This document shows, piece by piece, positions 1 through 64,000 of a DNA stretch of 64,000 bases. The notes beneath the pieces are model-generated. The model was given only the letters and a program-made list of their open reading frames with translations. It made no database searches and was not told the DNA's origin. Every line of letters starts with the position of its first letter. Position 1 is the first letter of the stretch. The stretch is from Chrysomallon squamiferum (lineage: Eukaryota > Animalia > Mollusca): assembly GCA_012295275.1 (NCBI GenBank), contig CM022665.1, forward strand, positions 48,050,001 through 48,114,000. The letters are read 5' to 3'. The translations under genes were made by a program, and so were the position numbers.

Positions 1-295
1 TTTGTATATTATTAGAACGTTTAAAGGTGTGAGTTTTATTTTGTATATTATTAGAATATACAAAGATGTAAGTTTTAGTTTGTATATTATTAGAACGTTT
101 AAAGGTGTGAGTTTTATTTTGTATATTATTAGAATATACAAAGATGTAAGTTTTAGTTTGTATATTGTTAGAACGTTTAAAGGTGTGAGTTTTAGTTTGT
201 ATATTATTAGAATATACAAAGTTGTAAGTTTTATTTTGTATATTATTAGAACGTTTAAAGGTGTGAGTTTTAGTGTTGAATGTATATTATTAGAA
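1..295. repeat. 39-bp minisatellite with two alternating variants
   Basis: tttgtatattattagaa recurs every 39 nt. Confidence 0.9.
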
Positions 296-1242
296 TGAAT
301 AATGGTGTGTGGGAAGTGTTAATTTTGCCACTCATGTAAATGCAGGGTGGGTTTGAGATATCACAATGATTTAAGTGTCTGAATGATGATTTAAGTGTCT
401 GAATGATGATTTAAGTGTCTGAATGATAGGTGTAACGAGGCTGTTGTTACACTACAGATGAAAGAAAACTAACTTGTAACGCAACCGACGTAACCCACGC
501 ATTCGCCGTAATCAAATTTTTAAAAGTCACGTAGCGCGTTGTCATGGAAACAGAGCAAGGTTTTCAATCACGTGCAAGAAGAAATGAAGCCGCCTGACGT
601 TTTCGTTTTTAAATTTTTTTTTTTTTTTTTTTTTTTGCAATCAATAAATGTACGAGTGATCTTGTTGAACAGTGATGGAGAACGGAAATCAGCAGTCTCA
701 CTGCAGCTGTTCAGTTCTTATTTTATTATTTTTATTATTGTTGTTGTTGCTATTATCGTTTTATACGACCTCAAGAGTACACAGCTATGAATGACAAGTT
801 CAGTTAGCACTCGAAAACATGTTTCGTTCATTCATTCATTCATTCATTCATTCAATTATTTATTTTATTTTATTTTATTTTATTTTATATTATTTTAATT
901 ATTAGTAGTAGTATATTCATTTTCATTATTACTGATGTTGTTGTTGTTGTTGCTGTTACAAACTGTTATTGTTTCTGCTGTTGATGTCATTGTTGTTGGT
1001 TGTGGTGATGGTGGTGGTGTTCATGTTAATCATATTTATGTTACGTTAAATAAAACACGGGCGGATATTTTAAAGCGATTTTCAAAGAAAAAAACAGAGC
1101 GTCTGTCGAATACTCTAATTACACACTCGAAACAAAACATCACTGGTGTGTTGTTGTTGATCCAGCTTAATGTAGTTACTCTCTTCCAATGAAAAACAGT
1201 ATAACGCTAAATGACAGATTAATAGTTTTATTGATTTTTAAT

Positions 1243-1280
<38 letters not shown>

Positions 1281-1386
1281 TATATTAATAAAAATAATAT
1301 TATTATAATAGTTATTATTATTATTATTTTATTATTATTTTACTGTTATTATTGTTATTATTATTTTACTGTTATTATTGTTATTA

Positions 1387-1426
<40 letters not shown>

Positions 1427-1494
1427 GTTGTTTTGTTTTGTTTTTCCTTCTTTTTTATTATTTTATTTATTATTTATTTATTTATTTACTTATA

Positions 1495-1528
<34 letters not shown>

Positions 1529-2082
1529 TTAACCTCATTTAACCATATTTAATAATATTAATAATAATGTAATAATAATAATAACAGCAACAACAATAAT
1601 TATGATCGTGATGATGATGGAGGTGAGATACAAATATATCGTTCTACCTTTGTTATTACTGTGAAAACACCGCTGTGTATGTTTATAACCTGCTACGTTA
1701 TGGACGTGTTGTGATTTGAGAGATGTACATTCTGCTGTGATTATGTCATGTTGTTCTGAACTGTCAGGTCTTGCATGTATATCTGCATCTAAATCTCGCA
1801 AATCTTTGTTTCCCGTTAATCGTTTTTCCGGTGGGATAACGAAAAAATATACTGCCATATAATTATGTTCATTGTAAATTTGAAAGAGCCTGTCTTACTA
1901 GAAAACCCCTGGCAATGCACAAAAGATGCTGTAATATATTCTGTTTGCCATGAACCTGGGTATTCAAAAATGCGTAGCACACGACTGGGTCTGGATCTCA
2001 TTCTTTGTTAATAATAAAATATGATAACAGTAAAACAACTCCAGGTTTATCGAAGGAAGTTACATCTTATACAGAAATGTAA

Positions 2083-2137
<55 letters not shown>

Positions 2138-2239
2138 TAATAATAACAACATTAAAAACAATAACAACAATAACAACAACAACAACAACAATAATAATAA
2201 TAAAAAACACGCGTGATTAGTGTTAATGTTATAAATACT

Positions 2240-2733
2240 TGGTTATTGCTGTTACAAACAGGTGATTACTTTTACTGTTATGTTACAAATAGCGGGTTAT
2301 TGCTGTTACAAACAGGTGATTACTTTTACTGTTATGTTACAAATAGCGGGTTATTGCTGTTACAAACAGGTGATTACTTTTACTGTTATGTTACAAATAG
2401 CGGGTTATTGCTGTTACAAACAGGTGATTACTTTTACTGTTATGTTACAAATAGCGGGTTATTGCTGTTACAAACAGGTGATTACTTTTACTGTTATATT
2501 ACAAATAGCGGGTTATTGCTGTTACAAACAGGTGATTACTTTTACTGTTATGTTAAAATAGCGGGTTATTGCTGTTACAAACAGGTGATTACTTTTACTG
2601 TTATGTTACAAATAGCGGGTTATTGCTGTTACAAACAGGTGATTACTTTTACTGTTATGTTACAAATAGCGGGTTATTGCTGTTACAAACAGGTGATTAC
2701 TTTTACTGTTATATTACAAATAGCGGGTTATTG
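2240..2733. repeat. 54-bp tandem repeat, about 9 copies
   Basis: gggttattgctgttacaaacaggtgattacttttactgttatgttacaaatagc. Confidence 0.95.
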
Positions 2734-2976
2734 TTCAAATACATTATTGTATTTTGTTCTTGATTTTGTTTTGTTTTTAATTATAAAAACGTTTTTCATT
2801 TTACGTATGGTTCAGAACGCTCGGAAAGCGTTTCTCCGTAATTGTTAATAAACTCACAGTAAACCTTTCCATTCTTTTTTGTTCTGGTCAAGTAAATGTC
2901 GGTGATGCTGCAGATGTTGATAGACAAGTGTTGATGCCACCATTATATCACAGTATACAAATGAATAATTATGTTT

Positions 2977-3007
<31 letters not shown>

Positions 3008-3103
3008 TTAGTATTATCATTATTTTATTATTATTATTATTATTATTATTTTAATTCGTTTATTTTTTTATTTTATCATTTTATTTATTATTTTTTTATT
3101 TAT

Positions 3104-3150
<47 letters not shown>

Positions 3151-4411
3151 TTAACCTCATTTAACCATATTTAATAATAGTAATGATAATGTAATAATAA
3201 TAATAACAGCAACAACAACAACGACAATAATAACAATTAAGATGGTGATGATGATGGAAATGAGATACAAATATATCGTTCTACTGAACACGACATTTTT
3301 ATTTTTTCAAACTATTTTATTTCTGGTTAAAGATTTCTACAATGAACAACACTAAAATAATATTTTGTACAATTTATGATTCTGAAAATAAATAGGATTT
3401 ACACAAACAAACTAGTAAATGAAATAACTTGTAATGGGTGTTATATATAAGGTAATGGCTTATAAAACTGTTCAAGAATTTATCTACCAGTGAAAAAACA
3501 CTCGACTGAACACCAGTCATTACCTTTGTTATTACTTTGAATACACCGCTGTATTGGTTTATAACCTACTACGTTATGGGTTTACGTTCATAACCTATTG
3601 CGTTATGGACTTACGTTTATAACCTATAACCTACTGCGTAATTTGAGAGATACACCTTCTGATATGATTATGTCATGTGAGTTCTGTAGTGTCGGGTGTC
3701 GCATGTTATCTGTATCAAAATCTCAAATCTTTGATCCTGTTACAGAGATGCGTGGGATACTAAAATAATTTACTGCTGTATTATTTTATTTTTTAAAATT
3801 AATTCGTTCCCTCTGAAGTGGACAGTAAAACCCGACAACGACAGACAAGAAGACAACGTGCTGCAGTTGTAACAAAACCCACTCAGCGTGCGACCTCATG
3901 CAGCCGTCAGTGAGGTCGCTACGTAGCGTGTGACGTTGTTTTCTGATATGTATTGTTGTAACACAATACCTTAGTAGTGACGTGATCAGTGACCTGCAGC
4001 CATTTTCTTAAATTCAATCCACGGTTCAGGATCTGCTCAGTAAGAATCACATGTGAAATTACGTAACAATACTTCATGAATATTAATGTTAACAATAATA
4101 CTTTTAAAGAACATAATGACCCTGGAAGTTCAACCTATCCCTCGGAATGACAAAAAAAAAAAAATTTTTGTTACTAAGTTTATTATTATCAACTTAATGC
4201 ATTTTTACTCAGAATACTTGTTATAGAATCTAGAGTGATCTCTGAATTAAGTCAATAATAATGTGCGGTTATTTGAGAACTGTTGTGGTGTCCAGACTTT
4301 ACTGGGACGAGAAAATGCAGAAAAGACTTATGTACACTTTTATTTGTTGCAATATTATGAATATATTGTAATTAGGAATGACATGAGGTGTGTCTGTGTG
4401 TGTGTGTTTGT

Positions 4412-4459
<48 letters not shown>

Positions 4460-4696
4460 TTATTTTAGATTAATAAAATGATAGTACATGCTGGTGTTAA
4501 ATAAATAAAAATAAGTGTTTTGGATATTTCGTTGAAGTATTTATTAGCAGTTGTATATGCATATATTCAGTATTGTAGAATTTAACTGCTGTTTACTAAT
4601 ACTAAGAACAATCAGTTAGTTAACAGCTGAGAGAACACACCAGAGTCTGGTCACACAAAAGAAGATGGTTTCTCAATTCTTCTTATCGTCTTTCAG

Positions 4697-4941
4697 AAGG
4701 CCCCGTTGACGTGAACGTCAGCCACTCTCACGACGACATCACGTTTAACTCTGTGATACGTGACAACAAGGACATTCAATATGGCGGCAAATGGCAACCG
4801 TCCGTCTGTCGAGCTCGTTACCGCGTGGCCATCATCATTCCTTACCGAGACAGACTGCAACACCTGGCCATCCTCCTGTCTCACCTCTTCCCGGTGTTAC
4901 GACGTCAGCAGCTCAACTTCCGCGTGTTCGTCGTGGAGCAG
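4697..4941 (+). CDS. GT7 transferase exon (GPVDVN...[10 protein letters not shown]...VFVVEQ)
   Basis: tttcag acceptor, CAG|gttagt donor, PYRDR motif. Confidence 0.92.
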
Positions 4942-6061
4942 GTTAGTCGTAGTGTAGTTAGTGTAGTCACCTTTCTGCCCCGTCACTTCGTTCTAAGCTC
5001 AGTTCTGTGACGTAATCTGACGAGATAAAGTTTAAAGTTGTAAACACAGACAACACAATAAACAAACCTGATGAGAGAATATAAAACAAATGTGTTATTA
5101 TTTTTTTTCAGAAATAACTATAAACATCCACTTTGTAAAAAAGAAAAAGTGTTACTATTTTTTCAGAAATAACTGTAAACATCCACTTTGTAAAAAAGAA
5201 AAAGTGTTACTATTTTTTCAGAAATAACTGTAAACATCCACTTTGTAAAACAGAAAAAGTGTTACTATTTTTTCAGAAATAACTGTAAACATCCACTTTG
5301 TAAAAAAGAAAAAGTGTTACTATTTTTTCACAAATAACTGTAAACATCCACTTTGTAAAAAAGAAAAAGTGTTACTATTTTTTCACAAATAACTGTAAAC
5401 ATCCACTTTGTAAAACAGAAAATGTGTTACTATTTTTTCACAAATAACTGTAAACATCCACTTTGTAAAAAAGAAAAAGTGTTACTATTTTTTCACAAAT
5501 AACTGTAAACATCCACTTTGTAAAAAAGAAAAAGTGTTACTATTTTTTCACAAATAACTGTAAACATCCAACTTTCTCACGAATGTCTCGCCTTGTTATA
5601 TTTAAACAAAATAGCTGCAAGAAGTCACGTTTGTAAAGTGTGTCTAAAGTTAGTTTTAAAACAGAACTCACGTTTGTAAAGTGTGTCTAAAGTTAGTTTT
5701 AAAACTGAACTCACGTTTGTAAAGTGTGTCTAAAGTTAGTTTTAAAACTGAACTCACGTTTGTAAAGTGTCTAAAGTTAGTTTTAAAACAACTCACGTTT
5801 GTAAAGTGTGTCTAAAGTTAGTTTTAAAACTGAACTCACGTTTGTAAAGTGTGTCTAAAGTTAGTTTTAAAACTGAACTCACGTTTGTAAAGTGTGTTGA
5901 AAATATATATGTGTAGTACGTATATTTAATACATTATTTAATACATATATCGAGTAGATACACATAAACTGTTATATTAAAATTTATATATGTAGTACAT
6001 ATATTTTACACATGATTTAATACATATATCGACTAGATGCACATAAACTGTTATATAACAA

Positions 6062-6118
<57 letters not shown>

Positions 6119-8150
6119 GTATATTTAATACATGATTTAATTTATATATTGAGTAGAATACGTGGAAAGTGTCATTCTTCTCAGTGTTTTGATAAATAAA
6201 TTTTATTAAGTCATATGTCTATAAATTATTGTAATATTAGCACGAGTAAAAATTAGATTTTTAAATCATAAATTTAACTCTAGTGCCACAAATCATGATA
6301 AAGAGAAACGGTTGAAGAGTTTATACTTTTTTTCTTTTTTTTTTGTAGTTTCCGCTAATACAAATCATGAACACGTTTCGTAAATAAAATTAAATGTTCA
6401 TATTTTGTAAAGCAATAATTTTGTTCCAATTAACGCTCTAACAGTAACTGATGAGTTGCCGCAGGGAACTGCTATAGCTACGTAATTTAATAACAACGAC
6501 AACACTTTCAGAAATCTACATGTACATGAGTCAGCACAGCTCTTTGATTCAGAAATATGAGTAATTATTTAAACCGTCGAAGTGAGACGTTGATTTACAC
6601 TGTTAATTTTATGTAAGTGTTGGTGCAATTGAGGTCCAGGTGTCACACAGTACTGCATGTGTATTAAGTGTATTTAGTGCACATATCGAGTGAGCGGATA
6701 TAAACTGTTGTTTGTGTGTGTGTGTGTCTGTGTGCGTGTGCCTGTGTGTCTGTGTGTGTGTCTGTGTGTGTCTGTGTGTCTGTGTGTGTCTGTGTGTCTG
6801 TGTGCGTGTGTCTGTGTGTCTGTGTGCGTGTGTCTGTGTGTCTGTGTGTGTGTGCGTCTGTATGTGTGTGTGTCTGTGTGTGTGTGTTTGTGTGATACTT
6901 TCATACATATATCGAAAGACTGTATATAAACTCTGGTAATAATGTGATAAAACAAATATTTAATACATGATTTAATACATGTATTGAGGAGATGCACATA
7001 AACTTATATAAAACAGATGAAAATAAACTGTTATACAAAAAAAAAATATATATATATATATATATCTGTAGTACGTATATTTAATACATTATTTAATGCA
7101 TATATCAAGATATAAACTCTTTAAAAAAGGGTTATACGATTATTTAATACTTGATTTAACACAACATAAACTGTTATATAAAAAATATGTATCTGTATTA
7201 CGTATATTTATATATATCGAGATGTAAACTCGTATAAAAATGGGAAATACGATTATTGAATACACACATGGAGTGGGTGGTTATAAACTGCTGTACAAAA
7301 AGGAAATAAAAAGTCAGTTATATTTAATTAGGATCGCTCAGTCGGTAATGACGCAATGATAACTGGGAAATAAAACAAAAAATCAATGAGAGAACTGGCC
7401 CAGTTAGCTTCTCCATTCTTTAGTCTGCTACACAATAACAACACTGCGTCAGTCAGTCGACATGCATCTTCTGTAGCATGTATACTGTAATTAATGTAAT
7501 ATGAATTAATGTAATTAATTAATAATTAATATAATATAATGTAATTAATATAATATAATGTAATTAATATAATTAATGTAATATGATATAATTAATGTAA
7601 TATAATGTAATTAATATAATTAATGTAATATGATGTAATTAATGTAATGTAATTAATGTAATTAATATAATATAATGTAATTAATGTAATATAATGCTTA
7701 TTAACATACATAGTAATGTGTTGCCATAAAAAGCCTGTGTCATATATAATAATTATAGCGTTTATTAATTATCATTATGTTACATTAAACTATTACTAAT
7801 TACAATTATTTCTTTACATTACACTGTTACTAATTACAATTACATTGCGTTAAACTATTATTAATTATCATTATGTTACATTACACTATTACTAATCACA
7901 ATTACATTCTGTTACATTATTACTAATTACAACTATATACGTTAAACTATTATTAATTATCATTATCTTGCATTAGACTAATTATAATACGTTTCACTGT
8001 TACAAATAATCATTACATTTCATTATTACACTCTGTAAACTTACATTTTTTAATATAATTGTTCTATATTTTATGAAGCTGCTTTTTCTAAACATACTGT
8101 TTCTGTATATCAATAATTTTTATATAATTTACTAATTTTTATAGTATACG

Positions 8151-8181
<31 letters not shown>

Positions 8182-11100
8182 AAACACACTTGACACAAAC
8201 ATATTTTAATATTACGTTTTCGTTTTTTAATTTCGTAATTACACAAATGAGACGATATTAACCATTTGTTTCAATAATAACAAATAGAATATGAGGTTCG
8301 TAACCATGACGAATACTGACTAACGTGTGTTTTTACATCTGACCATTGTCAGCTTATTTTAGTTATCTACTTACGTAATAATTCATCTCTGTATCAATAT
8401 TGACTTAATTGTCATTTTATTCTATGACGTATCTATTATTGCGAGTTGAAAGTCAATAACAGCTCACGAGAAACCCAGTGTCAGTTCAATGTGCATGCGT
8501 GGACAAACGTCAGAAGTCAAAGAGAGGCAAGCTGTGTCGCTGAAAACAAACATCGACAACTGCACATGTGTCAGACAAAACGCGATATTTAATATCAATT
8601 ATGTTGACTCAAGGTTCAGCTGTACACGGCTATTGTTGTGACAGAAATACAGTGTATCAAAACATTTCTACCTTTCTTACACGTTTTCTACCAGTTAGGA
8701 TGTTTGATACGAGAAATTCATTTTCTGGTCTTTTTTGATTTTCTTATTTTATCATTACGTGAGAAAAACAGCTTGCAGACGTATTTCAATTACACGTACA
8801 ACTGGCTCTGTGCTGAATTATTAGAATCCTCTCCCAGAAAAGCAACCCCCTCCCCCTGAATATCTCTAAGATTTCAGTGTTAAACGACGCTTACTTCTGT
8901 TAAAATATTATGGATTTATGGATCAACTGGATTCAGTATCTGTTTCACTGACCCCAGTCAGCAATATTGATCGCTTCACAAATAATAACGTAATTATAGG
9001 AGGAATGCCGCCATTTTGCTCGCTAACAACGCCAATTCTATAAAGTGGCCTGGTCTATGATGGTTTCGTTACGTCACAGCGCGCGATCAATTGATGGCCA
9101 ATCTTCAAATACCGTTCCTAATTGATACTGACTGAATAGCCAATTGACCACAGAAACTAATTAATGGCGTCGCGATTAATGAAAAAGCCAGCGCAGCTGA
9201 TTCTGAGTGCGTGACGTCGATCACTTGCAACATGCTGCTGTCGACTTCACGTCCACACAACAACTGTCACAGCTTTGTGTGTTGTCGTTCATAAATAAAT
9301 ATGATTTACTCTTCAGAACATCAATACTAAACTACACGACACGTATCCAAATCAATGATTAAAATTAACAACTTAAGATATGCTAAGTCGAATAACATGC
9401 ATTAAAATGAATAATACAATACATAACATACACTATGATTAACAGTTTTATATACACTAAAATTAATAATACAATACATAATATACAATAGAATTAACAA
9501 TTTCACAAGCACTAAAATAAATAACACATTATGCATTACAGTTAACAACTTCAGATAGACTAAGGTGAATAACACAATACATAACATTTACCATAATTAA
9601 CAATTTTACATACACTAAACTGAATGACACATTTTACACTAAAATTAACAGTATAACATACACTAAAATTAACAGTATAACATACAATAAAATTAATATT
9701 TTAACATACACTAAAAGCATTAACTAGTCTAACATACAATTGTTAAAAAATTCACATACACAAGATTGTATGACAAATACTAAACAGATGACTGACTGAT
9801 AATTGATTGTAAAAATTCATACACATGACGTAGTACACAAGATTGTATAACAAATACTATGCAGATGACGTAACACAGACAAGATTGTATGACGTACTAT
9901 ACACATGACGTAGTACACAAGATTGTATGACAAATACTATACACATCACATAATTACTCATAGTTTGAGGAATAAATGAGATTTCGTTTGAAGACAATAT
10001 ATTAAAATAATTTCTTGTGTTATATTTGATTCCAGTATATATTCATTCATTTTACAATTTTAATCTCACTACATTGTTGATGTTGTTGTTTATTTTTTAT
10101 TTATTTATTTATTTATTTGGTCTTTCTGTCCTTTGAGAAAATTTCCAGTTGCTAGAACTCGAACGAATTCTGACTCATCATCATCATCATCATCATTATT
10201 ATTATTTTTTATTTTTTATTTCATTTTTTTCTTTATTTTTTTTTTTTTTTTTTTGGTCGATACTGGAAGTCACCCGCAAAATATCGATTTTTCCCAAATG
10301 TCCGTCGTTTTTGTTATCAGTTGTATTCAAACAGTTTCTTCAGTAACTAGTTCTTATTTTCCATTTCATTGTGCGTTTTCCCGATCAAACCCTTGCCCAA
10401 CAATTGACTTTTATCAAAAATAGAAGATTAATGTTTTACTGTCTATTCAAAAATAAAATATCTCTAGTCTGAAGCGTTTCTTCATCAGTTTTTCTATTTC
10501 AATTTATTACACAAAAATCATACAGAGACTTCAAACGTCAGTAGCTGATATTTTATATAAAAACACACAGTTTACTTCATATAGCAACAAAACTAGGCAA
10601 AAACAAGGTATCAGCAAGCTGTAATCGACAAATTTATTCAATATTCCTGACTTTTTTACTGCATATTTATTGCAAGTCGAATGTAAAATTTTATTTATTG
10701 TAATGTATCTTTTATTTATTATGTCACGTAATAATGGCGTAGTTATATTAAAACGTGTATGAAATATGTTTTCAAAGTACGTAACTCTCTCTCTCTGTAA
10801 GTGTGTGTCTGTATGTGTGTGTGAGTGTCATGTGTACACTCGCGCATGCACACACATACACATTCCTGGAAATGGGATTTATAAAGATAATTAATATTAT
10901 GATGAATATATATATATAAATCTTTTTGTTTTTCTTTTTTTTTTGAAGTATGAAAACGGGACTTAATAAAGATAATTAATATGATGAATGATATATATAT
11001 ATTTTATTTTTTTTTTATTTTTAAACGGGACTTAATAAAAATAATTAATATGATGAATATATATATATATATATTATTTTAATTTTTTTTTTTTTTGAAG

Positions 11101-11200
11101 TATGGAAACGGGACCTAATAAAGATAATTAATATTATGATGAATATATAATTTTTTTGAAGTATGGAAACGGGACTTAATAAAGATAATTAATATTATGA

Positions 11201-11257
<57 letters not shown>

Positions 11258-14200
11258 GAAGTATGGAAACTGGACGTTCAACAAAGGCAGGATTATGAAC
11301 GCGGCTTTCAAGGAGGCTCTCAAACTCTACGACTTCCAGTGCATCGTCTTCCACGACGTCGACCTCGTGCCCGAGGACGACCGCAACATGTACACGTGTC
11401 CGTGGCAGCCACGACACATGTCAGTAGCCATCGACGAGCACGACTACAGGTAAGTCAGTGAGAGAACGAACATCAGCGAAAGATAAATTTGTTGTTTTTC
11501 TGTACCGATGGAGAAAGGCTCCCATCTATACTTAACATCCCGTCCCCTGTTACTCAAACCACACCCCGTCCCCCATCTGTAAAGCAACATCCCACCTCCT
11601 TTTTTTTTTTTAATCAATCAACCCCCCACCCCTCTGTATCAAACAGCACCCCCCCGTCCCTATCTATCAAGCGAGATCTAGTCACCTATGTCTAAATCAA
11701 CATGCCGTTCTTTGTCTGTGAACCAGACATCACAACGTACTAGTAATTCACGTCTGTTTCTTTAATTAGAAGAAGAAGACGAAAAAACATATATATTAAC
11801 TGTCCGCTTTCCCTGTGATAATGAAGATATTAATAGCTGACCCAGAAGAGCGCTGTAAACAGGTGGCGCTCGTTAGCACAGAAAAGCCTGCAGGGTGAAG
11901 TCTAACTAACGAACAGCTCCGAGTGCCTTCTTAACTTTGTCTAATCTCTGCTGCTCGCGCTGTCACGTGACCAGCAGCGCTGGAAACATGGTAGTAAGAA
12001 TACGGTGTTAAAAAAAAGAGAAAAAAAGACGTCAACGTGGACGAGGTTATAAAACCGTTTTGCAGGCGACATTTATAGAGAACTGGGATTATATTTCTCT
12101 GTAATTTTGACGGAACAGCTGTTGTCATTAGTTACTGCTGGTGATCACTGAGATAAATGACTGAGACGCGTTTTTTTATATATATTTTTTTTTTATATAT
12201 ATTCTATTTTTTTGTACTGATCACGTGATCTCTGTCCGATTTAAATTAACAACTGGACACGTGACTAACGATGTTTTCGATTAGTTGGTCGAGTCATGAT
12301 AATTTATTTTCAGAACGCATCTTTAATAACGTGTTTATGTGAAATCAATGCTTCACTTTTATCTTCAGTGACGTCTTTATGTTTCCATAAATAAATTGTT
12401 TTATTAAAGTAAAACTGAATAAAAACAGTAATCTCTCTCGACTCGGAAAAAATTGTTTCAATATAAAAAAAATTATTATTATTACTTTTATTTTTTTATT
12501 TTTAATTTAAATCAAAATTTAAACAAAAAATCATTATTTTCCGAAAATTGACGTTTATAGGCAAGTTCAGTAAATAAATTCGTTATTTTACTTATAGTAA
12601 AATAAAAACACACACACACATACATATACACACACTCACACACACACTCACAGACACACACACACACACACACACACAGACACACACACAGAGACACACA
12701 ACACACACACAGAGACACACACACACATAAACACACATATGGCATACTACTTGGAGAAGTGTTCAGTATAATGATTTCACTGAAGTATGACATACTAAAT
12801 GTAAATACTGTAGATTCTAGATGTTTTATGTGACATTGTTTCTACTGTAGACTCTAGATGTTTTATGTGACATTGTTTCCACTGTTGGTTGTAGATGCAT
12901 TTCGTTGTAGATGTTTTTTCTACATTGTTGTCTGTAGGTTTTTTATGTGACATTGTTTCTACTGTTGTCTGTAGATGTTTTATGTGACATTGTTTCCACT
13001 GCAGGTTGAAGTACGACATACTCGTTGTAGATGTTTTATGTTACATTGTTTCTACTGTAGACTGTAAATGTTTTATGTGACATTGTTTCTACTGTAGATG
13101 TTTTATGTTACATTGTTTCCACTGCAGGTTGAAGTACGACATACTCGTTGTAGATGTTTTATGTTACATTGTTTCTACTGTAGACTGTAGATGTTTTATG
13201 TGACATTGTTTCTACTGTTGTCTGTAGATGTTTTATGTGACATTGTTTCCACTGCAGGTTGAAGTACGACATACTTGTTGTAGATGTTTTATGTGTTTTG
13301 TTTTACATTGTTTCTACTGTAGATGTTTTATGTGACATTGTTTCCACTGCAGGTTGAAGTACGACATACTCGTTGTAGATGTTTTATGTTACATTGTTTC
13401 TACTGTAGACTGTAGATGTTTTATGTGACATTGTTTCTACTGTTGTCTGTAGATGTTATATGTGACATTGTTTCCACTGCAGGTTGAAGTACGACATACT
13501 CGTTGTAGATGTTTTATGTTACATTGTTTCTACTGTAGACTGTAGATGTTTTATGTGACATTGTTTCTACTGTTGTCTGTAGATGTTATATGTGACATTG
13601 TTTCCACTGCAGGTTGAAGTACGACATACTCGTTGTAGATGTTTTATGTTACATTGTTTCTACTGTAGACTGTAGATGTTTTATGTGACATTGTTTCTAC
13701 TGTTGTCTGTAGATGTTTTATGTGACATTGTTTCCACTGCAGGTTGAAGTACGACATACTCGTTGTAGATGTTTTATGTTACATTGTTTCTACTGTAGAC
13801 TGTAGATGTTTTATGTGACATTGTTTCTACTGTTGTCTGTAGATGTTTTATGTGACATTGTTTCCACTGCAGGTTGAAGTACGACATACTCGTTGTAGAT
13901 GTTTTATGTTACATTGTTTCTACTGTAGACTGTAGATGTTTTATGTGACATTGTTTCTACGTTGTAGATGTTTTGTTTTATGTGACATTGTTTCCACTGC
14001 AGGTTGAAGTACGACATACTCGTTGTAGATGTTTTATGTTACATTGTTTCTACTGTAGACTGTAGATGTTTTATGTGACATTGTTTCTACTGTTGTCTGT
14101 AGATGTTTTATGTTACATTGTTTCCACTGCAGGTTGAAGTACGACATACTCGTTGTAGATGTTTTATGTGACATTGTTTCTACTGTTGTCTGTAGATGTT

Positions 14201-17200
14201 TTATGTGACATTGTTTCCACTGCAGGTTGAAGTACGACATACTCGTTGTAGATGTTTTATGTGACATTGTTTCTACTGTAGACTGTAGATGTTTTACGAC
14301 ATTGTTTCTACTGTTGTTGTAGATGTTTTATGTGACATTGTTTCTACTTTCTACTGTAGATACTGTTGTAGATGTTTTATGTTACATTGTTTCCACTGTA
14401 GACTTGAATGTTTTATGTGACATTGCTTCTACTGTTGTCTGTAGATGTTTTATGTGACATTGTTTCCACTGCAGGTTGAAGTACGACATACTCGTTGTAG
14501 ATGTTTTATGTTACATTGTTTCTACTGTAGACTGTAGATGTTTTATGTGACATTGTTTCTACTGTTGTCTGTAGATGTTGAAGTGACGACATACTGCAGT
14601 TGAAGATGTTTTATGTTGTAGACTGTAGATGTTTTATGTGACATTGTTTCCACTGCAGGTTGAAGTACGACATACTCGTTGTAGATGTTTTATGTGACAT
14701 TGTTTCCACTGCAGGTTGAAGTACGACATACTCGTTGTAGATGTTTTATGTTACATTGTTTCCACTGCAGGTTGAAGTACGACATACTCGTTGGAGGAGT
14801 TCTAAACATGCGAGTTGAACACTATCAGCGAGTGAACGGCTACTCAAACATGTACTGGGGGTGGGGGGCTGAAGACGACGACATGGCGTACAGGTGAGTC
14901 ACTAGGGTGTTCTGAGCAGAACTAACGTGTCAACATATCTTCTTTTTCTTTTATTCAGAGAGCGTATATGTTGAATAAAAATGTAAGATAGAACTGTTCT
15001 GTTTTATTTTTTATTTTTATTATTATTCATAGAATGTGTTTGTTGAGTAAAAAGTTCATAATATTGTTCTAAAAGTATTAACTCTAAGATCATACAATAA
15101 TTCAGGAATTTGAAAGTGTTCTGTAACTAATTATCAATAACTGACCATTTCAATTTATTCTTTTATTATATAACAAAAAATGATAACTAATCACCTAAAA
15201 TATATATTGTATTCTGTGAGTTGTTGACTAGTTTACATGTTCATGCCAGTGTTGTTTTCTCCGCACTTTACAGAATTCTTCACGTGGGTTTGAAAATTAG
15301 TCGGCCGCCATCAAATCTCGCGAGATACAAAATGATAAAACACCAGAAACGTCGCCCTGCAGCGTGGATCACTAGGTAACTCTTCTCTTCAATTATACAC
15401 TAGTTTCAGTAACTCTTCTGTTCAATTATACACTGGTTTCAGTAACTCTTCTGTTCAATTATACACTGGTTTCAGTAACTCTTCTGTTCAATTATACACT
15501 AGTTTCAATAACTCTTCTCTTCAATTATACACTAGTTTCAGTAACTCTTCTGTTCAATTATACACTGGTTTCAGTAACTCTTCTGTTCAATTATACACTA
15601 GTTTCAGTAACTCTTCTGTTCAACTATACACTAGTTTCAGTAACTCTTCTGTTCAATTATACACTGGTTTCATACACTGTTCAATTATACACTAGTTTCA
15701 ATAACTCTTCTGTTCAATTATACACTAGTTTCAGTAACTCTTCTGTTCAATTATACACTAGTTTCAGTAACTCTTCTGTTCAATTATACACTGGTTTCAG
15801 TAACTCTTCTGTTCAATTATACACTGGTTTCAGTAACTCTTCTGTTCAATTATACACTGGTTTCAGTAACTCTTCTGTTCAATTATACACTAGTTTCAAT
15901 AACTCTTCTGTTCAATTATACACTAGTTTCAGTAACTCTTCTGTTCAATTATACACTAGTTTCAATAACTCTTCTGTTCAATTATACACTAGTTTCAGTA
16001 ACTATTTTTAATTATACTCTAGTTTCAATAACTCTTCTTTTTAAGTATACTCTAGTTTCGTTTCTTTTTAGTATACTTTTTTTTTAAATTATACTCTTTC
16101 AGTAACTCTTCTTTTAAATTATACTCGTTTCAGTAACTCTTCTTTTAAATTATACTCTAGTTTCAGTAACTCTTCTTTTTAATTATACTCTAGTTTCAGT
16201 AACTCTTCTTTTTAATTATACTCTAGTTTCAGTAACTATTCTTTTTAATTATACTGTATTTAATAACTCATTTTGTTAATTATTCTGTAGTTTAAATAAT
16301 TAATTTGTTAAATATTCAGCAGTTTCAATAATTAATTTTGTCAAATATTCTGCAGTTTCAATAATTAATTTTGTTAAATAGTCTGTAGTTCAAATAACTC
16401 ATTTTGCTAAATATTCTGCTGTTTCAACATTTTGATAAATATATTCTGAATTTCAGTAATTAATTTTACAAATATGTGATTATATTCTCGGGCGAGTCGG
16501 TTTAGGTTCAGTTTACAGTTATAAATAATAAGGCTAAGTAAATAACAATCCACATTAAAAAAAACACACGTTTATATCACATGTCAAACTGAAGATATAA
16601 AGTGTCATTTTTTACTGAAGCGATATGAGCAGTAATGTAGTTGTATATATGATATGTTATTTAAAGTGTTTAATGTACATATTATATAAATCACTTGAAT
16701 TATACAGTATTTAATATATATGGTATATATCCTGTATTTAATGTATATGGTATATATACTTTATTTAATGTATATGGTATATATTCTATATTTAATTTAT
16801 TCGGTATATACACTTTATTTAATGTATATGGTATATATTCTGTATTTAATGTATGGTACATACATTGTATCTAATGTATATTGTATATGTACTTTATTTA
16901 ATGTATATGGTATATGTACTGTATGTAATGTATATGGTATATATACTGTATTTAAAGTATATGGTATATATTCTGTATTTAACGTGTATGGTATATATAA
17001 TTTATTTAATGTATATGGTATATATACTGTATTTAATGTATACGGTATAATATACTTTGTTTAATGTATATGGTATATGTACTTTATTTAATGTATATGG
17101 TATATATTCTGTATTTAATGTGTATGGTATATATACTTTGTTTAATGTATATGCTATATGTTGTATGATGTATTTACAGGTCTAAACTTCTGCACACTGC

Positions 17201-17309
17201 GGTGAAACGTTACAAACTGGACGGACTGAACAGTGTCAAATACAAACTGATTTTCATTCACGAGGAAATTCTCTTTACACACATCATGGTGGACGTGGGC
17301 AAACCTTGA
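4697..17309 (+). CDS. Beta-1,4-galactosyltransferase-family (GT7) enzyme, bre-4-like beta-1,4-N-acetylgalactosaminyltransferase; 5'-partial; join(4697..4941,11262..11449,14771..14893,15274..15375,17180..17309)
   Basis: The spliced translation has the family motifs in order: [39 protein letters not shown] (DxD), [35 protein letters not shown]. All introns are GT-AG with matching phases (0,2,2,2). Stop TGA at 17307-17309. The N-terminal TM/stem exons were not found in the window. Confidence 0.93.
5090..5570. repeat. 55-bp tandem repeat, about 8-9 copies
   Basis: aaataactgtaaacatccactttgtaaaaaagaaaaagtgttactattttttca(c/g). Confidence 0.95.
5625..5897. repeat. 43-bp tandem repeat, about 6 copies
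   Basis: ctcacgtttgtaaagtgtgtctaaagttagttttaaaactgaa. Confidence 0.95.
6712..6893. repeat. Compound (GT)n/(GTCT) microsatellite
   Basis: Direct inspection. Confidence 0.95.
11262..11449 (+). CDS. GT7 transferase exon (YGNWTFNKG...FHDVD...HDY)
   Basis: Poly-T tract plus aag acceptor, AG|gtaagt donor, DVD motif. Confidence 0.92.
12790..14793 (+). repeat. Composite ~130-bp tandem array containing the 14771 acceptor and the first 23 nt of the exon
   Basis: About 14 upstream copies of ttgtttccactgcag|gttgaagtacgacatactcgttg. Confidence 0.95.
14771..14893 (+). CDS. GT7 transferase exon ([10 protein letters not shown]...[12 protein letters not shown])
   Basis: ctgcag acceptor, AG|gtgagt donor, WGWGxEDDD motif. 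Confidence 0.93.
15274..15375 (+). CDS. GT7 transferase exon ([11 protein letters not shown]...YKMIKH...WIT)
   Basis: ttacag acceptor, AG|gtaact donor, 102 nt phase 2-2, MxxH metal-ligand motif. Confidence 0.88.
15371..16460 (+). repeat. 33-bp tandem array starting at the 15375 donor and decaying distally
   Basis: gtaactcttctgttcaattatacactagtttca. Confidence 0.93.
16705..17165. repeat. 27-bp degenerate tandem repeat abutting the 17180 acceptor
   Basis: tttaatgtatatggtatatatactgta. Confidence 0.88.
17180..17309 (+). CDS. GT7 transferase last coding exon (SKLLH...DGLNSVKY...VDVGKP*)
   Basis: ttacag acceptor, DGLNS motif, TGA stop. Confidence 0.9.
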
Positions 17310-17991
17310 TGTTCGCTTTCTCTAGGAGCTCTGCTGATTCGTGTGAGGAACGTCAACGTACTGAACATTTGTGTCAGCTGTGGATGTGTGTACAGTTAGT
17401 TTCCTATCCACGGATAACACAAATTATGACGTAACGTGCAAAATTTAACGAAAGAGATCTGAAGTGATAACATGTCCAGTGAAATCTGTTTTACTGACAG
17501 GACGAAATGGTGATATAATTCTGATAATAATAATAATACGATGTACATAATAATAACACTTTCTCACAGGATGATATTTATTTATTGTTGGTATGATATT
17601 TATTATTATTATTATTATTATAAAAGTTGGAATTACGTCGACTGTCACAAATCAGATGATAACAACTAAAGCAGACGATTTGTTATCATTCTGAGTAATT
17701 TATAAAACTATTGTTTATTAATCAGTGTTTTTTTAGAAAACTATTGTTTATTAATCAGAGTTCTTTTTTTGAAAACTTGTTTATTAATCTGAGTTTTTTT
17801 AGAAAACTGTTGTTTATTAATCTGAGTTGTTTTTTTAGAAAACTGTTGTTTATTAATCTGAGTTTTTTTAGAAAACTAATGTTTATTAATCTGAGTTATT
17901 GATCAAAGTGAGTTATTTACTAAAATAATTTGAGTTATTTAATAATCTGACGTAGTTATTAATCAGATATCTGTGTGCTCTCTACAGTTTA

Positions 17992-18027
<36 letters not shown>

Positions 18028-18304
18028 GTTCTTCTTTTGTATAAGAAACGAAATAATCTTTTCCATTATCTGTGTATCATAATCAGTTAATGTTCTAAAG
18101 TTATTTATATGTTTATTTTAGATAATAACAATAACTAATAATGATGATGATGGTGATGATAATAACAATAATAATAACGAAAACAACAATGGTGATAGTG
18201 TTTGTTGCTGCTGTACATACTAAGGATGTGTAAATATTTCGTGAAATTTATTTGTGCCAAAGGAATGACTGTGCGAGTTCGACAAAACAACGTGATAGAA
18301 TACT

Positions 18305-18820
18305 ATGTTAATCAACTCAGTCTACACTGTAACAATCAACACACAAACGCTGATATAGTATTAATCAACTCAGTCTACTGTATAACAATCAACACACAAA
18401 AACTGATGTAATAATCAACTCAGTCTACACTGCAACAACAAATACTAAACTGTTGTGATGTAATATATTTATCAACTCAGTCTACACTAACAATCAACAC
18501 ACAAAAACTGATGTAATAATCAACTCAGTATACTGTATAAGAGTAACACACAAACTGATGTTAATCAACTCAGTCTACACTGCAACAACAAACACAAAAC
18601 TGTTGTGATGTAATATATTTATCAACTCAGTCTACACTAACAATCAACACACAAAAACTGATGTTATATTAATCAACTCGGTCTACACTGCAACAACAAA
18701 CATAAAACTGATGTAATGTAATATTAATCAAATCAGTCTACACTGTATCATAAACACACAAAAACTGATATAATGTAGTATTAATGAAATCAGTCTATAT
18801 TGTAACAATAAAAACACAAA
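18305..18820. repeat. Degenerate ~50-60-bp repeat in the presumptive 3'UTR
   Basis: atcaactcagtctacact recurs. Confidence 0.85.
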
Positions 18821-18870
18821 TTGTTACCACAGAATAAAACTGATCAATAAACATAACTGATACATGAAAC

Positions 18871-18955
<85 letters not shown>

Positions 18956-19656
18956 CAGTTGCCAAAGGATAATGTACTATAGTATATTATATATGAAACT
19001 CTGCCAAACTGTTTGTTTTGTACGATCACCCTGTAAACTAAGAACATTTTATAGGCATGAACTATTTATTCATGAACAATGAATATCAATTTATCCTTTA
19101 TGATGTAATGCCAAAAACCCACAGAATATTTGCATTGTCAGTTGTGAAGTAAGGAACGTAGTATTATGACATTCACCAAGAATCAACATAAAGTATTATG
19201 AAGGAAATATCATATATCAATATGTAACTGTTTTTATGTGTATAACGTATTTTTGTGTTACGAGATAAAGAACCAAGTTAGTTAATGAAACTTTCCCTTT
19301 AACTCTACCTATTATTATTATTATTTATGAGGAAGAAAGTTATTTAAAAAATGACGTTGACAATTGAAATATCGCATAATAGAGATTAGTTGTTGTATAA
19401 TATTGTTCTATACGCAAGGGGCGGTTTTATTTTTCAGTTTATATGACGTTAAATGTTTCTTATGACGGCCAAGTACTATTACGTAAGTGACAATAGATGA
19501 GTTGTTTTACGTCATTTAATAGCTATCAATTAACTGTAACGTTCTTATTTTTCTTCTTTATCTTGTTCTAATACATGAAATAAATTAAATTAAGATTTTT
19601 GTTTAATAATGGTGTAAATGTACTTAAGATAAAGCTAAGCATTTTTTAGGGTAAAT

Positions 19657-19687
<31 letters not shown>

Positions 19688-19971
19688 TTTTAAATTTGTA
19701 GGTGGGTGTCCATTTTTGTTATTTATATTTTTTCCCCTGTTTTTTTTTTTTTTTTTTTAATAATTGATTAGATTTGACAGTTAAATTGCATAATATCAAC
19801 CATTTTAGTTTTCATTCTGTTATAAGTTGAATTTCATAATTTCCCTGTGATTAATTAATTCATATGTAAAAACTATCATACGAATTTCTGGATTAATTTT
19901 TAAATGAAACTTTAAATTTAAAATTAAAATACTTCATAATACATCTAATTTGTCGTATTCTTCTTTTTCTG

Positions 19972-20002
<31 letters not shown>

Positions 20003-20093
20003 TTATTTGTGTAGTGAGTACAAAAACAGAACGTTAGTTGTTTTTTGTGTTTTCTTTTTTGTTTTTGTTTTTTTTGCATTTTTCTCTTAAAGT

Positions 20094-20181
<88 letters not shown>

Positions 20182-20301
20182 ATATTATCATTATTATTGT
20201 TATTATTATACTATGATTATTATTATTATATTATTACTACTACTATTATTACTATTTGTTGTAGTAGTAGTAATAGTGTTAATTTATTATTATTATTATT
20301 A

Positions 20302-20332
<31 letters not shown>

Positions 20333-23300
20333 CATTATTATTTTCATTATTATTATTATTATTATGATTATTATTATTATTATTATGACAGTGTAAGGTT
20401 GTTGTGTAAAAAGAACGGGTTGTTATAGAACTATGCAATCAGTTCACGGTGTTTTCTCTTTCACACTGTTTTAAACATTCTCTTCTAAAATAAACGTAAT
20501 ATTCATCATACTTTGTTAGTTGTATTTTTGAACTATGTTACGTTCATTTCAGTAAACAATCGTAAATATCTTCTCTGTTTTCTGCAGACGTCAATTATGT
20601 TGTTATTCAAAATGTTTTCCTTGTAAATAATTTCAAATAAAGCGTGCCTTTACACGAACAGAGTTCATAGCAATTAAAATAAATATAAAAATCAATAAAT
20701 TAAAATATAAATGTACATAACGTTTTAATAATTTTTCTTATTACTAGCACCTTTTGCCATTATAAATTTATGAAACATTTTAGCGATATCAAAGACAAAG
20801 ATTTTGTACAGGTTACGTTTGTTTGTTTGAAAAACAAGTGGAAGGTTGGCTGAAATAAAGATGTTATTAACATTATTTATTTATTTATTTAAAAAAAATA
20901 TATATAGTGCTCACAGGATATTTATTTATTGGTTGTATGATGTTTATTATTATAAAAGTTAACATTTACACGTGTAAATATCTCATTAGGATGATTCTGG
21001 AATGATGAGGAAAATGTTGTAATTTTGAACGAAACTGATATAACAGAAACTATTCTACGTTTTTTAAAGGATATTTGTTTGTTTGAGTTGATTAGATTGG
21101 TAAATGTGTAGACGTATCCATTCCTTTCAGTCAGTTGTAGAAACCCCAGGAGAGGACAACAAAACTGTTTCTGCTAATAATTGCTTTCTGGAAATTCGGG
21201 AAGACAAGTTATTTTAGTTCTTTTTATTATCCCAAAGTATGTGAATAGTTTGTACCGAAACTTCAACGATTCATCATCCTAGCATTAGTAACTGTCAGTG
21301 GCAGGTTTTGCTGAAGGAGTAATTTTTATAATAAACACTAATTTGTTATAATTTTAGGCAACCAGTGTTTTATCTACTTATTTATTTGTTCTAGATTCAG
21401 TTTTTACATCATTAATTAAAAAATAATAATAATAAAACATGAAAAATGAAAAAAAAAAAAAAAAAAGAAAAGAATTAGATAAAAAAATAATATAATTTTT
21501 AAACTGTTAAAACAAAGCCTCAGGCTGCTTTCACAAAACCCACTGCGTGACCTCATCTTTCTGTCATGTGTGTCACACGAGTCCTGTGTGTAAAACACGA
21601 CAATAAATCATATTAACCCCTACGTTTACAACTGTCATGACAACACCTCGAAATAAATCTCCAGAATAAAATAATAAATTTGTGTTTGCATAACAAAGGG
21701 TATATAAAAAATATTAACTTTCTGTATAAACATAAACGTGAACTTAGTTATTTTATTAAAAAAAAAAAAAATAATTAATTAATTAATTAAATAATAAAAT
21801 AAAATAAAAACAGCAAAGCAATGTATTTAACTGTCTTGGTTTTTTTTCTCAGATTTTCACAATTTCATGGGTAGGTTTGAAGAAAGTGTTTGTTTGTGAC
21901 GACTATACAGTGCATAATTTTTTTTAATTTTTTTTTATTGTTTTTACTCACATTTTTGTTATGTAATAAGAAATATATAAGAACAAACTGCAATGTGCTA
22001 AAACAAAGACATAACAAAACAGAATTTGTTATCTCAAATTCTTAATTTTCCTTCAAACATAACAAATAAAAACATTTTCAAATAAGTAGACAGTAAAATA
22101 ATTTGAGGTAATGATAAAGCTGCTCAGTACAAGTTAGAATTCAGTGTTTTTGTTATTATAAACCTCGTATTCCTCAAAACTCAGTTGTGTTTTTATTAAA
22201 AAAAAGATTTAGTATTTTCAGGATTGTCTCCCATTTATAACACATCTACATGTTCGCACTTCGTTGTACTAAGCAGTTTAAGACAATCTCACAAAACTAA
22301 ATAATATCATTTTCTTCCAGAATTATTTAATTATTATAAAGTAAGAAGAACGGAAATGATGGTAACTTACTTCAGTTGTATAATAAATGGGAGGTTACCG
22401 TTTTCGTGTTCATTTTTATTTAGTTGACATAATTATAAATAAAACAGTTATGTAAAGAAATACTGAAATCTGTTTTCATCACGGGTATAATAATTACACA
22501 AAACAAATTCTTCTCCAGACTCATGAACAGCATACAACACACATACATTTAAACTCAGTCTCACACAACAAAATATTTAAATTTACATTGTAACATACAC
22601 TTTACATAACATCTATTTAAACTTTACAAAGTAACATACAGCTTATGTCTTAGACTTTTAAACTTTCTTAAGTAACACACAGTTTAAGTGACAAATATTT
22701 AAACTTTACAAAGTATGACAGTTTATGTGACATATGTAAAGTGTAACAAAGTAACACACAGTTTATGTGACAAATATGTAAACTGTAACAAAGTAACACA
22801 CACAAAGTAGTTTAGAAGTATCACAGTTTATGGACGGTTCTAGAGGTTGACCGCTGTTTATGTGACATATATTTAAACCTTACGAAGTAACACTCAGTTT
22901 ATGTGACAAATATTTAAACTGTAACAAAGTAACACACAGTTTATGTGACAAATATTTAACCCTTACAAAGTAACACTCAGTTTATGTGACAAATATTTAA
23001 CCCTTACAAAGTAACACACACAAAGTAGTTTAGAAGTATCACAGTTTATGTGACAAATATTTAAACTTTACAAAGTAACACACACAAAGTGGTTTAGACG
23101 TATGACAGTCTATGGAAGGTTCTAGGGGTTGACCGCTGTTTATGTGACAAATATTTAACCCTTACGAAGTATCACACACAAAGTAGTTTACGAAGTATCA
23201 CACACAAAGTGGTTTACGAAGGGTTGACGGCTGTTTTCACACAAAGGCAGCGTGATCGGCCAGTATCAGTCTGTGGACGGTTCTAGGGGTTGACGGCTGT

Positions 23301-23375
23301 TTATGTGACAAATATTTAAACCTTACACAGTATCACACACAAAGTAGTTTACGAAGTATCAGTTTGTGGACGGTT

Positions 23376-23546
23376 CTAGGGGTTGACGGCTGTTTTCAAC
23401 ATGGGCAGCGTGATCGGCCAGCTGTCCGGTTTACACTTGCGCGCTTCCTGCTCGTCACTGGTCAGCGGCTCAGCTTCGTGAATCGGCATCCGAGAACCCG
23501 TCACGTTCAGCAGCTTCAGCTCCAGCGGCCCCAGCTGCAGATAGTC
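23376..23546 (-). CDS. CCDC83: CCDC83-like last coding exon (DYLQLGPLELKLL...AVNP*)
   Basis: gtgtag acceptor, TAG stop at 23378-23376. Confidence 0.85.
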   Translation of the reverse strand, partial: DYLQLGPLELKLLNVTGSRMPIHEAEPLTSDEQEARKCKPDSWPITLPMLKTAVNP

Positions 23547-26500
23547 CTACACACAAACACACATATAGTCAGTCCTACACACAAACACACATGTAGTCAG
23601 TCCTAACACACAAACCTCCACACAAACACATGTAGTCCTACACACAAAACACAGATAGTCCTACACACAAACACACACATGTAATCGTCCTACACAAAAC
23701 ACAAAACACACATGTAGTCCTACACACAAACAAAGATAGTTCTACATAGTCAGTCCTACACACAAAAACACATGTAGTCCTACACACAAACACACATGTA
23801 GTCCTACACACAAACACACATGTAGTCCTACACACAAAAACACAGATAGTCCTACACACAAAAACACATGTAGTCCTACACACAAAAACACATGTAGTCC
23901 TACAGACATATAGTCCTACACACAAACACACATGCAGTCCTACACACAAAACACAAAAGATAGTTCCTACACAACAAACACACATGTAGTCCTACACACA
24001 AAAATAGTCCTACAAATAGTCCTACATACAAACACACATATAGTCCTACACACAAACACACATAGTCCTAGTCACTATGTAGTCCCACAACATATAGTCA
24101 CACACACACAGTAGTCCTACACACAAAAAAACACATGTAGTCCTACAGACATATAGTCCTACAGACATATAGTCCTACACACAACGAATATAGTCCTACA
24201 CACAAAACACATGTAGTCCTACAGACATATAGTCCTACACACAAAACACACACATAAACACACAAAACAGTCCTACACACAAAAACACATATATAGTCCT
24301 ACACCTACACATGTAGTCCTAAAACATGTAGTCCTACACACAAAAAAACATATAGTCCTACACACAAAACACATATAGTCCTACACACAAAAACACATGT
24401 AGTCCTACACACAAAAACACATGTAGTCCTACACACAAAAACACATGTAATGCATGTAGTCCCACACACAAAAAACACATGTAGTCCTACACACAAAAAC
24501 ACATATAGTCCTACATACAAAAATACATATAGTCCTACACACAAAAATATATATAGTCCTACTCACAAAAATATATATTGTCCTACATACAAAATTTATA
24601 TAGTCCTACACATAAAAATATATAGTCCTACACACAAAAATATATTTAGTCCTACACACAAAAATATAGATAGTCCTATGTACAAAAATATATTTAGTGT
24701 AGTCCTATATATGTACTTATTAAAACTATAGTCCTATATACAAAAAAATGTTTACTATTGTCCTGAATCCAAAAATATATTTACTAAAATTATAGTCCAA
24801 TACACACAAAAATATTTACTAAAACTACAGTCCTATATACAAAAATGTATTTACTAAGATAATAGTCCTATATACAAAAGTATATTTACTATAGTCCTAT
24901 ATACAAAAATTATATTTAAAAAAGAATTTTCTCAAATACATTTAATAATTTGCTGTAACAATATTTCCATAGTGTTAAGTATAAATACACTTACATCTAG
25001 TCAACCAGAATAACAAATATATTTTATTACATTTATAAAAATATTTTTGACTACAGATCAAAGGGAAATAACTTTTTTTTTTTTTTTTTTTTAATTCAGA
25101 ACAGAATTAAATGAAAAGGTTAATACCTGCAGTTTGTAAGTACAATTACTAATTATCTGTGTTAAAACTGGTATTTAATTATCTGTGTTAAAACTGGTAT
25201 TTGATTAGCTGTGTTAAAACTGGTATTTGATTAGCTGTGTTAAAACTGGTATTTAATTATCTGTGTTAAAACTGGTATTTAATTATCTGTGTTAAAACTG
25301 GTATTTAATTAGCTGTGTTAAAACTGGTATTTAATTATCTGTGTTAAAACTGGTATTTAATTAGCTGTGTTAAAACTGGTATTCAATTAGCTGTGTTAAA
25401 ACTGGTATTTAATTAGCTGTGTTAAAACTGGTATTTAATTAGCTGTGTTAAAACTGGTATTCAATTAGCTGTGTATCAGTGTTTTTTCTGTACCCACCAT
25501 GTAACCAGTTTCTATCTCACTGTCAGTTTTACTTACATCAAAATCTTCCTCTTCGTAAAAGAGATTTTCAAAGAATTCACTTTCATACGACTGTGATGTA
25601 TCTGAATTAAATAACATCATTTTATAAAACAACTAAAAATTACATGTATAGTATTAATAACATCACAATAGTTACTTTAAAGAAACAAATAACTAAAATT
25701 ACATGTAAAATATTAATAACTTCACAATAATTACTTTAAAAAACATAATGAAAAATTACATGTATAATATTAATAACATCACAATAATTTCTTTAAAAAA
25801 ACATAAATCTAAAAATTTCATGACTCACATTAATCAGTAATAAAATTTAAACAGAATTTCACATTTCAGTGAAAATTTTAAATCATTTTAATTAACATTT
25901 TGATTAACATTTTAAGAATATATATAATTTTTTTTTTTTTTTCATATTAAAAACAAAATTATATTATATAAAAAAAGTCGAAAATATTCATTCACAAATG
26001 ATGTAAAAACGTAAGTAGGCAATTTAAAATGATTTTTTTTTAAAGAATGAAAGAAAGAAAAGAAAAAAGTCATATTTAAGCCCTGGGAACAAAGGTGTGT
26101 ATATATGTTAAAAAATAAATAAACAAATAAAATTTAATAAATTAAAAAATTTCAAACCTTCTTCTTCTTCTTCTTCTTCTTCTTCTTCCTCTGACTCTGA
26201 CTCTGGTTTGGGTCGAGCTGTCACCAGAGAGAAAACTTTCTCCTCTATCGCTCTCTGTGTCACACTTTTAGGTCTTTCTGCAAGTAAACAAAACTTACAC
26301 ACCACAGAATACACACCATAAAATTATAACAAATTAGTGTTTATTATAAAAATTACTCCTTCAGCAAAACCTGCCACTGACAGTTACTAATGTTAGGATA
26401 GAATATCTGTTTTCTAAAATACTATTAATTATAATACTTATAAATCTAGTTTCAAAAAGATTTTCACATTCAAAGAACAGTAATATTTGTTTAGTAATAA

Positions 26501-28611
26501 TTTATCTCAGTTTAATCTTAAACTCTGATTACTTGTTATAATCTTCTACTTCATTCAAAAATATGTGTTCTTAATTCACAGACTAATTATTAATAGATAT
26601 GTAAATCATAAATTTATTTCTTTGCTCTATGATTTTCTTGTTGTTTGTTTTGTTCTGTTTATTTTTTTTTTTTTTGATTTTTGTTGTTGTTATTGTTGCT
26701 GAGATTTTTTTTTTTTTTTAAGTGAACCTGTATAAAATTCCAGCTGATTATAAGAAAAGATTAAGTGAAAATTTTATATGTTTTATTAAAATGTCTATCA
26801 CACAGGTATTTATTATATTATATTTATTTGATGTTTATTTTACATTTATCAGACAATGCTTTTATACATACGCATTTTACTTGTATTCTGTAAGTCGTGT
26901 GTGAGAATGTGTAAGCATTCTACATTTATTATAAAAATTATAAAATGACAAGGTATTATACCAGAGTGATATGAGTGCTTATTACACAGGTATATAAAAA
27001 AAAGAGAAAAATAAAAGCTATTTTACATGATTTACCACAAAATACTTATATTAACACACAGTTAACATATATATATTCACACACAGTTAACATGTATATA
27101 TTCACAAACAGTTAACATGTAAATACAGCAGATACTGTATGTGTTATTTGTCAGGTTTAGTAAAGACGTGTTGTGGCTGTCACAGAAACAAACTAACCAG
27201 CGTCCTCTATAGCCAGAGACTTCTGCAAGCTGGTGGTGCACTCATCTGAGAATGAGAGTCGAGCGAGGTCCATCTCTAGAATTCCACACTCCTCCAAGTT
27301 TTCACTGCCCTCAAACTGGGTGAGGAAGAAATTCCTGAAAGAAATTAATCAAGAACGTCAGAACTACAGCCAGTAAAACAAATGAATTTACAAATCTCGA
27401 TTCTTCAAATTTATCATTTACCAAACTCAAAACAGTTATAAGAAAGATATCTTGAAGTTATCTACAATACATTATATCATTACTTGGATAACATGATGTA
27501 CACTAAATATTACCTGGATATCTTGAGGTTATCTACACTACAAGAAATATTACCTAGATATTATGTATTACACTAAGAATTGCCTTGATATTTTGAGGTC
27601 ATCTATTGCACACAGAATATTACCTAGATATTTTCAGGTCATCTATTGTACTCAATATGACCTAGATATTTTCAGGTCATCTATTCTACACTAAATATTA
27701 CCTGGATATTTTAGGTCATCTACTGTACACTAAATATTACCTGGATATCTTGAGATCATCTATTGTACACTAAATATTACCTGGATATCTTGAGATCATC
27801 TATTGTACATTAAATATTACCTGGATATCTTGAGGTCGTCTATTGTACACTAAATTTTACCTGGATATCTTGAAATTGTTGTACATTTTTTACCTGGATA
27901 TCTTGAGGTCGTCTATTGTACATTAAATATTGGATATCTTGAGGTCATCTATTGTACACTAAATATTACCTGGATATCTTGAGGTCGTCTATTGTACACT
28001 AAATATTACCTGGATATCTTGAGGTCGTCTATTGTACACTAAATATTACCTGGATATCTTGAGGTCGTCTACTGTACACTAAATATTACCTGGATATCTT
28101 GAGGTCGTCTATTGTACACTAAATATTACCTGGATATCTTGAGGTCGTCTATTGTACACTCAAAGAGCTGACTCATGATGTCGAGGTTTATCTTCTCCAG
28201 ACTCATCACGTGCTCCGTGAGATCCTCCATCTCACGTTTGTGAATTGCCACCTGCACACAATTTTATATTTATCTTAGTATTATTTATTATATTCAAATT
28301 AAATTAATATATATTATTTAATATATTCATTAAATTTTGTAAGTATCATTTAATTTAATATACATTATTTACAGGAAGATAGATTATTTAGTTTAAGATA
28401 TGTAATTTAAATTTAGTATGGATTTCAGGCATCTATTTCATCTGCTTGTTTCTCGTGAAGTGATAAACGTCATGGAAACACAAATGTTTTATTTAAATAA
28501 GTTTCACAGAATGTAAAATAAAGATATTTGCAAACCTCTCTTTTCAGCCAGTTGTTGTCCAACACCTCCTGTCTGCTGTACTTGTCCAGTTTGCTAATTG
28601 CTTTCTGTAAC

Positions 28612-28671
<60 letters not shown>

Positions 28672-28672
28672 T

Positions 28673-28722
<50 letters not shown>

Positions 28723-28877
28723 TATAATAATAGTAATAATAACTATAATAATAATTATATTAATAATAATAATAACTTTAATAATAACAATAATAATAAT
28801 AATAATAATAACTGCAATAATAATAATGATAATAATAATAATAACTAATAATAATATTAATAATAATAATAATAACA

Positions 28878-28910
<33 letters not shown>

Positions 28911-31900
28911 GTTATTATTATTATTATTATTATTAGAGAATCTACTTTGAGTAGGAATTCAGAATGATCTTTTGTAAGTCTAACACAGTTTATTCATGAA
29001 AACAGTGAGTCTACCAGATACAATATTATGTCACATTCTGTGTTATCACAGGCTACAAGTCACAGCTGAATAAATCAGCAATGATCTGATACCATCTACA
29101 CAACCAAACTATACACAGTGTATCTACTTCTATCTCTGAAGAAACAAAACTGACAGTGATTAAAACACTTTGGTGTGAAGTTGTATTCACACAAAGATGA
29201 GAACAGCTACTGACAGTAATTAAAACACTTTGGTGTGCAGTTGTATTCACACAAAGATGACAACACCTCTCATCTGAAGCCTCTGTCTTTGACCTTAACA
29301 ATTTAGTCTACATCACGATGATGACTCAACAAAAACATATTACAAATCAGAGTTTCTCTACACAAGTGTAGATGATGACTCGACAAAAACATATTACAAA
29401 TCAGAGTTTCTCTACACAAGTGTAGATGATGACTCAACAAAAACATATTACAAATCAGAGTTTCTCTACACAAGTGTAGATGTTGACTCAACAAAAAACA
29501 TATTACAAATTAGAGTTTCTATAGATCAGTGTAGATAATGATACCACAAAATGTGTGCAATAATTCTAAAGTGTGTTGTCTGTTACAATATGTAAAATTG
29601 TTAGGTCACTTAGTCAGAAGGTAGCATAAACTGTGTTAGTTCACTGAGTCAAAATGTGACATACTAAAATGTGTTAGGTCAATAAGTCAAAATGTGACAT
29701 TAAATATGATAGATCACTGAGTCAAAACAAGACATACTAAGAAGAAAACGCAGACAAAATGTGAGATGAAGTGAGTTAGATCACTAAGTCAAAACATAAC
29801 ATAAACATGTTTTGGGTCAGTGTGTGAAATGTGAGATGAAGTGAGTTAGGTCATCAAGTCAAAGTGCGGGGCAGTACCTGCCATCACGTCAAACGTGTTC
29901 TGCATGTCCTGCAGCTCCTGCTCCAGCACTCTGATCTGAGTCTCGTAGTTTGTCTGCTCCTTCTCCTTGTAGTTCTTCCAGTACTGAACCTCTCTCTCCT
30001 TCTTCTCCGTCTCCACCTCCTTCTTTGCTATCTGACTCTTCAGTACTGTAAAATACAGTTATTTATTTATTATACACCAAGAGATAGTTCAGTGAACTTC
30101 ATAAAATAAAGTTATTTATTTATTACATGCCAAGGAACAGTTCAGTGAACTTTATAAAATACTCAGTTATTTATTATTATACACCTGATAGATAGCTGAG
30201 TTACCAGGAAGTGGACTTTAACACACATTTCACACATGTAGAAAACTATGAACTGTGATTACTGACAGATCAATTGTGTAGAAGTAGCTAGAACAGGAAA
30301 AGTAGTTGAATACTCAATTTGTAGAGGGTTTGCAACAAATAACACACAAACAAATACTCTAACCAGTGGCCTACAGTTCATCACAGCATTACCAGTAATA
30401 GTGAAAAGAGTGATACAGTACAGTTTTATCAATCCTTATTATTATTTTTTTTTTTTTTTTTCTATTTTTTAAATTATTTTTTTATTTTCTCAGTATTCTA
30501 CTATATAAATGTTAACAAAACACACTGTTGATTTTTAAATAAATTTTATACAGGATGTCTATTCAGCAAATATTTGCCTCTTATTAAGATAAAAATCTCA
30601 AACTTTATTTGCTATGATAATGTTCCTAACTAACGTCAAAGTAACTTTAAAAAAAATCAGTGTTATGAAAAGTGTATAAAATTTACACTCAGTGTTATGA
30701 AAAGTGTATAAAACTTACACTCAGTGTTATGAAAAGTGTATAAAACTTACACTAGTGTTATGAAAAGTTTATAAAACTTACACTCAGTTTATGAAAAGTG
30801 TATAAAACTTACACTAGTGTTATGAAAAGTGTATAAAACTTAGACTAGTGTTATGAAAAGTGTATAAAATTTACACTAGTGTTATGAAAAGTGTATAAAA
30901 TTTACACTCAGTTCTATGAAAAGTGTATAAAACTTATACTCAGTGTTATGAAAAGTTTATAAAATTTACACTAGTGTTATGAAAAGTGTATAAAACTTAG
31001 ACTAGTGTTATGAACAGTGTATAAAACTTACACTCAGTGTTATGAAAAGTGTATAAAACTTACACTAGTGTTATGAAAAGTGTATAAAACTTAGACTAGT
31101 GTTATGAACAGTGTATAAAACTTACACTAGTGTTATGAAAAGTTTATAAAATTTACACTAGTGTTATGAAAAGTGTATAAAACTTACACTAGTGTTATGA
31201 AAAGTTTATAAAACTTACACTCAGTGTTATGAAAAATGTATAAAATCTACACTCAGTTCTATGAAAAGTTTATAAAATTTACACTAGTGTTATGAAAAGT
31301 GTATAAAACTTACACTAGTGTTATGAAAAGTGTATAAAATTTACACTAGTGTTATGAAAAGTGTATAAAACTTAGACTAGTGTTATGAAAAGTTTATAAA
31401 ACTTACACTCAGTGTTATGAAAAGTGTATAAAACTTACACTAGTTCTATGAAAAGTGTATAAAATTTACACTAGTGTTATGAAAAGTGTATAAAACTTAC
31501 ACTAGTGTTATGAAAAGTGTATAAAACTTACACTAGTGTTATGAAAAGTTTATAAAATTTACACTAGTGTTATGAAAAGTGTATAAAACTTACACTCAAG
31601 TTCTTTTTCTCTTTCTCGCTGTCGTTGCCACTTTTCTTTCATCGTGGCTATGACATCTTCTCTGTCTTTGATCTCCTCACTTTCAAAAACTTTCTCCACA
31701 GTCTTAGCCTGCTTCAGTAAATGCTGTATCAACAGCTTCTGCTCCACCTTCAACTTGTCATTCTAAACAGTTCAAAACAGCATGAAATACTTCATCTTAC
31801 TTGTTCCATGATAACAATGTTCAACACAACAAGCAGAAGAAGATGATTTTATCATGAATATGCAATACATTTTTTTAGAACCAAATCAAAATTTTAATAT

Positions 31901-32054
31901 TTAGTTTTATATTAATTCACAACTCCTATAGTCCTGAATCAGCCAGTGATTAGTAACAGAGTGTAGTGGGATAACAATGATATAATCATTGTTGAAAAAC
32001 CATTAAATTACACAACTGTCTGTAACTTGATTACTACTCAGTATATATATATAT

Positions 32055-32132
<78 letters not shown>

Positions 32133-33283
32133 TTTAGTGTTTTTAGTTTGGTTAATGATAAATGTGAAGGATACAGATGAGTAAATTCATTGAATACAAA
32201 CATTTTAAATGATTTAATGAATACCACAATGGTATATAATTATATTTCTTTTTATCAGCAATAATTATTTATTTAATTTAAAACCTTTCATTTTATAAGA
32301 ATAGATTATTTAATTATTACAACATTTTTATGTTAATCTCATTTTATCATCATCAAGTGCTTTTTTACTGCAAAATCTTTATTATGTATATGTCTTATTT
32401 TATTCAAAATTAATTATTTATTTAGTATAACATTTGTGTTTACATCATTTTTTCAAAACTAATTATTTTAAGAATGCAGATGTACTGAAATAAAGAGAAA
32501 ATCTTTACCCTTTCAAGATGGCGTTTGTTTTTTTCTTCCCAGCCTCGAATTTCATATTGAACATCTTCAAGTTTTCTCTCAGTAATAGTAATTCTGTCAA
32601 ATACAAACATCAGTCAAATATTAAAACACAAACATCAAATAAATATTCAAATACAAACAGAAGTTAAATGTTCAAATACAAACATCAGCTAAATATTAAA
32701 ATAAAAAGACTAGTGAAATACTCAAATCCAAACAGTAGTGATTAAATACTAAAATAGAAAGGTGAAATGAGAGGGAAATAATTACATAATAAATATATTG
32801 TCAAATCTGCACATAAATATGAAACTGTAAAATATAAATTGTTTTATTTCTAATGTTTTTCAATTAACTAGCAAATCAACTGAATTTTCCTATGTAGTGA
32901 TTTAATATGTAATATGAATGAAAAACAAAAAGTGAATTAATAAAATATTTATAAAATTCTGTAAAGAAATAATCTATTTAAAATAAATAAATAAATAATA
33001 AAAGTAGTAGTAGTAGTAGTAGTAGAAGTAGCAGTGACAATGATAATAATTTTAAAAAATAAATAAATAAATAAACAACATCATATTCACATGAAATAAA
33101 ATGTATAAATTATAAAATAATCTAATCGATATAAAAAGAATATGGCTTATATAAAATCAATCTGGTAGAAACTTACTGGTAGGCCAGTATGGCTTCTTTT
33201 GCAGTCATCTGTGGTTCTTTTGCTTTCTTGCCTCCCTTTTTACCTTTCTTTCCAGATTTACCCTTCTTCTTTTTCCCAGCCAT
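23376..33283 (-). CDS. CCDC83: Coiled-coil domain-containing protein 83-like; complement join(33283..33177,32593..32509,31762..31594,30045..29878,[missing exon near 29.3 kb],28604..28536,28251..28130,27334..27198,26277..26158,25601..25537,23546..23376)
   Basis: The spliced translation (MAGKKKKG...EAILAYQ...KNKRHLERNDKLKVEQ...REDVIATMKEKW...YWKNYK...NNWLKREVAIHKRE...DLKISRNFFLTQ...DYLQLGPLELKLLNV...MPIH) matches my recollection of vertebrate CCDC83 block for block. Splice sites are canonical and phase-consistent except for one phase 1 to 0 gap between 29878 and 28604. Confidence 0.85.
23541..24905 (-). repeat. ~22-24-bp array of the CCDC83 last-exon acceptor
   Basis: tagtcctacacacaaa reads tttgtgtgtag|gacta on the minus strand. 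Confidence 0.93.
25150..25473. repeat. 26-bp tandem repeat, about 12 copies
   Basis: aattagctgtgttaaaactggtattt. Confidence 0.95.
25537..25601 (-). CDS. CCDC83: CCDC83-like exon (TSQSYESEFFENLFYEEEDFD)
   Basis: ttcag acceptor, GAT|gtaagt donor. Confidence 0.78.
26158..26277 (-). CDS. CCDC83: CCDC83-like exon (RPKSVTQRA...poly-Glu)
   Basis: tgcag acceptor, G|gtttga donor, 120 nt phase 1-1. Confidence 0.8.
27198..27334 (-). CDS. CCDC83: CCDC83-like exon (NFFLTQFEG...AIEDA)
   Basis: tttcag acceptor, G|gttagt donor. Confidence 0.82.
27495..28160 (-). repeat. 40-bp array of 31 nt exon end plus 9 nt donor
   Basis: aaatattacctggatatcttgaggtcgtctattgtacact. Confidence 0.95.
28130..28251 (-). CDS. 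CCDC83: CCDC83-like exon (VAIHKRE...CTIDDLKIS)
   Basis: tgcag acceptor, AG|gtaata donor. Confidence 0.87.
28536..28604 (-). CDS. CCDC83: CCDC83-like exon (KAISKLDKYSRQEVLDNNWLKRE)
   Basis: ttacag acceptor after a (TTA)n tract, GAG|gtttgc donor. Confidence 0.85.
29878..30045 (-). CDS. CCDC83: CCDC83-like exon (LKSQIAKKE...YWKNYK...FDVMA)
   Basis: ttacag acceptor, G|gtactg donor, phase 1 to 1. Confidence 0.87.
30658..31597 (-). repeat. 31/32-bp array, about 30 copies, starting at the 31594 donor
   Basis: actagtgttatgaaaagtgtataaaacttac. Confidence 0.95.
31594..31762 (-). CDS. CCDC83: CCDC83-like exon (NDKLKVEQ...REKELE)
   Basis: tttag acceptor, gtaagt donor; overlaps ORF 31559..31753. Confidence 0.87.
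32509..32593 (-). CDS. CCDC83: CCDC83-like exon (ITITERKLED...KRHLER)
   Basis: gacag acceptor, AGG|gtaaag donor, phase 2 to 0. Confidence 0.82.
33177..33283 (-). CDS. CCDC83: CCDC83-like first coding exon (Lys/Gly-rich N-terminus)
   Basis: ATG at 33283, CA|gtaagt donor. Confidence 0.85.
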
Positions 33284-33630
33284 TTTGTTTCTCTTTTTAA
33301 CTTTTTTATTTATTTGTTTTTGTTTTTGTTTTCTGTGCCTGCATCAAGAATATAGATAACACTGTTTAAAAAGTACTGTAATTTAAATATTGATATAATA
33401 TCTGCAACCAAATTTTGATGTTTAACATGACAATAATTTTAAATGAAAATGTAAGTTCAACGTTTTGTTGTGATGACGTTTCATATATATTTTTATTTGA
33501 TTATTCCTTGCAGTAACAATGCCCCGACCCTGTCATCTGTGTCATTACTCTATACATTCGCAACAGCTTTTAATATTAAGTAGTAAATATTTGATTTTCT
33601 CTTGAATTCATTACACAATAATTAAATTAC

Positions 33631-33790
33631 CAAATTTCTCCAAGAAACACTTATAAGTTTGTAGCTTTCATTTGTTTTCACTTCGTTTTAAGTAAAATAT
33701 CCAACGCTGGTCGCCATGTTTGTTTTGATTGACAACAGCCAATAGACTGGTTTCCGACTAAGAAGCGATACTTCCTATTTGACCGAAGAC
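33631..33790 (-). promoter_or_regulatory. Probable promoter and 5'UTR exon of the CCDC83-like gene
   Basis: On the minus strand there is an AAACATGGCG (YY1-like) motif near 33712-33721, a TTG|gtaatt donor at about 33631, and a tgcag acceptor at 33339 upstream of the ATG. Confidence 0.4.
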
Positions 33791-35596
33791 AGAATTTCCT
33801 GTTGCATTATTACTTGAAATTAAAAATGATTATATGGGTAATCTTGCCTTGAGGTTTTGTTCAATAATATCGCTACAGTTTTTTGTTTTACTGCAAGTCT
33901 TGATATAAAAAGATCTTATACAAAAAGTTTAAAACACAACTCTGCTTTTCTAATCAACATTTTTTCCTTAAACGTTTATCACAATAACCATCGTGATAAC
34001 CGGTGCACATGCCAAAAAGTTCATTTTCATTCCAACGGGAAATGGTGAATATATTATTATTTTTTAACTAAAACTAATCCGAAGGACAAAACGTTTTGTA
34101 TTTTTTCAAAATTAGATCGGCTCCGAATGTTTTGTTTTAGCTACAAGGTACCGTTTTCTATCTACACCGGTTATTGCCTCGCTTGGTTACCTCTTTTGAT
34201 TTGGCGTACGAAACTCAATTCAGTTTTATATTACGCATTTATGTTACCAAAAATATTTACAAAAACATAAAAATTTTGGCAAGAACAAGTATAAGAATAA
34301 TGAAAAGATAATAATAACAACAACAACAAAAAGATAAAAAGAAAAATGAATGAAAGAAAAGAGAAAAAGAAGGAAGAATGACAAACTGGAGTGCAGGAAA
34401 ATGTACTCATTTTTAATCTTTTAAATGTTTTTGTTTAAAATATTTCATTTTTTAATCTTTTCATCTTGTGTAGCTGGCTCATCGGTTCAGGGTCAACAGG
34501 ACTAGCTGTGTCTCTTACTGCTACGTAACTCATACCATGATTCCTATTCGGCGAATTTTCGACATAAACTTTATAATCACTACATTAACTGTTTATACAT
34601 TTTTATTATTAATATTTATTAATTAATTTTTGTTTCCTCTTCTTTGATTTCCATTTTTTAATTTTTTAAAAGTAAAGTAACATTCCACATCATTTATTTA
34701 TATATTTTACACTTGAATTACATATTCTACAGTTAAATGTGCAGAATTATTATCAAAATATATTTGTATAACATTACGAGTTGCTGGGGGTGGGGTTCTG
34801 CAGTCATGCTTTGACATTAACAAAAGTAAGAAAAAGAACAGAGTCGTTACAAGTTTCTTGACCCTGTGGATACCTGTGTATGTTGTGTATCCAGATCATC
34901 AGATTTATAGTTAATTACATGTCTTCGTAGATTAAAGAAAAAGGAAAAACTATGTGTGTGCGCGCGCGCTCAAAGGAAGATACTTCAGGAAAGACATTAG
35001 CAAACAAAACATCACGTGACTTGTGACATCATGAAAAAATCCCAGCAAATCCCGCGGTGTTTTTCAATTAGCGTGAAATTGTCAGCATCTTGGACACCAT
35101 TTGCCTGCAGCATGATAATTACAGAATCGAAGTGTACACCAATTTTGACGGCAGATTTCTCCGTTCGATATTTCGTGATGGACGCTTGATTTTACAAAGT
35201 GAAACGTATAACAGCCCTCTATTTCGCCACGAGATGAAAACATGGCATGAGCACGTGAAAAAACGCGCCGTCACCTCGCGCTGATGACGTGGTCTTAGTG
35301 AATGTGTCAGGTCGGAAAGTGTTTCTTGAGAGGGAAGCGCGCGAAAATGGCGGACTTAATGGACGAAGTTTTAACATCGCTGACGCTGATGGCTTTAAAT
35401 CTGATCTTGCTGAGAGCCAGATGTTGCGACGTCGAGATTTTCACAAGCCTCACCAGACGACACCGTGTAGGACATTGACGTTGTCCTGTCTACAGAAAAC
35501 ATTCACATTTAATAGACATAGTGTTCTTACTTCTAATAATAAGAGATTCGCCAATATACACTATATATTAGTAGCGTATTAACTGTTAAAAACCTG

Positions 35597-36315
35597 TAAT
35601 AACATACGACATTCGGTAATATACACTGTACTAGTACGTAGTATTAAATATATCTAATAACACGTGACATTCTGTAACGTACACTGTACATTGGTAGTAC
35701 GTTGTATTAAATATATCTAATAATACGCAACATTCAGTGACGTACACTGCACATTGCTAGTACGTTGTATTAAATATATCTAATAACACGCAACATTCTG
35801 TGACGTACACTGCGCTGTACTAGTACGTTGTATTAAATATATCATAATAACACGTGACATTCAGTGTCGTACACTGTACATTGCTAGTACCTTGTATTAA
35901 ATATATCTAATAACACGTGACATTCAGTGACGCACACTGTACTAGTACAGTACACTGCACATTGCTAGTACGTTGTATTAAATATATCTAATAACAACAT
36001 TCTGTGACGTTCTGTGACGTATCTAATAACACGCAACATTCTGTGACGTACACTGTACATTGCTAGTACGTTGTATTAAATATATATAATAACACGTGAC
36101 ATTCTGTGACGTACACTGTACATTGCTAGTACCTTGTATTAAATATATCTAATAACACGTGACATTCTGTGACGTACACTGTACATTGCTAGTACCTTGT
36201 ATTAAATATATATAATAACACGTGACATTCTGTGACGTACACTGTACATTGCTAGTACCTTGTATTAAATATATATAATAACACGTGACATTCTGTGACG
36301 TACACTGTACATTGG
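35597..36315. repeat. ~63-bp tandem repeat, about 11 copies
   Basis: aataacacgtgacattctgtgacgtacactgtacattgctagtac... Confidence 0.92.
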
Positions 36316-38244
36316 TCTCTCTTCTGTACTCGTTATTTCATATATAGACTACATGTTCACACTAAAACAAATAAATTAATATAGAAATAAAACTACAAAG
36401 TGTAATTTCTGCACGTTACACTTCAACAAGGATGTTTTATACTTTGAAAATTAGACAAACATTAAAATGACACTGCGAACATAAAAAATACAATAAACAC
36501 TTTTGTGTATAATATACGGTTTTCTATTTTGTGTAAATTTATATTTACTTTATTTTTTTTTTTTTTTTTTTTTTTTATTTTATTTTTTTGAGAAACTGAC
36601 AAATTTGACGAATTACTCTAAAGTTGACCAAAGAAAAAAAAAAAAATACTGTGAACAGTACAAATAAATCATTTACAGCGTATTAGGTAAACAAATATTT
36701 TTTTTTTTTTTTTTTATCTCCTCATCTGCCATTTGGAAATTCCATCCTGTTTGTCGGAGGATCATGTTTTCAATAATCACAGATCAATTAATGCGGCCGC
36801 CGCGGTGATCTGCTTTGACAAATACGTTGTACATTTTTGTCTTTAGCAGCATCAACACAACGCTCAACAGCCACACTGGAACTGATCAATGCTGCACTGG
36901 TGCGCTGTTTCGCCTGCTTGTTTACCTGTGCTGGGAGCGTGCCGTGTGACCAGTCTACAAGCGGAGAGTTTAATTGTAAAGTCAGGTGATACTTGCAAAC
37001 AAAAGTTTATTCGTTATACGCTGACAAATAAGGATATCAGTGACAGTGCATCGATTGCAAGTAAAATCATCTTCCTGTTTTCATATTCGAGCAAAATGCC
37101 GCATATTGAAATAGAAAATTATAAAGATTTCAAATAGTCGATCGAGTCAAGATCAAAACTGAAAGAATCATGTTTGCCTTTTCTTTCTTTCTTTTTTTTT
37201 TTTTTTTTTTTTTCTTTATTTCCTTGAAAAACCTTGAAAAATAAGAGTACTTTTGACGATGCGAATGAACGGTAAAATAAATAAATAAATAAATAAATAA
37301 ATGAATGAAGTTTTTTTTTTTTTGGTGGCGTGACTTATGATTTAACTTGGAATTAAGCACAATATATTTAGACTACTTCTTACTTATCCAAAGTTTAAGT
37401 TTAATTGTAATGACTTTACAAATAATTTAATAGCAAATTTTGTTAATAACGAAAAAGTGTGGCCAAAGTTATACTAGAATTAAATAATTGTTGCATATGG
37501 CGCATACTGCTATATCAAGACTTAGTTTCTTCTTACACGTAATGAATAAATTTCAAGTTTTTCGTTTCGTTTTGTTTTCATGAATCAAATAAATAAATAT
37601 CCTGAGATAAGAGAACATTCTTCCAGCGAACTTCTGTTTGGTTTCTTTATTCCTAGACGCGAACAAATGTTTTTATTTACTTTTATACAGGAGTTACGTC
37701 CTCTTCGTTATTATTTTTTGAGAAGCCATTTTGGGGGGGGTTGTTTTTGTTTTTGTTAAACGCCGCTAAATAAAGTTTTTAACCGAACTTGTTAATTAAG
37801 TAATAAGTTGGATTTAATAAAGAAACTGACGTCTGCGAACGATCACAGATGATACGTCTGCTAAACTGAAGCGGGTACACGGGCAGTCAGTGACTTCTGC
37901 TTACGAAATGTTAAAATTTAAATGGCGTAAATAAATAAATAACATAATTTTCAACTCAGATTAACAGTTTTAATTATATATATAATGGAATACTTGTGGA
38001 ATTAAGGCACTAACGAAAACATCGAATACAGGGAGAAGAAGGTAGACGTCTGCATCATTTTATAAAACTATCTGATGTTCTCAATCAAAAATAGCAAATG
38101 AAGACTGAATGCGACTCATCGAATTTTTTTTATCTGTGAAGTGACTGGTTAGCCAGTCGGAATAGACCATCTTCCCAAAGTTACGTAGAATGTTCAGTAA
38201 CAATACTAGTGTTGTTGTTCTTCTTCTTTGTCTTCTTCTTACTA

Positions 38245-38287
<43 letters not shown>

Positions 38288-38828
38288 GATTATTATTATA
38301 TTTTTGTTACTGTTTTTATTAAGTATTCCTTTCAATATTATCAATAACAAAATAACAACAACAACAACAGTAAACAGTAATAATAACAATAATAACGACG
38401 ACGACAACAACAACAGAGGTGGTAACGTGTCTAGATACTGCTTTACGTTATTTTAACAAGTTTCTCTACTTCACCTGGTTTTTCCCAAACACAAAACAGA
38501 TAATTTGATAAAAGTGGAATCATACTACTACTACTAATAATAATAAAATAAATAATGATGATGAAGATAAAAGAAAACAGACATCAGGAGGTTGTTTAAT
38601 TACTCACATCACCTTTCTGCGTTTAACACGAACAGAAACAGGTAAATGTATTAAAATTTATTTTTCAAATTAGTACTCCATTTATACCAAACTTTACTAC
38701 TAATAAAGTTAAAATGATAAAATAGACAGGTCATTGATGCAATTGATGTGTCTATAAAAAAAGATTTCAACTGTGTCCCTGGTACACTTGGACAAAAAAA
38801 AAGGCATCCATGTTGTTGTTTTTTTTTT

Positions 38829-38862
<34 letters not shown>

Positions 38863-39221
38863 ACCTTGTTATATTGTACTGCTATTATTTAAACTCTAAA
38901 ATTTGTGTTCAGCAACAAGTAAACTATTCAGAATAATTTACTTAATTGCTTTTTCTACGATTAAATAAGAAACAGACGCCTCACTACAGTATACAAATTA
39001 ATTTACATCCAGTGTTAGCTCCACTGAACATCTGAATCAAATGTATCCATTCTTTTTAAAGTAGTTTTAATCTATTTACAAGCTGCGTTAGATTACAACA
39101 CATACGTTTTTACTAGAAGACTAAAACTGTTATTTTGTAGATATGCTATATGTATTTAAAATTTTATATTTGAGTTAACAGTTTATTTTGTAAGTGTGCT
39201 AAATATGTTTAAAATTATATA

Positions 39222-39294
<73 letters not shown>

Positions 39295-40602
39295 TTGTAA
39301 GTATGAAATATGTATTTAAAATTTACGTTAACTTTTAAAACATGTACACTTTAAAAAGTAACGAATAAAACAGTTATTTTATAAGTATGTTAAGCCTAAT
39401 AAGAATTTTTGTTTAGGATTTAAAATAAAACGGATATTTTGTAAGTATGACAAACGTATTTAGAATTTACTTTATTATTTAAAACACAAACATTTCAACA
39501 CGAAAAAATAATATAACAATTATTGTGTTTAAATGTGAATATTATATATATATTTAAATAAATCATTTGTTTTGTAAGTATGACCATTGTATTTAGAATT
39601 TATGTTAGTATTTAAAAATATTATATTTTTATAAGAAACAAATATAACAGTTATTTTGTAAGTTAAATGTGTTAAGAATCTGTATACGCGTTGTAGCATA
39701 TAACATTATTTTGTAAGTATACTGAATGTGTTTAGAATTTGTGTTAGTATTTCCGTTATGCATTTTTATACGAAACAAATAAAACAAATATTTTGTAAGT
39801 TTGCTAAATGTGTTTAGAATTTGTATTAGCATTTATAATGCATATATTTTAACAAGAAATAGATAAAACAGTTATTTTGTAGGTATGAAATATGTGTTTA
39901 GGTTTTATGTAAGCATGTATAACAGAAACATTTTAAAAAGAAATAAGTAATTTTTTGAAGTATGATGTATGTACTTAGAATTTATCTTAGTACATATAAC
40001 ACAAATATTTGAAATGAAATAAACAAAAGAATTATTTTATAAGTACGAAATATGCATTTACAATTTATGTTAGCATTTGAAACACGTATTTTTATAACAG
40101 AAATACAACAGTTATTTTGTAAGTGTGTTAATGCTGTTATATTAGCGTTGCAACAGAAATATTCTAACAAGAAATATTAATTTGTTTACGCTTAGCACAT
40201 CTCAAATATCTTCTTTCTTTTTTTTTAAATAAGATTTAAAGCGAACTAACGAAACAAATAATTTTAAATTTCAAATAATAACTTTACTAGACGAATGTAA
40301 TTTAAAAGTTAAACTGCTCTGAGATGAATTAGTATTTCTGAATGTTTAAAGTGAGATGATAATCAATTCTCAGAACGTAAGTAGCCGCATCTTCATTTGT
40401 TTCCTGTGACCTTTTGTCAAAGTTGTATCCGCAGCAGCATCACCGCGTATTGATCACGTCGTGATCGATGTCGCACGAGCATTCCGTCCCCGTCCACTCC
40501 CACCTGACTCGTTCTCAACTGTCTTGTCCTCGTCACCAGCGCGTGCACACACACAGACTGACTTCACGTGCACACACACAGACTGACTTCACGTGCTTCA
40601 AC

Positions 40603-40630
40603 ATGGCTGGCGTCAGAGCACCTCCGAAAA
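40603..40630 (+). CDS. dsf: NR2E first coding exon (MAGVRAPPK)
   Basis: caacATGG start context in a CpG-rich patch; the A|gtaaga phase-1 donor fits the next exon. An in-frame upstream ATG also exists at 40468. Confidence 0.65.
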
Positions 40631-41149
40631 GTAAGATCATTTTTAAATTATTTAAATACATTATATGTGAAATACTTTCTTTTAACTCAATTATAGTTTA
40701 TTTAATTAATATGTATTTCATTTTGTTTATTTATTATTTTTTGTTTTTTATTTTTTTTAATAAAATTTATGATTGGTTTATTATATGAATAATTTATATT
40801 TAATTTGTCGACTTTATATTTTATTTGTTTGTTTGTTTGTTAATTAATTAATTAATTAATTTATTTATTTGTTTGTTTATTTGTTTATTTATTTATTTAT
40901 GTATTTACTTACTTATTTTATTTTAGTTTTCTTGCATACTTTTTCTGCAAATTTCATCATACAGATTAAAATAAAATACTGTATTTTGTACACAAATTGT
41001 AAAGTGAAATGAAAAGAAATAAATTTATATTATTAATTTCTTTAACTTAACAAACTGAGCTCTTTGATTTCAGTTTTTGTTTATTTCGTTAATTGTTTAT
41101 TATTTGTTGTTGTTTTGTTATGCTTTTGTCGTCGGTGTTGTTGCTGATG

Positions 41150-41186
<37 letters not shown>

Positions 41187-42451
41187 TGTTTTGCTTTTTT
41201 TTAATGTTATTTTTTGTATAAATTTTAACAATAAAAATGTTTTATATATTTTATAAATATACAAGAATAATTGTAACTAACCACTCTCACAAAACCTGAC
41301 TCTATTTCTTTTATTTTAATACCATAAACATAAAATTAATTTTAATTTGAAATAATTAGAATATTTATAAGCAGTTATTTTTTACATTCTTTCTTTTCTT
41401 ATTTTAATTTCTAATAAGGATAACTAACAGACATATAACTATATTTCTCTTTCTCACAAATTTCATTTTAAGTGAGAACATTAAGTAATATATATATTTA
41501 ATAATAAAAAACAAATGTTTATGCAGTTACTGCGAAGTTAAGAATGGAAAGACAAATTAGGAAGAAATCTTAATTTAAAGTGGTTTGAACGTTACAAGTA
41601 TAGCCTATCTTGTACGTGATTAGAATAATTTTCAAAATAACCAGACGGCGAGAAAAATTTTGTGTTAAAAAAAAAACGACGCCGACAACAACAACAGTTA
41701 CAACGATAATAAATTTGTATATTTAAAAGTCCACATCTGTTTGCTCTGTCTTCCGCTTAAACAATTATTTGAATAATTACATCAGACTTGAAAAGAAGTG
41801 AATAAGTAATGCACGTATCATTGTTTTCAAATTACAGCAGTTTTAACATGTTGTCAGTGTTCTTAAAACTCGTAACTTACTAGTGAAAAGTTTAAAAATT
41901 ATTTTGATTTAGCGTTAACATTAAACATGTATTTTAATCAGAATAAACTAATTTTTATACGTTAAGTTAAATTTTAAAACTATTGTTAAAGATTCCTGTT
42001 ATCTTTTTTAAACTGATCATCTTTTTCTTATCGAGAATTATAATTTCAGTTATGTATGTAAAACAAAGAAAAAACTTGTTGTAAAAGTCATTCACCGACC
42101 ATTATAAATCACGTTTTTCTCTGACATAAAATTACATTTTTTCATTACTGGACAGTCTGATAATTTGCAAAGGTTTTATCCTCAGTTTTAATAAAGAATT
42201 CAAAACAAATGATATGCAGTACAAAATAAATTAAAATCTTTATTACAGTGAGATATCTCCCCTTTGTCTTATCGGTGGCTTTTTCTTTTCTTTCTTTTTT
42301 CGTTTTCTTTTTTTTTTTTACACACGAACAAATAAAAACAATATTTTCTTTATTTCTTTTTTTACTTTTCTCCCAGTTCACAAATCAAATTGCGCATTTT
42401 CTATCTATCTGTCCCTCTTTATTCATTCATTTATTTATTTATTCATTTCAT

Positions 42452-42506
<55 letters not shown>

Positions 42507-42977
42507 TTGGTTTAGTTATTAATTACGAACATTAGAAACAGTCTGCGATTTGAACTGCAAACATTGATTTTAAAATTTTACTGTTACTGGAACGTCAAAA
42601 AATTATTCAGCATTTCGAAAATTTCGGAAATAAAAATAAACTTTCTATCTTGATATTATCAGTATATTACTGAATTGTTTTTCTTTCTTTTTTTTTTTTT
42701 TTTTTTTTCTTTTTTGTGTGAGTGTGTGTGTCAACAGTTATAATTAAAAGAAACAAACTTTTGTTCTAAGCTAAAAGGGTAAATTTACTGAAGATCGCAA
42801 ATTTTTTCTGTATTAAATTTTGAAAGAAAACTTTTCACAACTTGTTAGACCTAATTTTAATCTTTATTCTCTTCATCCTGTGATTACTTAACGAATATCT
42901 TATTTCTGTTTATCAAAATGCGAAGTTTTTTTATTTCTAATAAGAAAGCGGTACAATATTGCCAATAGTTCACCAGT

Positions 42978-43012
<35 letters not shown>

Positions 43013-43891
43013 ATTATTATTAATGAATAAATTCATTTATTTATTAATTCATTTACTTACGTTGCACGTTAACTTCTGCGTGTTTAAGAACGAGCGATTC
43101 GACTTAAAAAATGTTTCAAGTACGAGAAAACAATGAGAGATGTTAAATAAAGTTAGGTTTTTGTTGTAGGCAGTTTTTACTTGATAACAAATACATTTGT
43201 GTTAAGTTCACGCATTGTCTGCATTGTCCGCGCCGTCACAGTGTAAGAGTTTTGAGTAGAAAACACTTGTGACGTCACAATGGCGTGACAAGCGGTAATC
43301 AATATTACCCATGAGGCGTGGCGATCAGCTACTGAATTTAAAGACAACTTTTTAGCGATGTTTTAAAGTGAAGTGGCTCCACAAATGGACGATTGACGGC
43401 CACAACGTGCACGACGAGACGTTGTCGCTGAACTAAAGAAAGCACTGACTGAATGTTCTGTTGATAGAAAAGTATTAAAACAAACTTGAAATGTTTCCTA
43501 GTCACTCATTCTTCATCAAAACTGCACGTTAATAACCGGAAACAGCACCACTGCCTTTCATTCTCTAAAAAAAAAAAAAAAAAAAAAAAATGTATTCATC
43601 CACATTTTATTCATAACCTTTTCATGTCCCATCTATATTTTCACAAGCATTTGTATGTTATCAGACATCACAACCAATCAGAAAGCAGTCTGAAATCACG
43701 TGACTTGTTTTAACTAGTAATTTCTGTTACGAAACAGACTCTAAGCGGAAAATGAACTAAAAGATCAATTCAGACATGTTTGATCTTGTTTACAAATAAA
43801 CGTTTGATTCGTTTTAATTCTTAAAACAAAATAGTGTGATTTTATTTAATTTTTATATCTTTCTTTCTTTCTTTCTTTTTTATTATTGTTA

Positions 43892-43969
<78 letters not shown>

Positions 43970-46546
43970 TTTCAAATAAATGGTAGACAAAATAACAGAA
44001 AGAAAATTTTATATATGTCATTATTCATTCACAACAATCTGTAGAGACATATGTACACAAATGTATTTAAATGATCAAAAGAAATAAAAATATGAAATCT
44101 AATAATAATCATTAATATCAGAACATAGATTTTTTATGTAATTAAATATTATAATCATTTATCATTTTACTTTTAAAATAAAATTTTAAAGACTCTGACT
44201 AGTTCGCTGTATTTAATAAAGCAAATAAAACACACATATTCTCAATCAGATTTCATTAATGTGTTCTTGTAAAATATTTTACCTCCCAAAAATAAGAAAT
44301 AAATAAATAAATTATCATCGATTAAACGTTTACATACATGTTTATCATAATTTATTGTTTCTATGATTTATTCTTTAAAAGTATATTTATTATTAATCTT
44401 TTGTTGTGAAAAAAGTAAGTGCCGTAGTTTTACTGTCTACTTTCATCATAATCATATTTTAAAATGAAAAAATAAATAAATAAATAAATAAATTCTTTTC
44501 TCATTTATTTCAACCTCAGTAGAAAAAAAAAAAAAAGAACAAGTACACCAGAAGTAAAACAGACATTAACAATAAAATTTTATTTATTTATTTATTTATT
44601 TATTTTGTTTCTTTTCCTACATTTTTATGTTCTTTTTTATGTTTTTCAGTATTTATTCATCACATTTTCTTCTTTTACATTTTTCAATACATTTTTCAAT
44701 ACATTTTTATATTATGCAGACAAATTACTGTTCCTTTTAAACACAAAATATTTCTTGATCTTTTATTAAGTAAAAAATAATATAAAAATATGAAGAATAA
44801 TTTATAACAGCATCAATCAAAATTGTGTTTTGTATTCTTCGAAATTATTATTTAGCAAATATACACAGACACATACACTGACATAATCACACATCACATT
44901 TTAACAAATTAAATTTCCATTCGTCATTTTTTATTATTATCTTTTTTTATTAGTAGTATTTTTTTTGGGGGCATTATTTTATATTTTAAATTACATTTTT
45001 AGAATCTTTACTTGATAACCTATCACATAATTTCTACTTTACTCAAAACCATCATTTGATAATGCTCTGCATTTTATAAAATAGTTTGTGTATAAATAAC
45101 ACAGTGAAAGTAGTGACAGTATAAAACACTGAAAATAGTGACAGTATAAAACACAGTGAAAGTAGTGACAATATAAAACACAGTGAAAGTAGTGACAGTA
45201 TAAAATACAGTGAAAATAGTGACAGTCTAAAACACTGAAAATAGTGACAGTATAAAACACAGTGAAAGTAGTGACAGTATAAAACACAGTGAAAGTAGTG
45301 ACAGTGTAAAACACAGTGAAAACACAGTGAAAGTAGTGACAGTATAAAACACAGTGAAAGTAGTGACAGTATTAAAAGCACAGTGAAAGTAGTGACAGTA
45401 TAAAAGCACAGTGAAAGTAGTGACAGTATTAAAACACAGTGAAAGTAGTGACTGTATAAAACACATGTTTGTCGAGAACGCCAGAGTTAATTGGACGAGT
45501 CAGGTAAGATGTAAGTATTGGTTATCTGTTTCTTTCACCTGAACAGGTGCGCGATTCTCACCAGGTACACAGGTAAGTCAATAACGTGTTTACACACAAA
45601 CATCTCCCAGTGCTAATTAAACACACGTAATTGATGTCATTATTCCACCCTATGTCTTCTTGATTCCTCAACCGTTAAGTGCAAAAATACAAAAATAAAA
45701 TATCGATTTATTTATTCACTTTTATTACAGACTGAAGAAAAGACAAGCAGCAGAATTTTTTTTTTTTTTTTTTAAATTAAAATATTTTATTTGTAGTGGT
45801 CACCTTCTTCTTTATCAAAATTCTGTTTTTAATTTTAAAAAATATTTTTTTTTAACATCACATGAAATATTTCTAATTTTTTTTTTTGAAACAGGAAAAG
45901 CAAAGATTTTTATAATCAAATAATATTAAATAAATATATAATATACTGTTAATATACGATGAGTTTCAATATTTTTACTTACAAAAAAAAAAAATCTAAT
46001 GTTTCAATATCTTTTCTCTTATTTTTTAAAGACTATTCAGTATTTCGACATCTTATTATTAATATTACAGAAAAATATAAAAATAATAATAATAACAACA
46101 ACAATAATAACAGTAGTAGCAAAATAATACTATTAATAATAATAGTAATTAAAAAAAAAGAATAAAAAAGTTTCGAAATATTTTAATTTCGTTGAAAAAT
46201 AATTTATACTTGTAAGCAAACCTTGGCTTTTTAATGATTTTAAAAACTGAGACTTTTTCGTTTAAAAAACCAAATATTAAACTAATTATAAAACATTTTT
46301 TCTATCTGGATTTGTCACCTTTGAAGTGCGCGATTAGAAACGAAAGTTTCTGAGAAAGTGAAACACGACTTTCACTGCAGTTTGTAGTTTTAACATCTCA
46401 AGTTTTAGTTCATGTCAAACTTAGTAATCAACGTTCTTCTCAAAAACTGAACTGTATTTACAACTGTAAGTTATACATCAGAATATTTTAATTATCTCTT
46501 CATCGTCATCACCATCATCATTCTTCTTCTTTCTCTTCTTCTTCTT

Positions 46547-46577
<31 letters not shown>

Positions 46578-49210
46578 TTATTATTATTATTATTATTAAA
46601 ATTTTACATTATTCTTTCTTAATTTTAATTTTGTTTCTAATAAAAGATTTTAAAAAGTAACAAAAATGTAAAATATAAAAAACATTGTTTGTATTATTAT
46701 TATAATTAATATTTATTTATTTGTTTATTTATTTATTGCTTTTGTATTATTTTTAAAAGATGGTGGTTATAGTGTCATTGTCGTGGTAGTAGTTGTCGTA
46801 CTCTTGTCTTTTTTTCAATATTTGACTGAAATATAAGCAACATATCATTCTTATTAATTAATTCATTACAATCACATTTTAATTATATTTAATATAAATG
46901 AAGTTTAAAAAAGAACAGGAACTGGCGCAAAATTTTTTTTAAAAAAAATAAAAAATGAAGTATTAAAATTACTTTAAAGTGTCTTGCAATTTATAATTTA
47001 TCGGGTTCCTTTTCCTTTTTAATTCCAATCCAAATATATTTATTTTTAATCGATGTCCACTTTTCCGCTTTTTCCCTTTCTTGGCTGTCGGTGTAATTAC
47101 AGCTGTAGGGAAGTTTCAGCTCCGCTCAATAGCGTCATCTTTTCACCGTGTGTGTGTTTTGTCACGGAAACTCACGAGGACGTCCGAGTGAATGGTTACA
47201 AAAAATCGAGTGTTTTACGGACGGCGAGTTTACACAAAGCTTTCTCAATTGGCCGCGCGCTCCGCTAAGTCGAGCGTTTGCCTAACACACAGGAGACGGG
47301 CGTAATTAAAAGCTAAACACGGATTATCGGGACGTCTGCGCAACCTGGTAGGCTTGTCGCTTCTTGTCCCATTCTCTGCGCATCGACCGCCGCCAGCGCT
47401 GAACGTCTAAAAACGAGGCGCTTTTAGCCTCGTCTCAACCGCCAATGTAAGTCAATGGACAAGCCTTTTTAGCAGAAATACAAAATTATCAATTTTTCAT
47501 TCTCCCATCCGCACAAGATGCTGCACAGCCGGCGTGGAGGTGAAATTTTCTCAACACTTCAAAGAGCGAGAGATGAGGAATTAAAAGCGTCTTTGGAGGA
47601 AGATTCACATCATTACTTCTCTGACATGGGCAGTCGATAGTCCGCGGCAAAACGTCAACACAACGACAGCAATCCGCTAAAAGTCGTCACCCCCCCCTCC
47701 CGCCGTACAACGCCTAGAGCTACACGAACGATCACTTGATAATGTAGCCACAATGAAAAAAACTATTTAATCAATTGAAAACAAAACACGTTTCTCTGGA
47801 ACGTTTTTGTACTGCAGTATTGTTTCAGCAATACAACACACATATACAAACGTAAATATTGTTGTAACATTATCGAACGGTTCAAAGTTTATCTGTAAAA
47901 TACATCAGTATTCGTTGTATTAACTGTAACTCGAATAAAGAAATTTTTGTACTAGTTGTAACTTGAGTAAAGAAGCTTTTTTGTAATATCTACTGTAACT
48001 ACTGTTAATTTCAATATCTACTGTCAACTTTATTTAATTTCAGTACCTTCTGTCAACTTCTGTTAAGTTCAGTATCTACTGTCAACGTCTGTTAATTTAA
48101 GTACCTCTGTAAACTTCTGTTAATTTCAGTATCTACAGTCATCTTTTGTTAATTTCAGTATCTACTGTCTTCTGTTCATTTTAGTAACAACTGTCAATTT
48201 CTGTTAATTTCAGTAGCTCTGTCAATTTCTGTTAATATAAGTACCTACTGTCAACTTCTGTTCAGTTCAGTACCTCTCTAAACTTATGTTAATTTCAGGA
48301 CCCGCTGTCAACTTTATTTAATTTCAGTATTTACCGTCAACTTCTGTTATATTCAGTACGTGTAAACTTCTTTTAACGTCAGTAATACTGTAAACTTCTT
48401 TTAACGTCAGTAACACTGTAAACTTCTTTTAACGTCAGTAACACTGTAAAATTCTTTTAACGTCAGTAATACTGTAAAATTCTTTTAACGTCAGTAATAC
48501 TGTAAAATTCTTTTAACATCAGTTATACTGTAAAACGTCTGAGAACTGTAAAATTCTTTTAACATCAGTTATACTGTAAAAGCTGAGAACTGGGCAGTTT
48601 TTACTTAGTGTGTGATTACAGGTGTGTTGTGTGTAATTACAGGTGTGTTGTGTGTGATTACAGGTGTGTTGTGTGTGGATACAGGTGTGTAGTTTGTAAT
48701 TACAGGTGTGTTGTGTGTAATTACAGGTGTGTTGTGTGTGATTACAGGTGTGTTGTGTGTAATTACAGGTGTGTTGTGTGTGATTACAGGTGTATTGTGT
48801 GTGATTACAGGTGACAGACTACTGGACATACCCTGCAAAGTGTGTGGAGATCGCAGTTCAGGCAAACATTACGGAATCTACAGTTGTGACGGTAAGTGAC
48901 AGCGAGCTGCTTTTTCCTGACCAACATTTACACTCGACAGTTCATAAATACATACCACGATATTGTTAAAACTGACGTTGTTATTAACATAATAACAGTA
49001 AAAACAATTTATCATCATTGATAAGGTTCACAGTAGAAGTGGTAGAGTGAATGTTTCTAAACACAGATATTCTTGTTTCACTCGTAGAAATTTGATCTGT
49101 TACTTGTTCACATAGATATATAAAAAAAATAAAAAAAAAAAAATGTTTAAAAAAATAAAATAAACATGTTTAATGCAGTTCCTTAAAACGTTTTTCTTCT
49201 GTTATTATTA

Positions 49211-49241
<31 letters not shown>

Positions 49242-49258
49242 TTTATTTATTATTATTA

Positions 49259-49294
<36 letters not shown>

Positions 49295-49321
49295 TATTAT
49301 TATTATTTATTTATTTATTTA

Positions 49322-49390
<69 letters not shown>

Positions 49391-49400
49391 TATTATTATG

Positions 49401-49448
<48 letters not shown>

Positions 49449-49806
49449 TTAGGATGTTCGGGGTTTTTCAAGCGCAGTATTCACAAGAACAGGATTTACA
49501 CGTGCAAGGCGCAGGGAGACATGAAAAGCATGTGTCCTATAGACAAGACTCACAGAAACCAGTGCAGGTCGTGCAGACTCATGAAGTGTTTCCAGGCGGA
49601 GATGAACAAAGATGGTAAACTGAAATCTTCAGTCAAAATTTAGACTTTGTTTCTCAGCGACAAACTACGATTTGTTAACTTTAAAACAGTTTTTTAAAAC
49701 AGCGCTGTAGATTCAAATTTTTCATTAAACCAACACAAGTCCTTATTTTAATTCAGCATCTATTTTTATTTTTATATTATTATTATTATTATTATTATTA
49801 TTGTTG

Positions 49807-49838
<32 letters not shown>

Positions 49839-50396
49839 GATATGTTTATTATTAATACATATTATTATATTATTATTATTAATTTAATTTAATTTTATTT
49901 TATTTTATTTTATTTTATTTTATTAATTAATTGTTAAATGGCGGAACGCTTTTATGAATATTCATTTTACAGCCGTGCAGCACGAGCGAGGACCTCGGAA
50001 ACCTAAAGTGAAATGTCAGTCAAGAGAATCTCCGCCTTCAGTAAGCCAAGACACGCCCATTGACCTCAGCATTGCCAGAGGTCAGCAACACAGTCGACTG
50101 ACCTTCGCATCCGACTACTTCCAAAAGTTCCAGTTACGAAACGACCAGCAGATGGTGTATATGAGTTACCATGGCGACGGTCTGGTTGAAAGGATGGGTC
50201 TGCATGCGCCGTCTGCCTTCACGTCGCCAGCAGTGTTGCCGCCGGTGTTGACGTCGCAGCAAGATATCTGGCATGAGATGATGGCTCGTCTCTTGTTTAC
50301 GATCATCAGCTGGGTGAAACAAATACCAGCTTTTCTGATGTTGTCACAGTCCGACCAGGTAACAAACAGTCTTAGTCAGATTAACTCACACACCCA

Positions 50397-50456
<60 letters not shown>

Positions 50457-51820
50457 TAATGTCTGCATCCTTATTCCCGTCCTTATTATATTGCCTGATC
50501 ACTATCTCTATTTAAGTATCACGTTCTGATAGAGTTTAGCTATATCTAAAACATTTATTCCCTGGCTGCATAAGGAAAATATCATCAAACTGTTTAGATT
50601 AAAGTAATGGTAGGATTAGGCTGTGTTCAGCTGGTAGACTCTAAATTGACATCCTCTCCTCAAACGCTGTTGGTTTTGTTTCTTTCTCCAGACTGCTCTG
50701 CTATCGGCGTCATGGAAAGAGTTGTTTCTCCTGGGCGTGGTTCAGTGGGGTATTCCTGTGGACAACGGAGGGGTGTCGGCTGACAGCAACAAGACGAGCG
50801 TTTTTGGATTGGACTCCGCCGTCGTCATGGAGATGGAGAGACTTGGTGACACGATTAGTAGGATCAGAGAGATGGCCATTGACCCCACTGAACTGACGTG
50901 TCTGAAAGCCATCGTCTTATTTAAGTCAGGTTGGTAATGTTTACGTTCCTCAAAGCCATCGTCCTATTTAAGTCAGGTTTGTAATGTTTACTTGCCTCAA
51001 AGCCATCGTTCTATTTAAGTCAGGTTTGTAATGTTTACGTTCCTCAAAGCCATCGTTCTATTTGAGTCAGGTTTGTAATGTTTACATGTCTTACATCGTC
51101 TTACTCGTTCCTCAAAGCCATCGTCCTTGTTAATGTTTACTTAAGTCAGGTTTGTAATATTTACATGTCTCAAAGCCATCGTCTTACTTAAGTCAGGTTT
51201 GTAATGTTTACGTTCCTCAAAGCCATCGTCCTATTTAAGTCAGGTTGGTAATGTTTACTTGCCTCAAAGCCATCGTTCTATTTAAGTCAGGTTTGTAATG
51301 TTTACATGTCTCAAAGCCATCGTCTTACTTAAGTCAGGTTTGTAATGTTTACGTTCCTCAAAGCCATCGTTCTATTTAAGTCAGGTTGGTAATGTTTACT
51401 TGCCTCAAAGCCATCGTTCTATTTAAGTCAGGTTGGTAATGTTTACTTGCCTCAAAGCCATCGTTCTATTTAAGTCAGGTTTGTAATGTTTACATGTCTC
51501 AAAGCCATCGTCTTACTTAAGTCAGGTTTGTAATGTTTACGTTCCTCAAAGCCATCGTTCTATTTAAGTCAGGTTGGTAATGTTTACTTGCCTCAAAGCC
51601 ATCGTTCTATTTAAGTCAGGTTGGTAATGTTTACGCCTTTGTTCTAAAGTTTGTAATGTTTACATGTCTCAAAGCCATCGTTCTAAAGTCAGGTTTGCAT
51701 TTCATGTCTCAAAGCCATCGTCCTATTTAAGTCACGTTTGTAAAGTTTGAGCCTCAAAGCACATTTCATTAAAGCATTAAATCTACTGGATTGATGAAGC
51801 TTTTAGAATATATACATTAG

Positions 51821-51875
<55 letters not shown>

Positions 51876-52125
51876 AGACTCGCCCAACTTGAAGAACACA
51901 AAATGTGTGGAGGCTTTACAAGACCAGGCTCAAGTGATGCTCTCCGAGCACGTGCAACTGAACTACCCACGTCAGCTGGTTCGCGTGGGTCGTCTGCTCA
52001 TGCTCATCAGCAAACTGAACGCGTTCAAAACGTCAACACTGGAGCGCGTGTTTTTCAGAGGCATTGTTGGCAATATCTCAGTCGAGAAACTTCTTGGTAA
52101 CATTCTACATGGTGACGTCATATAA
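40603..52125 (+). CDS. dsf: NR2E nuclear receptor, dissatisfaction-like; join(40603..40630,48811..48891,49453..49614,49973..50358,50692..50929,51878..52125), 380 aa
   Basis: C4 zinc fingers [39 protein letters not shown]2E P-box CDGCSG, long D-box [11 protein letters not shown] (dsf-type rather than TLX-type), T-box [12 protein letters not shown], and LBD motifs WVKQIPAF..L...[23 protein letters not shown]. Intron phases 1,1,1,0,1 are consistent. The first exon is the least certain. Confidence 0.9.
45098..45465. repeat. 27-bp tandem repeat
   Basis: cacagtgaaagtagtgacagtataaaa. Confidence 0.93.
47985..48580. repeat. Two adjacent ~27-29-bp degenerate arrays
   Basis: ctgtcaacttctgttaatttcagta, then actgtaaacttcttttaacgtcagtaa. 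Confidence 0.85.
48608..48813 (+). repeat. 21-bp array of the NR2E zinc-finger exon acceptor, 10 AG sites
   Basis: gtgtgttgtgtgtgattacag; AG every 21 nt from 48620 to 48810. Confidence 0.95.
48811..48891 (+). CDS. dsf: NR2E zinc finger 1 exon
   Basis: [26 protein letters not shown]; G|gtaagt donor. Confidence 0.93.
49453..49614 (+). CDS. dsf: NR2E zinc finger 2 exon
   Basis: CSGFFKRS...[16 protein letters not shown]...MNKD. Confidence 0.93.
49973..50358 (+). CDS. dsf: NR2E hinge and LBD start exon
   Basis: VQHERGPRK...[16 protein letters not shown]; CAG|gtaaca donor. Confidence 0.92.
50692..50929 (+). CDS. dsf: NR2E LBD exon
   Basis: [14 protein letters not shown]...[10 protein letters not shown]; G|gttggt donor. 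Confidence 0.92.
50905..51760 (+). repeat. 47-bp array of 25 nt exon end plus 22 nt donor/intron, about 18 copies
   Basis: aaagccatcgtcttatttaagtcag|gttggtaatgtttacgttcctc. Confidence 0.95.
51878..52125 (+). CDS. dsf: NR2E last coding exon
   Basis: LQDQAQVML...RVGRLL...[18 protein letters not shown]...*. Confidence 0.92.
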
Positions 52126-53337
52126 CGCAGTATGACGTCTCAACGCTTTTTACACTGCACTGAATCAGTCACGTGGTTAATTAACATTCATCTTAGTTAT
52201 TAACATTCATCCACATATTAGTTATCTTTTTATTAGTATCCATTTTTTTTTTTTTCGTTTTAAACTGGAAACGACACATTAGTATCAGAGCTGTGATGTT
52301 AGAAATATGACTACATTATTATGGAAAATGGCGAATTTATGTTAATGTCTGATTAAATATCAGTATATTTATTTCGTAATTATACGAGTTTTTAAAAATT
52401 AGTGTATTTTGTAGAATTATCTGTCAGAACTATTTAACCACACGTTACGTGGACGTCTGTGTTACCAGTGTCTGTAACATTCTTTGTGTCAATAAAATGA
52501 AATCATCGAATGTTTTTAATAAAATTTTATTTTCAGACATTTTAGCATGTGAGAAGATATCAGTTAAAATGTATCTGCTGAACACAACCTAACCCTATCA
52601 TAACTTTAAATTTAGAAGTTTCCTGACATTTTTTCTTTATGCAACCAAGAAATAAATGTTTTAAATTTATCAACATTATTTGCCCTACTATGACTCCTGA
52701 ATGTTTGGTCTAGATTTACATTTTGGTTAACACAGTATATGTATGTACCAATGAACAAAAAACATACATAAACAATGACTTTTATTCATTCTTGTTTTTC
52801 CTTTTATTATTATTATTAATTTGTTTCTCTGGGGTTTTTTCAATGTTTTTTATTTTTATATGAATCACTAGTTGAAATATAAAGCAACTGCAAGATAGAA
52901 AAAAGAAAAGAAAAGAAAAGAACATTCATCACAATCTGTACTTAAATAAAACATTTACCAGAAGTAACCAAAAAAATAACAACACCAGTTAAATCAGTTA
53001 ACATTTATTGCAGTAAAACCTTCAAATCAAGCAAAACATGTTTAAAGGTTACTATACAGTGTATTCTTCCAATAAATAGAGTTTTCACAAAATGTACAGA
53101 ACCTCCACTTGAGCGTAATACACTATTTGCAAATCATAAAGTAAAATCTAAATTTCATTGAGAAAAAAAGAAAAAATAGAAGTTATACAACCAGCAATGC
53201 TCACACTATAAATCAATAAATACACATTTTTATCCAGTAATATTAAGTTGTTGTTGTTTTTTTTTTACTTTTTAGCAAGCATGCTATTTAGTATCACACA
53301 AACGTTTATGTAAAAATGAAAAACACATGTAAAACAA

Positions 53338-53372
<35 letters not shown>

Positions 53373-53682
53373 AAAAAATGAGCAGACTGACACAACACAA
53401 CATAAACAACACCTGGCTTCTTTTCAGCGAAAACTCGAACAGGTAGCTGAGAGACACACGAAACTTGAAAGAAGCCTGACCTATGTTTGCTGATCAGACC
53501 CAAGCAGTGAGAGACGGGGAAGCCAGGTGAGAGAGAGAAACGCTCCAGAATCACAGAGAAATCCAGATGAAGGCTTCTTGTACACAGACACATCACAGAC
53601 TGAGTACACAGACAGTGTTAAATACAGCTTAATAGTTCAGTGTTAAATACAGGACGTATTACATTATTACGAGATACAAGAA

Positions 53683-53870
53683 ATATTTCAGTAATATAGA
53701 ATTAATACAAGTTTTATTTCAGTAATATAGTATTAATACAAGTTTTATTTCAGTAATATAGTATTAACACAAGTTTTATTTCAGTAATATAGTATTAACA
53801 CAAGTTTTATTTCAGTAATATAGTATTAACACAAGTTTTATTTCAGTAATATAGTATTAATACAAGTTTA
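53683..53870. repeat. 31-bp tandem repeat, about 6 copies
   Basis: agttttatttcagtaatatagtattaacaca. Confidence 0.92.
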
Positions 53871-55950
53871 GTTATAATGTATTTTAAAAACGTACTATTA
53901 AATCCAGTTTATACTGTGATACTGTTAATAAGACATAATTTTATCATACTAGTTATAATTTTATCATGATAAATAACAACGAAACAGTCAGTGGAGTACA
54001 GCTCAAGTTAAACAAACAATAATTACAACTTTGAAGTCAACCTGAGAAAAAGAAATCTATTTTTAGACATTATCAAGTGATAAACTTTATTATGGAATCA
54101 AGTATCATAAATGTTAAAATGATCATTCAATTTTTTTTTTTTTTTTTTTTAAATCAGTGATTTGATTTTGTAATAAACCTGATTTGATTGAAGAACTAAA
54201 CAAGGGGCTGTACTCCTCTGAACAACTTAACCCAACTGTGTAGAGCTGTTTACACTGCAGTTAAAACTTTACAAAATACACACCACATCTCCTGGAATGA
54301 CTCCTGACACAGCCAGCTTGCCAACACACAAATACCACAGAAACTGTAATTCTAAACCTTTTGATAATTGCCAAAACATGACTGGGAGAATACAGAAACA
54401 GCAATATTAAGAGAATTCTTAAAATAAAGACTTTTTTTTTTTTACACTGTCTTCACTGAACAGTAAACATGCATGTGTGAAGCATTCGCCGAGTAAAGAA
54501 AACATTTCTATCAAACATGATTAACTTTAAAAAAAAACAAAGAAATATCCAGTGAGATTTTTTTTAGTTTTTTACATTGTTTAAATGAAAGACATGGTGA
54601 TTATTGTAAACGTTGGTCCAAACACTTTGTGGAAAACAAACATGTCTCTGACCAGCCTGTCAATACCCAAAACTCTTCCCTGTCATGATACCAGACTAAC
54701 TTTCTGACAGTATACAAATTAAAACAGTGGTGTCAAAACACCACCAGTCATGCTAATGGAAATGGGCAACAGATTTGTAGATCACCCACCATAACAACAG
54801 TTCACTAATATACAACAGACCTGTACATTACCAACCATGGTAAGAGTTCAGTAATAAGCCATAGATTTGTACAGAACCCACTAACAATTGAGACACCAGC
54901 CTGACTGAGTGGGCCTGTGTTAAAAAAAGTGTTCAGTAGAAAGTGGAGATAAGCAGCAAGGCACACGTGAAGCCTGCATATTTCAAACTGATCTGGCCAC
55001 ACTCAACACACACAAAGCTAGCAGCGACACATCTACTTCGTGTATTGCACTCCTGGAATTAAAGTTTCGCGATGGAATGAGCATCAGTGACAGGGGAAAA
55101 CAATCTACTGGACAAACAACAGCTGTGTGAGACACGACTAACAAATATACACAGATAATCACAGTAACTGTACACTGGTGTTTTAACAACTGTACACTGG
55201 TGTTTTAACAATTGTACACTGGTGTTTTAAAAACTGTACACTGGTGTTTTAGTAATTGTATTAGTGATGTTTTAATAATTGTACACTGGTATTTTAACAA
55301 TTGTATTAGTGACGTTTTAATAATTGTACACTGGTGTTTTAACAATTGTACACTGGTGTTTTGCACTACTTGGTGAGCTAGCACTAAGAGAAGGCAGAGC
55401 AGATGAAATGTTACAGACAACAAGGTGGTAACTCATCACAGTATGTACATATGTATGTGTGTGTGTTTGTGTGTGTGTGGGGGTAGTTAAGTTTTGGCAG
55501 CAGGGGCTGTTCTAGACAAAAAAAAAAAAAAAAAATTTTTTTTTTTTTTTAATTATTTCAAACAAGAACAAAGAGAATAAAATTTAAATAAAAACTATTT
55601 GACAAAGCTGAGACGGGATCAGACCAGAGACTGCTGTGTGACAGACGAGTGTTTCTCTACAGCGTGCCACAGCTGTCCCTCCTCACTCTCGCTGTCCTCA
55701 TCACCCTCACCCACCCCGTAGTCCTCGAGGACATTGACAACACTGGCTTTCTGCTTCACCATCAGCTCCTCCGCCTGCTGCCACAACTCATCAACCTCAT
55801 CCTGCCTGACGGCCACATCGTCTAGAGTTACACAAGTAGTTTCATTGTTTGTATGACGAATTAAATCAGAATCAGACTGCCTGGAATCATTACCTGTCTC
55901 TCCAGACATGTCTCACTGAATTACCTCCCCTGTCAGCACACCTGTCTCAT

Positions 55951-58900
55951 TCAAGAAAGTAGATCTGAAATGTTCACACAGGTATCATTAACGTAGCTAT
56001 TAAATGTTCACACAACACATCAACACAATACTATCTATTAGGTTTAAACAATACATTAATATGAACTCAATATCATCTATTAAAATATAAACTCGACACA
56101 TTAATTTAACAGTATCTGTTAAATTTCTAATGCAACTGCAACTGTACATTAATATTAAGACAAGATTTTCCACTACATTTTGATGCAATATTCATAAATT
56201 AATTAAATTTAGGCCACAATGTGTTGTAAGTTAAAATTATCACATGTACAATTGTCTAATATGAAGCTATTTACTGTTGTTCAACATGGAGTTATATAAA
56301 GTTGTCTAACATGGAGCTATGTACAGATGTCTAATATGGAGCAATGCATAGCTGTGTACAGCTGTGTAAAGTTGTGAAACATGGATCAATGTACAGTTGT
56401 GTAATATGGAGCTGTGTACAGTTGTGTAATATGGAGCCATGTACAGTTGTGTAATATGGAGCTGTGAACAGATGTTTAACATGGATCTTTGTACAGTTGT
56501 GTAATATGGATCTGTGTACAGCTGTGTAATATGGAGTATGTACAGTTGTGTAATATGGAGCTGTGAACAGTTGTGTAACATGGAGCTGTGTACAGCTGTT
56601 TAACATGGAACTACGTACAGTTGTATAATATGGAGCTGTGTACAGTTGTGTAACATGGAGCAATGTAAAGTTGTGTAATATGGAGCAATGTACAGTTGTG
56701 TAATATGGAGCTGTGTACAAACCTGGGATATCTTGCCTTGATGACGTTTTTTCCTCGAAGGCGATGAACGGTGTTGGACTAGATTCCTCACAGTTGTTTA
56801 GCTTTAAAAGATCGTCACAGTTATCTCCCTTGTTTCCTTGTTCCTGTGTCTTCAACTGGACGGTTTTGTTAGACACAGAAAGGTCAATTATCTCCTCAAA
56901 GTCGTTGCCATGGGTAACAGTATCTGAGGTGCAAACACTATCCACTGATTTCAAGCTAATACTGAAATTATTGTAATTTACATTAATACTGAAATACACA
57001 ATTATTTTATTTTACATTAACACAGAAAATTCACAATTATTACAATTTACACTAATACTAAAAAAAAAGTTACTGTAATTTATATTAATACTGAAATACA
57101 CAATTATTTCATTTTACACTAAAACTGAAAAAACACAACCATTTTATTTTACACAAACACTGAAATGGATGCACTATTCTATTTCACACTAATGTTTAAC
57201 TAGACAATTACTTTATTTTACACAAATACTCAGCTAGACTACATTATTGTGTTTTACAGTAAATACTAAAACAGTTATTTTACTTCTTGTGAAATGACTA
57301 AAAATATTTAATTTGGTTTTGATTATAAACTGTTTGATTTGTACTAACAGTAACAAATAACACTGAGATGAATACACCTTTTACTGACTGCTGTGTTACT
57401 TGTGTTATCTACCAGACAATTAATGATATAGCACATACACATTTATTACTGAGTATTACCTAACTTGTTTTATCTGTCAGTACAATGCATAGAGAACCTG
57501 AACAACAAGTTACCATACTATCACTGAAATATATATTTTACATTGTCTTCCTTAATAAACAAAACATTCATACACTGTGAGTGTGTCACAAAATCTTCCA
57601 GTATCTCCTACAGATCATGGTAATAAAAATGTACTTGATTATGTCAGTAATAAAAGAAAACAGTAACAAGTTGACAGTTTACAGCATCCTTGGATACAGC
57701 TAGCTAATGTAATCTAAAACAGTGTAAGAGGCAACAAGAACTAGCCAAGTTGTACATGGCTGAAGTACAAAATAACAGAGTTCAGTTCAAACCTGTCCCA
57801 GTGTTACATAAACCTACTGAACATTCCAAGATACACATTACAGCTTTGCACACCCACCAAACAACTCAACAGACAACAAAAACTAACAACTGCGAGAATG
57901 GAACAAATCATTTAACCTGACAAACATTCAACACATTCAGACATTAACAAAACTGTTGTAGAAATCAGCATTATCTGAGAAAATACCTGTACGAGACATT
58001 CCCAGGTAACTCCAGGTCACCTGTCAGCCATGACAGACCTCGTTTACCTGTATACCTGTGCTGACCTCAATCCCAGTTAGCATAGCCTGAGTTTTCTAAA
58101 AGCTCGCTCACACAACCAGGATGAGACACACACCTGTACACAATGCCTGCAGGTCACACCTACCTTAGCACGCCGTTCATCATCCAGAACATTAAGTTAT
58201 GTCAACCGTGACATCACCGCCTCCTGTTAATTAGTTTGTTCTAGACATACACTCAGTGTGTCAACACCTTGTGTAAACAAGCACAAAACATTTGTGTGTG
58301 TCTGTTTTTTCTGTTTTAATTAAGTAACACACTCAGAGTGGCATCTCATGTTACACCAGTGTTTACTGACACTGTTGACATTAAAGATTTTTAACACATC
58401 AAATAATTTAAACACTGACTTTGTTTTAGTTTGTTATAAAAAGATCAATCCTCTCTATTTCAAATTTGTATAGGTATAAAAATAGTTTAAACTAAATTAT
58501 TTACTGTAATGATATATCTATATATATATATACACACATATATATAGGTACAATAGTACATATATGTGTGTATATATATATTGGGGTACTATAATAGTGA
58601 AGTTTCTTTGACTTGAAAATTGTATGATGAAACTTAATCATTATAAAAAAAAACAAATAAAATAAAATCAAAAATTTTGTTTTAATATACAACCATAAAA
58701 AAAAACACCCCAAAAAACAAATTAAAAAATAAAAGAAATAATTAAATACATTAAAAATAATAATAATAACAAAATAAAATAAAATCAAATAAAATAAAGT
58801 TTCCTAAAGTGACATAAATCTGTAAATCATTGATTTATCTTTTTAACTAACTGTTCTGACATTCTGATGTGTTTTAAAACAGTCAATATCTCAACTTGAC

Positions 58901-61900
58901 AGTTATAAATTGATACATTGACTCACAAGCTGTTTTAGTCAGAGAATTAAACATTTCTTGGCTAAATTAAACATTTCTTGGCTAAGTTAAAAATACACAT
59001 AACACATTTTATAGTTTTTTGTACAGCTTACGTCACTCATTATTTCAGTGTTTAACAAGATCTAAAGGAAACAAGATTTTTGGTAAATTGCAAGCAGGCT
59101 GGAGTCTGCAGATTTTTAATTATTTATTTAAGTAAAATTCAAAAATGGAAGAATTCACTGCTTAAATCTGTTTTTTACAACTAAAATAAAGAAATAAATA
59201 AAATATAAATAAATAAAAACCTAACAGTATTAAGTCACAACTCCTCACAAAGATTCTGTTGTATATAGAGTTTCTCTGCTGAGTGGACACACCATGTGAC
59301 AGCAAACTGTTAAAACTGTGTAGCAGTAAACCACACCAAGGTATTACACTGCACTCAGGAGAATGTGGTATCATATACCAGTGATTCTGATTTAGGTCAG
59401 TCCATGTTAAACCATGCAGTAATATGGAAAATTACAGCCCAACAATTTCTGAATTTGATACATACATACATATATATATAAAAAAAATATATAAAAAAAA
59501 ATAAAAAAATCTTGTTTATTTTGGTCTCAAATATTTATGAAATTTACAACTGTATTTACGTTACAAATCTACAGATGTCATTATAACTGTACAAGTCTTA
59601 ATAACACAGAGTAGCAAAGGAACAAGCAAATATTAGAGATTTACTTAATCTGTTTTGTTAGCTTTTGATTACTTGTGTTGTTTTGTTAGCTTTTGATTAC
59701 TTGTGTTGTTTTGTCAGTGTGTTTTCAAATCCTCTGAACTCTATAAGAATACAAATACTAACCTACTTGACAAGCTGACAGATGTACAAGACAAATCAAA
59801 CTGGTTTTATTTATACACAAGTGTATTTCTGTCAAAAGCCTAAGAACATACAACTCCTATATCTGTTTTATATCCACATTTTGCTGTAAAAATCTGGTTT
59901 ATCCTTGAAATGCCAATTCCAAAAGATTTTTTTCTTCATTTTTTTTTTTCTCCCTGACATAAAATATTTTAAAAACTAAATTATTGATTAACATAATGAA
60001 CTATAGTTTCCTACCTAAAACTCTCTTGACAGGAGTAAAACATTTTGTTATCCTGGATTACCTCATCGTACTGATTTAAGGGGACTTTTATATGAACATA
60101 TTTAAAACTCCAAATTATTAGCATTATGAATGAACAATGCTAACTCACCTAGATTCAACCAATTCTTGAGAGGAGTTTAAACATTTTCTTATCCTGTATT
60201 TTACAACCTGGTTTGGTTTTAAGGAATATTTATTTATGTAAAATATTTTAAAAACACAAAGTGTTGGTTAACTCAAAAAACAATGCTTACTCACCTAGAA
60301 TCGACCACTTCTTGAGAGGAGTGGAAAACATTTTCTTATCATGTATTGATTTGGTTTTAAGGAATTATTTATTTATGTAAAATATTTTAAAAACACAAAC
60401 TGTTGGTTAACTTAAACAACAATGCTTACTCACCTAGAATCGACTAATTCTTGAAACAAGTTTTGTTATCCTGTATTGGTTTGGTTTTAAAGAATATGTT
60501 TTTATATAAAACTGCTGGTTAACTTAAACAACAACAGCTACTCACCTAGAATCAACCAGTTCTTGAGAGGAGTGGAAAACGCCGTTGTGTGTGATGCCGT
60601 TCATGGCGGTCAGACTGGAAGCGCTTGTGCCGAGATCAACGAGAATCCCTGAGTCCGTGCCTGACTTCATCGTCTTGTCCTCGTCAGTGAGGTTAGACGA
60701 CGTCAGCATCACCAGGTCACTGAAAGGGTCAAACTCCCTGACTCCATTCCCCACAGCCTCCTTTGTTTGTTCATCTGACTTTCTGTTGTCCGTTTGTTCA
60801 CTCAGTGATGTCTCTCCACCCTTTTTTTCAACCTGAAACATGTCACTGAACTTGTTGTCCACTTCTATCATCTCACTGTCCTTGTGCTCAATATTAGACA
60901 TCTCACTGTCTTTGTGTTCAATAGTTAGACATCTCACTGTGTTTGAGTTCAATATCAGACATCTCACTTTCTTTGTGTTCAATATTAGACATCTCACTTT
61001 CTTTGTGTTCAATATCAGACATCTCACTGTCTTTGTGTTCAATATTAGACATCTCACTGTCTTTGTGTTCAACATTAGACATCTCACTATCCTTGGCTTC
61101 AGTACTAAACACTTGTTCGCTTTCTATATGAATTTTGTTTTCGCCGTCACTAGGCAGCTGTTCAGGTATATGTTTACACAGACCCTCAGTCGTGTCTACA
61201 TCTTTGTCCTCATCTTTGACGTCGTGCGTCTTGGACAAGTCCCCCTCCAGGCTGCGTGACAGCTCCCTGGCTGGCGGCAGCACCTCCCTGTCCAGAGCAA
61301 ACACCACGGACTTCTCCTCACCTTTCTTCTGCTTGTTCTTGCCCAGCAGACTCTGCAGAATCGGAGACTTGAACTTGGGCTGCTCGGTGGAGAGGTTCTC
61401 GCTCGACTTGCTCTCCACGAGGTGCTGGAGAAGAGGAGAGTGGAACTTGGGCGTGCTCACACCCGGGGTTCTCACACTGGGGGCACTCACACTGGGGGCG
61501 CTCACACTCTCCACAGTCTTGTCGACCAGCTGGGCTGGTTGTACTGGAGAACTCACTCTGGACGACGGCTTCTCTTCCGACGTCATCATGGTGGTGATGG
61601 TCGTGGATGCACCCGATGTTGTTACCACTGTTGTCATGGTTTCCACTGTTGTCATGGTTTCACCACTCTTGCTGGGAGAACTGTTCACTGACTTGGCTGG
61701 TTCTCAAACATGTGGAAGTCTGGTTCACCAAACTCTGATGAAGTCTGGGAGAACTGTTCACAACAAACATGATAGAAGTCTGGTTCTAATAAAACAACAA
61801 ACATTCACTGACTTGGCAGGAGACTGGTTCTAATAAAACAAACATTAACTGATAGAAGTCTGGTTCTAATAAAACAACAAACATTAACTGATAGAAGTCT

Positions 61901-63190
61901 GGTTCTAATAAAACAACAAACATTAACTGATAGAAGTCTGGTTCTAATAAAACAACAAACATTAACTGATAGAAGTCTGGTTCTAATAAAACAACAAACA
62001 TTAACTGATAGAAGTCTGGTTCTAATAAAACAACAAACATTAACTGTACTTGTCTTCACAATGAAGTGATGGGTATTCACTGCTCATCACCAAACATCAA
62101 AGATTTTTATTTAGTCACAAACATGTACCAATTTAAAAATTTAAAGAAATGCTTAAAAAACTCCAGAACTGTCACACTTTATAATATCAAAACATCTTTG
62201 ATGCAGTACTGGGTAAATCCCAACATCAACAGCACACGATGGCATTATGTAGCATTCTTTTATGAAATCATTATTTTATTAATTCATTCTCTCATTCACA
62301 CCAGTGACTGTGTATTCAAATTTAAACACTGCTGACTGTTAATTCACACATTTAAACTTCTTTACAGATTTACACTGAAAGGTTTTGAAAAGAGAAATTA
62401 ATAATAAAAAAAAAAAATTAATAAAAATTTACCTTTGGTGATTCTGATCCATCTGTTTTCACTCTCTTCATGATCATCTCCAGTCTCTGAAATAAAGCAC
62501 AGCTGTACTGGTAACACTCAACTCACTGTTCACTGCTCACTACGATGATTTCTTGTGGAAAATATTTTAATACAGTAACTCAATTCAAATATAAGTATCA
62601 ACTACTACAGACTGAACTTGTTTCTGTTCTGGTGTTATTACAAATTTATCAATGTATTTCACTAATCTTAATTAACAATTTTAATGTAAATTCAATTTTT
62701 TCTGTATGTATGTTACTAAAAACAAAAATATTGTGTTTTTGACATAAACAAACAAAACAGAGATGAATATTTATTTTACAGTGTCATATCATTTTTTTTA
62801 AATTTTTTTTTTTCTCCTTCTTCTTATTATCAGTATTATTTTTTTTCAGCTATCTCAAATTCCACATATCCCCAGTCTTTGTTTTCTGTTACAAACATCT
62901 CTAAAGAAACAAACTGTTGTCTCACATATTTCTAACTTTTCAATAAATACAGAAAGTTCTAACAGATCACAAGAAATGTAAAATATACCTAAAATAATTT
63001 TGTTGCCACAATTCAACCCTGACTGAGTAACAGTGAACTACAGAACACAAATCTAAATAAAACTAAAATATTTGTTCTAACACACCTTCTTTCTCTCCAG
63101 TCTTTCTTCCTCCTCTCGTATTTTGCGTTCTTGTCTTTCCTTCTCAAGTCTCTCAGCCTCTTCACGAGCTTTCTGTTCTGCTTCCTGTCT
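55951..63190 (-). CDS. MAP7: MAP7/ensconsin-like protein, 3' part; complement join(63190..63086,62486..62433,~61785..60546,56955..56723,55964..55951); more exons lie beyond the window (donor gtaagt at 63998)
   Basis: EEEERLERKK|RLEMIMKRV resembles the end of the MAP7 coiled-coil domain (ERKKRLEEIMKR) and is followed by a long Ser/Thr/acidic disordered tail. Splice sites are canonical. The large exon has a scrambled 5' edge and a 1-nt frameshift near 60924. Confidence 0.72.
56250..56720. repeat. ~26-bp array abutting the 56723 donor
   Basis: tgtacagttgtgtaatatggagctg. Confidence 0.92.
56723..56955 (-). CDS. MAP7: MAP7-like exon (LKSVDS...DFEEIIDLS...PFIAFEE...QDIP)
   Basis: Phase 2 acceptor matches the upstream donor; G|gtttgt donor. 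Confidence 0.72.
60546..61700 (-). CDS. MAP7: MAP7-like large low-complexity exon with a 10-aa repeat
   Basis: ORFs 60918..61688 and 60542..61087 join across a 1-nt insertion; AG|gtgagt donor at 60546; GC-rich, coding-like composition. Confidence 0.75.
61770..62046 (-). repeat. 39-bp array containing a MAP7-like exon acceptor
   Basis: Minus strand gttaatgtttgttgttttattag|aaccagacttctatca. Confidence 0.9.
62433..62486 (-). CDS. MAP7: MAP7-like exon (RLEMIMKRVKTDGSESPK)
   Basis: tttcag acceptor, AAG|gtaaat donor, 54 nt. Confidence 0.82.
63086..63190 (-). CDS. MAP7: MAP7-like exon (RQEAEQKAREEAE...ERLERKK)
   Basis: tatag acceptor, AAG|gtgtgt donor, 105 nt. Confidence 0.82.
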
Positions 63191-63519
63191 CTATAAATAG
63201 AATGTTTACATTAATAAAACACACATATATAACTTGTGTTTACATTAATAAAACACACATATATAACTTGTGTTTACATTAATAAAACACACATATATAA
63301 CTTGTGTTTTCATTAATAAAACACACATATAACTTTTGTTTTCAATAAAACATATAATAAAAAACACACATATATAACTTGTGTTTTCATTAATAAAACA
63401 CACATATAACTTTTGTTTTCAATAAAACATACACATATAATTTGTGTTTAAAACCACTCACTGATAAACAAAACAAGATAAAACATGTGAACAACTTAAA
63501 GAATGTTTCATTGTTAAAA

Positions 63520-63990
63520 CCACTCACTGATAAACAAAACAAGATGAAATTGTATAAAAACTCAAAGACTGTTTCACTAATAAACAAAACAAGGTGAAAT
63601 TGTATAAAAACAACTCAAAGAATGTTTCACTAATAAACAAAACAAGGTGAAATTGTATAAAAACTCAAAGACTGTTTCACTAATAAACAAAACAAGGTGA
63701 AATTGTATAAAAACTCAAAGACTGTTTCACTAATAAACAAAACAAGGTGAAATTGTATAAAAACTCAAAGACTGTTTCACTAATAAACAAAACAAGGTGA
63801 AATTGTATAAAAACTCAAAGACTGTTTCACTAATAAACAAAACAAGGTGAAAGACTGTTTCACTAATAAACTAAACAAGGTGAAATTGTATAAAAACTCA
63901 AAGACTGTTTCACTAATAAACAAAACAAGGTGAAATTGTATAAAAACTCAAAGACTGTTTCACTAATAAACTAAACAAGATGAAATGTAA
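63520..63990. repeat. 50-bp tandem repeat next to the donor at 63998
   Basis: ctcaaagactgtttcactaataaacaaaacaaggtgaaattgtataaaaa. Confidence 0.93.
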
Positions 63991-64000
63991 AAACTTACAG

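Follow-up and report, generated by a model that had tools for sequence, protein, structure and literature searches.

Four neighbouring genes and their repeat content

The window, a stretch of 64,000 nucleotides from contig CM022665.1 of the gastropod Chrysomallon squamiferum, holds four neighbouring, unrelated genes, in which we modelled 46 splice junctions. Gene A (4697..17309, plus strand) is represented by the last five coding exons of a beta-1,4-galactosyltransferase-like (B4GALT-like) gene (4697-4941, 11262-11449, 14771-14893, 15274-15375 and 17180-17309), with GT-AG junctions, an open frame and matches to PF13733 and PF02709. Gene B (23376..33283, minus strand) is CCDC83-like, with ten coding exons modelled; one further expected exon was looked for within the window and not found. 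Gene C (40603..52125, plus strand) encodes an NR2E/dissatisfaction-like nuclear receptor in six coding exons. Gene D (55657..63190, minus strand) comprises the last five coding exons of a MAP7-like gene (63190-63086, 62486-62433, 61829-60546, 56961-56723 and 55821-55657), with two joins backed by RNA contigs and a weak PF05672 match (E = 0.003, under the cut-off). Pfam searches of single-exon translations left six of 14 without a match.

Exons have a GC content of 0.49, as compared to 0.30 for the whole window, and tandem arrays account for 41% of the intron DNA. Those anchored at junctions occupy 10.2 of 37.4 kb of intron (27%), in line with the proposal of an earlier note on this DNA that introns are lengthened from their ends.

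Arrays at exon edges

Ten exon edges, five acceptors and five donors, are flanked by arrays bearing spare copies of the splice signal. Their periods range from 21 to 140 bp, and the consensus units differ between loci, each matching its own junction, which bears out the view of the earlier note that they are products of local duplication and not of a single transposon family. Nine of the ten units cross the junction and copy 3-31 exon nt along with the splice site, and across these nine arrays the functional splice core is present in 63 exact copies. GT or AG is retained by many, but not all, copies (GT in 24/29 at 31594 and 18/23 at 15375).

Among the acceptors, the array at 11262 (10881..11275, plus strand) repeats a unit of ~61-83 bp with poly-T/(AT)n, and three decoys retain AG and 9-14 exon nt. 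At 14771 (12780..14793, plus strand), a higher-order 130-bp unit (37+37+56) has produced 14 decoys with an identical core and ~23 exon nt, while the array at 23546 (23538..24910, minus strand) has a ~24-bp unit with 4-9 exon nt and seven exact cores. The 21-bp unit at 48811 (48606..48813, plus strand) includes 3 exon nt, and AG is present in 9/9 decoys; only in this array are the nearest decoys in frame and stop-free, and use of the nearest five would insert in-frame 7-residue units. The AG|GT found at 14771 and 48811 is due to both exons starting with GT. At 61829 (61824..62046, minus strand), a 39-bp unit with 6 exon nt gives five mutually identical decoys with AG.

On the donor side, the 33-bp unit at 15375 (15376..16427, plus strand) begins at GT and copies no exon bases, reading CA|GT where the authentic site reads AG|GT; its copies decay outward (rho -0.77). 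Similar decay (rho -0.76) is seen at 28130 (27446..28160, minus strand), with a 40-bp unit, 31 exon nt and nine exact cores. Polarity is absent from the array at 31594 (30657..31598, minus strand), which has a 31-bp unit, 3-5 exon nt and 14 exact cores. The 47-bp unit at 50929 (50899..51748, plus strand) carries 12-25 exon nt, with GT in 17/17 decoys and five exact cores. Finally, the unit at 60546 (59960..60580, minus strand) measures 112-146 bp and occurs as three exact cores and one decayed copy; across the array, 8-13 exon nt are near-exact and up to 35 diverged. All ten arrays that the earlier note described as containing the splice site, usually with some exon sequence, do exist, nine of them with exon bases and that at 15375 with GT only.

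To these ten junctions, seven more are added whose arrays end 3-18 nt away, and which, like an eighth array at 63998, had been missed in the earlier count of about ten. None of the seven yielded sequence derived from the exon (two gave no usable register), AG/GT is lost in most of them, and strictly they fall outside the definition of mirage minisatellites (see below), whose unit crosses the boundary. Five adjoin acceptors: a 27-bp array (16701..17161, plus strand) ending 18 nt ahead of 17180, a 53-bp array (30049..30185, minus strand) 3 nt off 30045, a 25-bp array (32597..32741, minus strand) 3 nt off 32593, a degenerate 34/35-bp array (56966..57230, minus strand) 4 nt off 56961, a site used in RNA, and a 34-bp array (63203..63447, minus strand) 12 nt off 63190; decoys at 17180, 32593 and 63190 are without AG. 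The other two adjoin donors, namely a 25-bp array (56243..56719, minus strand) 3 nt off 56723, with GT in 0/13 decoys, and a degenerate 38/73-bp array (29599..29863, minus strand) 14 nt off 29878, the weakest case. The eighth, a 50-bp array (63448..63986, minus strand), lies at the edge of the window beside a probable donor (GTAAGT at 63998), whose exon would fall outside; jointly with the 34-bp array it would fill a whole intron.

Coding edges other than splice sites are touched as well. The stop-codon segment of gene B is present in three copies and a 25-bp repeat ends a few nt upstream of the gene C ATG; by inspection, arrays lie at 2/6 coding ends (start and stop edges).

Junction excess, copy homogeneity and splice-site use

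The earlier note had proposed a comparison with random placement, and its outcome depends on the null chosen. When arrays were re-placed in non-array intron DNA (array-end null, introns only), an array end fell within -20..+40 nt at 17/46 junctions against 4.0 expected (p = 2e-7), a figure to be read in the light of windows picked after viewing the data, a hand-corrected array list and a single selected window. Array ends inside the exon occurred at 9/46 junctions, compared with 2.75 expected (p = 0.0014; same null). For this test, two exon-internal arrays were removed, a mis-assembled array was trimmed to 61824-62046, 63203-63986 was divided in two, and simple repeats (6.8%) were masked, so that 11262 was scored as ending 2 nt short of the junction. 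A plain coverage null, in contrast, revealed no excess, with 9/46 junctions (20%) covered versus 27% of background positions, or 15/46 (33%) versus 30% when abutting arrays were included. We judge coverage to be the wrong null, since it ignores the expansion of arrays after their birth and their inability to cover exon interiors. An initial ‘terminal segment’ null (p = 0.01-0.46) was replaced by merged arrays because segments split inside arrays inflated the background.

The excess forms a narrow spike, with the 17 junctions lying within -35..+18 nt of an array end and the next five at 33-111 nt; eight of the 17 ends are ≤6 nt from the junction (p = 0.016, post hoc). In length, anchored arrays exceed free arrays (median 461 bp, as against 219 bp; p = 0.02), and all junction arrays lie on the intron side, the reverse orientation occurring at 0/46 junctions.

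The decay of identity away from the exon that the earlier note had described is clear in only three to four arrays, and free arrays show it at least as strongly. While the proximal third was more homogeneous in 12/16 arrays (p = 0.005), the size of this asymmetry matches that among free arrays (n = 22; median 0.027 vs 0.030), and identity to the end unit dropped with distance in 12/16 anchored arrays versus 21/36 free array ends (Fisher p = 0.20). No distance decay was detected at 11262, 14771, 31594, 48811 or 50929, and polarity was rejected as a general rule. Instead, the functional copy stands out as an outlier at 61829, 63190, 56723 and 63998, with functional-to-neighbour versus decoy-to-decoy identities of 0.82 vs 1.00 (61829), 0.74 vs 1.00 (63190) and 0.76 vs 0.92 (56723). 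At these sites, concerted evolution leaves out the boundary copy, as it does in mirages; such divergence was not seen at 28130 and 14771.

Independent DNA and RNA contigs cover 59975-62600, and with it the arrays at 60546 and 61829. DNA contigs from two runs (different samples and studies) pass from exon into array at both sites, and unit depth at 61829 is 5-6 times that of the flank in both, although short-read contigs collapse arrays and give no allele lengths. The same contigs confirm these two arrays as genuine and expose a likely assembly error, in that both runs bypass 120 bp of extra sequence at 61684..61803. The ~61785 position given for the gene D acceptor in the earlier note sits in this segment; the acceptor is at 61829. 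The assembly also lacks ~30 bp near 61643-61659 and has 1 bp inserted at 60924.

Where checked, the exon-proximal site is the one chosen, as the earlier note had assumed. RNA contigs (X8, X9) join 60546 to 56961, bypassing three identical decoy donors, which directly supports use of both sites; support for 61829 is indirect. The two RNA contig sets, from one study and of a type that drops rare isoforms, contain no decoy joins within 59975-62600. At 31594, 28130 and 50929, alignments with orthologous proteins run on from one exon to the next across the proximal sites, and at 48811 the Haliotis protein shows no insertion. Use of the nearest decoy would cause a frameshift or introduce a stop in 9/10 cases, and there was no sign of intron gain, of alternative junctions or of new microexons, which the earlier note had entertained.

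Origin of the arrays and related systems

The snail arrays are mirage minisatellites and, this kind being already known, not a new element. We consider it probable that these 21-140-base units originate through ordinary slippage or unequal exchange, and that they are tolerated and held at the exon edge. The 41% share of intron DNA indicates a genome that forms minisatellites freely. A duplication spanning a junction would put all spare copies on the intron side, the frame surviving if the exon-adjacent copy is used, whereas exon-internal duplications would mostly be purged. Arrays are likely tolerated because splicing takes the exon-proximal site, as RNA indicates at 60546 and 56961 and as may hold elsewhere; at donors this would fit a first-site rule as in human F7 (below), and at acceptors, where decoys lie upstream, exon definition and nonsense-mediated decay of errors could serve. 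Unequal exchange would then turn over copy number. Decoys would homogenise and drift, the exonic bases of the functional copy would stay frozen, and the recognisable end of the array would move back to the splice site. As neither deletion nor overwriting of the exon is possible, an anchored array is likely to persist, and being harder to delete it would live longer and become over-represented. This last step would be only partly sufficient, and the picking of a striking window would add to the excess. Small, poorly calibrated toy simulations (15 parameter sets) returned a 0.7-2.3-fold junction excess under unbiased birth (12 sets), never ~4-fold, with the set that best matched the observed coverage and number of arrays at 0.84; when birth was biased 5-fold, the values were 1.7, 2.2 and 3.7. 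The narrow junction spike, for its part, counts against a broad shelter zone.

Given the shortfall of the unbiased models, a junction-biased mutation process deserves consideration, although we regard it as the less probable origin. As the earlier note suggested, exon-intron borders may be favoured birthplaces of duplications. The birth rate there could be several times that elsewhere, through a junction-coupled process that extends introns at their ends and supplies arrays of identical decoy acceptors skipped by the spliceosome. Possible causes include breaks coupled to transcription or splicing, nucleosome edges, or polymerase stalling at the passage from 49% GC exon to AT-rich intron, with repair copying the junction. 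The 4-fold excess under the array-end null, the sharpness of the spike, the one biased model reaching 3.7, the GC step and the description of mirage origin as unclear in PMC3087553 are all consistent with such a bias. Against it stand the coverage null, the single selected window with its post hoc thresholds, and the arrays at stop and start edges; moreover, survival combined with edge-locking can also yield a spike, and the present data do not separate birth rate from lifetime.

That the arrays are selected splicing devices, serving tuning, recursive splicing at the AG|GT of 14771 and 48811, or alternative exon ends and microexons, appears improbable. The 63 exact decoy cores and the in-frame units at 48811 might speak for it, but recent copying would be expected to leave decoys identical, AG/GT is gone from most of the seven abutting arrays, and the frameshifts or stops of nearly all nearest decoys, the lack of decoy joins in the RNA contigs covering 59975-62600 and the normal lancelet splicing reported from RT-PCR (PMC3087553) argue against a function. 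Introns created by tandem duplication (Rogers-type gain), with arrays as remains, are very improbable. Such a route has been proposed for mirages (PMC3087553) and human cases are reported (PMC2812944), but the snail arrays copy one intron end, the far end being unrelated or a different array (63191-63997, 14894-17179), a repeat scan detected no junction with copies towards the exon or at the opposite intron end, and the alignments to orthologous proteins are interrupted where the modelled exons end. The intron positions in B4GALT and NR2E genes are presumably old. Just as remote is an assembly artefact or chance outcome of high repeat density, for which the errors near 61684-61803, 61643-61659 and 60924, the missing gene B exon and the coverage null could be cited, but which the two-run DNA contigs and unit depth refute for 60546 and 61829, and against which the nested variants and higher-order units among copies, and the neglect of post-birth expansion and closed exon interiors by that null, also speak.

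Mirages are known from amphioxus (Adh3, the globins BflGb6 and BflGb9, troponin C and PGBD5; PMC3087553, PMC3902484). They consist of tandem 10-160-bp units across the exon-intron boundary on donor and acceptor sides, with AG/GT in many but not all copies and the boundary copy outside homogenisation (PMC3087553). Copy-number polymorphism and somatic instability are further traits of mirages. The snail arrays share boundary-spanning units, varied lengths, presence on both sides, partial AG/GT retention, normal splicing at the authentic site where checked and an unhomogenised boundary copy; they differ in belonging to a gastropod rather than a cephalochordate, in affecting four adjacent unrelated genes and in having been counted against a null (17/46). 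Our literature search, which covered mainly freely accessible papers, listed neither a mirage from a gastropod nor a test of enrichment across a genome. The earlier note knew of no description at such density; the kind has been described, and no published density estimate was found. The window offers a dense, countable gastropod example, whose ~4-fold exon-edge excess under the array-end null bears on mirage origin, and it illustrates, at 61684-61803, the errors of assembly and annotation to which these arrays lead at exon edges.

In human duplicated genes, variable internal tandem repeats occur at exon-intron boundaries, a minisatellite expansion like that seen here; in young paralogs they create introns or alternative transcripts (PMC2812944), neither of which was seen in the snail window. 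In intron 7 of human F7, the first unit of a 37-bp VNTR crosses the exon-intron boundary, and only the most upstream donor is used while identical downstream pseudo-donors remain silent (PMC1557585). The donor at 60546, likewise the most upstream of identical copies, behaves in the same way. F7, however, is one locus with donors only, whereas five of the ten snail arrays lie at acceptors, for which a scanning rule fails to explain the choice because acceptor decoys come first in the transcript. The acceptor arrays at 14771, with its 14 identical upstream decoys, and 48811, with five in frame, hence provide natural tests of exon definition versus first-come choice.

Gene models and arrays at their splice junctions

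The window consists of AT-rich animal DNA (GC 0.30), 30% of it in tandem repeats with a period of at least 15. Four genes were modelled by hand, using GT-AG junctions: a beta-1,4-galactosyltransferase-like gene (A, 4697..17309, plus strand; domain matches PF13733 and PF02709), a CCDC83-like gene (B, 23376..33283, minus strand; one exon at 82% to a Gigantopelta aegis protein), an NR2E/dissatisfaction-like nuclear receptor (C, 40603..52125, plus strand; one exon at 94% to G. aegis and 74% to Haliotis rubra) and a MAP7-like gene (D, 55657..63190, minus strand; weak PF05672 match). From these protein matches, the animal is likely a relative of Gigantopelta, a vent snail. The models comprise 46 internal splice junctions (9, 18, 10 and 9, respectively), a count two junctions short because the gene B exon for residues 177-207 of its ortholog (P0003) was absent from 28605-29877 and the rest of the window. 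The phases of the exons flanking this interval mismatch, and the exon was probably dropped from the assembly. Genes B and C lie head to head (33283-40603); between them, a GC-richer block at 34950-35500, which may be a mobile element remnant, precedes a 63-bp array at 35597-36314 that is free (not at a junction). The large exon of gene D contains in-frame coding repeats of 30 bp and 15 bp (60869-61111, 61456-61508). Judged by read contigs, the assembly has a 1-bp frameshift in this gene at 60924 and misses ~30 bases near 61650 (61643-61659), and the public RNA run X8 carries one additional 15-bp unit at 61485, a coding length variant.

All ten arrays that the earlier note had placed at exon boundaries were found in the window, at acceptors 11262, 14771, 23546, 48811 and 61829 and at donors 15375, 28130, 31594, 50929 and 60546. 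The anatomy it described was mostly right: in nine arrays the unit crosses the junction and takes in 3-31 exon bases, while the unit at 15375 starts at the GT and includes zero exon bases. The acceptor it had put at ~61785 lies at 61829; contigs from two public DNA runs, X1 and X2, skip 61684-61803, where the assembly reading frame is broken. Across the nine junction-spanning arrays, the functional splice core recurs exactly 63 times without a mismatch, and a 64th match, at 25537, is unrelated to any array. Another seven arrays stop 3-18 nt short of a junction; their copies mostly lack AG/GT, and no exon-derived sequence was found in them. One more adjoins a probable donor at the window edge (63998). 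Junction-anchored arrays account for 27% of intron sequence (10.2 of 37.4 kb) and for two thirds of all array DNA within introns.

A 28-bp array with an acceptor-like unit (pyrimidine run, then CAG) sits immediately upstream of the array at 48811 (47997-48581). It may have arisen earlier, either from this junction too or from an exon since lost. The predicted N-terminus of a G. aegis protein (P0001) resembles read-through of the intron end at 48811 and is non-repetitive, weakly hinting that the 21-bp array of this junction is absent in G. aegis, where annotation may differ. In gene C intron 1, a 27-bp array (45090-45510) gives way to a short unique stretch, and next to this, near 45504, stands a strong donor-like motif, possibly belonging to an unannotated exon.

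Array placement relative to chance

Repeats were called with our own lag-based detector, which returned no segments from 20 kb of shuffled sequence. The overlap with random positions by which the earlier note had proposed to judge the pattern gave no excess (9/46 junctions, or 20%, versus 27%; with abutting arrays 15/46, or 33%, versus 30%). This null is unsuitable, since an array grows after its birth and cannot cover the exon interior. A first segment-level test of array ends was weak (p = 0.01-0.46) because segments break inside arrays. When merged arrays (36 arrays, 22,104 nt) were instead re-placed in non-array intron DNA, an array end fell within -20..+40 nt of 17 of the 46 junctions against 4.0 expected (p = 2e-7), within -5..+40 nt of 14 against 3.1, and within 0..+40 nt of nine against 2.75 (p = 0.0014). 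The resulting 3-4-fold excess is probably an upper estimate, given post hoc thresholds, manual corrections to the list of arrays and a window chosen for this very pattern. A unit-length null for nine junctions gave p = 0.003.

Independent reads, site choice and polarity

Nine public runs from one organism contain part of 54001-64000, and four were compared over 59975-62600 as contigs only. X1 and X2 differ in sample and study, and X1 may be the source sample; in both, DNA contigs continue from exon into array at 60546 and at 61829, and the 39-bp unit reaches 5-6 times the flanking depth. The two arrays in reach are thus not assembly artefacts. RNA contigs from X8 and X9, two runs of one study, break off at 60546 and resume with sequence ending at 56961. 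Splicing therefore uses the exon-proximal site on both sides although three identical decoy donors (spare copies of the splice site) are present, bearing out the proposed exon-proximal choice at these two sites at the level of contigs, which omit rare forms and could let low-level decoy use escape. At acceptor 61829 the evidence is indirect: one short intronic contig accounts in full for the X8 depth of its bin, which argues against a decoy unit in the spliced contig. In alignments to predicted G. aegis proteins, one exon passes directly into the next at proximal sites 31594, 28130 and 50929, and a Haliotis protein enters the 48811 exon without an insert. Use of the nearest decoy would cause a frameshift or stop in nine of ten cases; the exception is 48811, whose five nearest decoys keep the frame and introduce no stop.

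In 12 of 16 arrays, homogeneity was higher in the exon-nearest third than in the one farthest from the exon (p = 0.005). The asymmetry did not exceed that of 22 free arrays (median 0.027 versus 0.030, p = 0.78), and identity to the terminal unit dropped with distance in 12/16 anchored arrays versus 21/36 free array ends (Fisher p = 0.20). Decay away from the exon, which the earlier note had overstated, holds for a minority of arrays: it reaches significance by itself at 15375, 28130 and 63190, is visible at 60546 (four copies only) and is absent at 11262, 14771, 31594, 48811 and 50929. The functional copy is an outlier in several arrays, with an identity at 61829 of 0.82 to its neighbour versus 1.00 among decoys.

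Origin of the arrays and known mirages

A duplication across a junction would drop the spare copy into the intron and leave the gene intact if the exon-adjacent copy is used. Such geometry alone would make arrays end at exons and sit on the intron side, and the reverse orientation occurred at 0/46 junctions. Donor choice fits the first-site rule of human F7 intron 7; acceptor choice, with decoys that are transcribed first, would presumably rest on exon definition and decay of errors. Slippage or unequal exchange would alter copy number and homogenise the decoys, with the exon bases in the functional copy presumably frozen, so that the visible array edge would retreat to the splice site (8/17 ends lie within 6 nt).

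The ~4-fold surplus at exon edges could come from the birth of duplications or from their survival. It seems rather likely to reflect survival next to constrained sequence combined with selection of the window. Anchored arrays are longer than free ones (461 versus 219 bp, p = 0.02), and two arrays border coding edges: one in the gene B 3' UTR (22590-23421) contains three copies (27-29/29 nt; at 22831, 23113 and 23274) of the stop-codon segment, mirage-like in arrangement at a coding edge without a splice site, and a 25-bp tandem repeat (40542-40596) ends a few nt upstream of the gene C ATG. Length and position alike fit survival beside any constrained sequence. Birth biased towards junctions appears less likely, though in toy simulations, too small and poorly calibrated to exclude either process, unbiased birth yielded only 0.7-2.3-fold (12 parameter sets; 0.84 for the one most like the data), and a 5-fold birth bias 1.7-3.7 in three.

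The earlier note knew of no description of the pattern at such density, a claim of novelty that fails: the pattern is a real, dense example of the known mirage kind, the amphioxus-type minisatellite whose unit spans an exon-intron boundary. A literature search covering mainly open-access papers listed no gastropod case or genome-wide enrichment test, and as far as searches reach, mirages are new for this lineage. PGBD5 and troponin C have been added to the mirage cases (PMC3902484), human minisatellites at exon-intron boundaries are reported to create introns (PMC2812944), and human F7 intron 7 uses the first site (PMC1557585), as does donor 60546 here. The junction-spanning arrays share every amphioxus mirage feature tested.
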